Assembly: GCA_042218325.1 (NCBI GenBank) | Contig: JBDGRE010000001.1 | Location: 144,990 to 208,989 of the forward strand | Length of the DNA stretch: 64,000 bases | From: Candidatus Nanohaloarchaea archaeon | Lineage (GTDB): Archaea; Nanohalarchaeota; Nanosalinia; Nanosalinales; Nanosalinaceae | Reading direction: 5' to 3' | Part shown: positions 1 through 64,000 of the stretch, one piece after another | Layout of the letters: every line of letters begins with the position of its first letter | How positions within the stretch are numbered: position 1 is the first letter of the stretch | Notes under the pieces: model-generated | What the model was told of the DNA's origin: nothing | What the model saw: only the letters and a program-made list of their open reading frames with translations | The model's database searches: none | Position numbers and translations under genes: made by a program

Positions 1-352
1 CTCTGTCGACGTCCGTGATACAGGTCCAGCCAACATGACAAGTCTGGGTATCAACGCCGGCAAGAACTTGAAGTTCGGCGAGATAGAGCAGAACGCCAAC
101 TATACAAAGTGGATCAACGTTGGTGTGAACGAGAGAAGCCGCGTGGAGATACGGAGCGAAGGGAATATATCGGAGCTCCTGCGCTACGATCGTGTCAGGT
201 ACATGAAGGGGCAGGGCCGGATCCCTGTCGAACTGTTCCCGCACACCACCGGTTACTACGAGGGCAAGGTCGTCCTGACCGTCTGGAGGCCCAGGAACAG
301 GCTGGGCGAGCTGTATCTCGAGGCCTGGAAGAAGACCGAAGACGTGTTTTGA
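1..352 (+). CDS. hypothetical protein, probably 5'-truncated by the window edge
   Basis: The frame is open from position 2 through ATG 35 to TGA 352; co-oriented with the downstream surface-protein genes. Confidence 0.6.
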   Translation, partial: SVDVRDTGPANMTSLGINAGKNLKFGEIEQNANYTKWINVGVNERSRVEIRSEGNISELLRYDRVRYMKGQGRIPVELFPHTTGYYEGKVVLTVWRPRNRLGELYLEAWKKTEDVF

Positions 353-387
353 CAACCGGTTTAAACCTGGCAGACAGGAATACCTGT

Positions 388-783
388 ATGCGTAAAGGCC
401 TGCTGTCTGTGGCGATAGTCCTGTTTCTTTCGTCCGTCACTGCCCAGGCTACAGGGGCTTTCTTGCACAACGGCTCGCTGGAGGTCGAGGACTTTTCGGG
501 TCTTGTGGAGGTCCAGCAGGGTGACCGGACAGAGTTCAACTGGACCAACGGGACGGTGAAGATATTCGACAGGGATGAGGGCCTGAACATGCCGACGGGT
601 TACATACTGCTTATCCTGGCGTTCCTGCTCGTGGTCATCTACTCGGTGGACATCGATCCTTTCTGGATAGCGATACTGCTCTTCATGGTGGCCTTCACTG
701 CGGTAGTTTATTATCTCAAGTGGCCGAAATACGTCATACCTCTGATGCTTATCCTGGTAACGGTGGTGAAACACTACAGATGA
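388..783 (+). CDS. small secreted/membrane protein
   Basis: ATG 388 lies ~25 nt after TTTAAA. Signal peptide MRKGLLSVAIVLFLSSVTAQA, then 2-3 C-terminal hydrophobic helices; ATGA overlap with the next gene. Confidence 0.7.
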   Translation: MRKGLLSVAIVLFLSSVTAQATGAFLHNGSLEVEDFSGLVEVQQGDRTEFNWTNGTVKIFDRDEGLNMPTGYILLILAFLLVVIYSVDIDPFWIAILLFMVAFTAVVYYLKWPKYVIPLMLILVTVVKHYR

Positions 784-1550
784 AATACCGAATAACTGTT
801 ATCGCGCTCCTGGCGCTGTTCATCGCTTCTCCAGCGGCCGCGCTGAGCTTCGACGTGTCGATAGGCGCTCTCGCAGATACAGAGGCGCATTTCGTCCAGT
901 ACCACGAGAACACCTCGGCGGTGCAGGATGTGAACGTATCCGTGGAGAACACCGGTTCGGTAGGATGTGTCTACCGCCTCAAGGCAGAGTTCAGGTACCG
1001 CAACCAGACGCAGACCCGGTACTCGCGGCCCTATCCGCTGTTCCCGAACGAGATGGCGAACGCCCGGCTGCATTTCATACCGGAGAACTACACCGGGCCG
1101 GTGGAGGCATCGCTCTACTCAACCTACTGCGGCCAGCAGAAATCCGTGGAAAACATAACTTTCAGGTCCCTGAGGTCCAACACTGCTGAAAACAGTATCG
1201 AGTCCCGCGTGGTATCCGCGGACGAGGACTCCGCAACTGTAGAACTTGAAGAATCGGGCGGGCTGCTTGTCCCGCGCCAGACACCTCCTTACTGGAAGGC
1301 CTCCTCCGCCCGTATAAAGGAGGGCCGGGCCACGCTGCGGTACAGCCCGCCGATATTCACAAGGGAGTTGCTGAACTACACAGTCGTCAGGAACGGGTCG
1401 ATAACTGGCTACACGACGGTCGACCTCGAAGTGGATAAGACCTACTGGGACCGGCTGCGCGAGAGGCTTCCCCGGATAATCGGCGTACTGCTCGGCTTTT
1501 CGCTGCTGCTGAACGCGAGACTGCTCCGCGACCGGTTCTCCGGTAATTAA
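780..1550 (+). CDS. membrane-anchored surface protein
   Basis: Signal peptide MKYRITVIALLALFIASPAAA, beta-rich Ig-like body with NxS/T sequons, C-terminal TM and basic tail. Confidence 0.75.
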   Translation: MKYRITVIALLALFIASPAAALSFDVSIGALADTEAHFVQYHENTSAVQDVNVSVENTGSVGCVYRLKAEFRYRNQTQTRYSRPYPLFPNEMANARLHFIPENYTGPVEASLYSTYCGQQKSVENITFRSLRSNTAENSIESRVVSADEDSATVELEESGGLLVPRQTPPYWKASSARIKEGRATLRYSPPIFTRELLNYTVVRNGSITGYTTVDLEVDKTYWDRLRERLPRIIGVLLGFSLLLNARLLRDRFSGN

Positions 1551-1553
1551 AGC

Positions 1554-1559
1554 TTTAAA
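1554..1559 (+). promoter_or_regulatory. archaeal TATA box (representative; likely leaderless transcript)
   Basis: TTTAAA 28 nt before ATG 1587; similar spacing recurs at many gene starts in the window. Confidence 0.5.
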
Positions 1560-1586
1560 GCTCGGAAACACCAACTTTGGTTGTAG

Positions 1587-4574
1587 ATGACAGCGATGCC
1601 CTACTTTCTCGCCAGGTCAGTGATCGCCATCTCCGCTCTGATGCTTATCGGCGGGGCCTCCGCGGCATCGCTCAACATAGAGGACGGCGACACGGTCATA
1701 TGGAACAACTCCGACAGCGCCTCTGAGCTGACGCTCGACTGGAGTTCTGATACCGGTCTTGAGAAAGTAACTATCCGACATGAGTCTGGTAAGGCCCGGA
1801 ACGTGACCATGGATTCGTATGATGTAACGCGTGGGATGGAGGCTCTGGGCGAGTACGAAGTCTACGGATGGTACAGCAACGGGAATATGACGAACAGGAC
1901 AAATTCTGATAGTTTCTTCTTCGCAGGGATCAGGCCTGAGATCCTGAACCCGGACGACCATGACATCGGCTACAGGAACCATTTCATGGGAGATGAGTCG
2001 AAGGGCGAGCTCTTCAAGGGCGAACCGGTAAGGCTGAATCTAAACGTGAAGGGTCTGGACGGAATCGAATCTGTAACGGATTACGAGGGTATGGAGAGCC
2101 TTGTCTACCAGAAGTCGAACTTCGATTTACCTTTAGTGATACCAAGTTACAGTAATCGACCTCTGGATGCTGCACCTTTCGAATGGGAGGATCCGAGCGC
2201 GCCGAAGGAACCGAATATACTTCTTCACCCATACGTGCCTGCAGATATAACAGGAGGGAACAAAGAGATAACTACAACTGTGGAGTATAGCGGGCCCTAC
2301 GGTGGGTTCTCGGAAAAGGTTTCGACGGATGAAGAGGCTCTTTATGTTACCGGCGTGAGAACGCTCGGCAAGCAACCTGAAGAAGATATCACGGAATCTC
2401 AGATAGGAGAAATATCGCTGCGTATATACGTTGAATCCAAGCACCGTAAACTGATCTCGGAGGGCATGTTTGAGGCCCGGCTGGAGGGAAAGAACGGGGA
2501 GACTGTAGGCAGGAACGAGGCCAACGTCGATTTCTCCTTGACAGATGTTTCGGGCGAAAAAGGCGTTTACAGGTTAGAACTGGAAAAATTGCCTGATAAA
2601 AAACCCGATAGCGCCGAGTTCGACTTCGAAATCCTGTACGAAGACCCGCTATACTCCGGTCAGCAACCGGTCGAGATAGCCTCCTACAACGTTTTCTCTG
2701 ATTTCGTCAGATTCAGAGGCTATGTCTGGGATTCCCAGAAGCAACCGGTTGGCAGCAGTTTCACAGTTGATGGTAGAAGCTTCTCGACTAACGGTAACGG
2801 TTTTTTCCAGCAGAAGTTTGTACCGGGTGAGTACGATTTCAATATCAGCTTCAAGAAGGGAGGTAAGACCGCGTCCGTGAATCTTCATGATGTCGAGATG
2901 CAATCTCAATACAAACCTGGTAAGACAAAGATAAGGTATGAGTACGTGAATAATCCTTCGGGGGTCAGGGTTCCCGGCGTCAAACCCATGGACCTTGTTT
3001 CTTTCGTGTTCCGTAAACCTTTCGAGCAGACCGGGAGCACCGTCACAATCGACTACTCGGTTTCTGGTTCTGATCCTACAGAGGTGAGTGTGTTCAGTTG
3101 TGATAACTGGGCTATTTCGGACTCAAGATGTCTCTCCAGCTGGAAGAAGGTGGAGAAAACATCGTTCAGCCCGGGAGGAGGGTGGTCGGTCAGGGCGCCT
3201 GCAGAGACATTCGAGGCTAACTATAACGGTAGGCAAAAAGAGATAATGCGTTCGGCTTACGTCATCGGGACCCGTTCCGGTCTCCGGCTTAACAGCAACT
3301 TGAGGCTGGAGGGAACAACCGGTGGCCGGATAGTCGCGGGCAGCGAGCTGTCTGTGAGCGGGCAGATACTGGCCGCGGGAGGCAAACAGGTCTCCGGCGT
3401 GGATGTACAGGTCGCCATGAAGGACGGCGGCGAGACAGTAAAGACCCTGACGGGTAAGACGGATGATTCGGGTTCTTTCACGGTTTCAGGTGACGTGCCG
3501 GAGGAACCCGGCAACTTCACCCTTGAGCTGACGGCCTCGAAGAAGCCTTACGACACCTTTACGACAGAGAAAGATGGTGAGGTCTGGGTCTACAGGGAGA
3601 AAGAGCTGGAGTTGCGGAAGAAGGACAGCGGTCGCTGGACGCTTGAACCCGGGAAGAAAAGCAGCAGGACCGTGGTGGTGGAGAACACCGGACAGGTCAA
3701 TATCGAGGATATCCAGCTCTCCGTGGCCGGTACCCGGAACATCAATCAGGACTACGTATCGCTCGCGACCGCCACCCTCGGGAGTTTATCGCCCGGTGAA
3801 TCAAAGGAGGCGGAAGTCGTGTTCGACCTCCCGGACACCTGTCCCGGTAGCGGCTGCCCCGAGCTCTCTTCGAGCATCGATCTCCGGGTCACAGGCAGCC
3901 ATGGAACTGCGGCAACCCTCAACCTTGGCCCGAAGGTAAGCACCGGCAGCGAGACCGGTGAAGATAGCACGACGAGTGAGAAGACCTCCGAGCAGAAAAA
4001 CAGATCGGATAACGGTATGAGCTTCTCCACTCCGGAGATCCCGGGCGCGAAGGCCACGGGCCAGTTTCTCGCCGCCCAGAGCACGGTCAACATCGCTCTC
4101 GGCCTCATGTTCATCTTCCTGATGGTGCTGGCTGGCGCCCTCAAGAACAAGGACGATGACGACAGGACAGTCAGGAGGAACGTAGTAAGAGGTAGCAATG
4201 GCGGAGGGTCACGCCCCGGCGTCCAGCCGCCACGGGTGTCACCGGCGCACCACGACAGCGACTCCGCCCCCCTCGACGGGCCGAAGACGGTGGAAACCGG
4301 CGGCGAGGAAACCGAAACAGGAGAAGTAGAGGAGGAAGAAGACGAGGATGAACAGGCGGCCGGGGAAGAGACCGGTGGGGAAGCCAGCGGGAAAGGCAAG
4401 GTTGACAAGCTCGCGGAGTCACTTACCGGGGAAGCAGATGAAGAGCAGGAAGAGGATGGCGAGAACGGTGAGAGCTCAAGCGGTGGAGGGGAGGTTTCAG
4501 TCGAGTGCGATATCTGCGGTGAGGAGTTCGACACCGAGGCTGGCGTCAAGATACACAAGCAGACGGCCCATTAA
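1587..4574 (+). CDS. large cell-surface protein (Ig/CARDB- and carboxypeptidase-regulatory-like domains, TM, acidic tail, C-terminal C2H2 zinc finger)
   Basis: 995 aa. Signal peptide; 'TDDSGSFTVS' and 'VVENTGQVNIEDIQL' motifs; TM 'VNIALGLMFIFLMVLAGAL'; ends CDICGEEFDTEAGVKIHKQTAH. Confidence 0.8.
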   Translation: MTAMPYFLARSVIAISALMLIGGASAASLNIEDGDTVIWNNSDSASELTLDWSSDTGLEKVTIRHESGKARNVTMDSYDVTRGMEALGEYEVYGWYSNGNMTNRTNSDSFFFAGIRPEILNPDDHDIGYRNHFMGDESKGELFKGEPVRLNLNVKGLDGIESVTDYEGMESLVYQKSNFDLPLVIPSYSNRPLDAAPFEWEDPSAPKEPNILLHPYVPADITGGNKEITTTVEYSGPYGGFSEKVSTDEEALYVTGVRTLGKQPEEDITESQIGEISLRIYVESKHRKLISEGMFEARLEGKNGETVGRNEANVDFSLTDVSGEKGVYRLELEKLPDKKPDSAEFDFEILYEDPLYSGQQPVEIASYNVFSDFVRFRGYVWDSQKQPVGSSFTVDGRSFSTNGNGFFQQKFVPGEYDFNISFKKGGKTASVNLHDVEMQSQYKPGKTKIRYEYVNNPSGVRVPGVKPMDLVSFVFRKPFEQTGSTVTIDYSVSGSDPTEVSVFSCDNWAISDSRCLSSWKKVEKTSFSPGGGWSVRAPAETFEANYNGRQKEIMRSAYVIGTRSGLRLNSNLRLEGTTGGRIVAGSELSVSGQILAAGGKQVSGVDVQVAMKDGGETVKTLTGKTDDSGSFTVSGDVPEEPGNFTLELTASKKPYDTFTTEKDGEVWVYREKELELRKKDSGRWTLEPGKKSSRTVVVENTGQVNIEDIQLSVAGTRNINQDYVSLATATLGSLSPGESKEAEVVFDLPDTCPGSGCPELSSSIDLRVTGSHGTAATLNLGPKVSTGSETGEDSTTSEKTSEQKNRSDNGMSFSTPEIPGAKATGQFLAAQSTVNIALGLMFIFLMVLAGALKNKDDDDRTVRRNVVRGSNGGGSRPGVQPPRVSPAHHDSDSAPLDGPKTVETGGEETETGEVEEEEDEDEQAAGEETGGEASGKGKVDKLAESLTGEADEEQEEDGENGESSSGGGEVSVECDICGEEFDTEAGVKIHKQTAH

Positions 4575-5156
4575 CTACTGTTCTTCAAGTTTTTCTATCG
4601 CTTCCCGGTACCATGGCTCGGCTATCTCTCGCGCCTCTTCGCTCGAGATACGTTTGAACATCCAGTCGTACTTCTCCCGTACGTCCTGTTTCCGGAATAC
4701 CTTTCCCGTGGCGTCGAGGAAGATATCCACGTTGCACTCGAAGAAGCTGAGGCTGTCCGCGTCCTTCAAGATGTCCTGTTCAGGGGTTCCGCCCTCCTCG
4801 TGTTTCCTTACGAGTTCCCGGACCTTTTCGACCAGTTCCCGGGGTGCGCCCGAGTCTTCGAGGAAACTCGCGACTATCTCGGCGCTTCTCTCCTGGTGGC
4901 TCTCCAGCCTGTCGGGATCGGTAAAGTTTTTTTTCTCGTGTCGGTCTGCGTTATCGCTTTTATCTTCTTGCTGCCATCTCTCCGCGTGCTCCATGTCGTG
5001 GGCGTAACCCGCTATCTTCAATGCGTCGGTCGCGTCCGGTTCCAGCTGTTTTATCCAGTGCACTGTCCTGGCTAGATGCTCCAGGTGGTCGGGTCTCCCG
5101 GCTTTCCTGAACTCTTCGTCGACGAACTGTTTGACCTTTGAGAAGTAGCCGGTCAT
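4575..5156 (-). CDS. HD-domain protein (DUF4202-like)
   Basis: H...HD...H...KHE...DADSLSFF pattern of the HD superfamily. Confidence 0.7.
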   Translation of the reverse strand: MTGYFSKVKQFVDEEFRKAGRPDHLEHLARTVHWIKQLEPDATDALKIAGYAHDMEHAERWQQEDKSDNADRHEKKNFTDPDRLESHQERSAEIVASFLEDSGAPRELVEKVRELVRKHEEGGTPEQDILKDADSLSFFECNVDIFLDATGKVFRKQDVREKYDWMFKRISSEEAREIAEPWYREAIEKLEEQ

Positions 5157-5160
5157 TCTA

Positions 5161-5943
5161 TCAGCGGGTGATGTTTTCCTTGAACTTCTTGAACCCGCGC
5201 TTCAGCTTGGGGAAGCTCGGCTCCTCGAATTGTACACCCTCGAGGTCGTGGGCAAGCCTCTGTATCTCGAGCGACGCGGGCGATAGAGGTTCGCGCTGGA
5301 CGAGAGGAGCTCCTTCGAAAAGGCTGCGCTTCATCTCCACGTCGTAGGGTATGGTCGCCATTATGTGTGATTCGGTCATCATCTCGACCTCCCTGTCGAT
5401 AAGCTCCATCTCCGGGTCGCCCTCGGACATGTTGATAACTGTTCCGAGGACCGGCACGCGGAGCTGTTTCGCCTTCTGGATTATCTGCGCCGCGTTGGTG
5501 CCCGCGGTCTGGGTCGGCATGGTGATGATAATCAGTTCGTCGCACGCCTCCATGATGTTCTCCACCGTCGAGTTCAGGCCTGGCGGGCAGTCAACTATCA
5601 CGTAGTCCGAGACCTCGCGGGCGTGCTCCAGCACCGGCTGTATCTGCGCAGTATCGGGTTCTGTCTGGCTTATCTCGTTAGACGCCACTATGGCCTTGAT
5701 GCCTGCCGGATGCCGGAATATCGCGGAAGACGGGTGATCGTCGCCGTGCAGCACGTCCTGTATCTTCACAGGATGGTCGTACCGGCCCAGGTGCACCCCG
5801 AGATTGGATGCGGAGAAATCCGCGTCAACGACCGTTACCTCCTTGCCGAGTTGCTTCAGGCTGATCCCGAGGTTGACCGTCAGGCTGGTCTTGCCGACCC
5901 CGCCTTTCCCAGAAATCATGCCTATAACCCGTCCTTCGGTCAT
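5161..5943 (-). CDS. minD: MinD/ParA family ATPase
   Basis: Deviant Walker A SGKGGVGKTS, VDADF, Walker B YVIVDCPPG; start placed at MTEGRVIG. Confidence 0.88.
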   Translation of the reverse strand: MTEGRVIGMISGKGGVGKTSLTVNLGISLKQLGKEVTVVDADFSASNLGVHLGRYDHPVKIQDVLHGDDHPSSAIFRHPAGIKAIVASNEISQTEPDTAQIQPVLEHAREVSDYVIVDCPPGLNSTVENIMEACDELIIITMPTQTAGTNAAQIIQKAKQLRVPVLGTVINMSEGDPEMELIDREVEMMTESHIMATIPYDVEMKRSLFEGAPLVQREPLSPASLEIQRLAHDLEGVQFEEPSFPKLKRGFKKFKENITR

Positions 5944-6028
5944 GAACAGACAAGAATTTCGCTCAGATGTTAATAAACCTGATGAGATGAACATTTGTTA
6001 AGCAAAGGTGGTTTAAAGTTTTCACTCC

Positions 6029-6454
6029 ATGAGAGTGATTATGAACTGGTTCTGGACTGCGGCGGTAGCACTCATCGTCGTGGCAGTTGCTCTTGTGGCG
6101 TTCCCGGGCAGCAGTTCAGGTATAACCTTCACGGACCTGGAGACAGAGTGCAGGTATGACCGTGTCGAGTCCGCTGATTTCACGCTCGAGGACCGGAGAC
6201 TGGTTTTCGAGGGCATGTTCCCGGTCGACAACACGGACGTAAAACTGAGCCACGGGTACAGCAAGAGCAGCGACAAGATAGTGCTGAACGTGAAGTCATC
6301 GAAGATGGAGCAGCCGCGTTCCTTCGTGAACGAGTGTCTGGGGATGGTCATCTATGATGCACGGACCCGCGAGCTTTCGCCGGGTTCCTATGATGTGCGG
6401 CTGAAGCACAACGGTGACCTCCAGAAGCGGCAGGTCATCCGGGTAACCCGGTAG
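6029..6454 (+). CDS. membrane-anchored hypothetical protein
   Basis: N-terminal hydrophobic helix, two Cys, TTTAAA upstream. Confidence 0.7.
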   Translation: MRVIMNWFWTAAVALIVVAVALVAFPGSSSGITFTDLETECRYDRVESADFTLEDRRLVFEGMFPVDNTDVKLSHGYSKSSDKIVLNVKSSKMEQPRSFVNECLGMVIYDARTRELSPGSYDVRLKHNGDLQKRQVIRVTR

Positions 6455-6580
6455 CTACAGCACGTTCTGCATCTCGAGGTACGTCACGAGTAACGAAAGA
6501 AGATAGATAAAGGCTACTGTGCCGGCGATGACTTTCTGCTTCCGGTCCAGCCTTGAAATCCTCTCAAGCATACTTCCGTC

Positions 6581-9085
6581 CTACTTGAGACGGTAGCTTA
6601 CCGCACCGCCCTTGTTTTCGACCTTTACCTTTCCCTCTCTTGCGAGCCAGCCGAGCGACTGGTGGAGTGTCTGCGCATCTATCGCGTCCTCGGTGTGCTT
6701 CAGAAGTTTCTCCGCGGTCGCCACGCCGTGCTCCTCCAGGATGCTGTAGATCTTGCCCGCGGGGCCTCCTATCATGCTCTCGTGGTCGAACTCCATGCTG
6801 CCTTCAGCCGAGTTATCCTCTGCCTCCGATACCTTGACTATCGTCTCGAGTGCGACGTCCGGTGAGACCGATATCGCGTCGATACCTGCCTCCACGAGGA
6901 AGTCAGCGTAGCCCTCGTGAGTCGACGGTGCGTCGCCGCAGATGCCGACGTGTGCGTCTTTGGCGTGAGCCTGGCTGATGAGTCTTCTTATCGACTCCTT
7001 GACCGCAGGGTCACGCTCGTCGAACAGCTCCTTCAGCTTGTCGCTGTTCCGGTCGACCCCGAGGGTCAGCTGCGTCAGGTCGTTCGTGCCGACAGAGAAA
7101 CCGTCGAACACGTCCGCGAACTCGCCTGCACGGATGATGTTCGCGGGGATCTCGGCCATGACGTATACATCGATGTCTCCTTCGTCGAGGCCGTACTCTT
7201 TCATCTTCGCACGCACGTTCTTGCCCTCCTCGACTGTCCGGCAGAACGGCACCATTATCGTAAGGTTGTCGAGCTCGAGCTCGTCGATGCACCGCCGCAA
7301 GGCCTGGCATTCCAGTTCGAAAGCCCTCGAGAACTGCTCGTCGTAGTAACGCGAGGCCCCGCGGAACCCGAGCATAGGGTTCGCTTCATCTGGTTCGTAC
7401 TCCTCGCCACCCTTCAGCTCCGCGTACTCGTCAGACTTGAAGTCCGATAGGCGGACGACGACCTGGTCGGGGTAGAACGCGGCACCGATCTTCCCGATAC
7501 CGCTCCTCAAAGCTTCCACGTACTCTTCTTCCCGGTCATCTTCTATCAGCTTGAGCGGGTGCTCGCCCACGTGAGACGAGATTATGAACTCTTCACGGGC
7601 CAGTCCGACCCCCTCGACAGGGAGCTGTGCGACGTGGAAGACCTCGCTCGGCTCCCCGATGTTCACCTGTACGTCAGTATCTGTTTCCGGTATCTCGTCG
7701 AGGTGATGTTCCTCGACCTCGAACTCCAGCTCGCCGTCCCATATCTTGCCAGTCGAGCTGCTGCAGTCCACGGTTACCTCCTGCTGGTCGTCCAGCTGTG
7801 ACGTTGCATTTTCGGTTCCGATGACCGCCGGTACGCCGAGTTCACGGGAGACGATGGCCGCGTGAGAGGTGCGTCCGCCCTTGTTGGTTATTATCGCGCC
7901 CGCCTTCTTCATGATCGGTTCCCAGTCAGGGTCGGTCATGTCCGTTACGAGGACTTCTCCCTCCTCGAACTGGTCGATCTCCTTCGGGGACTCCAGTATG
8001 TGGGCCTTGCCAGCACCGATCTTCGAGCCGATGGCGCCTCCTTCAAGCACGACCTCGGATTCTTCTTTCATCCTGTGGTCCTTGATGACGTTCTCTTCCT
8101 CCTCCGCGTGCACAGTTTCCGGGCGGGCCTGGACGATGTAAAGCTCCCGTGTCTGGCCGTCATACACCCACTCGATATCCATGTGCTTGCCGTAGTGGTC
8201 CTCGATACGTTCACCGTAGCGGGCGAGTTCCTTCACCTGGTTGTCGGTGATTGAGAACTTCTCCCGTTCATCCTTCGGTACCTTCTCCTTCTCGTTGTCT
8301 TCATCGCCCGAACCCCGCACCAGTTTTACCTCCTTGTCGCCGAGCTCCTTCTCTATTATGCCGAGGTTCTTCTTGAATACCGTGAACTCGTCCGGGTTGA
8401 CCTCCCCCGCGACCACTAGGTCGCCGAGGCCGTACGCTGAGTTGATTGTTATGACCTCCTCGAAACCGGAGTCCGGGTCGATAGTGAACATGACTCCTGC
8501 CGCACCAGTGTCGGAGCGGCCCATCTTCTGGATGACCGCGCTCAGCTTGACGTCGAAGTGGGAGAAGCCCTTGTCCTCCCGGTAGCTGATGGCGCGGTTG
8601 GTGAAGAGCGACGCGAAGCAATCCTTGATACGTTTTATCAGGTCCTGTTTGCCGGAGACGTTGAGGTAAGTATCTTGTTGACCGGCGAACGATGCACCGG
8701 GAAGGTCCTCCGCGGTCGCCGATGAGCGGACAGCGACCTCCGGGTTCTCGACGCCTATCTGCTCGCCGAGCTCCTCGTAGGCATCCATGAAAGCGTTTCG
8801 AAGGTCCTCTGGCATGTCGGCCTCCTGTATATGGGAGCGGATCTGCTTGCCGCGCCTCTGCAGGTCCTTCACGTCTTCAGTATCAAGGCCGTCCAGCAAG
8901 GTTTCTATCTTGTCCTTAAGGTCTGTCTCCTCTATGAAGTGATCGTACGCGCTGGCCGTGGTCGCGAAACCTGGTAGAACCGGTACGTCTATCTCGTTGT
9001 TGAGTTCGCCGAGGTTGGCGCTTTTTCCACCTACACGGTCAGTGTCGCTCGAGTCTATCTCGTCGAACCAGAGAACCTTCTCCAT
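6581..9085 (-). CDS. ppsA: phosphoenolpyruvate synthase with C-terminal winged-helix extension
   Basis: VGGKSANLGEL, AVRSSATAEDLPGASFAGQQDT, phospho-His GGRTSHAAIVSRELG, EANPMLGFRG, FSVGTNDLTQ, GICG. Confidence 0.96.
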   Translation of the reverse strand: MEKVLWFDEIDSSDTDRVGGKSANLGELNNEIDVPVLPGFATTASAYDHFIEETDLKDKIETLLDGLDTEDVKDLQRRGKQIRSHIQEADMPEDLRNAFMDAYEELGEQIGVENPEVAVRSSATAEDLPGASFAGQQDTYLNVSGKQDLIKRIKDCFASLFTNRAISYREDKGFSHFDVKLSAVIQKMGRSDTGAAGVMFTIDPDSGFEEVITINSAYGLGDLVVAGEVNPDEFTVFKKNLGIIEKELGDKEVKLVRGSGDEDNEKEKVPKDEREKFSITDNQVKELARYGERIEDHYGKHMDIEWVYDGQTRELYIVQARPETVHAEEEENVIKDHRMKEESEVVLEGGAIGSKIGAGKAHILESPKEIDQFEEGEVLVTDMTDPDWEPIMKKAGAIITNKGGRTSHAAIVSRELGVPAVIGTENATSQLDDQQEVTVDCSSSTGKIWDGELEFEVEEHHLDEIPETDTDVQVNIGEPSEVFHVAQLPVEGVGLAREEFIISSHVGEHPLKLIEDDREEEYVEALRSGIGKIGAAFYPDQVVVRLSDFKSDEYAELKGGEEYEPDEANPMLGFRGASRYYDEQFSRAFELECQALRRCIDELELDNLTIMVPFCRTVEEGKNVRAKMKEYGLDEGDIDVYVMAEIPANIIRAGEFADVFDGFSVGTNDLTQLTLGVDRNSDKLKELFDERDPAVKESIRRLISQAHAKDAHVGICGDAPSTHEGYADFLVEAGIDAISVSPDVALETIVKVSEAEDNSAEGSMEFDHESMIGGPAGKIYSILEEHGVATAEKLLKHTEDAIDAQTLHQSLGWLAREGKVKVENKGGAVSYRLK

Positions 9086-9314
9086 ACCTCAGGTTTCCCG
9101 CCGGGAGGATTTAAAAGGCGCGTTGTGAGGTGGAAGTGAATAGGTCTCCGGTTTGCCTCCATCAGGATGAATAACTTTTTCTGCTACAACGGCTGATGCG
9201 GCCTGATGCTTTGGCACGAACCTTTCGCATCCCGGGGTTAAGCTGTTCCAGGAAGCCCGCAGAGCTTTGTTCCCAGAGGCAAGATGATTTTAACCCGTCT
9301 CCGTAAACTTTAAT

Positions 9315-9731
9315 GTGAAAAACAGAAGAGGACAGGCGGCGATAGAGTACATGACTGTGTTCGGTATCGCGCTGCTGCTTTCCACACCGTTCATAATGCG
9401 GGCCCAGAGTTCCATCATGGATCTGAAGACCGGTTCGGAGATAATAGAGATGAGGGACTCGCTGAGCAAGATCGAGACGTCTGTCCAGACGGTGGGTGCG
9501 GCTGGCGAACCTGCGAGAAGGACGTTTCACGTTGAAATCCCGAGGTCAGTAGTGTCGTCAAGGATAGAAAACGATACCGTCGTATTTATACTGAGAGGCC
9601 CGGCCGGCAACTCGGATATGTCGAGGTCGTTTGAGACGAATGTAACCGGGACGCTTCCTGATACGCCGGGAATACACCGCCTTACTGTTTACGCTGAGAA
9701 CGGAGCGGTGTATATAGAGGTGGTTGGATGA
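9315..9731 (+). CDS. class III signal peptide protein (minor pilin-like)
   Basis: RRG/QAAIEY followed by a hydrophobic helix. Confidence 0.8.
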   Translation: MKNRRGQAAIEYMTVFGIALLLSTPFIMRAQSSIMDLKTGSEIIEMRDSLSKIETSVQTVGAAGEPARRTFHVEIPRSVVSSRIENDTVVFILRGPAGNSDMSRSFETNVTGTLPDTPGIHRLTVYAENGAVYIEVVG

Positions 9732-10132
9732 GTTCCCAGGGGCAGAGCTCACTGGAGTTCCTCGCTTTCGTTTCGATGTCGGCGCTTCTGCTGGCTGCTC
9801 TTTACGGTGTTATGTCTACCAAGCAGACCGAAGCCTTCAGGCAGCAGAACACCGAGAAGGCGCAGAGGATAGCTGAACAGGTATCTTTCCAGGTCGAGCT
9901 TGCACTTATCCACGGTGACGGTTACTCGAGAGTATTCCCGGTCCCGTCCAGGATTGGAGGCAGCAGCTACACAGTGGAACTGTTCAATGGTACTTCCCGG
10001 GTTAGCTGGGCCAACCAGACTGTTCTCCAGCCTTCACGCTACGAGAGCGAGGAGATAAACATCACCACACGGTCCGGGAACGTGTTCAGGGTGGTGAACC
10101 AGGACAGCGAGGTGACCTTCGTTGCCGAGTAA
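9728..10132 (+). CDS. class III signal peptide protein (minor pilin-like)
   Basis: QG/QSSLEF followed by a hydrophobic helix; ATGA overlap. Confidence 0.8.
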   Translation: MSSQGQSSLEFLAFVSMSALLLAALYGVMSTKQTEAFRQQNTEKAQRIAEQVSFQVELALIHGDGYSRVFPVPSRIGGSSYTVELFNGTSRVSWANQTVLQPSRYESEEINITTRSGNVFRVVNQDSEVTFVAE

Positions 10133-10646
10133 GCTGGATGAGCGCCTGAGCACCGGCCAGACGTTTATGCCTGACTACTTCGCAAGTATAGTGGTTTTCA
10201 CTTTCCTGCTGATGATGTTTCTTTCAACCTGGAGCGCCGTGCTTGATAGCCAGTCATCTTTCGATGGTGCGGAGGCGATGAGGTTCAGGGCCCGCCACAC
10301 AACATCCTTCCTGGTTTCAATGCCGGGATATCCGGAGAAATGGGAGAAACCTGGCGTGGATGTCAGGATACCAGGGTTCGCGTCGACGGACCACGTTCTC
10401 CAGGAGTCGAAGCTTGAAGCCTTCAGGGATCTGAGCTACCGGGAGCAGAGCGAGATACTGCTTGCACGCGAGTTCTACATGAGTGTCAGGAACTCCACGG
10501 GTGTTATGCGGCTCAATGGGAAGCCTCTCGAGTTCGGCAAAAACTACTCTGGTGGCCGGACCGTCGTACCCATCACGCGCTCAGTTATGGTAAATCTTTC
10601 CGGAAACATGAGAACTGCGAAGCTGAGGTACGTGGTATGGAGATAG
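10122..10646 (+). CDS. pilin-like protein
   Basis: TG/QTFMPDYF (acidic residue near +5) then a hydrophobic helix; overlapping operon organisation. Confidence 0.7.
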   Translation: MPSKLDERLSTGQTFMPDYFASIVVFTFLLMMFLSTWSAVLDSQSSFDGAEAMRFRARHTTSFLVSMPGYPEKWEKPGVDVRIPGFASTDHVLQESKLEAFRDLSYREQSEILLAREFYMSVRNSTGVMRLNGKPLEFGKNYSGGRTVVPITRSVMVNLSGNMRTAKLRYVVWR

Positions 10647-12541
10647 CTTCTGGTTCCGGGTCAAGAAAAGGGTTCTACTTCTCATTCGATGCTTTCCTGG
10701 CGCTGGCAGTGATGTCTGCCTCGCTGCTCGTTGTGGCGCAGGCGTCTGATGGTTCGCTGGGAGCGTTCAAGGCGCACAGCATACAGTACCGTGAAGCCAG
10801 TCTCCTGGGCCAGGACGCTATGAAACTGGCCTCCGAGCAAACCTTCATGAGCTTCAATAACTCGTTCAGGCAGGACCTGGTGTCAGATACAGTTATGAAC
10901 AGGGACGACCTGGACAGGACGGTGCTCGACGGTGTATCGCTACTGTGGGCTGCCAGGAACTTCACCTATGCGCGTGAGGTGACCCGGAGGTACTTCGACC
11001 GCAGGCTTCCGGAAAGGTACGAGTACAGGTTGCAGGTAAACGAAGACGGGAACAGGACTATTATCTACAGCACAGGTGATATGCCGGATACACCTAGCGC
11101 GGTATCGAGCATCTCCCGGCTCGTCTCAGGGCATAAGATCGACAGGCCGAGCGAGGGTTTCCAGGCCCGTGCCCGAGCCACCTCTTTCACGAAGAATGGG
11201 ACCCGGATAGTATCGTTCCCGGCGATGGGTAACGCGTACAAGAACGGTAAGTTCGAGGTCAGGAAGGAGTTCAACCTCTCCGACATCGAGAAGATATGGA
11301 GCGGTACTTTCTACATCAACGTCGAGTACAACTCCGGCCAGTCAGTGGAGCAGTTCACGATCAACGGCGTGCAGAAGAAGACGGATATCGAGGAGATATA
11401 CGATAACGGTGATACGCTTTACGCAAAGGTTGATGTGACCGGTGAGCTGCAGGAGGGCAGGAACAGCATCTACCTGCGTATGAAGGGAGAGGCAAGCCAG
11501 AGCCAGCCTAACGAGTTCCAGCCGGGCACCATGCTCAGGGTGAAGTACAGGAGGGATGGATTCGCGCCGGTCAAGAGGACAAGGCGGCACAGGAGGATCT
11601 ACTTCGAGAACCTCACTGCTTCGACACCGGGTGGCGAGGCAGGAATTTTCAAGGTGGAGAGCTTTGAGCTCCCGAAAGGAGCTGACCTCGTAAACGCGTC
11701 TATCCATCTGGACGCACGCGGTATCAGCAGCTCCAGCTGCGGCTACAACGGCTGGTGGGTTGACTACGACTGGGACGTGAAAACCATATTCAACGGAGAG
11801 GTTCTGGACGAGACCTGCGCGTCGGGCAGGTTCGAGAGGGAGTACATCCTGAATGAATCTAATGTGGACCCTGGTACCAACGTCTTTACCACCTACATCG
11901 AGAACTACGGGAACACGTTCTGGGGGAGCGATGAAGTAGGCATCTACTCCGACTTTGAAACCAGCAGGTCATCGCACATCGATGTCTGGTACAACGTTTC
12001 AGGGGATAACCTCAAGTTCGGACAGATAAAGGTGACTGCCTCGGAGAAGATGGGTGGTGGAGTGGAGGAACCCAAGGTGTATGAGAAAAGCTTTAATCAC
12101 GGTGAGCTCTCAGGTTCTGAGGTTTACATCGCTCAGAAGTACAGCAACACGGTGCACCTGGAGGTTGACAATGGCACAGGTTACACCAGGATCTTCCAGT
12201 CACCGGGTGTCAGGGCGTCGCCGACCCGCATAACTGTACCGGATGACTACTACAGCAGGCGAAGCCTGAACCGCGTGCGCTTATCGGATTCAGGGCCGGA
12301 TATCATAAAGTTCTATCCTGAATCGACGTTCCAGTGGACGGTCTGGGCTCCTTCGCAGGTCGGCTACGGCCCGCTGTTCGAAAACCGTACAGCCGCTGTC
12401 GAGGACGCTAGAGAGCGGCTGAAGGATGCCCTGGGACCTTTCGTGGATGCGACAGGTATCTCCCAGGATACCTTATCTACAGGAGACCAGCCGTATCTCT
12501 GGGGTCCTGCGTCTATCAAGCTGGTGATATGGCGTGAGTAG
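10637..12541 (+). CDS. large pilin-like protein (possible tip adhesin)
   Basis: RKG/FYFSFDAFLALAV class III-like signal; 634 aa beta-rich body. Confidence 0.72.
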   Translation: MEIASGSGSRKGFYFSFDAFLALAVMSASLLVVAQASDGSLGAFKAHSIQYREASLLGQDAMKLASEQTFMSFNNSFRQDLVSDTVMNRDDLDRTVLDGVSLLWAARNFTYAREVTRRYFDRRLPERYEYRLQVNEDGNRTIIYSTGDMPDTPSAVSSISRLVSGHKIDRPSEGFQARARATSFTKNGTRIVSFPAMGNAYKNGKFEVRKEFNLSDIEKIWSGTFYINVEYNSGQSVEQFTINGVQKKTDIEEIYDNGDTLYAKVDVTGELQEGRNSIYLRMKGEASQSQPNEFQPGTMLRVKYRRDGFAPVKRTRRHRRIYFENLTASTPGGEAGIFKVESFELPKGADLVNASIHLDARGISSSSCGYNGWWVDYDWDVKTIFNGEVLDETCASGRFEREYILNESNVDPGTNVFTTYIENYGNTFWGSDEVGIYSDFETSRSSHIDVWYNVSGDNLKFGQIKVTASEKMGGGVEEPKVYEKSFNHGELSGSEVYIAQKYSNTVHLEVDNGTGYTRIFQSPGVRASPTRITVPDDYYSRRSLNRVRLSDSGPDIIKFYPESTFQWTVWAPSQVGYGPLFENRTAAVEDARERLKDALGPFVDATGISQDTLSTGDQPYLWGPASIKLVIWRE

Positions 12542-13775
12542 TTCGAAGACCGAGAGCATCCCCGCGGATTGTACTGGAACAGGGCGGAAGGGTATGGTAT
12601 ACACCAGTTTCGCGTTGATGGCCTCAAGTCTTATCCTGATGCTTGTCCTGGCACCGTCAGCCGAGGATCTGGGCACAAGTTCAGGTGATGCAGCGCGTAT
12701 CTCCGAGGCGTCTTTCTTCCTTGAATCAGTGCTGGCTGACATGGACCGCTCGTTATCCATAGCCACCCGCCGGGCTCTTACAGGAGCAACCAACTACGTT
12801 ATCGAGAACGGTGAGCCGCTGGTTGACCCGGGTGAGAATCTCACATCCGCCATGGTGAATGGAACGATATCCGGGCAGGAACTGAACGCTACAGGCGATG
12901 CCTCGCTTTCGGTCTGGACCAGGAGGGTAGGCCGGATAGCGCAGAACTCGGGATACAGAGTCAAGATAGATATAAGGGATTACTCCTTCAATCCGTCAGG
13001 CCTCGACGTGGCATCTTCCTACTCGGTCAGGGCATCGCTCTATGACCCTGCCACGCTAGTCCGGCTTAACCGTTCCAGGACCTCTCACGTGGAGGTATCG
13101 GCCTCGGGACTTGAAGACACGATGCTTCTTCTCCGCTCCGTAGGTCGGTACACGAACCAGTACACCCGGTGCAGGTTCGATGATCCTGCCGACAGGCTTT
13201 ACACCGGTACAGGAACAGGGACTGCGCATGGTCTTGCCGCAGTCAATCCTGCTGACGCCTCTTCAGTGAGCAACAGTGGCGAAAAGGTGCTGGTTGCGGA
13301 TGATATAGATAGCTACGCGGTCTCTGATGTGAACACCTTTGCGGGTGCTGTCTCGGCTCAACCGAACTCTACCACCGGGTACACCGTTCCACGGGTGTTC
13401 GATACCGGGTCCATCGCCGGTGTGAAGCAGAACATGTCGCTCGTACTTCACTCCGGTGAGGTCTGGAGAACCGGCTTCAGGAGCATGTTCCAGGACGGCT
13501 GCTACGTCGAAACGGTGAGAGGGCCAGATGTCATGGACCGGTTTGAGAACGAACTGGTAAACGAGCCGGGTGAAACCGGGATCGCGACTCTCCTTGAATT
13601 GCCGCGACTACCACCCTCGCTCCAGCGGACAGGATCCGCGGTCGGTTATGTCTACTTCAACGGTACCGGATACGGCGGATTGAATGAGGTAAGTGGAGTG
13701 AGCGGAGAGTATCCATGGTTCCGGCTGGACGATTACCACGTGGACCTGTGGGGCCTGGAGCCGCTGGCGCATTAA
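12534..13775 (+). CDS. pilin-like / pilus-associated protein
   Basis: RKG/MVYTSFALM then a hydrophobic helix; last gene of the operon, followed by an A-rich tract. Confidence 0.7.
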   Translation: MSSSKTESIPADCTGTGRKGMVYTSFALMASSLILMLVLAPSAEDLGTSSGDAARISEASFFLESVLADMDRSLSIATRRALTGATNYVIENGEPLVDPGENLTSAMVNGTISGQELNATGDASLSVWTRRVGRIAQNSGYRVKIDIRDYSFNPSGLDVASSYSVRASLYDPATLVRLNRSRTSHVEVSASGLEDTMLLLRSVGRYTNQYTRCRFDDPADRLYTGTGTGTAHGLAAVNPADASSVSNSGEKVLVADDIDSYAVSDVNTFAGAVSAQPNSTTGYTVPRVFDTGSIAGVKQNMSLVLHSGEVWRTGFRSMFQDGCYVETVRGPDVMDRFENELVNEPGETGIATLLELPRLPPSLQRTGSAVGYVYFNGTGYGGLNEVSGVSGEYPWFRLDDYHVDLWGLEPLAH

Positions 13776-13804
13776 AAATAAGAAAAAAAGTGGGTTTGAA
13801 GGGA

Positions 13805-14251
13805 CTAGCTGGACATCTTGTCCTTGATGGTGCCAGATACCTGCTGGGCTACACCTGCCGTGTACTCGATTTCTACATCGTAGCTGGTGCATGCGTCCGA
13901 ACTGGTGATGGCTGGGAACGAGACTGAAGTCGTATCTCCCGCCCGTAGAGTGGTTCCTATGCCTGTCTGGCTAGCGATTGATGTCCCATCACTGGTGATG
14001 TTCACAGCGTTGAGCGTGACCTGCTCTCGCTTGTTGTTCTTGATCTGCAGGTTGAGCCCGGTATCCGTTGCACCGAACTCTGCGATGGCAACCGGAGTGG
14101 AGGCTAGACCGTTCTGCTTGGAGCACTGTCCCCTCACGGTTGCGAAAATCGCTCCGCCTACGATGGCTACTACGAGAAGCATCCATCCGTAGGTCATCAG
14201 GTACTCGATCGCTGACTGTCCCTTGCGTCTGTGGAAACTGGTTGATTTCAT
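13805..14251 (-). CDS. type IV pilin (class III signal peptide), candidate major pilin
   Basis: RRKG/QSAIEYLMTYGWMLLVVAIVGGAIF; one Cys pair; own TATA upstream; T-tract terminator. Confidence 0.88.
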   Translation of the reverse strand: MKSTSFHRRKGQSAIEYLMTYGWMLLVVAIVGGAIFATVRGQCSKQNGLASTPVAIAEFGATDTGLNLQIKNNKREQVTLNAVNITSDGTSIASQTGIGTTLRAGDTTSVSFPAITSSDACTSYDVEIEYTAGVAQQVSGTIKDKMSS

Positions 14252-14342
14252 CAGGTTTTACACCCGAGCATATGCCTAAATACGCGAGGCCTTTATAAAA
14301 AAGGTTGTACTGTTTGCCGGGAAGAGGGACTCAATTCCTCTG

Positions 14343-15323
14343 CTACGAGAAGCCGCCCATAACGGATGCGAGCGCGCCCTTTATGATGAAGAACAGGATC
14401 AGGGACACTGCTATCATCGGGGGTATGTACTTCGCGCCTTCCTTGACGTTCGCGTTCTTTATCTGCGAGATTATCAGCGCCGAAAAGAAGTTGATGACGA
14501 TTATCGCCATGACGGAGAACTGCTCGAAGAACGCCGTGTTGACCTGTGGTTTCTGGAAGGTCAGGCCCAGCTGGCCTCCTGTCTGCAGGTCGCCGATGTT
14601 CGTGCCTGCCCACATCTCCGCTGTCGTCTGGGACATGTAGACTGATATGGAGAAAAGCAGTGGGGCACCTATGACCGCGGCCATCACTATGAATATGACG
14701 TACATACGGATGTTGGAGTTGATCTCTTCTCTCAGCTCCATGGAGTTCCTGATGTCGTCTGCGCTGGATTCGAGGAGTTCGGCCGAGTTCCCACCCGCCT
14801 CGAGCCCGTCTATCAGCAGCTTTATGGTCTCCTTGAACAGGCCTGACTTGACCCTGTACTCCAGGTCGTCCAGCGCCTCCTCGACCGGTTTGCCTCCGAA
14901 CATCTGCATCGCCGTCGTCCTAAGCTCTTCCGCAAGCGGCCCGAACTCATCTCTCGCGCTCAGGAGGAACGCCTTCTCGATGTTGAGACCGGATTTCATG
15001 TTCGCGCTTATTAGAAGTAAAGCGTCCGGGAGGACGTTCTCCATCTCCTTCCGTCTCCTCTCCGCTGCTATCGAGACTATGACGTAGGGAACGAGCGGCG
15101 GTACCGTGACCAGGCCCAGACCCAGCAGCGCCACTTTCCACGCAAGGCTGTAAGGCAGCAGCATGGAGCCTATCAGGATCGCGGCGGCCACGGCGACCAT
15201 GCCATGAAGCACTATGCTCTCGTGGTTGTCCATCGAGGCGTAACGTGCCTCTCTTTCTACGCGGTCGCGGTATGCCTCCGGCAGTTTTTCGTAAATCCCT
15301 CTCTCGCTTACAGGTGTCTTCAT
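14343..15323 (-). CDS. type II secretion system F-family platform protein (TadB/TadC/PilC-like)
   Basis: LPDALLLISANMKSG and DEFGPLAEE motifs, several TMs; start at MKTPVSE overlapping the upstream stop. Confidence 0.88.
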   Translation of the reverse strand: MKTPVSERGIYEKLPEAYRDRVEREARYASMDNHESIVLHGMVAVAAAILIGSMLLPYSLAWKVALLGLGLVTVPPLVPYVIVSIAAERRRKEMENVLPDALLLISANMKSGLNIEKAFLLSARDEFGPLAEELRTTAMQMFGGKPVEEALDDLEYRVKSGLFKETIKLLIDGLEAGGNSAELLESSADDIRNSMELREEINSNIRMYVIFIVMAAVIGAPLLFSISVYMSQTTAEMWAGTNIGDLQTGGQLGLTFQKPQVNTAFFEQFSVMAIIVINFFSALIISQIKNANVKEGAKYIPPMIAVSLILFFIIKGALASVMGGFS

Positions 15324-16177
15324 CAGGTCTTCACCTCCGGTCTCTTGGACTTCACGAAGTTCAGGAAGAACAGCTGGAAAAGTATCAGGCCCACGATTAT
15401 CTGGTAGAACGTGAATTTGCCAAGGCTCACACCGGTGAACGTGGAGAGCACGATCATGAAAGTTACGCCGAGCGAAGGCACTATGACCGCTATCATAAGG
15501 TAGACGAGCACGTACGGGTTGAGCTCCTTGCCGTACCGCTTGACCTCCAGCTTCTGCTGCTTGACCATCGCCTCGACAAGCGAGTCCAGCGTGTGAGAGA
15601 TGTCGGTCCCGGACTTCAGCGCGTTTATCATCTGCCACATCGCTCTCCGGTACTGCGTACTCGGATTCCTCACGATGGAGTCCTCCAGCGCTTCTACCTG
15701 CGGCTTCCCGCCGTTGATATCCTTCACTATCCGGTTGAACTCCCTGGAGGCCTCCCCGTAGTCCTCGCTGACCGATACCATGGCCTCGTACAGCGAGATG
15801 CCAGAACGGACCTCGATAAGCATGTGTCGCAGTGCGTACGGCAGGTCCCGCTCCAGTTTCCGTGACCGCTTCTTGGCTTTTACCTTCGGGTAGTTCGCGA
15901 ACGAGAGGAATCCGAAGAAGGACAGCAGCGGCGCTCCTATAAGGGAACCTATCATTATCTGTCTCTGCCCCGTCGAGAAACCGAAGGCGAGCAGCGCCAG
16001 CGTTATGGTGCCTCCTATCTGAAGGCCGCGGAAAAGAGCCGACGCGAGGAATATATCTGGATCGGTGTCTATACGGGCTCTCGTCAGGTCTCGCTGCACG
16101 TTGGGGACCAGTTTCTTCAGCCTCTGTGCGGCCGGGAGCAGGGGCTGTATGTATCTGTCCGAGACACGGAGATCCAT
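15323..16177 (-). CDS. type II secretion system F-family platform protein (TadB/TadC/PilC-like)
   Basis: LPYALRHMLIEVRSGISLYEAM, YGEASREF, PSLGVT; start placed at MDLRVSD. Confidence 0.88.
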   Translation of the reverse strand: MDLRVSDRYIQPLLPAAQRLKKLVPNVQRDLTRARIDTDPDIFLASALFRGLQIGGTITLALLAFGFSTGQRQIMIGSLIGAPLLSFFGFLSFANYPKVKAKKRSRKLERDLPYALRHMLIEVRSGISLYEAMVSVSEDYGEASREFNRIVKDINGGKPQVEALEDSIVRNPSTQYRRAMWQMINALKSGTDISHTLDSLVEAMVKQQKLEVKRYGKELNPYVLVYLMIAVIVPSLGVTFMIVLSTFTGVSLGKFTFYQIIVGLILFQLFFLNFVKSKRPEVKT

Positions 16178-16257
16178 CTTAAGAGTTTTTTCTGGAGGCT
16201 CGAATAAAAAGTAGCCCGGCAAATCGTTTTTTATACCAGCGCCGGGAACACTGGAAC

Positions 16258-16578
16258 ATGAACGGTTTCAACCTTTTCCTGGAGTTCGTGGCCCTTATAC
16301 TGTCCATATCCTCCCTCGGGCTGATATACATCGCCATAAGGGAATGCAGCGAGTCCCAGTTTGTGCCGATTTATTACTTCCTCGCGCTCAGCTCCGGCGG
16401 TGTGGCAGTCCTTTCCCTGGCCCGGATAGAGGCGATGTTCTGGGGGAACGGTTTCGTCGTGTCATCGGCTCTCCTGCAGGATCTTTTCATCTCGTATATC
16501 GCGCTGTTCCTGTTCGGCTCGCTCTGGCAGAGCTACGAGGCAGAGATGTGCGTGCCAAGGTTCGTCGACAGCGACTAG
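16258..16578 (+). CDS. small 3-TM membrane protein
   Basis: Three hydrophobic helices; TTTTATA ~25 nt upstream. Confidence 0.65.
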   Translation: MNGFNLFLEFVALILSISSLGLIYIAIRECSESQFVPIYYFLALSSGGVAVLSLARIEAMFWGNGFVVSSALLQDLFISYIALFLFGSLWQSYEAEMCVPRFVDSD

Positions 16579-18191
16579 TCCTCGATGACGGGTGCGGGGT
16601 CAGAGCCCTCCTCTGCGAGCGTTACTATCTCTTCCGGATCGGAGTAGTACTCTGCTATGACCTTGCCGACGGTGTCGACCTCGTTAATCTCCTTGTCTTC
16701 CATCCACTCCAGTACAGTTTTCTTTTCCTCGAGGTTCTTGTCTATCTCTTCGCGGCTCATACCGGTGTGGAGGTTCAATGTACTGTATATCTGCTGTGAT
16801 TCCTGCTTCTTCTCGACCTCGTCCTCCTTCGACTGCCACTCGTAGATGACGTTGGCATGGACCTCGTCTTCCTCGTTCTCACCTATCTCCGCTACTTCCA
16901 TCACGCGGCGGAAGTTCCTCCTCCTGTCGCGGAACATGACCACGTTGACATCGACCGCGTCGACCATGGTCTTCGGTACGTCGATGGGCGGGTTCACCAG
17001 CCTCCGCACGGTCTGCTCCGCGGTGTCGGCGTGGAGAGTGGAGTAGACGGAGTGGCCGGTGTGCATCGCCTCGAACAGTACCTCGGCCTGCTGCTTCTTC
17101 CTTATCTCTCCTACAAGGATGCGGTCGGGACGCATACGGAGCGCGTTGACAAGCAGGTCAAGCATCGAAACACCGCCTTTTCCTTCCGGGTTCGGCTCCC
17201 GCGTGGTCAGCGGCACCCAGTGCAGGAAGTTCGGCAGCGAGACCTCACGCGTGTCCTCGATGGACAGCACGCGCTGGTTCGGAGGTATGAACGGCATAAG
17301 CACGTTCAACAGCGAGGTCTTTCCGGCGCCGGTACCTCCCGAGACTATGACGTTGAGCTCGTACTGGAGGCACAGCCACAGGAAGGCCGCGACCTCCCTG
17401 GTGATGGTCCCGTTCTGTATGAAGTCGGTTATCGTCCAGGGATCCCGCGCGAACTTACGTATGGTTATAGTGTTGCCCTGCGTCGAGATGGGGTACAGCG
17501 TCGCGTTCGTCCTGTCTCCCGAGGGCAGGTGCGCGTCGAGCAGCGGATGCAGGGAGGATATGTTCTTCCCTACCCGGCGGCCGATCTCGGAGGCGTAGTT
17601 GTAGACCTGGTCCTCGTCGTCGAACTCGATATCCGTCTTCATCCAGCCGAGCTCCTTGTGGTACACCCAGGCCGGTTCCTGGGAGGAGTTGATGACTATC
17701 TCCTCGAGGTGCTGGTCGTTCAGCAGTAACTCGATATCGCCGAGCCCCAGCATCTCGTGGATAAGATTGCCTATCAGTATCTGTTTCACGCGTTCCTCTG
17801 TGGCGGGAAGCTCCTCTTCGAGCTGCGCCATGGCCTGGTCCCTGAACTTCTGCTTGACGTTCTCCAGCTCCTTCGCATTGACGAACTCCTCCGTCGAGAG
17901 ATTTACCTCTCGGACAACCTGCTCCTTGAGGTCGCTGAGGACGGCCTCCGTCGCAGTCCGTATCTCCGGCCTCTGCACCTGGTACGTCAGGACGTACTCT
18001 TCTTCCTCGTCAAGTATCTTTACTCTCGCCGGTACACCGTCGGCCTCCACCTCGTACTCGTCCTCGAGCTCGGATTCTGTCTCGTCTTCACCAGACCTTT
18101 CGACTGCTTCTATACCTTTATCGTCGTCCGGCTCTCGCCCTTCCTCTGTCTCCTGCTGGTTCACCCGAGGCCTGTCGCTTCCATCACTCAT
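16575..18191 (-). CDS. type II/IV secretion ATPase (TadA/FlaI/PilB-like)
   Basis: Walker A GGTGAGKT, SIEDTRE, ALRMRPDRILVGEIR, His box HTGH...STLHA. Confidence 0.95.
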   Translation of the reverse strand: MSDGSDRPRVNQQETEEGREPDDDKGIEAVERSGEDETESELEDEYEVEADGVPARVKILDEEEEYVLTYQVQRPEIRTATEAVLSDLKEQVVREVNLSTEEFVNAKELENVKQKFRDQAMAQLEEELPATEERVKQILIGNLIHEMLGLGDIELLLNDQHLEEIVINSSQEPAWVYHKELGWMKTDIEFDDEDQVYNYASEIGRRVGKNISSLHPLLDAHLPSGDRTNATLYPISTQGNTITIRKFARDPWTITDFIQNGTITREVAAFLWLCLQYELNVIVSGGTGAGKTSLLNVLMPFIPPNQRVLSIEDTREVSLPNFLHWVPLTTREPNPEGKGGVSMLDLLVNALRMRPDRILVGEIRKKQQAEVLFEAMHTGHSVYSTLHADTAEQTVRRLVNPPIDVPKTMVDAVDVNVVMFRDRRRNFRRVMEVAEIGENEEDEVHANVIYEWQSKEDEVEKKQESQQIYSTLNLHTGMSREEIDKNLEEKKTVLEWMEDKEINEVDTVGKVIAEYYSDPEEIVTLAEEGSDPAPVIED

Positions 18192-19083
18192 CTTTCCTGT
18201 CCTCCAGCCATCTCAGCAGCGTTTCACGGTTCTTACCCTGTTCTTCGAGTTCTATTACCCTTTCGTAGTCAGGGGAATCCATGTCCGCTATGTCCTCTTT
18301 CGCCTCCTCTACAGTTCCCTCAAGCGCCCGCCTGTACCGGCTCTTGCCGACGAGACCCTTTAGCCTGGATTTGAACGACGCGAAGATACCCCTGGCTTCC
18401 TCTTCCTCCTCTTCGAGGTCTTTCAGCTGTTCCTCGAACTCTTCAGCCGTCTCTGCATGCTTCTCCAGCTTCTTCATCGCCTTGATCTTTTTCCGTACCT
18501 CGTCTTTCTCCTGCTCGAACTCTTCCGCTTTTTCCTCCGCCTCCTCTATCCTTTCGAGCGCGGAATCAATCTTGGATAACAGGTTAACCGAACGGGAACG
18601 CAGTTTCTCCTCTTTCTCGGCCTGCTGCGACAGCTCGTTCTCGAGCTCCTCTTCCAGGTCTTCCAGTTTTTCGAGCTTCTCCTTGACATCTTCCTCTTTC
18701 TCCCGGTTGTCCTCAAGCTCTTCCGCCATCTCCTTGAGATTTTCCCGGGCCTCCTGTATCTCGCTGCCTTTTTGTTCGAGCTCCCCCTCTACTTCTGCCG
18801 TCTTCTGCTCTACTTTTTCTCTTATCTCATCGAGTTTTTCCTCGGCCGCCTCCTTGTTCTGCTTCGTGTATTCAAGTATCATGCCCTGTCTCGCCGAGTA
18901 CTCCTTCTCGACGAAATCGCTTTCATCGAGGGCCTTGGCCCACTCCTTTATACGGTCCTCAGAGACACCGAGGTCTTCCGATATCTTCGACACGGTGGCT
19001 TTCTGGTTCTCTGCAAGGTAGTTGAGGAGCGTGTCCACCCCGGTCTCTATAACAAGGTCTTCCCAGTCGTCGTCCTCGGCCAT
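18184..19083 (-). CDS. winged-helix plus coiled-coil protein
   Basis: N-terminal HTH (ATVSKISEDLGVSEDRIKEWAKAL), long E/K heptad region, C-terminal 'TVEEAK...EEQGKNRETLL' module; overlaps the ATPase start. Confidence 0.75.
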   Translation of the reverse strand: MAEDDDWEDLVIETGVDTLLNYLAENQKATVSKISEDLGVSEDRIKEWAKALDESDFVEKEYSARQGMILEYTKQNKEAAEEKLDEIREKVEQKTAEVEGELEQKGSEIQEARENLKEMAEELEDNREKEEDVKEKLEKLEDLEEELENELSQQAEKEEKLRSRSVNLLSKIDSALERIEEAEEKAEEFEQEKDEVRKKIKAMKKLEKHAETAEEFEEQLKDLEEEEEEARGIFASFKSRLKGLVGKSRYRRALEGTVEEAKEDIADMDSPDYERVIELEEQGKNRETLLRWLEDRKDE

Positions 19084-19126
19084 CAGAACAGTATAGTTTT
19101 AACTCCATCCGGTTTTAAAGACTGTT

Positions 19127-20071
19127 ATGTTCGTGATTTTCTCCCATATACTGGCGTTCTCCACGCTTTTCGTCGCCGCCATCTCCGACCTCAAGACCAC
19201 GGATGTGCCGGATATCTTCGGGGTCGCGGGAGTGATAGGAGGCGTATCGCTTCACGCCGCGCAGGCGTACACAACTGGGTCCATCGACCCGCTTCTCTGG
19301 AGTATAGGCGCAGGTACAGTTTTCTCTCTCTACGGCTGGGGCGCGTACCTCCTCGGTATGTGGGGAGGTGCTGACGCGTTTGCCATGTCGGTGCTCGGGT
19401 TCGCGGCACCTTATTCCACAGGAGGGCCGGGGTACGTCCACGGCCTGAACCTTTTCGTCAACATTATGCTGCTCGGCTTCGTTTACTCGCTGCTGTTCGC
19501 GGCCTACAAGGCTTTCCAGGCGGGCGGAGTCGTAGCGGGTACGGTTGAAAGGATACAGGAGCAGGAGAGGCGTATAGCCCTGGAGCTGCTGGCGGCAGGT
19601 GCGGCCTCCGCTTTCCTCCAGGTCATGGGGATGAGCGGGTTCGTCTACTTCGGCGCCATGGTTTTTCTGGTCTTCATTTACAGGTTCTTCCTGGTGCTGC
19701 AGGAAGATGCCATGTCGGTCGAGAAACCGGTGCAGGAGTTAGAGCCGGGTGCTGTCATAGATCTTGAAGGGGTCGATATCAGTGTCGCCCGGGAGGAGAA
19801 CCTGCTCGGGAGGTTCCTTGGAAGGCTCGGCTCCGGTGCGCGGAGAACAGGTTTCGCCCGGGCCGGTGCCTACATGGAGAGGATGGAGGAGAGGATGGGT
19901 TATCCAGAGGTAGTCGGGGTAAGGGAGGAGGAGATAGAGAAACTGCAGGATGAAGGTGTCGAAAAGGTTGGTGTAAAGACCGGTGCGCGTTTCGTCCCTG
20001 TTTTCCCTGCCGCGCTGTTCGTCACAGATGTTTTCGGTGGCGGCGTACTGCTACTCCTCGCCCTGTTCTAG
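19127..20071 (+). CDS. prepilin peptidase (A24 family)
   Basis: Catalytic Asp motifs AAISDLKT and WGGADA, C-terminal RFVPVF, multi-TM. Confidence 0.88.
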   Translation: MFVIFSHILAFSTLFVAAISDLKTTDVPDIFGVAGVIGGVSLHAAQAYTTGSIDPLLWSIGAGTVFSLYGWGAYLLGMWGGADAFAMSVLGFAAPYSTGGPGYVHGLNLFVNIMLLGFVYSLLFAAYKAFQAGGVVAGTVERIQEQERRIALELLAAGAASAFLQVMGMSGFVYFGAMVFLVFIYRFFLVLQEDAMSVEKPVQELEPGAVIDLEGVDISVAREENLLGRFLGRLGSGARRTGFARAGAYMERMEERMGYPEVVGVREEEIEKLQDEGVEKVGVKTGARFVPVFPAALFVTDVFGGGVLLLLALF

Positions 20072-21801
20072 CTGATTATCGTTATATCGTCGGAGCCTGA
20101 TTTCTCCGGCTTGCCTGAAAGGTTCTGGGCCCGGAGCTGCTGCTCCAGCTCGTGTATCTTTTCCTGGTTAGATATCACGTGTTCGGCGAGGTTGTCTATC
20201 TTCCTCTCTATAGTGGAAAGGTCCTGTCCGCCCTGGTCCTGGCTTCCGCCTGTTGCCACGGGCTGCGGAAGCTCCTGCTGCCGCTCTGCCCGTTCCTCCT
20301 GCTTCTCGACCTTCTCGGCCACGTTCTCTATCCTTGTATCGACGAGCTGCTCCATGTCCTCCAGCTTCTGTTCCAGCCGCTCTACTTCGGCCTGCAGCCG
20401 GTTCTCGTTCCGGTTGACGCTCTGCGCTATCTCGCTTACCTTCGACTGGACGTTCCTCTGTCCCTGCCTCGCCTTCTGCTCTATCTCATCCAGCTTCTGC
20501 TCGACCTCCTGCGAGTTCTTCTCCAGCTGCGCGTCAACGGTCTCGAGCTCCTGCTCCAGCTTCTCGACGTATTCTTGGTTGTCGTTTACGAGCTCCACGA
20601 CTCGGTCGATACGCTCGGAGAAGTCTTCGTGGCTTCCCTGTATCTTTTCCAGCACCTCGGCCTCTACAGTGTCCTCAAGGTTGCTTATACGCTTTTCTCC
20701 CTCGCGTACAGCGCGGTCGACCTCCGAGCTCAGCTGCCGGAGCCTGTCCTCGATATCCCCGCGCATCTCTTCCAGCTCTTCGTCGAGCTCTTCCTCTTCG
20801 ACAGTATCTTCCTCCAGTTCGTCTATCTTTTCCTCTACGTCGTTTCTCAGCTGCTCGAGCGCCTCATGGTCCTTCCGGTCCATCTCCCGCTCCAGCTTCT
20901 TGATACGCCTGCGCAGTTCCTTGACCTGTGTCTGGTCCAGCTTCTGCGACAGGCCGTCCTTCTCTATGGAGGACAGCCGTGACTTGATGGCGTTCAGGTC
21001 GAACCTGATGGCATCTATATTTTCCGGTTCCCTGCCGGGTTCCACCGGGTCGTCCGGCTTTTCCGGTAGCGGCCGCCTCTCCACGGTATCCGGTGAGTCT
21101 TCTATCCGTGAGACCTTGGATTCCAGGTCGATAACGCGGTCCTCGAGTCTTTCCTCGAATCCCTTGACCTTGTCAAGCTTCTTCTCGAACTCTTCTATCT
21201 CTTCCAGTTTCTCGTCGAGCTCTTCAAGGGCCTCGCTTTCTACGCCGGTATCATTTTTGCCCGTCTCAATCTGTTTCATCTCCTTCCGGAGCTTCTTGAC
21301 CTCTGCTGTAACCTTTTTCAGCTGGTTGTAGTTCGACCTGACAGCCTTCCGGTACTTGTCACTCATCTCCCCTCCGGTTCCCTGTTCTGGAGCCTGTGGG
21401 GAGGAATTATCCATGTTCTCCAGCTGTTCCTCTACGCTCTGGATGCGTTTCTCCAGCTGCTGGTCGCGCTCGGTGGAGTCAAGGTCCATGTTCTCGCGGA
21501 CGTCCTTTATCTGCCGGTACAGGTACTCCATCTTCTCGTGGACCTTGCCCTCCTTGTACTCCTGCTTGATTTGCTCCACCATGTTGAGCCGTTTCTCTAG
21601 CTCCTCCTTGTCCATGTGGTTGAGCATCTCTTCGACTTCCTTGACCTCGTCCTCGAGTGACATCGACTCGAGCTGGGCCATCATATCCTTGTCCTCCAGG
21701 TCTTGGATACGGCTCTCCATCTCGCGGATGCGGTCCTCTATGCCCTGAAGCTCCTCTTCGAGCTTCGCCTTGCTTATTTCACCGGTGTCATCTTCGGGCA
21801 T
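20068..21801 (-). CDS. long coiled-coil protein
   Basis: 577 aa of E/K/Q/L heptads with short Pro-rich linkers; no ATPase motif or TM. Confidence 0.75.
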   Translation of the reverse strand: MPEDDTGEISKAKLEEELQGIEDRIREMESRIQDLEDKDMMAQLESMSLEDEVKEVEEMLNHMDKEELEKRLNMVEQIKQEYKEGKVHEKMEYLYRQIKDVRENMDLDSTERDQQLEKRIQSVEEQLENMDNSSPQAPEQGTGGEMSDKYRKAVRSNYNQLKKVTAEVKKLRKEMKQIETGKNDTGVESEALEELDEKLEEIEEFEKKLDKVKGFEERLEDRVIDLESKVSRIEDSPDTVERRPLPEKPDDPVEPGREPENIDAIRFDLNAIKSRLSSIEKDGLSQKLDQTQVKELRRRIKKLEREMDRKDHEALEQLRNDVEEKIDELEEDTVEEEELDEELEEMRGDIEDRLRQLSSEVDRAVREGEKRISNLEDTVEAEVLEKIQGSHEDFSERIDRVVELVNDNQEYVEKLEQELETVDAQLEKNSQEVEQKLDEIEQKARQGQRNVQSKVSEIAQSVNRNENRLQAEVERLEQKLEDMEQLVDTRIENVAEKVEKQEERAERQQELPQPVATGGSQDQGGQDLSTIERKIDNLAEHVISNQEKIHELEQQLRAQNLSGKPEKSGSDDITIIS

Positions 21802-21897
21802 ACTGAAGATTTCGCAAGGCCGGAATAAAAAAGAAGAGGTTATCTGTATTCAGCCGGTATTTAGTCTGGTTAAGAAAAGAAAAAGGATGAGAAAAAT

Positions 21898-22314
21898 TTA
21901 CGGTGTGTAGGTCGCGTCTGAAGCGCCCTGGCAGTTCACTGGTGAGGCACGGATTTCTTCAAGTGAGGCGCCAGAATTCCCGTTGTTTGGCGTCTGGACC
22001 GCTCCCCTGTTCCCAGTGATATCTACATAATCCTGAGCGGGACTGGTTCCGTCGTCGTAGAACCAGGTCACAGATACGTTGCCTACCGGCTCACTGCCGC
22101 TGGTCTGTTGAATCGTGGCGCTGTTCGCGTCACCACTTGTTATCTCAATGATTACCCCTGTACATCTTGATAGCTCTTCTGATGTGTTGGTCGTGTCTTG
22201 TTGGGCGTTCTGTATCAGCTGTGGTGCCCATTGTGCGAATAGGGATGCTACTGCCATCGTGAAAGCAATCAGCAATACAGCGGCAATCAGAGGAGATATA
22301 CCCTTTCTTCTCAT
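21898..22314 (-). CDS. archaeal type IV pilin (archaellin/pilin N-terminal domain)
   Basis: RRKG/ISPLIAAVLLIAFTMAVA; two Cys; T-rich terminator downstream. Confidence 0.9.
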   Translation of the reverse strand: MRRKGISPLIAAVLLIAFTMAVASLFAQWAPQLIQNAQQDTTNTSEELSRCTGVIIEITSGDANSATIQQTSGSEPVGNVSVTWFYDDGTSPAQDYVDITGNRGAVQTPNNGNSGASLEEIRASPVNCQGASDATYTP

Positions 22315-22356
22315 AGGCAACAGTTCCCCGTGCTGTTATTTAAAGGTTCCCGAGAT

Positions 22357-22776
22357 TCACGGTGTGTAAGAAATCGTAGATGCGCCCTGACAGTTCGTCG
22401 GGCTGACTCTTACCTCGTCGATGCTCCCTCCGGAACCATCTCCGTAGATTACTGCGGTTCCCCGGGGACTGTCGATAGAGGTATCGTTCTGTACTGGGCC
22501 ATTGCTGTAGAACCAGGTGACTTTGAGGTCCCCTATGCCTTGATCACCGGTGGTCTGCTGGATGGTGATGCTGGCTGGTGTGCTCGAAAGGTCGGCCTGG
22601 GCTACCTGTATATTGAGCCCAGTGCATCTCTGGAGTTCCTGTGATGTATTCGAGGTATCCTGCTGTGCGTTCTGCATCAGCTGTGGTGCCCACTGGGCGA
22701 ACAGGGATGCTACCGCCATCGTGAACGCGATTAAAAGTACTGCGGCGATGAGCGGCGAGATACCTTTTCTTTTCAT
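22357..22776 (-). CDS. archaeal type IV pilin, tandem paralog
   Basis: KRKG/ISPLIAAVLLIAFTMAVA, identical N-terminal helix to its neighbour. Confidence 0.9.
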   Translation of the reverse strand: MKRKGISPLIAAVLLIAFTMAVASLFAQWAPQLMQNAQQDTSNTSQELQRCTGLNIQVAQADLSSTPASITIQQTTGDQGIGDLKVTWFYSNGPVQNDTSIDSPRGTAVIYGDGSGGSIDEVRVSPTNCQGASTISYTP

Positions 22777-22789
22777 ATATGTACGATGC

Positions 22790-23329
22790 TTACTGACGCT
22801 GCATTAAAAGTGTTTCCTGTTCCTGCGCTCTCAGCCAGTACAGCCAAAGCACGAACACCACGGCTGTGAGACCCCACTTCCACAGCGTTCCGTGGATTAT
22901 GTCGAAGGAGATTATGCCCTGGTGGCTGAGGTAGACGGTGGATACGACCCGGACCAGGTTGGCGGCTGCAAGAACCCCGATACCCGCGAACAGGTATCTC
23001 CAGTGCTTTCTCACCGGCCCGGAGGCGTACATCAGCCCGGTGAAGGCAGCCATGGACTTCCAGCCGAGGCAGTCCTGGGTTATCTGGTATGTGCCCGAGT
23101 CCAGGAATATGAAGTATCCGGTGTGAGTGGCCTGGATGCCAAGGAGTCCCAGAACCTGGGAGACGATGCCGGCGAACCAGGCCTGTATCCCGTAGGTGGA
23201 CGGGTAGAGAAAAAGAACCAGCTGGAAGATGGCGCCCGCGAGGAGAAGCTTGCCGAGGAACATAGATGTGTATAGGAGTTTCCGCTGCCTGCGGTCCAGC
23301 TCCCCGGTGTCGAGTTTCTCCATGATCAT
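22790..23329 (-). CDS. archaeosortase/exosortase family protein
   Basis: Multi-TM protein with the Cys-Arg-His set: ITQDCLGWKS, ANLVRV, IIHGTLW. Confidence 0.8.
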   Translation of the reverse strand: MIMEKLDTGELDRRQRKLLYTSMFLGKLLLAGAIFQLVLFLYPSTYGIQAWFAGIVSQVLGLLGIQATHTGYFIFLDSGTYQITQDCLGWKSMAAFTGLMYASGPVRKHWRYLFAGIGVLAAANLVRVVSTVYLSHQGIISFDIIHGTLWKWGLTAVVFVLWLYWLRAQEQETLLMQRQ

Positions 23330-23781
23330 GAAGAGGCCTTGCGTTTGATGCTTGAGAGATCGTGCGAGAAGTAGCTGTCCGCTACCTCCGCGAGGTCTTC
23401 CCCGCTTACCTCCTGGAACTCTTTTATCTTCCTCACCTTCCTGTGCATGCTCTTGTAGGCGTGAAAGGCCGATGCCGCCGCATCCTTCTCGTGAGAGTTA
23501 TCGCCTCTTCCAAGTTCCTCCTTCCGCTGTCTCGAAAGGTCTTCCTCTGGCTCGAACCTGTACGCGCCCAGCGAGCTCGCGATTTTCTCGACTGTCGAGG
23601 GCATCTTGCCGGTGTCGCAGGCGACCACCACAGGTTTTCCGGTGTCGATTATCATCCGTATTATCTCGTGTCTTGGCAGCTCCCTGTCGCTTTCTAGAAG
23701 CTCCAGCTCGCCGTCGAGGTTTACTGCGGCGACCGCGGAAGTATTGCCGGGGTCGATACCGACGAACAGCGGTTCAGGCAT
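23326..23781 (-). CDS. DUF460-like protein (RNase H-like fold)
   Basis: VGIDPGNTSAVAAVNLDG, GKPVVVACD, NSHEKDA. Confidence 0.75.
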   Translation of the reverse strand: MPEPLFVGIDPGNTSAVAAVNLDGELELLESDRELPRHEIIRMIIDTGKPVVVACDTGKMPSTVEKIASSLGAYRFEPEEDLSRQRKEELGRGDNSHEKDAAASAFHAYKSMHRKVRKIKEFQEVSGEDLAEVADSYFSHDLSSIKRKASS

Positions 23782-25927
23782 CGTAGTCTTCCGCGATAAG
23801 GTCACGGATTTTGCCTGCGGTCTTGTCTCCTATCCCCTTCACGTTCATCAGTTCTGTCTTCGAAGCGGTAAATACTTTTTCGATGCTGCCGAACTCCTCG
23901 AGCAGCCGCTCCGCTATCTTGGTGTTCACGTCGGGCAGCCCCGCGACCACGAACTCCTTCATCTCCTTCCGGGCCTTTGGCGTCTTCTCGCCCCTGATCG
24001 CGAGCTCCCTCTCGTTCTCCTCCTGCTCGCGCTTCGCCAGCGACTTCAGCAGTTCCGCGGTCTCGTCCTCGTCGCTGCTCCACAGTATCGGCACCTGGTA
24101 CTCTATACTGATGCTCGACAAAGCGCCGCGGATGGCGTTCGGGTGTACATCCCTGTGCTTGTAAAGGTCCTCACCCTCGATAAGGAGAACGGGCCGCTCG
24201 AACTGCTGCATCTCCTCCAGCTGCGTGAAAAGCCGCTGGTCCAGCATCGAGTCCACGAAGTCGTCCGCCCGCTTCCGCTCGACCGCGGTCCTGTCGGATA
24301 CCAGGAAGTCGCCGATGTCCAGCCGTTTCTTCCTGACGGTAACCTCCATCTTCGACAGCTTTTTCGCCACGCTGTTTTCCCGGTCGTCGGCGTATATCAC
24401 CAGCCCGGAGTCTTCGTCCCCGAAGCCGTCCAGCGTTCTCTGCTTTTCCTCTTCCATCTCTCTACCCGCGTCTTTCAACTCTTCAAGCACCTCGTTCATC
24501 CGTTTCTTCTTGTGGTGGGAGCTCCAGTAGTTGCCCTCGTCACGTGTGTTTTCGGCTATCAAGACATAAACCTCTCCCTCCTGCTGCCGGCCTGTCCTCC
24601 CGGAGCGCTGGATGTCGCGGATGCCCGAGGCCACTGGCTCGTAGAATATGACGTAGTCGACCGCCGGTATGTCGAGTCCCTCCTCGCCTATCGACGTGGA
24701 GACCAGGACGTCAAACTTCCCGGAGTCGAACGCCTCCAGCACCTCCAGCTGCTTGTTCTGCGTCATCCCATTATCGCCCTGCTGGCCGACGAACATCACC
24801 GCGTTATGCCCTGAGGAGTTCAGCTCCTCGGCGATCTTCTCCGCCGAGCTCCGGTACTCGGTGAACACCATCGCCTTCTCATCGCTGTCTTTCTCCTCCA
24901 GTATCTCCCGCAGTCTGTCGAGCTTGGGGTGCTCCTCACCCCTCTTCTTGAGGTACTCCACCATCGATTTTGCGCCCTGGAAATCCTCGTCGTTCAGCGC
25001 CCGTGACGCGGCTTTTGAATCGTCGCGTTTCAGGCCGTCGATGTAGTTGTACGCCTGTGAGACTCCCTGTGTCTCCAGCAGCTCTATGGCCTGAGATATC
25101 TTCAGCGCGGTGGCGACCCGTGAGACCGCGGAGTAAAGCTTCGGGTCGTCCTCCGTCGATAGCCGGGAGCTCAGCTCGCCTCTCAGTTTCAGCAGGTCCT
25201 TCTTGTACACACTGCTGGCGGAGTCGATGATACCCATAGATTTCAGTTTCTCGAGCTGCGTCCTCTTGGCTTTCTCCATGCCGTTCTTGGCCTCCTCGAA
25301 CCGGTTGTCGAGCGATACCCGGGTCCAGTTGACGTTCTTCTCCTCCATGTAGGGCTCCACGTCCGGGTCGTCCTCGGTGCGGACCTCGAAGTTCTCGATG
25401 TCCAGGTTGTCCGCCACCCTCATTATCTTCTCTTTGTCGCCGCCCGGTGAAGCGGTCAGCGCGAGCTTGTGCGCCGCGAACTTTTCCGATATGAAGACGT
25501 AGCTGTACTCTCCTGTGGCGCGGTGGGCCTCGTCGAATATCACCAGCTCGAACTCTTCCCGCGGTATCTCGTCTGCTATCAGGTCGTTCTCAACCACCTG
25601 CGGAGTCGCGAAGAACGCCTTTTTCTGCTTCCACAGCTCGTACCGTTTATCAGGCCGCGTGTCACCGGTCATCACCACCATCTCGTCGCGGTCCACCTCG
25701 AGCAGGTCGTCGAAGGTCTCGAGGTGCTGCTCCACCAGCGGCCGTGTCGGCGCGAGGAAAAGAACCTTGCCCGAGTCGAGTTTCTGGGAGGCGACCATCG
25801 CCGCGATGACGGTCTTTCCTAGGCCGGTGGGAAGTACGACGAGGGTGTTCGAGTCGCGGGCGGAGGCGGCTATGACCTCCTGGTAGGTCCTCGACTCAAG
25901 TTCACCGGTTTTCAGAAGCTGGCTCAC
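23774..25927 (-). CDS. hef: Hef helicase/nuclease (FANCM-like SF2 helicase plus ERCC4 nuclease and HhH)
   Basis: LPTGLGKT, DEAH, LTASPG, QRSGRTGR, ERCC4 GDF...VERK, HhH VKGIGDKTA. Confidence 0.93.
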   Translation of the reverse strand: MSQLLKTGELESRTYQEVIAASARDSNTLVVLPTGLGKTVIAAMVASQKLDSGKVLFLAPTRPLVEQHLETFDDLLEVDRDEMVVMTGDTRPDKRYELWKQKKAFFATPQVVENDLIADEIPREEFELVIFDEAHRATGEYSYVFISEKFAAHKLALTASPGGDKEKIMRVADNLDIENFEVRTEDDPDVEPYMEEKNVNWTRVSLDNRFEEAKNGMEKAKRTQLEKLKSMGIIDSASSVYKKDLLKLRGELSSRLSTEDDPKLYSAVSRVATALKISQAIELLETQGVSQAYNYIDGLKRDDSKAASRALNDEDFQGAKSMVEYLKKRGEEHPKLDRLREILEEKDSDEKAMVFTEYRSSAEKIAEELNSSGHNAVMFVGQQGDNGMTQNKQLEVLEAFDSGKFDVLVSTSIGEEGLDIPAVDYVIFYEPVASGIRDIQRSGRTGRQQEGEVYVLIAENTRDEGNYWSSHHKKKRMNEVLEELKDAGREMEEEKQRTLDGFGDEDSGLVIYADDRENSVAKKLSKMEVTVRKKRLDIGDFLVSDRTAVERKRADDFVDSMLDQRLFTQLEEMQQFERPVLLIEGEDLYKHRDVHPNAIRGALSSISIEYQVPILWSSDEDETAELLKSLAKREQEENERELAIRGEKTPKARKEMKEFVVAGLPDVNTKIAERLLEEFGSIEKVFTASKTELMNVKGIGDKTAGKIRDLIAEDYDA

Positions 25928-25963
25928 GTCTGGTATTTGCCCGTGAAATTTGATAAACCGGTA

Positions 25964-26476
25964 TCATCGTACCTGGATCCCTGGCCGGGCAGGTACCTCT
26001 ATCATCCTGAGAGCCCGGAAGAACACCAGGCTTCCCAGTATAAACGCTCCTGAGGCCTTCATCATCGTGGCATCCACCGGGAGACCGGTCTGGACCACGA
26101 CCACGGTGACGTACGCCAGCGGATAGACTATGTCGGCGCTGGAGGCCCTGAACGCGATCCCGGGAGACCATTTATGGTAGAAGTCCATGTAGCCGACGAA
26201 GGCTCCCGCGGTGACGAGGAAGTATGCGGCGTATCGTTCCGTGGCGGTGTCGATGGCGCCGGCCAGCAGAAGGTTGAGACCTGTCGCGACCCAGAGGACC
26301 GCGTTGCCGACGGACGTGTTCCATCCGAGCGACTCGTTCACATGCTTCCCGAAGTAGAGCTCTATCACGAAAGCACCGAGTATCAGCGGAAGCAGCTCCG
26401 GTAACAGTCCCGGGTTCTCCAACGGCGCGAACACGAGCTCGAGTACGCGCTCCTGCAGGCTGGCTCCTGTATGCAT
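25964..26476 (-). CDS. multi-pass membrane protein
   Basis: About 5 hydrophobic segments; start overlaps the ATPase stop. Confidence 0.7.
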   Translation of the reverse strand: MHTGASLQERVLELVFAPLENPGLLPELLPLILGAFVIELYFGKHVNESLGWNTSVGNAVLWVATGLNLLLAGAIDTATERYAAYFLVTAGAFVGYMDFYHKWSPGIAFRASSADIVYPLAYVTVVVVQTGLPVDATMMKASGAFILGSLVFFRALRMIEVPARPGIQVR

Positions 26477-27735
26477 CAGTCTTCGAAAGCGTCCGGTGTT
26501 CCTCCGGCGTGCCAGGATTTTCTGGGCCGTATCTGCAGCGGGTAGATGCGTTCCGAGTTATCGTCCAGTATCAGGCCGGTTCCCACGCGGTCCGGCAGCG
26601 CGTCGATGTAGTGGTCTATATCGTGCCGCATGTAGGTGTGCATGATGTTGCCGAGCGCGTCGATGTCCTGGCTCGCGGTCAGCCGATGGGAAAGGATGAG
26701 ATCGCACTGCGAAAGCGCGTCCGGGTGCAGTTTCGCGGGCTGCTGCGTCGCCAGCCCCAGGCAAACGCCGGGTTCACGACCGATTTTCACCCACCGCATC
26801 AACGGGTGCGACGCCGCGGTCTCGCCCTCCGCAGGTAAGAACTCGTGGGCCTCGTCTATCAGCATCCATACGATAGGCATCTCGTTCTCCGCGATGCCCT
26901 CCATCTCATCGATCTCCTCTATTCTTCTCGCCGTCATGCGTTCCCTGAGTATCTTTTTCGCCAATAACCCTACCACGAGCGCTCTTACCGACCAGCCAGA
27001 GCCCATCTCGCCGAAAACCGAGACGTCCAGAACGGAGAGGCCGCCGCGCTGCGTCAGCTTGTCAAGCGAAGATTCCTCGCCGAATATACCCCAGTCCTTC
27101 GCGCTCATGAAACGGTTCTCCAGCCGTCTCTTGACCTCCTCCGGGAAGTCGAACCTGTCGATAAGCCTCATCATGTCGTCGATACTGTAATCATCCATCT
27201 CCTCCTCCAGCTTTGTCAGCATCCGCTCAAGCAGGATACCCGCCTCCGAGTTCATCTCGATGCCGAACGCCATCGCCCATTCCTGGGCCGACAGCTCCGC
27301 CGGGTTCAGCGTGAACGTGTCGTCATACGGCATCTCCCTCTCCTCGAAGTGCTGAGTCTTGCCCTCCGGGATGAAGACCTCTGCCTCAAATGCTTCCGGC
27401 TTCTGGTCCCAGTTCTCGAGCTCCGTCGCCTGCCTGTCGTTAGGTCTCTTCATCGACCAGTAGATACCCATCGGGTCGACGATGATGGTCGAAAGATTGT
27501 CCGCGATATCCGCGTTCTGGAGCTCCTCCGCGATGACACCCATCGAGTACGATTTACCGGTGCCACGTTTCCCGAAGATGCCCATGACGTGTGGCCGTGC
27601 GAGGTCGAAGTAGATAGGGTTGGCCTTGTGTGCCTCCTCGTTCTCCCCGACGAGATGCTTGCCGATCACGCCGGTGCCTTTCAGGCCGTGCTCCTCCCTG
27701 TCCTCTTCGTCGCGGCCGACGGATATCTTGGGCAT
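26476..27735 (-). CDS. HerA/FtsK-superfamily ATPase (DUF87-like)
   Basis: GKRGTGKSY, VDPMG, LIDEAHEF, GREPG...ATQQP; start at MPKISVG. Confidence 0.88.
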   Translation of the reverse strand: MPKISVGRDEEDREEHGLKGTGVIGKHLVGENEEAHKANPIYFDLARPHVMGIFGKRGTGKSYSMGVIAEELQNADIADNLSTIIVDPMGIYWSMKRPNDRQATELENWDQKPEAFEAEVFIPEGKTQHFEEREMPYDDTFTLNPAELSAQEWAMAFGIEMNSEAGILLERMLTKLEEEMDDYSIDDMMRLIDRFDFPEEVKRRLENRFMSAKDWGIFGEESSLDKLTQRGGLSVLDVSVFGEMGSGWSVRALVVGLLAKKILRERMTARRIEEIDEMEGIAENEMPIVWMLIDEAHEFLPAEGETAASHPLMRWVKIGREPGVCLGLATQQPAKLHPDALSQCDLILSHRLTASQDIDALGNIMHTYMRHDIDHYIDALPDRVGTGLILDDNSERIYPLQIRPRKSWHAGGTPDAFED

Positions 27736-27767
27736 ACGGAAGGTTTGCCTGCCGCGAATATAAAATC

Positions 27768-28373
27768 TCAGACGGTGAGCACGGCGCCGATGATTGAAAG
27801 ACCCATCAATAAGAGCCAGGTGAAACCGCCCCATCTAAGGATGTAGGCGCCGTCAAGTGCTCCTGTGGGTATGTCCTCGTAGTCGAATGGAAGCAGCTGG
27901 AACAGGGTGAAAAGGATGTATCCTGTTGCAAGCCTGTCGAAGCCGAGCTGCCACGTGGCCAGCCAGCCCGCGAACAGCGCGATTATGCCCCCGAGGACTA
28001 TCCAGAACTGCCGTTTCATCCAGATAGCGTCTATTGTTTTGCCCCAGTGCTCGTAGCTCTTCCCGGAGAAGCTGGATGTAAGAGGCAAAAGCGCCACGAT
28101 AGGAGTGCTGGTGAGGTAGGCGGTCATGGCGGCCAGGACCGTGATGGATGCTCCCTCCATGGAGAGCTCCACGTCGATGTACGCGTCTATCCACTCTGCT
28201 ACTGTCCTCTGCCCGAACTCCCGCGTCAGTATGACGGCTGCCGACACGCCGAGCCAGGCCAGTGCCGGGACCACGTCCCGGGTCTGGCTGAAGGCCGCAA
28301 GTCCCGCGGCGACGACGAGAACGGCGACCGCGAGGTTCTTGACCTCTTCCTCCGACAGGAGGTAGCTGTCCAT
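27768..28373 (-). CDS. multi-pass membrane protein (M50 peptidase-like, metal motif degenerate)
   Basis: TREFGQ where HExxH would be, FQLLPF...ALDG tail, about 6 TMs. Confidence 0.6.
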   Translation of the reverse strand: MDSYLLSEEEVKNLAVAVLVVAAGLAAFSQTRDVVPALAWLGVSAAVILTREFGQRTVAEWIDAYIDVELSMEGASITVLAAMTAYLTSTPIVALLPLTSSFSGKSYEHWGKTIDAIWMKRQFWIVLGGIIALFAGWLATWQLGFDRLATGYILFTLFQLLPFDYEDIPTGALDGAYILRWGGFTWLLLMGLSIIGAVLTV

Positions 28374-28408
28374 AACTGGGAATTCGTCCGCGCCGGTTAA
28401 AAAAACGA

Positions 28409-28888
28409 CTATATATCCAGGTTGAGGCAGAGCTCGGCTATCGAGTAGCTCTCGCTGTCCCTCAGTATCTCGGGATGCTCCCGTATCTCGTCTAGATGCA
28501 GCCCGGTCTCGTCCTCCTCGAAACGCTGTCTCACTATCTCCCACGGCACGATGTACGCCTCCCTCGGCCTTCCACGGCCTTTCTTGATCTCCACCGCGAG
28601 AAGTCCTTTGCGACCGGAGCGGTCGAGGAAGTCGCTGATGCGGTCAATTTGGTGGCCGCCGTCGCTCATGGAGAAATGCTGCGAGAAGTACAGTTTGTTG
28701 GTCGAGGACTCCTTGACTGATTTGTTCTCGATGGCGAGGTAGAACATCTCGTGCTCCGAGTCGACCAGCACGTCGCACAGCTGGGAGCTGAAACGGTGCT
28801 GCTTCTTCCGGTGTGCGATACCGTCGATATCCTCATCCTCGAAGAAGTCGTTGAAGGCGTTGACGAGCTCCCGCTCGAACTCTGTCAT
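28409..28888 (-). CDS. PD-(D/E)XK nuclease, Holliday-junction-resolvase-like
   Basis: FERELV...CDVLV...AIENKS...HQIDRI pattern. Confidence 0.72.
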   Translation of the reverse strand: MTEFERELVNAFNDFFEDEDIDGIAHRKKQHRFSSQLCDVLVDSEHEMFYLAIENKSVKESSTNKLYFSQHFSMSDGGHQIDRISDFLDRSGRKGLLAVEIKKGRGRPREAYIVPWEIVRQRFEEDETGLHLDEIREHPEILRDSESYSIAELCLNLDI

Positions 28889-28911
28889 GTAGAAAAGTAG
28901 GCCGCGCAAGG

Positions 28912-29736
28912 TTAAAAGCGTTCCAGAGAATCCTCCACAATCTCCACGGCCTCGTCGTGGAACTCTTCTGAAGACGCCACCACCATGTCTTGGTCGGTAG
29001 CTGTCCCGAGCACGTCTATCTCCCCGCCGGCCTCCTCAAGTATGGTCCTGCCCGCGGCGTAGTCCCACTCGCCCAGGAAGTCCGCCAGTAGCGACATGTC
29101 GCCACCTGCTATCCGGCATATATCAAGCGCCGCGGCTCCCGACGCACGGTGGACCATCTCCCTGCCGCTGAACCTCGATATAGTCTCGAGCTGCACTTCC
29201 CTCTTGTCGGGCTCCCCGTCCCGGACGTAGGTGGTGTAAAGCTCTCCCTTCATCTCCCCGGTCGAGACCGATAACCGCTCGCCTTCCTCCGCATTGATAT
29301 CTTCCAACCGGAACGCACCGTGGTCCTCAAGCCCAATAAACGTCTCGTCCAGCCCGGTAACCGGGGAGTGCACCACTCCGAGAACGCCGCTTTTCCCGAT
29401 TCTCAGGCCTATCGAGGTGCAGAAGTAGTCGAGGCCGTGGAAGAAGTTCATGGTGCCGTCGATGGGGTCGATGACCCAGACGCGGTCGCTGTGGTCCTCT
29501 GAAAGCTGCTGTTCCTCGGCCTTTATCGCGTCGCCGGGGAAACGGTCCCGGATGACCTCGACTATCTTCTCCTGGACCTCAAGGTCAGCCTCCGTCACTA
29601 TATCGCTGTAAGATGCCTTCCTGCCGTCGACCTCTATCTTCCCGCGGCGGTACCTGTCGATTATCTTTCCCGCCTTCCGCGCCGCGTCCCTCGCGGCCTC
29701 CAGCTCCTCGCTGTACGGGCTGTCGTCGAAGTTCAC
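28912..29736 (-). CDS. suhB: inositol monophosphatase family protein
   Basis: DIVTEAD, AEE, WVIDPIDGTMNF, WDYAAG. Confidence 0.9.
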   Translation of the reverse strand: MNFDDSPYSEELEAARDAARKAGKIIDRYRRGKIEVDGRKASYSDIVTEADLEVQEKIVEVIRDRFPGDAIKAEEQQLSEDHSDRVWVIDPIDGTMNFFHGLDYFCTSIGLRIGKSGVLGVVHSPVTGLDETFIGLEDHGAFRLEDINAEEGERLSVSTGEMKGELYTTYVRDGEPDKREVQLETISRFSGREMVHRASGAAALDICRIAGGDMSLLADFLGEWDYAAGRTILEEAGGEIDVLGTATDQDMVVASSEEFHDEAVEIVEDSLERF

Positions 29737-30356
29737 TTGCCGCCCTCCACCTCCAGCATCTCTACCAGGTCTTTACGGTGTGCCGCGCCCACGAACGCAA
29801 CGATATCCGCGTCCGGCTCCTGCTCCTCGAGACTCCGCAGGTACTCCGCCATCACCTGGTTCCGCTCCACCACGAGAACGCGGTAAAGGCCCGGGTAGCG
29901 GTCCTCCAGCTCGTCCAGAAGCTCCTGTATAAGCTGCTCGTCCGGTATCTCCGACACGTCGAAACTGTCGCCGGGCATCAGGAAGCCAAGGCCCGACTCC
30001 ATGACGGCACGGACCTTCTCCTTCCGCGACACTTCTTTCAGCCTGTCCACGGTGAACCTGATATCCTGGTCGATAAGCGCGACCTCTCGGCCCTCGGCGA
30101 TAGATTTCCTGTACGCGTAAAGCATCTCCTCCCCCGGCATCACACCGGTCTTCTCGCCGATGAAGTCCTGGAACTTCTTCACCAGCTTCAGGAACACAGG
30201 GCTTCCCTCGGTCGAATCATAACCGTTCAGAAGCGCGTCGAGGCGGGTCATGTCGAGCTCCAGCGCCACTATATCCGGGTCGTGCTGCTCTATCTTCTCG
30301 TTTATCAGCTCCATGCTGTCCTCCGAGACGTGAGAGGTGCCGTAGATGTGTATCAA
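29733..30356 (-). CDS. TraB/PrgY domain protein
   Basis: GTSHVS, VALELD, PGEEM, LIDQDI, ERNQVM, VGAAH; TTG start inferred. Confidence 0.85.
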   Translation of the reverse strand: MIHIYGTSHVSEDSMELINEKIEQHDPDIVALELDMTRLDALLNGYDSTEGSPVFLKLVKKFQDFIGEKTGVMPGEEMLYAYRKSIAEGREVALIDQDIRFTVDRLKEVSRKEKVRAVMESGLGFLMPGDSFDVSEIPDEQLIQELLDELEDRYPGLYRVLVVERNQVMAEYLRSLEEQEPDADIVAFVGAAHRKDLVEMLEVEGGK

Positions 30357-30421
30357 GGAATCAACTCCTCGGGAACACGGTTCGACCTCAAAAGTTGTAA
30401 AACCAACAGTGCGGGAAAAAT

Positions 30422-30688
30422 AGTGGTTCCCGGGGGTGGACGCCTCCCTGCGGCTGGTACCGCGGACTGGCCTCGGGCCCGCCACCCTCCGAACAGACTG
30501 GACGATGCTTAGGGCTGCTCCCGTCAGGGCCTGGCCCGGTTCACACCGTACAGGCTCCCGGAGGACGCGCCGTCAGCAGCCAGCGACCACGGCCCTGGCC
30601 ACAGCGAGAACGCCGCCCACCCGGTTGACGGCCCCGGCATCACGAGGATCTCCGGTTACAGGCGACCCCAACCGCCCGGCCTACCACC
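30422..30688 (-). ncRNA. ffs: signal recognition particle RNA
   Basis: Terminal helix GGUGGU/ACCACU, Alu-domain start AGGCCGGGCGG...CUGUAACC, helix 8 CCAGGCCC-UGAC-GGGAGCAG; TATA ~25 nt upstream and T-tract downstream. Confidence 0.92.
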
Positions 30689-30765
30689 TAAAAAAGCGGA
30701 GGTGAAGCTTAAAGGAAGATGGGGACGGGAAAGAGATTTAAATATTGTCGCTACTAAGAGGTAAT

Positions 30766-31146
30766 ATGAGAACGGAGACTTTCTCAAACCCTGAAATCTA
30801 TGAGTTAAGTGGAACTCAGTACTTTGACTTTGTGGTGGCTAAAGCAGACGACTTGGAAGATGTTGCCCAAGAGCTCGATTACCATAGAGAGTTTCTGGAT
30901 GAGGGTTATCCAATTCAGTTTAGATATGAGGAACTCCCGAAAGGTCCGGCTGAAACTGGTGAATTTCTGGCAGATGTTCAGGTAGGGAATAAGTCAGTTA
31001 GCGTTAAGGAGACGGAAGAATCTGAACTTTTCGATTTCGCACAACAGGTCCGGGCAGACAACGAGGAACTTGATGAGCAGATTTACTTCGGGGGAGCGGT
31101 AAAGTCTACTTCACCTCTTGAGCGTCTTAGATCTCTGCTTTCCTGA
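30766..31146 (+). CDS. hypothetical acidic protein, low GC
   Basis: ORF follows TTTAAATA; visibly richer in AT than its flanks. Confidence 0.65.
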   Translation: MRTETFSNPEIYELSGTQYFDFVVAKADDLEDVAQELDYHREFLDEGYPIQFRYEELPKGPAETGEFLADVQVGNKSVSVKETEESELFDFAQQVRADNEELDEQIYFGGAVKSTSPLERLRSLLS

Positions 31147-31147
31147 C

Positions 31148-31954
31148 CTATATCTCAAACGTGTCGCCTTTTTCGACGATGTCAAAGCCGCGGGCCTGCA
31201 TCTCTTCGCGTTCTTCTGTGCCTTCCCGGAGGACGGGGTTGGTGTGGTTCATGTGGATGAAGTAGATATCTGTATCGAAGTCCTCCATCCGGTCCATCGT
31301 GTCTTCGATAGTGGGGTGTGGGACTTCTTCGTACCGGTCGAGCTCCTGCTTGTCCCAGAATGTGCCGTCGACGATGGCGATGTCGGCTTCTTTCACGGAC
31401 TCTATGGTTTCGCCCGTCCATTCGTCGATGTCGCTCATGTAGAACAGTTTCTCTTCCTCTCCCTGTATCATGAAGGAGACGGTGTCCGTGTTGACGTAGC
31501 GGTGGAGCACGTTCCTTATCTCGACGGATCCTCCCTGTATCTCCACTTTTTCGCCGTTCTTGACCTCGTTTATCTCTATCTGGTTCCTGTCGGATAGAAG
31601 CCGGAACGGGTCATTGTTCATCAGGAACTGCCGCATCTCTGGTGTGCAGTAGACCGGTAGGTCGTCCGTGTCGAGGCATTCGGTGCCGAAGAAGGGCAGT
31701 CCTGCGACGTGGCCGAGATGGCCGTGGGATACGAATACGCCGTCGAGGTAGTCTCCTTTTATCTGGAACCTTATGTCCGGTGTGGCGTCGATAAGATATC
31801 TTACGGTGTTGTCATCGCTGGTCTCTTTCAGCATGAGGGCGCCAACGTATCGCTGCTCTCTCGGGTCTTCCCTTGCTGCCTCGCATACGTCACATTCGCA
31901 GCCGAGGTGCGGCACTCCCCCGTCTTGAACGTTTCCAAGGACTTCTACTCTCAT
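31148..31954 (-). CDS. MBL-fold metallo-hydrolase (PqqB/PhnP-like)
   Basis: LGNVQDGGVPHLGCECDVC, LIDATPD, SHGHLGH, DGTF, FIHMNHTN. Confidence 0.88.
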   Translation of the reverse strand: MRVEVLGNVQDGGVPHLGCECDVCEAAREDPREQRYVGALMLKETSDDNTVRYLIDATPDIRFQIKGDYLDGVFVSHGHLGHVAGLPFFGTECLDTDDLPVYCTPEMRQFLMNNDPFRLLSDRNQIEINEVKNGEKVEIQGGSVEIRNVLHRYVNTDTVSFMIQGEEEKLFYMSDIDEWTGETIESVKEADIAIVDGTFWDKQELDRYEEVPHPTIEDTMDRMEDFDTDIYFIHMNHTNPVLREGTEEREEMQARGFDIVEKGDTFEI

Positions 31955-32176
31955 TTCTTGGCCCTCCCCCGGTTTATCTGGGATGGTTTCCCCAGTCAAC
32001 TGTTATAAAGGAAACCCGTTGCTGGCCTGTGCCCGGCACACTTAAGAAGTTAAAAGGCTCCCGCGCCAATTTTTGGGTATGAACAGTGATCGTTTTTGTC
32101 TGCGCCACAGTTTTTGAGCCTGCGAACTCCTCGATTCCTGTTATAAAATCTGGCTTCGACCGTTTCCATATCGATT

Positions 32177-32233
32177 TGCCGGGATGGCAGAGAACGCACC
32201 TTTCGGTGCTCGATCTGCGCACCCGAGAGAAGA
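32177..32233 (+). repeat. 16-bp duplicate of tRNA-Cys 5' end, hairpin and inverted copy
   Basis: TGCCGGGATGGCAGAG at 32177-32192 equals 32234-32249; hairpin GCACC-TTTC-GGTGC; TCTGCGCACCCG is complementary to the copy. Confidence 0.85.
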
Positions 32234-32234
32234 T

Positions 32235-32305
32235 GCCGGGATGGCAGAGTAGTTATGCGACCGCCTGCAGAGCGGTCGACCCGGGTGCAAATCCCGGTCC
32301 CGGCT
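32235..32305 (+). tRNA. tRNA-Cys(GCA)
   Basis: Cloverleaf: acceptor GCCGGGA/TCCCGGC, anticodon arm ACCGC-CTGCAGA-GCGGT, T arm CCGGG-TGCAAAT-CCCGG, U discriminator; CCA not encoded. Confidence 0.93.
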
Positions 32306-32321
32306 TTTACGGGGTGGTGGC

Positions 32322-32750
32322 GTGAAGAGCTACGAGGATACCACCGATGTAGTCGTACTCGCTATATACCATGCGGAGGAGGACGGCAACTACTATCTCA
32401 TAGCGCGGAAAAGGAAGAACGAGTTCTGGGAGTTCGTCGGCGGGAAGGTCAAGAAGGGAGAGTCATACGAGGAAGCAGCGTTGCGGGAGCTGGAGGACGA
32501 GATAGAGATCGACTGGGACCTCGATGCTGTAGAGGTGAAGAAGGTCGGCGAACCGTACAAGAGCCCGGAGAACCCGGTGTACAATCTTTACCCGGTGCTG
32601 CTAGAGATCCCTTCGGAGACCGCCTGGGAGCTCGGGGACGAGGACCTGGGAAAGGAGCATGACAGCCTTGCGTGGATAACTGTCGACCAGCTCGACGACT
32701 ACGATACGATGCACCAGGAGAAGGCGCTTGAACTGCTCGGCATCACCTGA
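32322..32750 (+). CDS. NUDIX hydrolase
   Basis: GGKVKKGESYEEAALRELEDEI. Confidence 0.9.
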   Translation: MKSYEDTTDVVVLAIYHAEEDGNYYLIARKRKNEFWEFVGGKVKKGESYEEAALRELEDEIEIDWDLDAVEVKKVGEPYKSPENPVYNLYPVLLEIPSETAWELGDEDLGKEHDSLAWITVDQLDDYDTMHQEKALELLGIT

Positions 32751-32798
32751 ACCGGGCTATCGGTTGTGATAAAAAGTTTTACCAGTTATTTTACGCCC

Positions 32799-33611
32799 GT
32801 GAGAGGCTTAAGGACGGCGGAGGAAAGGATAGAGTACAAGCTTCCTGACGCCTGGGATTTTACCGGTTCGAACGTCGTCTACGGTTATCCTGTGCCCTCG
32901 GATTCTTTCCCGGACGGCTTCCTGCTATCCAACAGCGACCACCAACTGTACAACAGCCCGGTAGGAGAGAAAGATGTCGTGGCGTACGTTTCCCGGGAGG
33001 GAAGGGATGATATCGTGGCCTATATCGAGGTCAAGGAAAACGGGGGTCTGGAGGAAAGGGCCGAGGACCAGGTAGAACGGGCCTGCGAGTTCTGGAACTC
33101 GCGCGGCTACGCGTTCGCCGGTGGCTTCTCGACAGGCGAGACGATAAGACCGTGGGAGGGCGAGGTCTTCGGGGACGAAGAGATAGCACCTGCTGATTTC
33201 GACTTCCGGGAGGCCGAAGTTATACCGGCAGCCGCTGGCGACGGCCAAGAACCGCCCAGCGGCAAAGGCTTCGACCACCCGATGGTGGAGGGATGGGAAG
33301 AGGTGATCACCGACCTCGTTTACGGGGAACCACTCGACTCGAGCATCCCTCGAGGCCTGGTCGGCAGCAACGATAGAGGCCGGCATTTCGGCCAGATGGA
33401 CGCAGCTCTCTACAGCGATGAAGCCGATGTGATCGGGCAGATAGAGCTGAAGAAGGACGGTGAGGACATGGAGACCATAGAGGGGCGTCTTGACTCGGCC
33501 CACGAGTTCTGGACCGGCAAGGGTTACAGTTTCCAGGGAGGGCTGTTTGTGACCGGCGAGATAGTGCAGCGGGATTTCGATTCCGGTGAGTGGGTCGGCG
33601 CCCGGCTTTAA
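32799..33611 (+). CDS. hypothetical protein with two tandem PD-(D/E)XK-like repeats
   Basis: D...YIEVK...EFWNSRGYAFAGG and D...QIELK...EFWTGKGYSFQGG; GTG start inferred. Confidence 0.65.
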   Translation: MRGLRTAEERIEYKLPDAWDFTGSNVVYGYPVPSDSFPDGFLLSNSDHQLYNSPVGEKDVVAYVSREGRDDIVAYIEVKENGGLEERAEDQVERACEFWNSRGYAFAGGFSTGETIRPWEGEVFGDEEIAPADFDFREAEVIPAAAGDGQEPPSGKGFDHPMVEGWEEVITDLVYGEPLDSSIPRGLVGSNDRGRHFGQMDAALYSDEADVIGQIELKKDGEDMETIEGRLDSAHEFWTGKGYSFQGGLFVTGEIVQRDFDSGEWVGARL

Positions 33612-33655
33612 CCCGACGGTTTTAGGCTTTCCCTGCCGGATAATCAACTAAAGCT

Positions 33656-34066
33656 ATGACCGTGGACGTGGAAGACGATATCGCAGTACCAGTGACTTAC
33701 AGCCCGGAGAGGGACCGTTTCCTGCTGCTGAAACGTGGAGCTGATGCGGATGTCTTCCCGGGGAGATGGGACTTCCCGGGCGGCTATTTGAACGAAAGAG
33801 AGGACCCGGAGGACGCGGTGATGCGCGAATTGAAGGAGGAGACAGGTCTTCTCGGAACCATGATGAGGACTGGTGAGCCCCACGTCGTCGACACGCAGTA
33901 CGGCAAGTACCGGCTGCACTTGTTTCTCGTGAAGGTGGAGGGCGACGATGTCGATCTTAGCTATCAGCACGTCGATTATCGATGGGTGGAGCCCTCGGAG
34001 GTCCCGGAGATGGAAACTGTTAAGGCCATAGAGAAAGATTTCGAACTTGTCGGTGTCGAGATATGA
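33656..34066 (+). CDS. NUDIX hydrolase
   Basis: PGGYLNEREDPEDAVMRELKEETG. Confidence 0.92.
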   Translation: MTVDVEDDIAVPVTYSPERDRFLLLKRGADADVFPGRWDFPGGYLNEREDPEDAVMRELKEETGLLGTMMRTGEPHVVDTQYGKYRLHLFLVKVEGDDVDLSYQHVDYRWVEPSEVPEMETVKAIEKDFELVGVEI

Positions 34067-34518
34067 GCAGGAGCGAGTACAGGACCGTGGTCAAGGCGCT
34101 GATAACGTACCAGGGCCAGGTCTTGATAGGGCAGAAGGAGGAGGGTGACCAACCGCATTCCGGTGAATGGCATTTCCTCGGCGGTCACTTGGAGGACGAC
34201 GAATCGCTGGAAGAGGCTGTTGCCCGCGAGGTCGAAGAGGAGACAGGTCTCTCGGTTGATGTCCACCAGATAATAGATGCGATGGTTTTCTCCTGGAAGA
34301 AAGACGGCAGGACGGACTCGCTGCAGCTTCTTTACCACTGTGAAGCCTGGTCCCCGGAGGCTGAAGCCCGAGATGACCTTCAGGACGTGAAGTGGGTCGA
34401 CCCTGACGAACTCGTGGATGAGCTCTGGGACGAGGAAGTGAAGAGGATCGAGAACCGCGATGAGCGGGCGAAGTTCGTTGAAAAGCTAAAAAAGATGCCG
34501 TCGAGAGGTGAAGTATGA
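34063..34518 (+). CDS. NUDIX hydrolase
   Basis: GGHLEDDESLEEAVAREVEEETG. Confidence 0.92.
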   Translation: MSRSEYRTVVKALITYQGQVLIGQKEEGDQPHSGEWHFLGGHLEDDESLEEAVAREVEEETGLSVDVHQIIDAMVFSWKKDGRTDSLQLLYHCEAWSPEAEARDDLQDVKWVDPDELVDELWDEEVKRIENRDERAKFVEKLKKMPSRGEV

Positions 34519-36032
34519 CCTTGAAACTTTACAACACGCTGACCCGTGAAAAAAAGGAGTTCGAGCCGATCGAGAAGGACAAGGTCAGGTTCTACAGCTG
34601 CGGCCAGACGATATACGACGACCTCCACGTCGGTAATGCGAGGCCGTACGTCTACTGGGACACGCTTACACGGTACCTGCGTTGGAAGGGCTACACGGTC
34701 AGGCACGTCCAGAACATAACCGACGTCGGCCACCTGACAGATGATGGCGACCAGGGCGAGGACAAGGTCGAGAAACGCGCGAAAGAGACGGGGCTCGAGC
34801 CGATGGAGCTCGTCGAAGACCAGGTGGAGCGGTACTTCGAGGATACGAAAGCGCTGAACGTGCAGAGGCAGGACATCGTGCCCCGGGCCACCGGCCACAT
34901 AAACGAGATGATAGAGTACGTACAGGAGATAATCGACAACGGCTTCGCGTACGATAGAGAGGGTAACATCTACTTCGACCTCGAGAAGTTTGCGGAGGCC
35001 GACTTCGAGGACGTCGACGGAGAACCTTACCGTTACGGCAGGCTCGCAAAGAAAGATATAGAGGAGCTGAAGGAAGAGGCAGAAAGCCGTGTGGAGGAAG
35101 ACGAAAACAAAAAGCGGCAGTACGACTTCGCGCTCTGGTTAAATGCGGAGGGAACCGGCCACCTCATGAAGTGGAACGCCACGTTCGAGGTGGACGGCGA
35201 GACAGTAGAATCAGAGGGATACCCGGGCTGGCACCTCGAATGCAGTGTCATGGGCCGGAAGTACCTCAGCGACGTCTTCGACATCCATGCCGGTGGAAAG
35301 GACCATATCTTCCCGCACCACCCGAACGAGCGCGCGCAGAGCTTCGCCGCTACCGGAAAGGGCCAGGCCCGGTACTGGCTGCACAACGAGTTCGTCACCA
35401 TCGAGGGCGAGAAGATGTCGAAGTCGAAGGGCAACTTCTACACCGTCCGCGAACTACTTGACGAGGGCTACTCCGGCGACGCCATCCGGCTGTACATCCT
35501 GTCCTCGCATTACCGCAGCGAGACCGACTTCTCGAAGGAAGGCGTGGAGAAGGCGGAGAAGGAGCTGAAGAAGGCGAGGAAGACGGTCCAGAGGATAGGA
35601 TACGACGAGGATTACGAGGGCCGGCACCAGTTCGGAAGCCCAGGTGGGGAAGGCGGTGGTCACACCGAGGAGTTTGTGAAGTTCATGGATGACGACCTCA
35701 ACACCGCGAAAGCGAAGCAGTTCCTGATGGAGCTGGTTTCCGAGGTAAACGAGGCCCTGGAGAAGAACCCTGAAGAAGAAAGAGAGAGCTTCAGGGCTAT
35801 AGGCATGGGGAACTTCCTTGTCGAGGCCTTCGGTGTGCTCGGTATCGATGTCCGTCCAGACTTCTCTGAGGAGGAGTCGGAGTTGATGGACGAGCTACTT
35901 GAGATAAGAGAGGAGTACCGCGAGCAGGAAGACTACGAGAAGGCGGACCGCATCCGTTCGCTGATGGACAAGAACGGTTTCGAGGTCGAGGACACGGATG
36001 GAGGTGCTCGATGGTTCAAGGTCGAGAGGTAG
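34515..36032 (+). CDS. cysS: cysteine--tRNA ligase
   Basis: SCGQT, HVGN, GYPGWHLECS, DIHAGGKDHIFPHH, KMSKS, DDLNT. Confidence 0.96.
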   Translation: MTLKLYNTLTREKKEFEPIEKDKVRFYSCGQTIYDDLHVGNARPYVYWDTLTRYLRWKGYTVRHVQNITDVGHLTDDGDQGEDKVEKRAKETGLEPMELVEDQVERYFEDTKALNVQRQDIVPRATGHINEMIEYVQEIIDNGFAYDREGNIYFDLEKFAEADFEDVDGEPYRYGRLAKKDIEELKEEAESRVEEDENKKRQYDFALWLNAEGTGHLMKWNATFEVDGETVESEGYPGWHLECSVMGRKYLSDVFDIHAGGKDHIFPHHPNERAQSFAATGKGQARYWLHNEFVTIEGEKMSKSKGNFYTVRELLDEGYSGDAIRLYILSSHYRSETDFSKEGVEKAEKELKKARKTVQRIGYDEDYEGRHQFGSPGGEGGGHTEEFVKFMDDDLNTAKAKQFLMELVSEVNEALEKNPEEERESFRAIGMGNFLVEAFGVLGIDVRPDFSEEESELMDELLEIREEYREQEDYEKADRIRSLMDKNGFEVEDTDGGARWFKVER

Positions 36033-36033
36033 G

Positions 36034-36413
36034 ATGAAGATATACGTCGGTCATCCCACGGATTTCGATTTCGATTTCGAGGAGGAGCTTTACAGGCCTC
36101 TGAAAGAGAGCTCCATAGCGGAAGAGCACGAACTCGTCTTTCCCCACGATTCCGGGGAATTCTTCGAATCCAAAAGATTCCTGCGGGATGAGTGCGACCT
36201 GTTCGTCGCAGAGGTTTCCGGGCCTCGACAGGCCTCGGCATAGAACTCGGGTGGGCTGAAGAGTTCGGGGTCCCGGTTCTCTGCGTTTACAGGGAAGGAG
36301 CGGAGCCTTCAAGCGCAGTTGGCACGGACACCAGCGAGATCCGGGTGTACAGCGACGTGGAGGAGCTGACCAGGGTGGTCAGGGATAAATCGAGGTCGAT
36401 ATCAAGTGGTTGA
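36034..36413 (+). pseudogene. nucleoside 2-deoxyribosyltransferase-like protein, frameshifted (or sequencing error)
   Basis: MKIYVGH...CDLFVAEVS continues as RASTGLGIELGWA in another frame; a 1-nt deletion at ~36218-36222 explains it. Confidence 0.75.
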
Positions 36414-37127
36414 GTGCCCGATTTTCTGCTACCATGGCGTCAGCGAGGAACCGCGGCAGTGGGACGTGAAGCCGGGCGATTTCCGGGACCAGGTCGAGTG
36501 GCTGGACAGCAACTATAGCCTGATGCCGCTCGAAGAGTTTTTCACGCGTTTCCACGAGGAAGACCTGCCGGAGGACCCGGCGGTGCTGACGTTCAACGAC
36601 GGCCTCAAGTCCTCCTACAGGGCCGCTGATGTACTTGAAGATTTAGGCGCCAGGGCGACTTTCTACATCATAACAGGTCTCATGGGAGAGCTCTGGGATG
36701 GCGCCGAAGTCATGTCGTTGTCGCAGATGAAGGAGCTCGACGACAGGGGGCACGAGGTAGGCGCCCACACGGTCAGCCACCCAACCTGCCGAAATACAGT
36801 GACAGCCGTGTGAGGAAAGAGGTGGAAGGATTCGTCCGCGAGATTGAGGAAAGGCTGGGCTTGCGCCCGACATCCTTCGCCTATCCCTACGGCGACTACA
36901 GCAGCCGGGTCGTTGAAACCGTCCGGGAGCAGGGCTTTCAGGCCGCGGTCACGACTTCTCCGTCGGTCGAGGTGGATCTTGACAGGCCTCTCCGGCTCCC
37001 GAGGGTGCCAGTTCTGGAATGGCACAGTCTCGGCGACGTGAAGAGGCTTGCGGAGGACAGAAACTATCTTTATAGGTGTTACTGGCCCCGCGCCTACCAC
37101 TACCTCAGGCACCGGTTCCCGTTATAG
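36406..37127 (+). pseudogene. polysaccharide deacetylase (NodB), frameshifted (or sequencing error)
   Basis: CYHGV, LTFNDG, GAHTVSHP, then FAYPYG and LPRV in another frame; one extra C at ~36781 restores HPNL. Confidence 0.8.
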
Positions 37128-37159
37128 GTTTTTAGCTCCAGGAGAGAAAAACTCTCTTT

Positions 37160-37774
37160 ATGGACAGGAAGATAGGGGAGGGCCTGCAGTACCGTGTCTA
37201 CCGCGAGGGTGGAGGCCTGGCCCGCAAGGAACCGAAGAAACGGGAAGAGATGGTGGAGACGCTGAGGAAATGGCATGACTCCAGGCAGGAGGTGCAGGAA
37301 AACGCGGACAGGGCCGTGGAGAGGCGCAGAAAAGCGGTGGAAAGACTGGAGGAAGGAGGGTTCGATTTCTCGCTGCTCGGCGACCCGGAGTTCTGTGAGG
37401 ACGGCACTGTTTTACAGGACCGCGCACAGGTCGCGGGTGAAGTGATGTCGGGCGCCAGACTTTCCAAAAAGAAAGAAGTAGTAGATGACTACGTGCAGCT
37501 GCTCCTGCAGTTATGGGAGCAGGGGATAGGGGATACTATCTACAATTTCACTGAGAACACCGGCTACGTGGACGGCAGGCTCGTACACCTGGATTTCGGT
37601 GAGTTAGTTTTCTCGAAGAACAGGGTGAAGGAAGAGATCAGGGAAAGGAAATGGCTCGAGAAGTGGAGCTACACGGACGACCTGTCCGGAGATATCCGGC
37701 CCTACTTCCGGGAGCGGATGGCGGAAGAGATAACTGTAGAGGCGCTTGAGAGCCGCTGGAAAGAAAAAGTATAG
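37160..37774 (+). CDS. hypothetical protein, protein-kinase-like fold
   Basis: IGEGLQYRVY, conserved Lys, D-x-N segment and LVHLDFGE. Confidence 0.6.
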   Translation: MDRKIGEGLQYRVYREGGGLARKEPKKREEMVETLRKWHDSRQEVQENADRAVERRRKAVERLEEGGFDFSLLGDPEFCEDGTVLQDRAQVAGEVMSGARLSKKKEVVDDYVQLLLQLWEQGIGDTIYNFTENTGYVDGRLVHLDFGELVFSKNRVKEEIRERKWLEKWSYTDDLSGDIRPYFRERMAEEITVEALESRWKEKV

Positions 37775-37778
37775 TGAA

Positions 37779-38141
37779 TCAGTGGACCTGGCTCTTGTGG
37801 ACCTTCATGCCCCGGCTTGAGTCGAACTCGTCGCCGCACTCGGGGCAGGCCACCAGCTCTACTTCTTCATCTTCTTCGGTATCGTTTTCCTCTGTCCCGG
37901 CCTCTTTGGCTGCTGTTTCCTCTGTTTCTGGCTCTGGTTCTTCCGTGGTCTGCTCGACAGTTTCCGGCTCAGACTGGGTGCGGCCCTCGACCTGTTCAAG
38001 CTTGCCCTCTTCCTTCAGTTTCTCCCGTTTCTGCTGTTTGCGGTCGGGCTGTTCCTCGAAGATTTCCTTGGCGCGGTCGTCGGAGATTCCGAGCATCTCC
38101 TTGGCTTTCTGCTTCTGCTTCTCGGCCTTCTCTCTTACCAT
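37779..38141 (-). CDS. acidic protein with C-terminal C2H2 zinc finger
   Basis: CPECGDEFDSSRGMKVHKSQVH. Confidence 0.75.
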   Translation of the reverse strand: MVREKAEKQKQKAKEMLGISDDRAKEIFEEQPDRKQQKREKLKEEGKLEQVEGRTQSEPETVEQTTEEPEPETEETAAKEAGTEENDTEEDEEVELVACPECGDEFDSSRGMKVHKSQVH

Positions 38142-38177
38142 CGTATCATGAAAAACGGTCTTCAGGTTTTAAACAGA

Positions 38178-39281
38178 TTAGGGTACCAGCTCCGTGAAGT
38201 TCTCTTTGAACTCCTCGTAGTACTCGGGCTTCATCGACGCGCCCGCGGCCTTTCTGTGGCCTCCTGCCTCCGCTCCCTCTTCTACCGCCTCTTCCGGCAG
38301 CGCCTGCTGCATCAGGTCGCCGAGGTCAACCCTTCCGGATTGACACCGTGCCGAGATGTTGACTTCGTCTTCGTCCTTCTGCACCACGAGATGTATCCAC
38401 TCTGGTGTCTTGGTCGACTTGTTGGTCGCTATCGACGAGGTGATGTGGAAGTCGCTTTCGAGGTCGAAGAATATTATCATCTTCTCCCTGTCGATCTCCC
38501 GGTCCTCGTCGTAGTCCTCCACCGCTCTATTGAACTCATCCTGCATCTCGAGGTAGACCTCGTAGACCTGGCGGTACTCCTCCTGTGCCTCCAGCTCCTT
38601 CAGGTCCTCCGATTTCATCAGGGCCTGGTAGGCGAGCTTCGCGAAGTGCGCCGAGTCGCGGTACGGCTTGATGTTCAGTACGCTCGAGTACCGGCCGTAC
38701 TCGCAGTTCTTCGCGAGCTGCTGCTGTGAAAGCTCTTCAGGAAGGTACTTGTCGTACTCCTCCGCCAGTTCCTCGAATAGCTCCGGGCAGGAGTCGACGC
38801 CGAAGTCCTGGATAACCCCGAGTCCCGCTATCCACCGGACGTCGTCCTCGATGCCGAATTTGGAGGCGATGTCCAGGCAGATCTTGCTGCAGGGCACGTA
38901 GTCCTCCTCGTGCTCGATACGTGGATTGACGAAGGGTACGTCCGGGACGCGGTCGAATGTGTGATGGTCGACCACGAGCACCTCGAGGTCGAAGTCTTGG
39001 TCGATGGATTCCAGCTCGTCCGCCCCGAGGTTGAAGTCCAGCACGATGAGCCTGTCCGTTTCCTCGAGCTTTTCGTGGTCCTCTTCGCCGAGGTGGTAGG
39101 CCCGGGTGTGAGGTATCATGACCTCCTCTGCGGGTTCGCCCCTGACTTCCTCCAGTATCTTGGATGTGATGACCGCTGACGAGCTGCCGTCCATGTCCCA
39201 GTGGTGGATGATGGTGACGTGGTCGTCCTCGCCCACGTTTTCGAGATAGTCTATAGCTGGCTGTAGTTCTTTCTGTTGCAT
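38178..39281 (-). CDS. DHH/DHHA1 phosphoesterase (RecJ-like)
   Basis: HWDMDG, VLD, VDHH, NP, ISAR, GGHRKAAG. Confidence 0.9.
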   Translation of the reverse strand: MQQKELQPAIDYLENVGEDDHVTIIHHWDMDGSSSAVITSKILEEVRGEPAEEVMIPHTRAYHLGEEDHEKLEETDRLIVLDFNLGADELESIDQDFDLEVLVVDHHTFDRVPDVPFVNPRIEHEEDYVPCSKICLDIASKFGIEDDVRWIAGLGVIQDFGVDSCPELFEELAEEYDKYLPEELSQQQLAKNCEYGRYSSVLNIKPYRDSAHFAKLAYQALMKSEDLKELEAQEEYRQVYEVYLEMQDEFNRAVEDYDEDREIDREKMIIFFDLESDFHITSSIATNKSTKTPEWIHLVVQKDEDEVNISARCQSGRVDLGDLMQQALPEEAVEEGAEAGGHRKAAGASMKPEYYEEFKENFTELVP

Positions 39282-39286
39282 AGTAT

Positions 39287-42200
39287 CTATTTGACCGGCT
39301 CCGAGAAGCTGAACTGAATTTTCCTGCCCCTGAACTCGACCTCGCCGCCGTGCTCGTGCTCCTCACCGCTGTAATTTATCTCCGAGACGTTCACGCGGCT
39401 CTCCACGCGGTCCTCGAACCTTTCGACCGCATCCGTGTCGCCGGAGAAGCTGAGTTTCACGCGGTCCTCCACATCGAGGCCCGCCTCCTTCCTCTGCTGC
39501 TGGATCGCGCGGACGACCTCGTTGGCGAACGCCTCGTCGAGCAGATCCTCTGTTCTCTCTGTGTCGAGGTATACTGCCCCGCTGGAGAACTCCTCGCCCT
39601 CCATGCCCTCGGGAATCGAGGTCCGGACGTCGAACATCTCCGGTCCGAGCGCGTTGCCGGCGAGCTCCACTTCCTCGCCGTCCTCTATCCTGGAGGCCAG
39701 CTCGTCGTGGTCCTCTTCCGCGAGCGCCTGCTCGACCTCGCCGACCGCGCCGCCAAGCTCCGGGCCGGCTTTCTGGTAATCCAGCTTCACGGTGTGGTCG
39801 AGGTCCATCTGCTCGAACTCGACCTCCTTCGCGTTCAGCCGGTTCTCCATCAGCTCTTCCAGCCTGTCGACCGCCTCCTCGACGTTTTCGTCGCCGCTGA
39901 CGGTCACCTTCTTGACTGGGTGGCGGAGGCTGATACCGTTCTCCTGGCGCAGCCTAGCGACAGCCTCCTCGATATCCTGGTAGATATCCATAGATAGCTC
40001 CAGTTCTTCGTCCACCACCTCTTCATCTATCTCCGGCATCTCCTCCAGGTGGACTGTTTCTTCCTCGTAGAGGTAGTCTGCGAGGAACGGTGTGAACGGC
40101 GCAAGCACCTTGAGCAGCTGTTCTGTTACGTGACGGAGCGTCCACTCAGCCGCCTTTCTGTCATCGCCGTCGTAACCCGGTCTCAGCCGGTCGCGCACCA
40201 TCTTGACGTAGCCGCGGGAGAGGTCGTTCTTGGTGAAGTTCTCCACCAGTTCCGCGGCCCTGTATCCCTCGTAGCGTGGCTCCGTCGAGGCTTCTTTGAC
40301 CTCCTTCACGAGCGTGTTGAGCCGGGAGATTATCCACCGGTCCTCCAGCTCAAGCTCATCCGGTCTTTCCACTTCCTCGGTGTAGGTGTCACGGTAGTTG
40401 TACGTGTTCCAGAGGATGTTCATGAAGTCGAGGTTCTCCTCCATCTCGTCCCATTGGAAGCTCCAATCCTCGCTCGGGTCCTTAGATATTATGTAGAACC
40501 TCAAGATGTCGCGGCCGTACTTCTCGATCGCCTCCTCAGGGGATACGACGATTCCCTTCGACTTGGACATCTCCTGTCCTTCGAGCATGACTTTTCCGTG
40601 GTAGATGACGTCGCGGAACGGTTTCTGGTCGTGGGTCATCATCGATGTGATGAACTGGCTGTTCCACCATCCACGTATCTGGTCGAATCCCTCCAGCTCT
40701 AGGTCGACAGGTCCTTCCTCCTCGAACGTGAAGTCGACCTCCGGGTTCTTCAGCGATGCCCACGGCGCGACCCCTGAGTCGAACCAGACGTCGAGCACGT
40801 CGGGAATCCTTTTCATCGTTCCGCCGCACTCGTCGCAGTCGAGCTTGACGCGGTCGATGTACGGTCGGTGCAGGTCATCTGGAACCTCCGGTAGCTCGTC
40901 CCTGCTTCCGATTACCCGGGTGTGGTCGCAGTCGTTGCATTCCCAGATGGGTAGCGGGATGCCCCAGTAGCGCTGCCTGGAGACGGGCCAGTCGCCGAGC
41001 TGCTCCAGCCATTCGTGGAACTTCTGGCCGGCCCAGTCCGGCACCCAGTTGACCTCGTCGTTAGCATCGATTAAATCTTCGCGGAACTGGGTGGCGCCGA
41101 AGAACCACTGCGGGACAGCGAGCTGGATGAGGGGAGTGTCGCATCTCCAGCACTTCGGGTACTCGTGGTGGAGCGTTCCCGAGTGCAGCAGCGCGCCTTT
41201 CTGTTCCAGGTCTTTCATGATTTCGTCGTCGGCGTCCTTTACGTGCATCCCCTCGTATTTCCCGGCGTCCTCGGTGTACTCGCCCTTCAGGTTAACAGGG
41301 TTAAACAGCGGCAGGTCCTCCTCCTTCCCGACCTCGTAGTCCTCCTGTCCGTGTCCCGGTGCGGAGTGGACCAGGCCGGTGCCCTCGTCTAGCGTGACGT
41401 ACCGCTCGGAGAGCACGACCTTTCCTGTGATGTCCTTCTGCTGGTCGACCTCTTCCTTCAGAGGGTTCTGGTACGTCTTTCCCTCGAGCTCGTCGCCGCT
41501 GACCTCTTCGAGTATCTCGTAGCTGTCGACACCGAACTTCGCCATCAGGTCGTCGACCAGTTCTGACGCCATCCATACCTTCCGGCCGTTGAAAGATACG
41601 AGGGAGTACTGGAACTCCGGGTTGACCATGATGCCGGTGTTCGACGGGATGGTCCACGGCGTCGTAGTATAGATAAGGAACTCCTCGTCAGAGTCTTCCG
41701 CGGGCATCGTGACGTACACGGTCGGGTCGGTCAGATCGGTGTACTCTATCTCGTTGTACGCCACCGCTGTCTCGCAACGGGAGCAGACGTGAACGCTGTA
41801 CCTGTCCTTGTAGAGGTAGCCTTTCTCGTACGCCTTCGCGAACGTCTCCCAGGCGCCCTCGATGTAGTAGTTGTGGTAGGTGACGTACGGGTTCTCCCAG
41901 TCCATCCAGACGCCCATGTCGTTGAAGTCGTGGTTCATCTCGTCGATGTGCTGGTCGACGAATTCTCTGCAGCGCTCGACGAAGTTATCGACGCCGAAGT
42001 CCTCGATGTCCTGCTTCTTCTCGAAGCCTTCCTCTTCCTCGACCTTGTTCTCGATGGGGAGACCGTGAACATCGTAACCCGGCTGCGCATGAACGTCGTA
42101 ACCCAGCATCCGGTGGAACCGCAGGTAGTAGTCCTTCAGTATCTTGTTCATACCGGTCCCCATGTGGATAGAGCCGGTCGCGTATGGCGGACCGTCGAGG

Positions 42201-42313
42201 AAGTAGAAACTTTCCGAGCCCTCGTTCTGCTCCAGGACCTTCCGCCTGAGGTTCTTTTCTCTCCACTCACTGGAAACCTGTTCTTCGACTTCTTCAGGAT
42301 TGTACTGGGCCAT
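39287..42313 (-). CDS. ileS: isoleucine--tRNA ligase
   Basis: DGPPYATGSIHMGT, TTTPWT, GTGLVHSAPGHG, SRQRYWG, DVWFDSG, DQIRGW, EMSKSKG. Confidence 0.96.
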   Translation of the reverse strand: MAQYNPEEVEEQVSSEWREKNLRRKVLEQNEGSESFYFLDGPPYATGSIHMGTGMNKILKDYYLRFHRMLGYDVHAQPGYDVHGLPIENKVEEEEGFEKKQDIEDFGVDNFVERCREFVDQHIDEMNHDFNDMGVWMDWENPYVTYHNYYIEGAWETFAKAYEKGYLYKDRYSVHVCSRCETAVAYNEIEYTDLTDPTVYVTMPAEDSDEEFLIYTTTPWTIPSNTGIMVNPEFQYSLVSFNGRKVWMASELVDDLMAKFGVDSYEILEEVSGDELEGKTYQNPLKEEVDQQKDITGKVVLSERYVTLDEGTGLVHSAPGHGQEDYEVGKEEDLPLFNPVNLKGEYTEDAGKYEGMHVKDADDEIMKDLEQKGALLHSGTLHHEYPKCWRCDTPLIQLAVPQWFFGATQFREDLIDANDEVNWVPDWAGQKFHEWLEQLGDWPVSRQRYWGIPLPIWECNDCDHTRVIGSRDELPEVPDDLHRPYIDRVKLDCDECGGTMKRIPDVLDVWFDSGVAPWASLKNPEVDFTFEEEGPVDLELEGFDQIRGWWNSQFITSMMTHDQKPFRDVIYHGKVMLEGQEMSKSKGIVVSPEEAIEKYGRDILRFYIISKDPSEDWSFQWDEMEENLDFMNILWNTYNYRDTYTEEVERPDELELEDRWIISRLNTLVKEVKEASTEPRYEGYRAAELVENFTKNDLSRGYVKMVRDRLRPGYDGDDRKAAEWTLRHVTEQLLKVLAPFTPFLADYLYEEETVHLEEMPEIDEEVVDEELELSMDIYQDIEEAVARLRQENGISLRHPVKKVTVSGDENVEEAVDRLEELMENRLNAKEVEFEQMDLDHTVKLDYQKAGPELGGAVGEVEQALAEEDHDELASRIEDGEEVELAGNALGPEMFDVRTSIPEGMEGEEFSSGAVYLDTERTEDLLDEAFANEVVRAIQQQRKEAGLDVEDRVKLSFSGDTDAVERFEDRVESRVNVSEINYSGEEHEHGGEVEFRGRKIQFSFSEPVK

Positions 42314-42357
42314 GTTCTTGAGCAGGCAAATGAAAGTTAAAAGGATTGCCGGCAGGT

Positions 42358-42810
42358 CTACAGCTTCTTCTCCATCCTGAATACTTTCAGTTCCTCGCCC
42401 CCGGTCTCGTACATCTCGGCTCCGAGGTTTTCGAATCCTTTCTTCTCATAGAAGCCCTTGGCGGTAACAGTCGAGTGACACCAGAGTTCCTTTAGTCCTC
42501 GCTCTCTCGCATCGCTCACTATTTTCTTCAGTAACTCTGTTGCAATTCCCTCACCTTGATGTTCGGGATGCACGTAGAGACCTGTTATCTCTCCGCTCTC
42601 CGGGTCATAATCCCCGAATCCTATTATTTCGCCGTTCTCCTCTGCAACCCAGCGCGGTCTGTCATCGTCTTCAGCATTGTCCGGGTCGTAGGTCAGCCAC
42701 GCCTCTATCTTCTCGTCAGAGTAATCTCTGGAGTTGACCTCCCGCACGGTTTTCTCGTGCATTTCCTCTTTCTCTTCCCGGTCATCTTCTGTATATTCTC
42801 TTATCTCCAT
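42358..42810 (-). CDS. GNAT N-acetyltransferase
   Basis: LYVHPEHQGEGIA, AKGFYEKKGF. Confidence 0.9.
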   Translation of the reverse strand: MEIREYTEDDREEKEEMHEKTVREVNSRDYSDEKIEAWLTYDPDNAEDDDRPRWVAEENGEIIGFGDYDPESGEITGLYVHPEHQGEGIATELLKKIVSDARERGLKELWCHSTVTAKGFYEKKGFENLGAEMYETGGEELKVFRMEKKL

Positions 42811-42823
42811 ACTGCTTTCACTT

Positions 42824-43615
42824 TCAGATTTGAGCCGACTCGAAGTCGCTCCAGACTTCGTAACCCTTCTCTCTGGCTGCTTCCTCAAGCTCTTCTGTGT
42901 GCATCTGGTTAAGGTGTTCGCTTATGTTGACCAGAACGGTTCTTTCAGCATCTACCTGTTCGATGTTTTCTTCTATTTCTTCTGTGTGTCCGTGACTCTC
43001 GGCACCGAACAGTTGTCCCTCCATCAAAGCAATATCGGCATCTTCATAGCAGTCCTCGTCTCCAGTGAGGTTGCGGACATCAGGCAGATATACTACCTTC
43101 GTATCCTCTTTCTGGATTACATAGCCTTGCGTTTCTTCTCCATGCTCAACCTCGAAAGCCTCTACTGCGACATCACCTATCTCCACTATATCTCCTGAAC
43201 CCATAATCTGGAACTTGATATTTTCGTTCCCGGCGATATGGCCCTGCTTCTCCTGAAGATGGTTCCAGGCAGTCTGGTTCCCGTATACTGATATTTCTCG
43301 TCCGTGCCAGCCGTTGTAGTCGAAATCCTCAGTATTCAGAACATGCTCCTCTATCGCGATATGATCAAGTTCACGGATTCCTGCGAAATGGTCAAAATGG
43401 TGGTGCGTAACAAAGAAAGCGTCGACTTTAAAGACCTCTACATCATGCATCTGCTCTTTGATCTCTGGACTCATCTCAAAAACCAGGGTGGCTTCATCTG
43501 TCTCAACCAGCAGGCCAGGTCTTCTTCTCCTCTCCGACTCCTGACAGTATTCGCAGTCACAGAGTGGAACAGGCATGCCTATGGCGTCACCAGAACCTAA
43601 CAGAGTTACTTTCAT
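42824..43615 (-). CDS. MBL-fold metallo-hydrolase (PhnP-like)
   Basis: LGSGDAIGMPVPLCDCEYC, THHHFDH, VEHG, SEH; start at MKVTLLG. Confidence 0.88.
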   Translation of the reverse strand: MKVTLLGSGDAIGMPVPLCDCEYCQESERRRRPGLLVETDEATLVFEMSPEIKEQMHDVEVFKVDAFFVTHHHFDHFAGIRELDHIAIEEHVLNTEDFDYNGWHGREISVYGNQTAWNHLQEKQGHIAGNENIKFQIMGSGDIVEIGDVAVEAFEVEHGEETQGYVIQKEDTKVVYLPDVRNLTGDEDCYEDADIALMEGQLFGAESHGHTEEIEENIEQVDAERTVLVNISEHLNQMHTEELEEAAREKGYEVWSDFESAQI

Positions 43616-43616
43616 A

Positions 43617-44345
43617 CTACCGCCACTCGAAGCTCTTGCCGTCCCAGTGGCCCTCTCCCTTGAGCTCGTCTTCATCTTCTTCGGCTTCCTGCTCCCGTTC
43701 TTCCCTCCCGCCTTTCTCTTCTTCTGCGGATCTGTTCTCTTCTTTATCTGCTTCTGGCTCTTCTTCCTGCTGTTTCTCTTCTCTGCCCTCTTCGTCGCTG
43801 ACCTCGTTGCGGTCCACGAGCCTTGAGCCGAAGCCGCCGTCGCTCTTCTCTTCCGTATGTCGCTGGCCTTCCGGGTGCGCCTTCTTGGGTGCGCCCGAGT
43901 CGAAGTCGACGGAAACAGACGACATCGACTCCTGTATCTCCTCGAGCTGCTGCTGCGCCTCCTCGTCCTGCGGGAATATAGCTCCGGTAGGTGTGCCGGC
44001 GTTCTCGTCATCCTTGAAACGCGGGAACACGGAGATGTACGCGTGCGGCAGCATCTGGCCGCCGGCCTCGCCGATGTTCATCGTAACCGAGGCACCGTCG
44101 GCGCCGAGACCTTTCTCTGCCTTCTCGATGACCTTCCTCACTACCGTCATCGCCTCGTCGTACTCCTCCGGTGTGAAGTCAAGCACCGACTCCTTGTGCT
44201 CCTTCGGTACGACCTGTGTGTGTCCTCTGGCCCGGGGCTGTATCTCCAGCCAGGCGTAGAAGTTCTCCGTCTCCGAAACCACGAGCAGCTGCTCGGGATT
44301 GTCTATCAGCTGGCAGTAGGGGCACTGGCCCTGTTGCTGCGGCAT
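43617..44345 (-). CDS. HIT family protein with acidic C-terminal tail
   Basis: [26 protein letters not shown]; histidine triad degenerate (HAYIS). Confidence 0.85.
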
Positions 44346-44496
44346 ACCTATCTTGAAGGTTTCACCGGTTTTAACTGTCAGGGGTCGCTCTTTGCGGGCC
44401 GAAACCTTCCTCGAGCAGGGTCCGTTCTATCCTGCGGCCGCCTTTTATAAAGCTGAGCCTGCATCTTCTTACTACACTTTGAAGGTGCATTTCCAG

Positions 44497-44853
44497 ATGT
44501 CAGACGATTTTGACTCACAGTTCGACGACGATTTCGACGACGATTTTGAAACCGAGGAAGACGAGTTCGAGGACGACTTCGACGACGAAGAGGAAGAGGT
44601 CCAGGAAGAGCCGGAAGAAGAGGAATCCTTCGAGGCTTCCGAAGAGGAAGAAGAGGAGGAAGACTTCGACAAGCCGGTCTCGGAGGGCGAGACAGTAGAA
44701 GTAGAAATCGAAGACCTCGGCTCGAAAGGCGACGGGATCGCCAGGGTAGAAGGCTTCGTAGTCTTCGTGCCCGGCGGAGAAGTCGGCGAGAGCTACGACG
44801 TAGAGGTCACCTCTGTCGGCCGCAAGTTCGCCTTCGCGGAGATCGTCGACTAA
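44497..44853 (+). CDS. TRAM-domain RNA-binding protein with acidic N-terminus
   Basis: [25 protein letters not shown]...FAFAE; T-rich terminator. Confidence 0.9.
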
Positions 44854-44893
44854 CGGGCGGCTTTTTACCTTTTCCCTTTCCATTTTCCTTTCT

Positions 44894-45478
44894 ATGAAAC
44901 CATCCAGGATAGCTGTACCGGTTATCGCGGTCGCTATAGTCGCTGGTTTCCTGCTGGCCTCCCAGCCCCGGTTGATAGAGAAGCCGGAGCTACAGAGCTG
45001 GACGCCAGGAGACATGAATCCAGGCCAGGCGGAAAACGAGACCGTTGATAGCCCGAACTCGAGCTTCGAGTACGGCTCGGCCCATGAGCACGCGCTGTTC
45101 TACGTGGTCGTGAACGGGACGCCGCTCGACTTCACCGCGGACCGGTACGAGCTCAACTCCCGGTACGTGCACCTTGAGGCCGACCAGTCCCGGATAGTCC
45201 ACAAACACGCGAAAGGCGTTACCTGGAGCTACTTCCTCGACACCATCAACGCCTCGGTAAGTCGTGGTGAAGAATTATGTTTCACACGGTTCGATGAGAG
45301 ATACTGTGGCAACGGTACAGTGGCCTTCAAGGGTCCTGAAGACCTCGGTTCAGAGATACAGCAGGGCGATAAACTGGTGATAGTGATAGGAGGAGACGTG
45401 AACTCGACCGTGAGCGAATACCTGGAGAAGGAGCTGCCGGAGAGTTTCAGGCCGCAGACGCCGGGACGCAGGGTGTGA
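44894..45478 (+). CDS. membrane-anchored His-motif hypothetical protein
   Basis: N-terminal TM; HEHA, VHLE and VHKH motifs; Cys pair. Confidence 0.7.
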   Translation: MKPSRIAVPVIAVAIVAGFLLASQPRLIEKPELQSWTPGDMNPGQAENETVDSPNSSFEYGSAHEHALFYVVVNGTPLDFTADRYELNSRYVHLEADQSRIVHKHAKGVTWSYFLDTINASVSRGEELCFTRFDERYCGNGTVAFKGPEDLGSEIQQGDKLVIVIGGDVNSTVSEYLEKELPESFRPQTPGRRV

Positions 45479-45482
45479 CGTG

Positions 45483-46630
45483 ATGCGGTACGTCCTTGTC
45501 AGGTACAGTGATATAGGCACGAAGTCGAGGCCTGTCAGGAAACGCATGCAGCACGTTTTGAGACAGCGCGTCCAGGACAGGCTGCGATACGAGGAGATGG
45601 AGCCGGAAAAAGTGTCCTCACAGCCCGGCAGGATAATCGTGGAGTTCGAGGATGCACCGGAGGCTTCCAGTACCATAGCTGAGCTGCCGGGCGTGGCCTC
45701 GACATCGTCAGCTTTCAGGGTTGATGCCGAGTTAGAGGCGATGAAAGACGCCGCCGAAAGGTTCGAGTACGGTGATACCTTCGGGGTCGACGCGAACCGG
45801 GCCAGGGAACACAGCTTCGACAGCCAGCAGGTGAAAGAGCAGCTCGGCGAACACGTCCAGGAGGGGACGGGTGCGGAGGTCGACCTCGACAGGCCTGAAA
45901 CTCTGCTTGAGGTGGATATCAGGAACGAGGACGCCTACCTGTTCACGCAGCGTTTCGAGGGGCCTGGCGGCCTCCCTGTCGGGACACAGGACCAGCTCGC
46001 GGCGCTTATCAGCGGCGGTATCGATTCACCGGTCGCAGCGTTCGAGGTGATGAAACGCGGGGCTGACATACTGCCGGTATACTTCTACGATAAACCTGTA
46101 GCGGCGGAAGACCACCTTCTAAGGTTCGAATCCTCGGTGCAGAAACTGGCGAGGTTCCATCCTGGTAAGGACTGGGATTACTACCGCGTCGACATGGAGG
46201 AGGTAAACCGCGAGCTCATGAAGGTCGGTAGGGGCAGGATGGTACTGCACCGCATCGTGATGTTCCGCGCCGCCGCCCGGATAGCGGAAAAGGAAGGTCT
46301 TCCCGGGATCGTTACTGGTGAGGCGCTCGGCCAGAAATCCTCGCAGACCCTCTCCAACCTTGACCTGACCTCGTCGCAGGCAGGTAAGACGATTCACCGG
46401 CCCCCGTTCTCGTGGAACAAGGAGGAGATAACCCGGAAGGCGAGGGAGATAGGCACCTACGAGGACGCGAAGATAGCCTCCGCCTGCAGCACTATGGCTC
46501 CGGATAACCTGCCACCCGGCTCAGCGAGAAAGACTTCGAGGAACTTGTGGCGAAGATCGATATCGGTTCGCTGGTGGAGAAGGCGGTCGCTTCCGCCGAG
46601 AAATGTAGTCTCGACCACCGTAAAGGTTAA
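45483..46630 (+). CDS. thiI: tRNA 4-thiouridine synthase (THUMP plus PP-loop), frameshift near the C-terminus
   Basis: VRYSDIGTKS, GPGGLPVG, LISGGIDSPVA, TGEALGQKSSQT; an extra C at ~46508 gives NPATRLSEKDF... ending TAA 46630. Confidence 0.9.
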
Positions 46631-46656
46631 ATAGGCTGCGGGTCCGCAGGAACAAT

Positions 46657-46944
46657 ATGTCTATACAGGAGCGCAGAGAGGAAGCGGAGGCTGTACTGGA
46701 CTCCGCCGAGATGATGCTCGAGACCTACCCTGGTGCGGGCGAGAAAGCACGCGAACTCGAGGGAAAGATAAATGAGCTCGAGCAGGAGCTGCAGGACCCG
46801 GAGTCGGAGGCGAAGCTTAGAGAGCTGATCAACGATATCCGGGACCTGATGGAGGACATGAAGGACGAGCCGATGGAACCCGACATGGGGCCCGAGGAAG
46901 AGATGGGCGGCATGGGCCCGGGAGACGACATGCCTCCGATTTAG
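46657..46944 (+). CDS. small acidic helical protein
   Basis: ORF 25-30 nt after TTAAATA; GM/P-rich tail. Confidence 0.65.
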   Translation: MSIQERREEAEAVLDSAEMMLETYPGAGEKARELEGKINELEQELQDPESEAKLRELINDIRDLMEDMKDEPMEPDMGPEEEMGGMGPGDDMPPI

Positions 46945-47065
46945 GACTCCTCGATTTCTCTTGCCCGGCGGAAGGATATTCTTCGACACCTCTACTAGAA
47001 ATCTTTTTATCCGGCCAGGACCAACTATCTTCACATTCTTTCCTGTAAAGGAGGGGCGGAGAAGC

Positions 47066-48055
47066 ATGGAAGTAGCGTGGTTCGATACCGACGGCTGGGA
47101 GGAAGAATACTTCAAGGGCCGCGACACGGGCATGGACATCGACTTCTATGACCAGCCTCTCGACAGCGAAAACGTCGAGAAAGCAGAGGGTTACGACGCC
47201 GTCTCTGTGTTCGTAACCTCCCGTATAGACGAAGAGGTGGTGCAGCAGCTGGACTGCAACCTTATCGCATGCCGCTCCACAGGTTACGACCACGTCGCCG
47301 TAGAGAAGGCCGCTGAGCAGGGCATACCGGTGTGCAACGTCCCGGAGTACGGAGGAACTACCGTCGCGGAGCACACCTTCGGCCTTGTACTGGCGCTTTC
47401 ACGCAACATCTACACCGCCGTGGAAAAGGTGGAAGAAGGAGAGTTCGACCACGAGGGCCTCCGTGGCTTCGACCTGAAAGGCAAGAAACTCGGCGTCGTC
47501 GGCACAGGCGCCATCGGCAGGAACGTGATACGCATAGCCAACGGCTTCGACATGCACGTCATCGCGCACGACCCGCAGCCAGACAGGCAGGCCGCACACG
47601 AGCAGGGCTTCATGTACGTCTCGATGGAGGACCTTCTTTCGCAGTCTGACATCGTAACACTTCACTGCCCTCTCACCGACGAGACAGAGCACATGCTATC
47701 GGAGGACGAGTTCGAAATGATGGACGACACGTTACTGATCAACACCGCAAGAGGAGGACTGGTAGACCAGGAGGCCCTGATAGAGGCGCTCGAGGACGGG
47801 AACGTTAGGGCCGCGGGCCTCGACGTTCTCGAGGAGGAGTGCTACATCGAGGACGACATACGGTATCTCGACGAACTCGAGGAGAAATGTGATCCCCGTG
47901 TCATCCTGGAGGACCACATACTGATGGAACGCGAAGACGTCCTGGTAACGCCGCACAACGCGTTCAACTCCCGGGAGGCCATGCAGCGCATAGCCGAGAC
48001 TACGCTCGAGAACATCCGGACCAGCAGCAACGTTGTCAACTCTCCCTGGAACTGA
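47066..48055 (+). CDS. D-2-hydroxyacid dehydrogenase (D-lactate dehydrogenase-like)
   Basis: RSTGYDHV, VAEH, GTGAIG, LHCPL, INTARG, GLDVLEEE, TPHNAF. Confidence 0.92.
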   Translation: MEVAWFDTDGWEEEYFKGRDTGMDIDFYDQPLDSENVEKAEGYDAVSVFVTSRIDEEVVQQLDCNLIACRSTGYDHVAVEKAAEQGIPVCNVPEYGGTTVAEHTFGLVLALSRNIYTAVEKVEEGEFDHEGLRGFDLKGKKLGVVGTGAIGRNVIRIANGFDMHVIAHDPQPDRQAAHEQGFMYVSMEDLLSQSDIVTLHCPLTDETEHMLSEDEFEMMDDTLLINTARGGLVDQEALIEALEDGNVRAAGLDVLEEECYIEDDIRYLDELEEKCDPRVILEDHILMEREDVLVTPHNAFNSREAMQRIAETTLENIRTSSNVVNSPWN

Positions 48056-48581
48056 ACTTCCACATCAGCACGAGGATCGCGACCATCGCGGTGAGCGCCA
48101 TCATCGGTACGTTGATGTAGCCGAAGTAGAACGTGTACTCGGTCGAGCACGATACGGAGAGCACGGAGCAGCCGGCGGAGTGGAACTGCTGGATGCGCTG
48201 CACCATGTAGTGATACACCGATACCGGGATACCGGCCATCATCAGGGGTAGCACGTAGTCCTCGACGTCGAACCTCTTAAGGACGAGTGCAGTGCCGACC
48301 AGCAAGACGATGGGATAGATTGCTATCCGCTGGAACCAGCAAAGCCTGCAGGGGGTCCACCCGAGCACGTTGGACATGTACAGGCTTCCCGAGGTCGCTG
48401 TCAGTGCGAGCAGGAACGCCAGCTCCCGGTAACGCTCGCCTGTGAAGCGCTCCAGCCTTTCGAGGTACACACTCTTGAGTTCGAGACCGGTCTTCCCGAG
48501 AACGTACAGTATGAATCCTGAAAGCAGCAGGAGCTGGACCATCAGGGTGCCGTAGGCCAGCCCGCTCACGACCATACTCAT
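48036..48581 (-). CDS. disulfide bond formation protein (DsbB/BdbC family)
   Basis: GSLYMS, PCRLCWFQRIAIYP, second Cys pair, 4-5 TMs. Confidence 0.9.
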   Translation of the reverse strand: MSMVVSGLAYGTLMVQLLLLSGFILYVLGKTGLELKSVYLERLERFTGERYRELAFLLALTATSGSLYMSNVLGWTPCRLCWFQRIAIYPIVLLVGTALVLKRFDVEDYVLPLMMAGIPVSVYHYMVQRIQQFHSAGCSVLSVSCSTEYTFYFGYINVPMMALTAMVAILVLMWKFSSRES

Positions 48582-48627
48582 ACTCCTACAGACGCCGCCT
48601 GTATTGAAAACGGTTCTGGTACAGCTC

Positions 48628-48972
48628 TCAATCCAGCCGGAACAGGTGCGACTTGCAACCGCAGTCGCTGCATCCGAAACCGTTTACTGGCTCGCCCACC
48701 CGGGAAACCGCCTTCGCGAGCAGACACTCGAACTCGGAGCTTTCGGGCAGCACGAGGTAGTCTACAGGCTCGGCAGCGGAGGATAGATAGTCTATATGCC
48801 AGTGCTTTTTCCCGGCGCCGGAGAGATGCCGGCCAAGCCGCTTCTCGACCGAGTTCATCGCCGAGCCGGTGTACACGTAGATGCCCGGCGGGAACCTGAT
48901 TTTCCCGAGCGCTCCGACATGTATGGAAGCTTCCTCCTCCAGCCCAAGCATCAGGGCGTAGACCGCTTTCAC
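48628..48972 (-). CDS. GIY-YIG (DUF123/Uri-like) nuclease
   Basis: GIYVYTGSA, HWHIDYL, ECLLA, FGCSDCGCKSHL. Confidence 0.85.
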   Translation of the reverse strand: MKAVYALMLGLEEEASIHVGALGKIRFPPGIYVYTGSAMNSVEKRLGRHLSGAGKKHWHIDYLSSAAEPVDYLVLPESSEFECLLAKAVSRVGEPVNGFGCSDCGCKSHLFRLD

Positions 48973-49026
48973 GGTTTGAACAGTGTACCACAACAGACTA
49001 AATACCTCGTTCTCTCATCGTTGTTT

Positions 49027-49830
49027 ATGGAATGCGATTTCTGCGGTGAGGAGTTCGAGGACGAGCGTGAGCTTCACCTCCACTGGGGCGAGGAACACGA
49101 GGAGGGGCTCACCTCCCACCAACAGGAGAAGGTCAAGAAAGCCGAGAGGAAGACGGAAGAGGAGGAACAGGTAAGGAGGAAGAAACGCAGGCGTACCGCC
49201 GGCTGGGCGTTCACGGCGCTTATAGCAGTCTCTTTCGTGGCGCTCGTAGGGCCGCAACTGCTCGGCTCCATGCTCCAGTCACGCCAGAGCTTCGACCTCT
49301 CCGAGGAACCGATGCTCGGCTCGCAGGACGCCAACGTCACGGTCGTGGCGTTCGAGGACTTCAAGTGCCCGTACTGCGCCCAGTTCACGGCCGGGCCCTA
49401 CCAGCAGCTGAAAACAGAGTACATCCAGACCGGCAAAGTCAAGTTCTACTTCGTCAACAACCCGCTGCCGCTCGGCCAAGACTCGTATACTGCCGCGGCA
49501 GCCGGAGAATGCGTTCTCGAACAGGACGAGTAGCAGTTCTGGAACTTCAAGGAGGCGGTGTTCGCCAACCAGGGCCCTGAAACCCAGCGGTGGGCGACGG
49601 TCGACAGGCTGATGGAGATAGCCCGGCAGTCCACTGAAGGCCTGGACTACACCCAGCTCAGGACCTGTATAGCCGAGGAGCAGACGATGTCCGAGGTAAG
49701 GCAAGATCGGCAGATGGCTCATAGCCACGGCATTACCTCTACGCCGACGGTCTTCGTCAACGGAAAAGAGGTCTCCAACCCGCTCAACTACCAGGTCCTG
49801 AAATCCGCGGTAGAAAGAGAGCTGGAATAA
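49027..49830 (+). pseudogene. DsbA-family oxidoreductase with N-terminal C2H2 finger; in-frame TAG at 49531-49533
   Basis: MECDFCGEEF...H...H, TM, FEDFKCPYC, then QFWNFK...GITSTPTVFVNG in the same frame after the stop. Confidence 0.85.
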
Positions 49831-49842
49831 AAAGGCTTGAAT

Positions 49843-49931
49843 CGCCGGCGCTGGGATTTGAACCCAGGAGGGCCGTCACAGCCCAGCAGATCTCGAATCT
49901 GCCGCGTTCAACCAGGCTCCGCCACGCCGGC
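49843..49931 (-). tRNA. tRNA-Ser(CGA)
   Basis: GCCGGCG/CGCCGGC acceptor, GCAGA-TTCGAGA-TCTGC, long variable arm, CTGGG-TTCAAAT-CCCAG, G discriminator. Confidence 0.95.
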
Positions 49932-50059
49932 AGCGAACTTCTGAAAGTTCGAACATCATGCTCTGCGTCCGCGCTAGCGCAGAGCAGGCTTCAGAAGGTT
50001 CCGCCTGTTTAGCGTTGGCTCGCCTAAGCTTTTATTTAGTTAGCCGAAAGTTGTTCTCC

Positions 50060-50731
50060 GTGAGCTACGGCTCGATAGTTCTTGACATGGATGGAGTGAT
50101 ACTTGATTTCGAGGGCGACGACTTCCGGTGGAAGTACGACGCGGTGCGGGAGGTGCTGCGGAGCAGGGGCGTCGATCCCTCGGACTTCTCGAGACCCCAG
50201 CTTGATGTTTTTCTCGGGGATGAAGGCGTGGATGCGTGCGTCGAGTCCTGCGAGGAGCTGGGCCTGGACGCCGGCGAGGTCTGGGAGGAGATCGCGAGGA
50301 AGACGACGGAGGCCCGGATAGAAAAGGTGAAGACCGGAGAGTTCACGCTTTACCCCGAGGTGAAGGATGTCTTGGAGCAGCTGGAGAACATGAAACTCGG
50401 GCTCGGCGTCATCAGCAACGCGCCGGAGAAGGCGGTCGAGGCTGTCATAACGCATTACGACTTGAGGAGGCATCTCAAGTACTTCCGCGGCGTGACGGGC
50501 TTCGACGACCTCACCGCCCGGAAGCCACATCCCGATCACTTGAAGCTGGCGCAGGCTGAGCTCAAGCGGGAACCGTACGCCTATGCGGGCGACGCAGAAT
50601 CCGACCTCATCGCGGCCCGGGAGGCGGGCATGGATTCCGTCTGGGTCAGGAGAAACGATGCAAAGGTCGATGTAAGGCCTGATTACGAGATAGAAAACCT
50701 CCGAGAGTTCCTTGATATCGTGGAAGGATGA
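50060..50731 (+). CDS. HAD family hydrolase
   Basis: DMDGV, ISNA, KPHP, GDAESD. Confidence 0.9.
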   Translation: MSYGSIVLDMDGVILDFEGDDFRWKYDAVREVLRSRGVDPSDFSRPQLDVFLGDEGVDACVESCEELGLDAGEVWEEIARKTTEARIEKVKTGEFTLYPEVKDVLEQLENMKLGLGVISNAPEKAVEAVITHYDLRRHLKYFRGVTGFDDLTARKPHPDHLKLAQAELKREPYAYAGDAESDLIAAREAGMDSVWVRRNDAKVDVRPDYEIENLREFLDIVEG

Positions 50732-51390
50732 GTTACGAGGGCGTTATCTTTGACTTCGACGGCGTCCTGCTGGACGCTGCTTTCGACGACTGGAAGTGGG
50801 CAGAGAAGGCGCGGAGGGAGAAGGCCCGCGAACTCGACTACGAGATAGACGGTAACGGCAGGCACGGCTTCCTTTTCCAGACCGACTCTCTCGACGAGAT
50901 GAAGCAGATGGTGGAGGAGAACGGTTTCACGTGGCACGACTAAATAGAGGTCGAGAAGGCCGCGGCTGCCCGGAAGGCGGAGATGGTGAGGAACGGCGAG
51001 ATGGAGCTTTTCCCGGATGCCCGGCAGGTGCTGCGGGAGATAGAAGCCCCGAAAGCCGTGGTCAGCAACGCTTTCGGCGCCACGCTCGACGACATAGTGC
51101 TCCACCTCGGGATAGACGAGCACCTGGAGTTCTGGGCCGCGCCCAGCCTCTCCGAGATAGAGAGGTACCACGAAATCATGAAGCCCGAGACCCACATGCT
51201 GGAGGACGCGCTCGAGGTGCTCGGAACCAGGAACGTGGTCATGATAGGCGACAGCGACTTCGATATCCGGGCCGCGAAGAACGCCGGCATCGACTCCGTC
51301 CTCATCGACCGCGGGAAGAAGGTGGACGTGGAGCCTGACCACGTGGTCGACAGCCTGGAAGAGTTTTCCTGGCTTGTCAGGGAGCGTTAA
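50728..51390 (+). pseudogene. HAD family hydrolase; in-frame TAA at 50941-50943
   Basis: DFDGV before the stop; VSNA, KP and GDSDFD after it in the same frame. Confidence 0.85.
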
Positions 51391-51415
51391 AAGCCTTCAC
51401 CGGCAGCTTGAACCC

Positions 51416-52396
51416 ATGCCAGAGGGTGAGTGCTCGAAGTGCGGCGACGAGGCGGTCATACACCGGGAATACGAGGGACGCTCGCTCTGCAAGGAACATT
51501 TCTCCCGCACCATAAACAAGCAGGTCAAGCGCACCATACGCGAGGGCGACCTCGTCGAGTCAGGAGACACCATCGCTGTAGGACTCTCCGGGGGCAAGGA
51601 CTCCGCGGTCCTGCTCGAACAGCTCGTGGAGATATTCGGCGAGCGCCCGGACATCGAAATCATCGGGGTCTCCGTGCACGAGGGGATCGACGAGTACCGC
51701 GATGAATCCATCTCTGCGGCCCGGGAGCTGTGTGACGAGCTCGGCGTCGAACTGGAGGTGGGTCGTTACAGCGACTACTACGACCTCAAGATGGACGACG
51801 TCGCGGATGCCGGCGAGCGCGGCAACTGCACGTACTGCGGTATCTTCCGCCGCGATTTACTTAACCGGCTGGCGAGGGAGGTCGACGCGGATAAGATAGC
51901 TATCGGCCACAACCTCGACGATGAGGCGCAGGCTATAATGATGAACTACATCAAGGGCGACACCCGGAGGCTCGCCCGCGTAGGTTCGCGCACGGACCAG
52001 GTCTCGCACGAGAAATTCGTACCACGTATAAAGCCGCTGATAGACTGCATGGAGCGGGAGATTGCACTTTACTCCGAGCTCCACGACCTGGGCGTCATCG
52101 ACAGGTGCCCGCACGTACAGGAATCTACGCTGCGGCCGATGGTCAAGAGCTTCTTGAACAAGCTGGAGAGCCAGATGCCGGGCATCAAGCACTCGATAGT
52201 CTCGCAGGGCCACGACCTTTCTACACTGGTGGAGGGAGAGTTCGAGTTCGACGACAGCGAGATACAGGAGTGCGAGCGCTGTGGTGAGCCCTGCTCCAGC
52301 GATATCTGCAGGAAATGCCAGCTGCTCGAAGACATCAAACACGCGGCGGACGAGTCGGTGGAGCACGACTACGAGCTGGAGGACCCTGCTCAATAA
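51416..52396 (+). CDS. tRNA 2-thiolation protein (NcsA/TtuA family)
   Basis: CxxC zinc fingers at both ends, SGGKDS, CTYCGIFRR, GHNLDD, CP. Confidence 0.92.
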   Translation: MPEGECSKCGDEAVIHREYEGRSLCKEHFSRTINKQVKRTIREGDLVESGDTIAVGLSGGKDSAVLLEQLVEIFGERPDIEIIGVSVHEGIDEYRDESISAARELCDELGVELEVGRYSDYYDLKMDDVADAGERGNCTYCGIFRRDLLNRLAREVDADKIAIGHNLDDEAQAIMMNYIKGDTRRLARVGSRTDQVSHEKFVPRIKPLIDCMEREIALYSELHDLGVIDRCPHVQESTLRPMVKSFLNKLESQMPGIKHSIVSQGHDLSTLVEGEFEFDDSEIQECERCGEPCSSDICRKCQLLEDIKHAADESVEHDYELEDPAQ

Positions 52397-52431
52397 AAAC
52401 GTCCGGCCCGGAAACTTTGATACCTGGTAAC

Positions 52432-53394
52432 ATGAAAGCGATAGTTCTTGCAGGCGGCCACGCGACGAGGCTGTGGCCCATAACGAAGGACCGTGCCAAA
52501 CCTCTCCTCCCCCTCGGGGACAGGCCGATAATAGACTTCATAGTTGAAGACCTCGAGGACGAGGTCGACGATATAGTAATTTCCACGAACGAGAAGTTCG
52601 CGGATGACTTCCGGAAGTACATCGAGGATTTCGAGAGAGATGCCCAGGTGGTGGTGGAGAACCAGGACTCGGAGGAGGAGAAACCAGGCACCATCGGCGC
52701 TATGATACAGCTGATAGAGCAGGAAGACATATCTGACGACCTCCTGATAGTCAACGGCGACAACTACCTCGGTTTCAGCTTCCCGGAGATGCTGGACTTC
52801 TGCCGCGAACGTGACGGCCCGGTAAACGTGGTCTACGACCTTTCAAGCAGGTCTCAGGCCTCATCCTTTGGCGTCGTCGACACGGAGGGCGACCGCATCG
52901 TCGGGTTCGAGGAGAAGCCCGACGAACCACCATCGACGCTGATATCCACCGGCGTCTACTACTTCCCGTCCCACAGGGTTTCTCTTTTCCACCAGTACGA
53001 GGAGCACTTCTCGGGCACTGACGTTCCCGCGGACCAGTACCTCGACGAGCCTGGCAGGCTTATCGAGTGGGCCCACGAGAAGACCGACATGTACGCGTTC
53101 TCGTTCGACGGCGACTGGTTCGACATCGGGTCTCCCGAGGGCTATCTCGATGCCCTGCAGAGCGTCATGGATGGCAACATCGTCAAGGGCGAGACATCTA
53201 ACTGTGGCATAGGCGAGAACGTGCTGGTCCTGCAGGACACGGTGCTGGAGAATGTCGAGATAGAGAACTCTGTGGTGTTCCCCGAGACAGAGATACGTGA
53301 CTCCACGATCAGGAACTCGCTGATCGACAGCCACTCCGAGATCGAGGACGCGGACGTGAACGACGCTATTCTCGGCAAGCATTCCTCGATGTAG
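52432..53394 (+). CDS. NDP-sugar synthase / nucleotidyltransferase
   Basis: ILAGGHATRLWPIT...KPLLP, EEKP, WFDIG, beta-helix C-terminus. Confidence 0.92.
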   Translation: MKAIVLAGGHATRLWPITKDRAKPLLPLGDRPIIDFIVEDLEDEVDDIVISTNEKFADDFRKYIEDFERDAQVVVENQDSEEEKPGTIGAMIQLIEQEDISDDLLIVNGDNYLGFSFPEMLDFCRERDGPVNVVYDLSSRSQASSFGVVDTEGDRIVGFEEKPDEPPSTLISTGVYYFPSHRVSLFHQYEEHFSGTDVPADQYLDEPGRLIEWAHEKTDMYAFSFDGDWFDIGSPEGYLDALQSVMDGNIVKGETSNCGIGENVLVLQDTVLENVEIENSVVFPETEIRDSTIRNSLIDSHSEIEDADVNDAILGKHSSM

Positions 53395-53413
53395 GCCAAG
53401 CCTCTTCTTAAGT

Positions 53414-53848
53414 TTAGCCTTTTCCTGTCGCGTCCGCGAGTCTTCCTATATCCCTGTCGTGGCGCCAATGCCTCTCCAGCGCCCTATCAAGGCTGATCCA
53501 GGACGGCTCTCCTTCCCAGTGGCCGCCGGTCGCTTTGCTGTTCACGGGCCGGCCGCGGAATATCTTCTCGACGCCGCCGACCGAGTTCTCCTGTTCCATG
53601 AGCAACTCCTGCACCTCTATCTCCACGCCGGTCTCCTCCCGGGTTTCGCGTTCCGCGGTCTCCCTGAAGCTTTCGCCGCTTTCTATGCCTCCGCCGGGCA
53701 GCATCAGGTAGTCGCCGGTGTCGATAGCAAGTATCTTCTCGTCCTCGACGACTACCGCTGCGGCGGAGCAACGCAGCCATAGAACTTTCCCGAGAAGACC
53801 GTAGCCGATGTCCTTGCCCCGCCAGCTTATCCACGAGCGTATGCCCAT
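53414..53848 (-). CDS. NUDIX hydrolase
   Basis: PGGGIESGESFRETAERETREETG. Confidence 0.88.
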   Translation of the reverse strand: MGIRSWISWRGKDIGYGLLGKVLWLRCSAAAVVVEDEKILAIDTGDYLMLPGGGIESGESFRETAERETREETGVEIEVQELLMEQENSVGGVEKIFRGRPVNSKATGGHWEGEPSWISLDRALERHWRHDRDIGRLADATGKG

Positions 53849-53892
53849 ATCAAAGAATTGCCGCGCAGGTTAAAATTAGAAGGGAAAAATAG

Positions 53893-54007
53893 TCTGGCAG
53901 CGTCCCGAACCTTCCGCCGGTAAGGCAGTACTACTCGGATCGCTGAGGGACTTTACTTCCGTGTTCGGAATGGGTACGGGTGTTGCCCACTCGCTGTGGC
54001 CGCCAGT
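53893..54007 (-). rRNA. rrf: 5S rRNA (stand-alone)
   Basis: GGCGGCCACAGCG...ACACCCGTACCCATTCCGAACACGGAAGTAAAG...AGTAC...CGCTGCC; own TTTATAA box and T-tract. Confidence 0.95.
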
Positions 54008-54091
54008 ATGGTATCTGGACTGGTCAAATCTTATAAACCGAACGCCGGGGGTCCCGGGAACCTTATAGTCGACCGGGCGCAGTCTGTTTCC

Positions 54092-54334
54092 ATGAGCCAC
54101 AGGGGAGGTTCTCGGCTGGAGAAATCCACGGTCATAGATATCCTGACCATAGCGGTGCTGGCCTACGATGGCTTCATGCTGTACAACTCGCTCGGCTACA
54201 GCAAAGAACAGGTTTTCACACCGTTTGCCTCCCTGACAGTCGGCGCGATACAGCTGACCGCCGTGCTTGTGCTGGTTTATTTCCTCGAGTTCCTTTACGA
54301 CAGGGCACGAGGCTCCAGCGGGCCGCTAGGTTAG
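54092..54334 (+). CDS. small 2-TM membrane protein
   Basis: Two hydrophobic helices; TTATA upstream. Confidence 0.55.
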   Translation: MSHRGGSRLEKSTVIDILTIAVLAYDGFMLYNSLGYSKEQVFTPFASLTVGAIQLTAVLVLVYFLEFLYDRARGSSGPLG

Positions 54335-54763
54335 TATATCGAGCAGTTCTTTTCCGCGGCCTTTCGGCACCCGGGAGGAGACCTTACCGTTCTTGTAGAA
54401 GCCGCAGCCGATGACCCTGTCCTCGTACCTGAGAGCGACGTAACCTTTCGACTCCATCTCGCCCTCAACCATCTCCTCCCTTCGAAGAAGCTTCACTAGC
54501 TCCTGCCTTTCGAGCTCTACCACGTTGTCCTGTATGTACCGGCCGATAAGCTGCAGGCCGTACGTCGTCGGTTTCAGGCCTACATCCATGATCCTGATGA
54601 ACCGTATGCCGTAGGTCTCCACGTCAAGCCCTGTAACCAGTCCCTCCGAGACCAGCCAGAGGTCGCCGGAGACCTCTTTCAGCCTGTGATCCTCCAGGCA
54701 CTCTTTGGTGACACCGAACCGGTCCTCGAGGTATCTCCAGCCCCTACTTGCTGAATCTGGCAA
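54326..54763 (-). CDS. RsmF/NOL1 C-terminal (PUA-like) domain protein
   Basis: GLKPTTYGLQ, GYVAL...IGCG, RVPK; overlaps the upstream methyltransferase. Confidence 0.7.
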   Translation of the reverse strand: MPDSASRGWRYLEDRFGVTKECLEDHRLKEVSGDLWLVSEGLVTGLDVETYGIRFIRIMDVGLKPTTYGLQLIGRYIQDNVVELERQELVKLLRREEMVEGEMESKGYVALRYEDRVIGCGFYKNGKVSSRVPKGRGKELLDILT

Positions 54764-55619
54764 CGAATATCACCCCGGACTCCATGTGGTGTGCATACAC
54801 TCTCAAGGTTTTCTCCATCTCGCCGCCGTATTCTTCGCCCCGGAAGCCGTCGACTCCTCGCTGGTGTGGCCCGTCGAGTTCCACGTGTTCGAGTTTTAGG
54901 CCTGTGTTCTCGAGCGCGTGCTCGACCACCTCCTCGTTTTCCTCCGGCGCGATGGTGCATGTGGAGTAAACCAGGGTGCCTCCCTCCTCTACGAGAACGG
55001 CCGCTTTCTCCACCAGCTGTTTCTGCAACCTGGAAAGGCTCTCTATCTCATCCCTGTCCGCCGGCTCGAAGTCGCGGCGGGCCCGGTCGCCCTCGCCTGA
55101 GCACGGCGCGTCGACAAGCACCCGGTCGTAGCTCTCGTCCTCCGGGAGGTGCCGGCCGTCGTAGTTAGTGGCGGCGACGCAGGCGGCACCGGTACGGTAA
55201 ACGTTGGCGTGAAGGCTCTTCATCCGCTTCGCCGACGCGTCGTTCGCCATCACCTTTCCGCGGTTGTCCATCTTTGCGGCCATCTGCGTCGATTTTCCGC
55301 CTGGCGCCGCACACATGTCGAGTACGGCGTCGCCGGGCTGCGGGTCGAGTGCGTTCACCGGTATCGCTGCCGACTCTTCCTGCACGTAGTACTCTCCCCG
55401 CCAGTGCATCATGCTCTTTCCCGGCCGCTTTTCATCTCTCAGCCGGTAGACTTCCTGGTTCCAGGCGGACTGTTCGACGTCGTCGAACTCTCGGTGGAGT
55501 CTGCTCTCGAAATCGTCGCATGCTTTCAGCCTGTTCCTTCTTACCGCGCTCAGCGCCGGGCTTTCGCACGCCTCCTGGAATGCCTGCCAGTCGTCGATTA
55601 TGTCCCTGTACCGCTCCAT
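54744..55619 (-). CDS. RsmB/NOP2 family RNA m5C methyltransferase
   Basis: YYVQE, DMCAAPGGKS, DAPCSGEG, YSTCT...ENE. Confidence 0.94.
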   Translation of the reverse strand: MERYRDIIDDWQAFQEACESPALSAVRRNRLKACDDFESRLHREFDDVEQSAWNQEVYRLRDEKRPGKSMMHWRGEYYVQEESAAIPVNALDPQPGDAVLDMCAAPGGKSTQMAAKMDNRGKVMANDASAKRMKSLHANVYRTGAACVAATNYDGRHLPEDESYDRVLVDAPCSGEGDRARRDFEPADRDEIESLSRLQKQLVEKAAVLVEEGGTLVYSTCTIAPEENEEVVEHALENTGLKLEHVELDGPHQRGVDGFRGEEYGGEMEKTLRVYAHHMESGVIFVARFSK

Positions 55620-55620
55620 C

Positions 55621-56187
55621 TTACATCTCGTCCAGCCGTGTCTGACCAGATTTTTCCCTGCCGAACGCCTTTCTCAGATCTTCCTCAAGTTCCGGTTCCT
55701 TTGTGTTGTCGTACAGGACAGCTGCGGGATGGAAAGTCGGCATTATCTTCTGGCCCTCCCGCGAGAAGATCCGACCGTGAATCGAGGTTATACATTTGCT
55801 GGTGTCCAGCAGCTCTTTCGATGCGAAGTTCCCGAGAGGGATTATGAACTCCGGGTCGATTTCCTCTATTTCCTCGCGGAGCAACGGCTCCCAGGCCTCT
55901 ATCTCGTCTTTCTTCGGGTCCCTGTTCCCCGGCGGCCTTATCTTCACCAGGTTTGTGATGTACAGCTCGTCCCGGTCCACGCCTATCCGGTGAAGTATCT
56001 CATCAAGTTTTTCGCCGGCGCGGCCGACGAACGGCTCTCTTTCCTCGACCTCGTTCGCCCCCGGCGCCTCGCCCACGAGCATCGCGTCCGCATCATCGGG
56101 CCCCACGGCAGGCACGAACCTTTCCCCGTCGAAGTAGCCGGAGTCGAGCTGCCTGAAGAACTCGCTGTACTTCTGCCTGAAACTCAT
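55621..56187 (-). CDS. uracil-DNA glycosylase, family 4-like
   Basis: VGEAPG...E...PFVGRAG, YITNLVK.RPPGNRDP, LGNFA, FHPAA. Confidence 0.9.
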   Translation of the reverse strand: MSFRQKYSEFFRQLDSGYFDGERFVPAVGPDDADAMLVGEAPGANEVEEREPFVGRAGEKLDEILHRIGVDRDELYITNLVKIRPPGNRDPKKDEIEAWEPLLREEIEEIDPEFIIPLGNFASKELLDTSKCITSIHGRIFSREGQKIMPTFHPAAVLYDNTKEPELEEDLRKAFGREKSGQTRLDEM

Positions 56188-56238
56188 GCATACAGCAGTG
56201 TGGCGAAGAACTATAATCCTTGCCGCCGGACCGGTGTT

Positions 56239-56415
56239 ATGGAACTCGACGGGAAACAGGCCCTCGGCATCATCGGGGTCACAACTGCGCTTTTCGGGCT
56301 CTTGGTCTTCCCGCTCGCAGTCCAGCATTACACCGGTACCAGTGCGGTCAAGGTGACGTTCGGTATTATAGTGCTCTACGCCGCGTTAAGCTGGTGGATG
56401 AAGAACCGGAGATGA
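56239..56415 (+). CDS. small 2-TM membrane protein
   Basis: MELDGKQALG..., two TMs, TATAAT ~25 nt upstream. Confidence 0.55.
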   Translation: MELDGKQALGIIGVTTALFGLLVFPLAVQHYTGTSAVKVTFGIIVLYAALSWWMKNRR

Positions 56416-56425
56416 AAAGTTTACA

Positions 56426-56472
56426 TCCCGACCCCGATCTGAACGAAACTTCTGAAAGTTTCATCATCAGGA
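56426..56472. repeat. degenerate copy of tRNA-Tyr 3' end plus AACTTCTGAAAGTT hairpin
   Basis: TCCCGACCCC-GATCTGAACG resembles TCCCGACCCCCCGATTTGAACG; followed by GAAACTT-CTGA-AAGTTTC. Confidence 0.7.
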
Positions 56473-56685
56473 AAGGCTCCAGTGGGTGCCAGATATCTTT
56501 AGCGCATTCGAGGAAAAACTGTCTTAGTGTTGGTTTCTAAGATTTTATCATCGCCCTTGAGATGCTTATCCGGGACCTGTTTTCCCGTGTTGATAGGGGA
56601 GAGTTGTTTTGGTCGTTTTAGTATACATAGTCTCGAAAGTCAGGAGTGGGAGAGATACTAAAGCTTGAGTGAGAATAAGTTAGAG

Positions 56686-56764
56686 TCCCGACCCCCCGAT
56701 TTGAACGGTCGAAAACTCGAAGCGTTTTCTGGCAGCCCAAATCGGGCGGAAAAGGGAACGAAGT
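56686..56764 (-). repeat. 23-bp duplicate of tRNA-Tyr 3' end, hairpin and inverted copy
   Basis: 56686-56708 equals 56765-56787; hairpin GAAAAC...GTTTTC; 56733-56757 is a degenerate inverse. Confidence 0.88.
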
Positions 56765-56838
56765 TCCCGACCCCCCGATTTGAACGGGGGACAAGTCGCT
56801 CTACAGGCGACCGCTCTGCCAGACTGAGCTAGGTCGGG
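56765..56838 (-). tRNA. tRNA-Tyr(GTA)
   Basis: CCCGACC/GGTCGGG (C1:G72, the archaeal Tyr identity pair), GTCGC-CTGTAGA-GCGAC, CCCCG-TTCAAAT-CGGGG. Confidence 0.95.
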
Positions 56839-56882
56839 GCTGTGGCTGTGAGAGAACAGTATACTGGTGGAGGCTCAAGTTT

Positions 56883-58238
56883 TTAAGTGTCGCCAGGCCT
56901 GAACTCTGCCTCTGTCTCTCCGGTCTCCGCGGCTTTCTGGCCGCCGGACTCGAGCTCGGCGGGCGGAAGCGTTACGCCTCCCTCTACCTCGAACATCGGG
57001 CTTATGGTGTACTCGAAGACCCTCTGGCTGCCGGGCTCCAGCTCGTCGATCTCCCATGTCAGTCTCGTCCCGTTGGAGGTCTTCCTGATAACAGGTTTCG
57101 CCATCGGGAATTCCTCGCTGACAGTGGCTATGTCCGGGACGAAATCCTCCACTGTGACCTCCCTGACTGGTTGTCCTGAATGGTTCTCCAGCTCGATGTG
57201 CACCTTTATGCCTTCCTCTGTTTTCCTCGCGGTCTTCCTGAAGGACAGCTCGGTCCTGATGTGTTTGAGAGCTAAAAGGCCGGCGAGCAGCGCTATGAGT
57301 ATCGAGCCAGGTATCCAGTAGTCGGTGGTGCGGCTTGCCGATTCTGTCTCTCCGGGACCGAGCTCGAAGTTCCAGCTGTAAGTCGTGGAGTCGCCTTTGT
57401 CAGTTCTACTGTCGGGTGCCGGTTCGAAGGATGTTATCGGTCTCAGGTAGTCCGGCAACGTCTGGTTCAGCTCGACTGTTGTCGGGGCGTTACCGGTGTT
57501 CTTCACGCTTGCAGTCCTGGTGTAAAAGAGCAGGCGGTTGTCCTTTTCGACGCTTCTCTCAACCCTGCGCACCTGTTCCACTGTTATCGTCTGGTTGACC
57601 GTCTGCCTGGCCTCCCCGCCCCGAATCACGGAAAGAGTTACACGTTTCTCCCCCGGCGCCGCGTCATCCGGTACAGGGAGGTTCAGCGCAAGCACTCCTG
57701 ATGAGCCCGGCGAGAGAGGAAGACCTTGTTTTTCCGTAGAGCTCTCCCCCATGATCGCCCGGACGCTGTAGTCCTCGACCCTCGAAGGCGCGGTGTTCAG
57801 GATGCCTACCCGGAACTCCGCGGTCTCACCCGGCGTGTAACCCTGACTACGGCTCGAAAAAGTCCTTATCACGAGGTCTTCGGGCTGCTCAACCGTGAAG
57901 TAGTCTGTGAAGCTCCGGGTTTCCCCGCCCGCGGTCACGGTCGCGTCGAAACGGTAGTTCTGCTGTACGGCGTTCTCTGGGGGTGTGACTATCAGTTCGA
58001 ACGTATGATTTTCTCCTGCAGGCACGGTAAGTGTGCTCTCCGTGTAGAACCACGAGGAGTAAGGTGCGGCGCTCAACTGGAACATCATGGCTTCGGGTGC
58101 GGTATTTTCCACTTCCAAATGGAAGACGCCGGGGTCCTCTGTACTCGCCTTCCTGTCAACCGCCTGGAGAGAGGCCGAAAAGCTGTAGGCCGACGTTATG
58201 AGCAGCACCACGAGAACCAGGCATAACAGCTTCCGCAT
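56883..58238 (-). CDS. secreted Ig-like repeat membrane protein (COG1470/S-layer-domain-like)
   Basis: Signal peptide, repeated 'V.NT' Ig strands, LGPGE, internal TM, further Ig-like domain after the TM. Confidence 0.75.
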   Translation of the reverse strand: MRKLLCLVLVVLLITSAYSFSASLQAVDRKASTEDPGVFHLEVENTAPEAMMFQLSAAPYSSWFYTESTLTVPAGENHTFELIVTPPENAVQQNYRFDATVTAGGETRSFTDYFTVEQPEDLVIRTFSSRSQGYTPGETAEFRVGILNTAPSRVEDYSVRAIMGESSTEKQGLPLSPGSSGVLALNLPVPDDAAPGEKRVTLSVIRGGEARQTVNQTITVEQVRRVERSVEKDNRLLFYTRTASVKNTGNAPTTVELNQTLPDYLRPITSFEPAPDSRTDKGDSTTYSWNFELGPGETESASRTTDYWIPGSILIALLAGLLALKHIRTELSFRKTARKTEEGIKVHIELENHSGQPVREVTVEDFVPDIATVSEEFPMAKPVIRKTSNGTRLTWEIDELEPGSQRVFEYTISPMFEVEGGVTLPPAELESGGQKAAETGETEAEFRPGDT

Positions 58239-58336
58239 GTCCTATCCTTTGTTCTGAGATTATTTAAAGCCGGCCAGCCCGGTTTTCCGGCCCTTGCAAA
58301 GCGCCGTAGCGATGTCTCCGGCGGAGGATATCTTGA

Positions 58337-58476
58337 TGGCAGGGCCGGGATTTGAACCCGGGTCCACGCGTATTCCGATCGAAACCGCAGTCAAACGGTT
58401 TCTCAGTCCCAGTCCGCCGCCCTGGCGGACTTGAGGCTCCCGAACGCGCGATTATGGTCCACTAAACCACCCCGCC
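58337..58476 (-). tRNA. tRNA-Pro(CGG) with 67-nt intron at 37/38 (58372-58438)
   Basis: GGCGGGG/CCCTGCC, GCGCG-TTCGGG^A-CGCGT, CCGGG-TTCAAAT-CCCGG; intron CGGA pairs with UUCG to give a 4-bp helix and 3-nt bulge (relaxed BHB). Confidence 0.9.
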
Positions 58477-58480
58477 TTCC

Positions 58481-58575
58481 TACTCGGGATCATGAGGGTG
58501 GTTTCGAAAACCTGACGGTTTTTCTCAGATGATCGAACTTTCGGAAGTTCGATCCAGTAAACCACCCCGCCTTCC
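58481..58575 (-). repeat. 18-bp duplicate of tRNA-Pro leader/5' end, two hairpins and inverted copy
   Basis: 58558-58575 equals 58463-58480; hairpins at 58531-58554 and 58506-58524; AAACCACCCT is complementary to the copy. Confidence 0.88.
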
Positions 58576-58632
58576 GTATGTAGGGCAAGCTGGAATCGAG
58601 TTTTTTAAACCGTTTACACCCCAATTCTCACT

Positions 58633-59691
58633 ATGGACGAGAAAGTGGTCGTGCTTGGTGCAGGATTCGCCGGCCTCCGGGCCGCACTAGAACTCGATGG
58701 CAAGGGATACGAAGTGACTTTGGTGGATCTCAGGAAGGAGCACGAGTACACGCCCGGTGTCATAGACGCGCTCCGCGGCCGCGTACCGGATGGGAAACTC
58801 AAGCTCGACATCGAGGATTTCCTCCGAGGTACAGGGGTCGAGTTCGAGCACGCCGGAGTAGAGAGAGTGGTTCCCGGCGCGAAAAAGGTCGTGACAGGTG
58901 ACGGAGAGATACAGTACGGGAGCCTCGTGGTATCGCTCGGCGGAGAGCCGAGGACGTTCGGGATGGATGTCTCGGACGCACACCGCATGTACAGCCTCGA
59001 ATCTGCAAAGGAGATAGCGTCGGGACTGGAGGACGTGGAAACAGTACTGGTAGTCGGCTCGGGCTACGTCGGCATAGAGACCGCGGGAGAGCTTGAGGCC
59101 GCGGGTAAAGAGGTGAAGGTCGTGGACGCGGCGACGCGCCCGATGAAGGGTTCACCGGAGAAGGCCTCTCACCTCGTCCTTGACTACATAGATGGCAGAG
59201 ATATAGACTTCACAGGCGGCAAGCGGGTCGTCGAGGTCGGGGAAGACTACGTCGAGACCGGGGACGGCGACCGCCTGGAGGCGGACATGGTGATATGGGC
59301 TGGCGGCGTCCAGGCCTCGGAGGTTGTGCAGGAATCCTTCGAGGTGGAGGTGCAGGGCATGCCGGTGAACTCGGGCCTGTCATCGGAACAGTTCACCGAC
59401 GTATTCGCGGCTGGCGACAGCGCGGATACCGGAGCCGTAGATACTGCACACAACGCGATACAGCAGGCGGAGCTCGTCGCGGAGAACGTCGAGAAGGCGG
59501 AGGACGAGCAGCTGGAGCGTTACGAGCCGGGTGAGACCCCGCTCGTAGTCAGCATAGGTAAAACAGGCATATTCATGTACGGCGACTTCGTGGTCAAGAA
59601 CCGGCTTCTCCGCTATCTCAAGGACCTCGTGAGGGTCAAGTACTTCACGCGGTTGAGGCTGGCGAAGCTCCGGTCGCGGCTGCGGCTATAA
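58633..59691 (+). CDS. NAD(P)/FAD-dependent oxidoreductase (type II NADH dehydrogenase-like)
   Basis: LGAGFAG, VGSGYVGIE, IWAGG, FAAGD, amphipathic C-terminus. Confidence 0.88.
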   Translation: MDEKVVVLGAGFAGLRAALELDGKGYEVTLVDLRKEHEYTPGVIDALRGRVPDGKLKLDIEDFLRGTGVEFEHAGVERVVPGAKKVVTGDGEIQYGSLVVSLGGEPRTFGMDVSDAHRMYSLESAKEIASGLEDVETVLVVGSGYVGIETAGELEAAGKEVKVVDAATRPMKGSPEKASHLVLDYIDGRDIDFTGGKRVVEVGEDYVETGDGDRLEADMVIWAGGVQASEVVQESFEVEVQGMPVNSGLSSEQFTDVFAAGDSADTGAVDTAHNAIQQAELVAENVEKAEDEQLERYEPGETPLVVSIGKTGIFMYGDFVVKNRLLRYLKDLVRVKYFTRLRLAKLRSRLRL

Positions 59692-60498
59692 CAGCAGCGC
59701 GAGCGCAGCGACCAGCGCGGCGCCGCAAACCGTGGAGGCAACGGAGTGGAACCTTACCTCGTCCATCTCCATGTGCAGAGGGTCTTCCTCTGCGTGCAGC
59801 AGCTTCCGTAGGTGGGATTCAGGCTCGGGGTCCGGCAGGAAATCCAGTGCGACGTGCAAGAATATGCCGGCCGAGAATCCGAAGAACAGTGCCTGTATGA
59901 TTTCAGATAGTGCGAGCGGGTAGTTGAAGGAGAGCAGCGACATCACGCCGACGCCGGAGGCCGGTACGAGCAGGGCCGGCCAGTAGTTCTTGCCTTCTTT
60001 CCTCAGCCGGTCCGCCACCATGTAGCCCGCCGGGAGCTTGTGCGAGACTATCGCTATACCGAGAAGGATGCTTACCGTAGGCATCTGCTGGTAGATAAGC
60101 CCTATCACGAGGCCTGCTGCCGCGGAGTGGATGGATACCGACCAGAACGTGTTGAGGCCTTTCCGGGAGTGGGAGAGTTCGTGTGAAAGCGTGTGCAGTG
60201 CGAGTCCTGACAGGAAACCCGCGAGCACCCCGGTAGCGCCGACCATCCGGGACAGGTCGAGCGCCTGCGGCAACACGAAGAAAAGTATGGAGGCCAGCGC
60301 CGCACCACCGGAGAGGCCGTAGCTCCACACCATCGCGTTCACCGACTCGTTATCGCGTCCCGCGAACAGGCCGCCGAGCACGGTCGCCGTGAATGCAATC
60401 CATGCGATGGCCACGACCTTCGGCCCTTCCAGGCTGACCGCCGAGAGGCCGATAAGCAGGAGCATCGACAGCGCGCCTGCCTGTTTGATGTTTTCCAT
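59686..60498 (-). CDS. ZIP family metal transporter
   Basis: Multi-TM; IHS, SHKLPAG, AGIFLHV. Confidence 0.85.
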   Translation of the reverse strand: MENIKQAGALSMLLLIGLSAVSLEGPKVVAIAWIAFTATVLGGLFAGRDNESVNAMVWSYGLSGGAALASILFFVLPQALDLSRMVGATGVLAGFLSGLALHTLSHELSHSRKGLNTFWSVSIHSAAAGLVIGLIYQQMPTVSILLGIAIVSHKLPAGYMVADRLRKEGKNYWPALLVPASGVGVMSLLSFNYPLALSEIIQALFFGFSAGIFLHVALDFLPDPEPESHLRKLLHAEEDPLHMEMDEVRFHSVASTVCGAALVAALALLL

Positions 60499-60673
60499 GG
60501 CCCGGACTTGTCCTCGAACGCTTAAAAACCACGCGCCCCTACCCCGTATTTGTAATACAAAACCCGGGTCTTTTTGGTTTATAGACCGATTTCGTAATTC
60601 GATTGGATTACATATGTGTATGCTGGCCCGGCCGGAGCAAAGCTTTTTCTTGCAGCGGCATCCTCTTCAGGGT

Positions 60674-62047
60674 ATGGAAGAGTTCGACGTGATAGTGATA
60701 GGTGCAGGATCCGGGCTGGACGTGGCCTCGGCGTACGCTTCCCGCGGCCAGGACGTCGCGGTAGTGGAACCGGGACCGCTCGGAGGGACCTGCCTCAACC
60801 GGGGATGCATACCCTCGAAGATGCTGATACACCGGGCCGACATAGTGGAGACCGTGGAAGACGCGGACCGCTTCGGTATAGACGCAGAGGTAGAGGATAT
60901 AGAGTTCGAGAAGATAGTCGAAAAGGTCAACGAGACAGTGGCCGAGGACGCCAGGTCGATAAAACGCGGTATCCGGGACTCCGAACACCATACGCTGTTC
61001 GAGTCAGAGGCCCGTTTCGTCGACGAGAAAGTCGTGGAAGTAGACACAGATTCCGGGGATGCCGTGAAGATAACGGCGGAAACGATAATGGTCGCGGCGG
61101 GCTCAAGACCGATGGTACCACCTGTTGACGGCATGGAGGATGTCGACTACCTGACGAGCAGGGAGGCCCTGGAGCTCCAGGAGCTCCCGGAAGAGCTCGT
61201 CGTGGTGGGCGGGGGCTACATAGCAGCGGAGCTCGCGCATTTCTTTGACAGGATGGGCTCAGACATAACCATAATCGAGATGGGCGACACTCTCATAGGC
61301 AACGAGGACCGCGAGATCGCGGAAAAGTTCACGGGTCTCGCACAGGATATATGGGATGTCAACCTCGGCCTCAGGGCCTCGAGGGTAGAAGAGACCGGAG
61401 GGAAGATAAGAGTCGTGGCGGAGGATGAAGACGGTAACAGCCATTCTTTCGCCGGCGACGAACTCCTGGTGGCCGCCGGCAGAGTGCCCAACTCGGACCG
61501 TCTCGACGTCGAGGAGGCCGGGATAGAGACGGATGACCGGGGGTTCATCGAGACCGATGAGTACCTCGAGACCTCCGTAGAAGGGGTCTACGCGCTCGGC
61601 GATATCGCCGGCAACTGGATGTTCAAGCACTCGGCGAAGCTCGAGGCAGAGTACGCCTTCAGGAACTCCCTTTCAGGGAACGAGAAGCCGCTGGAGAACG
61701 AAGCGATGCCGCACGCTATCTTCTCTTCGCCACAGGTGGCGGGCGTCGGCAGCACAGAACAGGAGCTGGAGGAGTCTGGCCAGGACTACGTGAAGGCGAC
61801 CTACGACTACAGTGACACCGGTATGGGCCTTGCCCTGAAAGAGGAGGACGGTTTCGTGAAGGTGCTTGCCTCGGAGGATGGCGAGATACTCGGATGCCAT
61901 ATCATCGGTCCCCAGGCATCAAGCATAATCCACGAGGTACTGGTCGCGATGAACGCTGGCACGGGACACGTCGAGGACATCCAGGACACTGTCCACATCC
62001 ACCCGGCGCTGAACGAGGTCGTCCAGAGAGCATTCAAACGGCTCTAA
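60674..62047 (+). CDS. class I pyridine nucleotide-disulfide oxidoreductase (dihydrolipoyl dehydrogenase family)
   Basis: IGAGSG, GGTCLNRGCIPSK, GGGYIAAE, HIHPALNE; start at MEEFDV. Confidence 0.92.
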   Translation: MEEFDVIVIGAGSGLDVASAYASRGQDVAVVEPGPLGGTCLNRGCIPSKMLIHRADIVETVEDADRFGIDAEVEDIEFEKIVEKVNETVAEDARSIKRGIRDSEHHTLFESEARFVDEKVVEVDTDSGDAVKITAETIMVAAGSRPMVPPVDGMEDVDYLTSREALELQELPEELVVVGGGYIAAELAHFFDRMGSDITIIEMGDTLIGNEDREIAEKFTGLAQDIWDVNLGLRASRVEETGGKIRVVAEDEDGNSHSFAGDELLVAAGRVPNSDRLDVEEAGIETDDRGFIETDEYLETSVEGVYALGDIAGNWMFKHSAKLEAEYAFRNSLSGNEKPLENEAMPHAIFSSPQVAGVGSTEQELEESGQDYVKATYDYSDTGMGLALKEEDGFVKVLASEDGEILGCHIIGPQASSIIHEVLVAMNAGTGHVEDIQDTVHIHPALNEVVQRAFKRL

Positions 62048-62596
62048 CCGGGGTACTCATGCCTTGCTACGTCGCTGGCTATCACATGGCCTTCTATCGC
62101 CGATTCGAGTTCCTCCCCCGTCGCTCCCGGCCGGAGTTCGAGCCGCGTGTCAAGTGCGAACGCCCGGATGCGGTAGGTGTGTCCCGGTCGGCGGGCATGG
62201 GCCGCTATAGCCGGTGTTATCGAAGTCGTTGGTGCCCTGCACGATCCCGTTTTGGAGTTTTTTCCTCGCCGGTAGGCCTTCCGGGATGCTCTTCGAAGTT
62301 ATGTTCCAGGCTACCCAGTGGTCGAACACTCTCGTGGGGGCGTCGGGGTCATCCATTATCAGTGCGACAGTCTCGGTACCGTCCGGCAACCGGCTGAAGC
62401 TTACAGGTGGCGAGATGTTCCGGCCGTCGCAGGTGTACTTCTGCGGTACGCTGCCGCTGAAACCTGCCTCCACTTCCATGGGGTCCTTGGCCTTTTTCTC
62501 GCCGTTCTCTTCACTGGGCACTAAGAAAGTCATCCCGACCCCGGTCACGAGCGCGAGCGCAAGTAACGCGACCTGCCAGCCCTGTACTCCCTTCAT
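62044..62596 (-). pseudogene. YbhB/YbcL (PEBP) family protein, frameshift near the C-terminus (or sequencing error)
   Basis: YTCDG.NISPP, DDPDAP, HWVAWN, GPCPP; restoring one AC unit at ~62180 gives HTYRIRAFALD... ending at TAG 62044. Confidence 0.85.
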
Positions 62597-62680
62597 GCCA
62601 AAAAAGTTTCAGGGTTCTCTCGGCTATAAATCCTTCTGCTGACAGGAAAGCTTGATTAATAACTGCTCCAAAATCAGGCC

Positions 62681-63484
62681 GTGAGAGCTGTAAAGCAGGA
62701 ACCTGTTTCTGGAGATGACTGGCTCGGCTTCGACTGGTCGGACTGGTCGCTCCTTGAGCCAGGGACAGGCAAAGTGTCTTCGCTGCCCGAGACGCCAGGG
62801 TTCTTCCGTATAAAAAAGGTGGAGAGCGAGGATCTCGACTACGTGGGCCAGACTGGCCGCAGCCTGAGGGAGCGTATAATCCACCTCGCCAACAGGGTCC
62901 GTACCGACGAGAGGCCGCGTGACTCGAATTCCTCGGCGGAGCATCTCTGGGAGCTGAAGGATTTCGGCGGCCGGTTCGAGTTCTCCTACGCCAACCCGAA
63001 CATCTCGCGTTCCGAAACGGACCGGATAGGCCTTGAGAACGTGATGTTCGCGGCCCACATAAAGCACAGGGGCCGCAGCCCGACTGTCAACCTCGACAGG
63101 AGGTTCGGCTAGGAGGAGAAGTCCGGCGTTCTTGGTTCTCTCGACTGGGGTTCTTCCGGTATGACTGAAGATGACTGGATGGGCCTTGTCTGGTGCAGGC
63201 CCATGGAGCTCGGCAACCGAACAGAGATCGAGGATTCGAAGGTCGTCTACCGCATATGGTTCCCGGGCTTCGCACCGCCGCTCGCCTACATCGGCAAGAG
63301 CACGAACGTCGCGAACCGGCTGATCAAGCACGAGAAGAAGTTCGGCTCCGGGGAGCTTTTCTCCGTCGCACCTCTCGAATCGAACCTGAAGGATGTCGGG
63401 GCCTCGCTTATCGCGAACCACTACATCCGCACGAACACGCTGCCCAAGGGCCAGGACGGCAGGCGGAACAGGTTCTCCTTCTAA
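62681..63484 (+). pseudogene. tandem GIY-YIG-like domain protein; in-frame TAG at 63110-63112
   Basis: Two repeats: WLGFDWS...GFFRI...YVGQT...LRERI and WMGLVWC...VYRI...YIGKS...ANRL; both ORFs share one frame. Confidence 0.7.
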
Positions 63485-63522
63485 ACGGTATCTTTAATTT
63501 CTCCAGCACGGAAACAGGTTCT

Positions 63523-63993
63523 ATGACCGACGCAGGGAAGGAAGCACAGGACATCAGGGTCGTAGCATCCTCCTCTATCTACCAGGGCCTGAGATCCGTC
63601 CAGGCCGGGGCAAGCAGCGAAGTAGAGGACAAACTCGTGGAAGAGGGGCTCGTAGAACGTTCCGGTGGCGAACCCGAGGTCGTCCACGCCGCCTTCGAGG
63701 ATATGTGGTTCGAGCTCTGGGAGCAGGAGGCCGAAGAAGAGCTCCGGGTCCCGGAAACTTTCTCGGAGTTCCTCCGCGGCTACGTGAGCTCCTACCTTGA
63801 AACGCAGAGCCACTCCAATATCTACAGGATGCTGAAGCCTGACTTCCTGCACGGCCTTATACTTGCTAGCCAGCGGAACGAGACTTCTCCAGATTTAGAG
63901 GAGCTTGAGCACCAGCTAAAGGACGGCTTCAGCAAGAATCACTACGTGGCCGACCATGTAATAGAAGGAGTTCGGGAAGCCAAGAGAAGTTAA
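63523..63993 (+). CDS. hypothetical acidic protein
   Basis: ATG ~25 nt after TTTAAT; acidic composition typical of this proteome. Confidence 0.6.
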   Translation: MTDAGKEAQDIRVVASSSIYQGLRSVQAGASSEVEDKLVEEGLVERSGGEPEVVHAAFEDMWFELWEQEAEEELRVPETFSEFLRGYVSSYLETQSHSNIYRMLKPDFLHGLILASQRNETSPDLEELEHQLKDGFSKNHYVADHVIEGVREAKRS

Positions 63994-64000
63994 AAGCCCC

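Follow-up and report, generated by a model that had tools for sequence, protein, structure and literature searches.

Intron-related cassettes with duplicated tRNA ends beside intact tRNA genes in Nanohaloarchaeota

Among the described systems closest to the sequences considered here are the bulge-helix-bulge (BHB) introns of archaeal tRNA genes, among them introns at non-canonical positions, which Fujishima reportedly treated in 2010. Like these introns, the cassettes reported here are short structured inserts in tRNA transcription units, with related sequences in many tRNA genes and an arm that pairs with the adjoining exon, and the same hairpin family occurs in introns of this genome. However, the cassettes leave the tRNA uninterrupted, duplicate the end of an exon, have no BHB joining the two copies and sit in the leader or trailer. 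Transposition of introns between tRNA genes is reported for Thermoproteales (PMC4090602). MITEs resemble the cassettes in forming families of many copies, in being flanked by direct repeats and in being present at a locus in some genomes while others show a clean empty site, but the cassette repeats (11-25 nt) vary in length, are bounded by the mature tRNA end and co-evolve with the tRNA, and the usual terminal inverted repeats and partner transposase are missing.

Integrases usually target a tRNA from the T arm to the 3' end. The att duplications found at tRNA 3' ends are dealt with in Sugahara 2012 (PMC3293823). As in the cassettes, the 3' part of the tRNA, T arm to end, is directly repeated and the gene stays intact; unlike att duplications, the cassettes have an interior of 40-77 nt rather than kilobases, carry no recombinase, occur at 5' ends too and contain an oriented hairpin and an antisense segment. 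Split and permuted archaeal tRNA genes have complementary leader and trailer segments, so that in both cases sequences outside the tRNA pair together or with tRNA parts and would guide maturation, but here the gene is whole and colinear, and the pairing partner is a duplicate of the tRNA's own end. Finally, in the terminator, antiterminator and anti-antiterminator switches of bacterial leaders a middle segment pairs with either neighbour. The cassettes likewise have three segments with a middle one that can pair either way, although here the two outer segments both repeat one tRNA end exactly, a regulated gene downstream is absent and the lineage is archaeal. The cassette layout beside tRNA genes seems to be undescribed.

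The window is the whole 64,000-nucleotide stretch of DNA that was analysed, from Candidatus Nanohaloarchaea archaeon, a nano-archaeon of salt lakes. Three of its four tRNA genes are associated with the following features; at the fourth, Ser-CGA (49842-49932), a copy of its own end was not found.

32177-32192, plus strand: distal exact copy of the Cys 5' cassette (tRNA-Cys -1 to +15; 16 nt, 100%)
32193-32213, plus strand: hairpin of the Cys 5' cassette (stem 32196-32200 / 32205-32209; TCGA at 32210-32213)
32214-32227, plus strand: imperfect antisense of the Cys copy (4 bp, 3x3 loop, 5 bp)
32235-32305, plus strand: tRNA-Cys(GCA), intact and intron-less (ARAGORN, Rfam); proximal copy 32234-32249
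56686-56708, minus strand: distal exact copy of the Tyr 3' cassette (T-stem position 51 to discriminator 73)
56709-56729, minus strand: GAA..TTC hairpin, then GA, of the Tyr 3' cassette, abutting the distal copy
56736-56749, minus strand: antisense arm of the Tyr 3' cassette, directed at the T loop and the 3' strand of the T stem (12 nt with 92% complementarity to each of the copies)
56750-56764, minus strand: spacer of the Tyr 3' cassette, second part of the imperfect reverse complement, which can pair with the tRNA's last bases
56765-56838, minus strand: tRNA-Tyr(GTA), intact (ARAGORN, Rfam); proximal copy 56765-56787
58336-58360, minus strand: 3' end of tRNA-Pro(CGG), an empty site in the window, duplicated around a 39-nt interior in related strains
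58337-58476, minus strand: tRNA-Pro(CGG), with a canonical intron of 67 nt at 58372-58438
58379-58402, minus strand: GAA..TTC hairpin and GA of the tRNA-Pro(CGG) intron, lying immediately ahead of the 4 nt that pair with the anticodon loop
58463-58480, minus strand: proximal copy of the Pro 5' cassette (-4 to +14 of tRNA-Pro)
58496-58503, minus strand: antisense arm of the Pro 5' cassette, directly 3' of the hairpin's GA
58504-58524, minus strand: GAA..TTC hairpin and GA of the Pro 5' cassette, with a sequence much like that of the hairpin in the Gln(TTG) intron
58531-58554, minus strand: first hairpin of the Pro 5' cassette, with 10-bp perfect arms
58558-58575, minus strand: distal exact copy of the Pro 5' cassette

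An earlier note on this DNA had described an exact 16-23 bp copy of one tRNA end 57-95 bp away at tRNA-Cys, tRNA-Tyr and tRNA-Pro, and this description is confirmed. The direct repeat is 16 nt long at Cys (32177-32192 and 32234-32249, spacing 57), 23 nt and exact at Tyr (56686-56708 and 56765-56787, spacing 79), and 18 nt and exact within a 23-nt, 96% repeat at Pro (58458-58480 and 58553-58575, spacing 95). The ranges that the note gave for the tRNAs are cassette spans, the tRNAs themselves lying at 32235-32305, 56765-56838 and 58337-58476. Between the copies are 41, 56 and 77 nt with no gene inside. Rfam returned only tRNA, 5S and SRP in the window, without a family match for the cassettes, and nothing but tRNA above noise for 11 cassette loci.

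To gauge chance matches, 1340 pairs were formed between the ends of 38 tRNAs and the flanking sequence of other tRNAs. On the 5' side a match of 10 nt was reached by only 9 pairs; on the 3' side 14 nt was reached by 14 pairs, with a maximum of 20, because T arms are common to different tRNAs. The own-flank matches are, for comparison, 16, 18 and 23 nt. An assembly artefact, which the earlier note had raised, is rejected on the strength of contigs from other samples: the Tyr cassette is present on contigs of two other samples with one difference each, and these also have the Pro 5' cassette, longer by about 47 letters. For the antisense arm, the best pairing score was reached by 175 (Cys), 61 (Tyr) and 162 (Pro) of 2000 shuffles, so that a single arm of the window stands weakly above chance, and its reality rests on the family-wide alignment.

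A hairpin ending in TCGA and followed directly by the outer-stem strand is found, as first noticed, in all three cassettes and in the intron of tRNA-Pro(CGG), whose outer helix H1 and central helix H2 are complete (4/4 each). Many canonical introns of this genome end in a GAA..TTC hairpin and GA, next to which comes the segment pairing with the anticodon loop, and another such hairpin is found in the trailer of the 23S rRNA, about 64 nt after its end. Hairpin sub-families are common to the Pro 5' cassette and the Gln intron, and to the Lys 3' cassette and the Ile intron. The suspected link to introns holds, and the cassettes are kin to the canonical introns of this genome.

The cassettes are widespread. 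About 14 of the 40 tRNAs of this Nanohaloarchaeota genome bear one (seven at 5' ends, ten at 3' ends) and about 26 do not, so the refuting condition named in the earlier note, that other tRNAs lack them, was half borne out. A strict 3' signature, consisting of hairpin, TTCGR and T loop, was used to scan 70 genomes of the order; 43 contained it, with 143 matches as against 4 in the reversed control. In this genome there are nine matches, each of them immediately 3' of a tRNA, and the Tyr hairpin is matched at G000:C1:201687-201719. Several nearly complete genomes (98-99%) lack the strict signature, which indicates that the cassette is dispensable. Related interiors adjoin at least ten tRNA species in many genomes, many genera have one interior family next to their tRNAs for Ser, Leu, Tyr, Arg and Pro, and some of its members (genomes G005, G047, G006 and G053) have an identical hairpin and loop at different tRNAs.

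The two copies evolve in concert. Of 30 cassettes compared over T54-N73, drawn from 20-odd genomes, 18 show no difference between the copies, 7 show one mismatch, 1 shows two and 1 five, and 3 are truncated; the Tyr copies of the window are identical at 20/20 positions. At positions where orthologous tRNAs differ, the base agrees between the copies in 45 of 49 cells (a hand count, across genera), and in repeats running beyond the discriminator the mismatches fall in that part while the tRNA part is exact. The antisense arm tracks changes in the T stem, with GC, CG, GU, UG and AU pairs at two columns; in the family alignment 81% of cells are paired, and the covariation score was reached by 14 of 500 shuffles. 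The Tyr arm follows the T-stem change seen in genome G008, and the Cys arm is kept by orthologues in G002, G006 and G018. In 17 cassettes of one family the hairpin stems are invariant and the loops variable. Furthermore, BLAST alignments to other genera end at the end of the distal copy, beyond which the flanking DNA is unalignable. This joint change of copies and antisense arm, together with conservation against unalignable flanks, indirectly supports the earlier suggestion of an antisense leader or trailer.

The position of promoter-like boxes is consistent with such a transcribed leader. An A/T-rich, promoter-like box lies about 30-37 nt upstream of the Cys distal copy, and a promoter-like box about 30-39 nt upstream of the Pro distal copy on the tRNA strand; in all, five of the seven 5' cassettes have one at normal distance from the distal copy. 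None was seen by eye between a 5' cassette and its tRNA, except for an A-rich stretch in Leu-GAG and Leu-TAG. T-runs at the distal 3' end do not mark a terminator (5 vs 7 of 25).

We tentatively favour, with somewhat less than even confidence, the reading that the cassettes are relatives of introns that, in Nanohaloarchaeota, have spread into the transcribed regions flanking tRNA genes. On the RNA strand, a 5' cassette consists of a distal copy S, a conserved GAA..TTC hairpin with GA, an imperfect antisense S', a short spacer and the tRNA starting with S; a 3' cassette consists of the tRNA ending with S, a short loop, S', the GAA..TTC hairpin and distal S. Cassette and tRNA would be transcribed together, and the leader or trailer would be cut off by RNase P or RNase Z; an RNase Z is encoded (315 bits), and there is a candidate RNase P RNA (E 5e-13, score under the Rfam cut-off). 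Because an intact S is kept beside the tRNA body, no splicing would be needed. S' could pair with either identical S, briefly holding the neighbouring tRNA end and then passing to the distal copy, which would thereby act as an anti-antisense. This handover would cost no energy, so that the acceptor stem could then close. At the DNA level, an insertion accompanied by duplication of the tRNA end would create a cassette, and recombination or slippage involving both copies would remove it and restore a normal gene.

Strand exchange of this kind fits the 5' cassettes better; in the 3' ones the acceptor partner precedes S' in synthesis. In addition, when four 3'-cassette pre-tRNAs were folded thermodynamically, the 5' acceptor strand paired with the distal copy in three of them, so an identical distal copy could also trap the RNA. 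Other points against the favoured reading are the dispensability of the cassette, the weakness of single antisense arms in the window and the T-runs that do not mark a terminator. No enzyme for the insertion step turned up among the reverse transcriptases and HUH transposases searched for, and target duplications of 11-25 nt that vary in length and are bounded on one side by the end of the mature tRNA fit no known transposase.

Evidence of turnover comes from tRNA-Pro. Contigs about 96% identical from other samples (runs X2, X3 and X4) carry a 39-nt interior and a duplicated 58336-58360 at its 3' end, where the window has a clean, precise empty site. The comparison of strains proposed earlier thus yields a filled and an empty allele, and this polymorphism, together with the related interiors at many tRNAs, supports the idea of element-like behaviour. 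Orthologous cassettes are also missing from a same-genus genome. A purely selfish miniature mobile element, in which a hairpin and antisense unit inserts at tRNA ends picked by the arm and duplicates a long piece of its target, with the perfection of the repeats due to youth and re-insertion rather than function, would account for the precise empty site, the patchy distribution, the shared interior family and the identical hairpins at different tRNAs, as well as for interiors akin to introns, which reportedly move among Thermoproteales tRNA genes (PMC4090602). However, some cassettes are old orthologues (Tyr in this genome and G008; Cys in this genome, G002, G006 and G018), with the antisense diverged and the copies identical and tracking the tRNA. 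Perfect close repeats would be expected to be lost fast unless selected. Moreover, the search for an HUH transposase or reverse transcriptase came back empty, with neither RVT_1 nor a Y1 (HUH) transposase found in this 96% complete genome. We consider the selfish element a rather unlikely explanation.

A second alternative treats the cassettes as genuine non-canonical introns beside an exon that is present twice: the tRNA body would be joined to the distal copy, and the proximal copy and the interior would be spliced out. The distal copy does end exactly at the discriminator, acceptor pairing with it is equally good in folding, and diverged distal copies still pair with the 5' acceptor strand (3/3 changes keep pairing in Arg-CCT; one change gives a G-U pair in Leu-TAA); the hairpin type otherwise occurs in endonuclease substrates, namely introns and the 23S trailer. 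Nevertheless, a product-preserving BHB with full outer and central helices was found in 0 of 16 cassettes as against 16 of 25 canonical introns, and in three cassettes the distal copy is missing its acceptor part. The sole splicing endonuclease gene found encodes a 182-aa single-domain type, which is strict, and splicing is unneeded for an uninterrupted gene. We regard this reading as improbable. A classic BHB intron was rejected, the tRNA being uninterrupted at Cys and Tyr according to ARAGORN and Rfam; at tRNA-Pro, removal of the canonical intron suffices for maturation.

More improbable still is an origin in att biology at the DNA level, with the cassettes as scars of integrated elements or as decoy sites that divert integrases from the gene. 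The 3' copies do run from T arm to 3' end, seven tyrosine integrases are encoded, some of them adjoining tRNAs, and one cassette remnant stops exactly at a junction common to low-GC contigs. However, none of the integrases lies within a cassette, att flanks on the low-GC contigs lack the cassette hairpin, the short interiors carry the same oriented, RNA-type hairpin, and the antisense arm and its covariation would be left unexplained. The view that these are not ordinary att duplications is upheld by the geneless interiors of 41-77 nt and by the same design at 5' ends. Least probable is a guide or decoy small RNA, in which a released hairpin would act in trans as a C/D-like T-loop guide or tRNA minihelix mimic: fibrillarin and L7Ae are encoded, and by eye the antisense base opposite C56 is fixed 5 nt from the hairpin in the commonest family, reminiscent of the fifth-nucleotide rule, but the protein enzyme for Cm56, aTrm56, is encoded as well (143.6 bits), the cassettes have no C box and no Rfam match, the kink-turn GA at the 3' side is GG in most relatives, and the 5' cassettes have no comparable target.

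A bolder possibility, which we hold to be quite unlikely, is that these are living intermediates of tRNA intron gain in archaea, arising by an antisense-guided insertion that duplicates the stretch covered by the guide. The gene would at first stay intact; once the proximal copy decayed, the cassette would become a genuine non-canonical intron, whereas recombination between the repeats would erase it. If this were true, there would be a guide-directed, target-duplicating movement that no known transposase or integrase explains. Overall, the cassette layout may bear on the origin of tRNA introns and on the folding of pre-tRNA.

Four tRNAs lie within the window, each called by both ARAGORN and Rfam. 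The ranges that the earlier note had given as tRNAs proved to be stretches beside them, the Cys, Tyr and Pro genes being placed elsewhere by both programs; the exact direct repeats of tRNA ends that it described at these three genes were recovered by a repeat search.

32235-32305, + strand, tRNA-Cys
49842-49932, - strand, tRNA-Ser-CGA
56765-56838, - strand, tRNA-Tyr
58337-58476, - strand, tRNA-Pro-CGG with a 67-nt canonical intron
32177-32192 and 32234-32249, Cys direct repeat, 16 nt exact, spacing 57
56686-56708 and 56765-56787, Tyr direct repeat, 23 nt exact, spacing 79
58458-58480 and 58553-58575, Pro repeat, 18 nt exact inside a 23-nt near-repeat, spacing 95

Each repeat consists of a proximal copy, at the tRNA's own end, and a distal copy at the far edge of a short insert, or cassette. 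As had been described, one or two hairpins separate the copies at all three genes, the last one terminates in TCGA with, directly after it, a strand able to pair across the cassette with its opposite side, and the tRNA-Pro intron has the same hairpin ending. GAA..TTC forms the base of this last hairpin. The imperfect antisense segment is likewise present but weak locus by locus, its score being reached by 175, 61 and 162 of 2000 shuffles for Cys, Tyr and Pro, each taken alone. The Tyr and Pro cassettes recur on contigs from other samples and are therefore no assembly artefact. In a related strain (runs X2 and X3, two other sequencing samples), the first hairpin of the Pro 5' cassette holds about 47 extra letters at position 58546. 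The only tRNA in the window without a copy, tRNA-Ser-CGA, has a GAA..TTC-type hairpin 18 nt upstream (49933-49960, - strand), which may be a decayed cassette. The window also encodes an SRP RNA (30422-30688, - strand), for which the best Rfam model is the bacterial large SRP at 77 bits; the archaeal model belongs to the same clan, and its lower score was suppressed.

The genome holding the window (G000; 1.07 Mb, 35 contigs, 96% complete) has 43 tRNAs predicted by ARAGORN with introns allowed, most of them with long canonical introns. A census of 38 of these, with 1340 cross-tRNA pairs as control, found a repeat of the tRNA's own 5' end in its flank at 7 tRNAs (10-18 nt) and of its 3' end at 8 (12-24 nt); the distal copies at Arg-CCT and Leu-TAA have diverged. 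Whether other tRNAs carry cassettes, a point on which the earlier note had let its proposal turn, thus has a divided answer: about 14 of 40 in this genome have one, but the rest do not. Throughout the genome the order on the tRNA strand is constant, namely distal copy, hairpin plus GA, antisense, spacer and tRNA in 5' cassettes, and tRNA, short loop, antisense, hairpin plus GA and distal copy in 3' cassettes. The 3' distal copy runs from T-stem position 50-54 to 0-2 nt beyond the discriminator, and the full copied segment has its imperfect reverse complement in the stretch from tRNA to hairpin. Across 70 genomes of the order, a strict 3' pattern gave 143 matches versus 4 for the reversed control and occurred in 43 genomes from three families; some genomes of the order that are 98-99% complete had no match, and cassettes are present in the complete genomes among the relatives.

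Seven expected anticodons (Val-GAC, Val-CAC, Thr-GGT, Thr-TGT, Gly-CCC, Arg-CCG and elongator Met) were not found by ARAGORN in G000, and hidden tRNAs dependent on the distal copy were looked for by a screen of its intergenic hairpins of cassette type, which yielded 16 candidates and no new tRNA. ARAGORN wrongly took Leu-TAA for a stop suppressor and Arg-TCG for Lys, and predicted a tRNA-Ile whose anticodon is TAT and whose intron is 117 nt long. A weak tRNA-Glu-like stretch with an odd 5' part lies at G000:C23:17521-17586.

Comparison with relatives points to constraint on both copies and on the arm between them. The tRNA-Tyr cassette also occurs in three genomes of other genera (G008, G002 and G012) and in one of another family (G029), where BLAST alignments extend to the final base of the distal copy and no further, the flanks being unalignable; in each genome the distal copy matches that genome's own tRNA. 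A T-stem pair differs between G008 and G000, and the proximal copy, distal copy and antisense arm all differ accordingly. Over T54-N73 in 30 cassettes, the copies are identical in 18, have one mismatch in seven, two in one and five in one, and three cassettes end after the T loop. By hand count, both copies agree in 45 of 49 cells at positions variable among orthologous tRNAs, and where a repeat extends past the discriminator the mismatches fall there, the tRNA part being exact. At the 5' end, the Cys cassette is common to 4 of 12 loci examined and its copy follows its tRNA (A or T at position 7); homologous 5' cassettes are found at Pro tRNAs of G001, G007 and G026.

An alignment of 17 sequences of one cassette family, lying beside Ser, Leu, Tyr and other tRNAs, has seven invariant hairpin pairs around a variable loop. 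The helix between antisense and T arm is 81% paired, with GC, CG, GU, UG and AU pairs at two columns; its covariation score was reached by 14 of 500 shuffles, and sliding the partner by one column lowers pairing from 89% to 57% or less.

Promoter-like boxes lie at gene-like distance from the distal 5' copy in five of seven cases, and G000 encodes RNase Z, an enzyme that accepts minihelix substrates, and a candidate RNase P RNA. On this basis we interpret the cassettes as inserts in the leader or trailer, transcribed together with the tRNA, that would be trimmed off with the flanks. A missing RNase P or RNase Z as the reason for an alternative processing device was rejected, as both appear present; terminator position was also set aside, T-runs after the proximal versus the distal end not being clearly different. 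In such a transcript, the middle, antisense arm could take either of two identical tRNA-end segments as its partner, so that it might exchange between tRNA end and decoy at no energy cost. Apart from this strand exchange, we see no simple reason why selection would maintain a decoy identical to the tRNA end and a compensated antisense. In predicted folds, either copy serves the 5' acceptor strand equally well, in terms of energy, as a pairing partner, a result that cuts both ways because it would also allow an RNA trap.

The cassettes also turn over, and one rival reading makes them a selfish element. A comparison of strains for empty sites, which the earlier note had proposed, revealed that the 3' end of tRNA-Pro(CGG) has both filled and clean empty alleles. 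Three other runs, from two studies, contain contigs with about 96% identity to the window that carry the filled allele, a 39-nt interior (antisense to the T loop plus hairpin) together with a duplication of 58336-58360, the tRNA's 3' end; the window is a clean empty site there. Recombination between the repeats would be the obvious route of loss to such a site. The same-genus genome G001 has neither the Cys cassette nor the distal Tyr copy. Near-identical interiors adjoin different tRNAs in different genera, and in G015, a complete genome, a pair of Ser genes separated by 475 kb is identical over the 3' half and the cassette, identity stopping at the distal copy. Neither a reverse transcriptase nor a Y1/HUH transposase, both named earlier as enzymes to look for, was found in G000. 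We give a selfish element lower odds. Origin by tandem duplication of an old trailer was rejected, the interior being unlike the sequence that follows the distal copy, both at Tyr and at the polymorphic Pro site; repeats run into the trailer at three loci in relatives.

A second rival, also less probable, takes the cassettes for introns with a redundant exon. Many canonical introns end in a hairpin of cassette type, often one that shares its sequence sub-family with a cassette, directly ahead of the four nucleotides that base-pair to the anticodon loop. A test of bulge-helix-bulge geometry (BHB, the splice-site structure of archaeal tRNA introns), validated on canonical introns, found both helices, outer and central, complete in 16 of 25 of these, and a product-preserving site with both helices in 0 of 16 cassettes; a free BHB scan of cassettes gave only scattered matches of the kind expected by chance. 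No Rfam family, ribozymes included, matches the cassettes. Thus, the cassettes are related to canonical introns yet are not introns by the defining tests. Small splicing endonucleases are strict in substrate choice, and G000 has one such gene, of 182 aa, whose product shares 59-68% identity with the endonucleases of named Nanohaloarchaeota. Outside the window, about 64 nt behind the 23S rRNA 3' end (Rfam positions 2672-2987; G000:C24:1-396), lies a hairpin pair of tRNA-intron design, a first hairpin and then a GAA..TTC hairpin plus GA; no such hairpin was found at 5S rRNA. The GAA..TTC motif is thus not confined to tRNAs, and it may label splicing-endonuclease substrates. Each of the four runs has contigs with 58370 joined to 58438; these are tRNA-Pro versions without the window's intron (58372-58438) and probably derive from other community members. 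In the same-genus genome, too, the two Pro exon matches are adjacent, without an intron-length gap.

Integrase att sites follow sublocation rules within tRNA genes, and att-site biology is a further reading of lower probability. The integrase search returned seven tyrosine integrases in G000 but none inside a cassette; three of the seven lie within 1 kb of tRNA genes. A tRNA-Pro 3' cassette remnant (G000:C5:62650-62735) stops exactly at a recurrent junction sequence that also adjoins copies of the tRNA-Pro 3' end on low-GC contigs.

C5:77518, further site listed with the Pro remnant or junction
C20:1971, further site, likewise
C26:70, further site, likewise
C2:59767, further site, likewise

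An integrative element seems to use the tRNA-Pro 3' end as its attachment site, which is perhaps a distal copy. Contigs C3, C20, C21, C26, C27 and C33 have 42-47% G+C versus 55-58% elsewhere in G000, and probably represent mobile elements or foreign DNA binned with this genome; on C3, two intron-less tRNA-Arg genes stand side by side.

Guide RNAs are likewise given poorer odds: kink-turns form by known sequence rules and Cm56 is C/D-guided in Pyrobaculum, and tandem G-A pairs are possible by eye in G000 cassettes, but the kink-turn/L7Ae and C/D-guide reading was rejected on the 3' GA, by eye GG in most relatives, and the presence of aTrm56 in G000 counts against a C/D guide.

No description of the copy, hairpin and antisense layout beside tRNA genes was found in the literature searched, a scope that leaves aside subscription journals and supplementary files, possibly with relevant tRNA tables. 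The extra copies of tRNA ends confuse the annotation of both tRNAs and att sites. With regard to how archaeal tRNA introns move and originate, the cassettes offer a concrete, testable intermediate: they have the introns' hairpin, leave the neighbouring gene intact, include a duplicate of an exon end and are polymorphic among close strains. Finally, if cassettes are co-transcribed inserts, a leader or trailer with an antisense arm able to select either its tRNA's end or the identical decoy would represent a novel form of control in cis, acting on how the pre-tRNA folds or on how its ends are processed; the organism is a salt-lake dweller with a 1-Mb genome.
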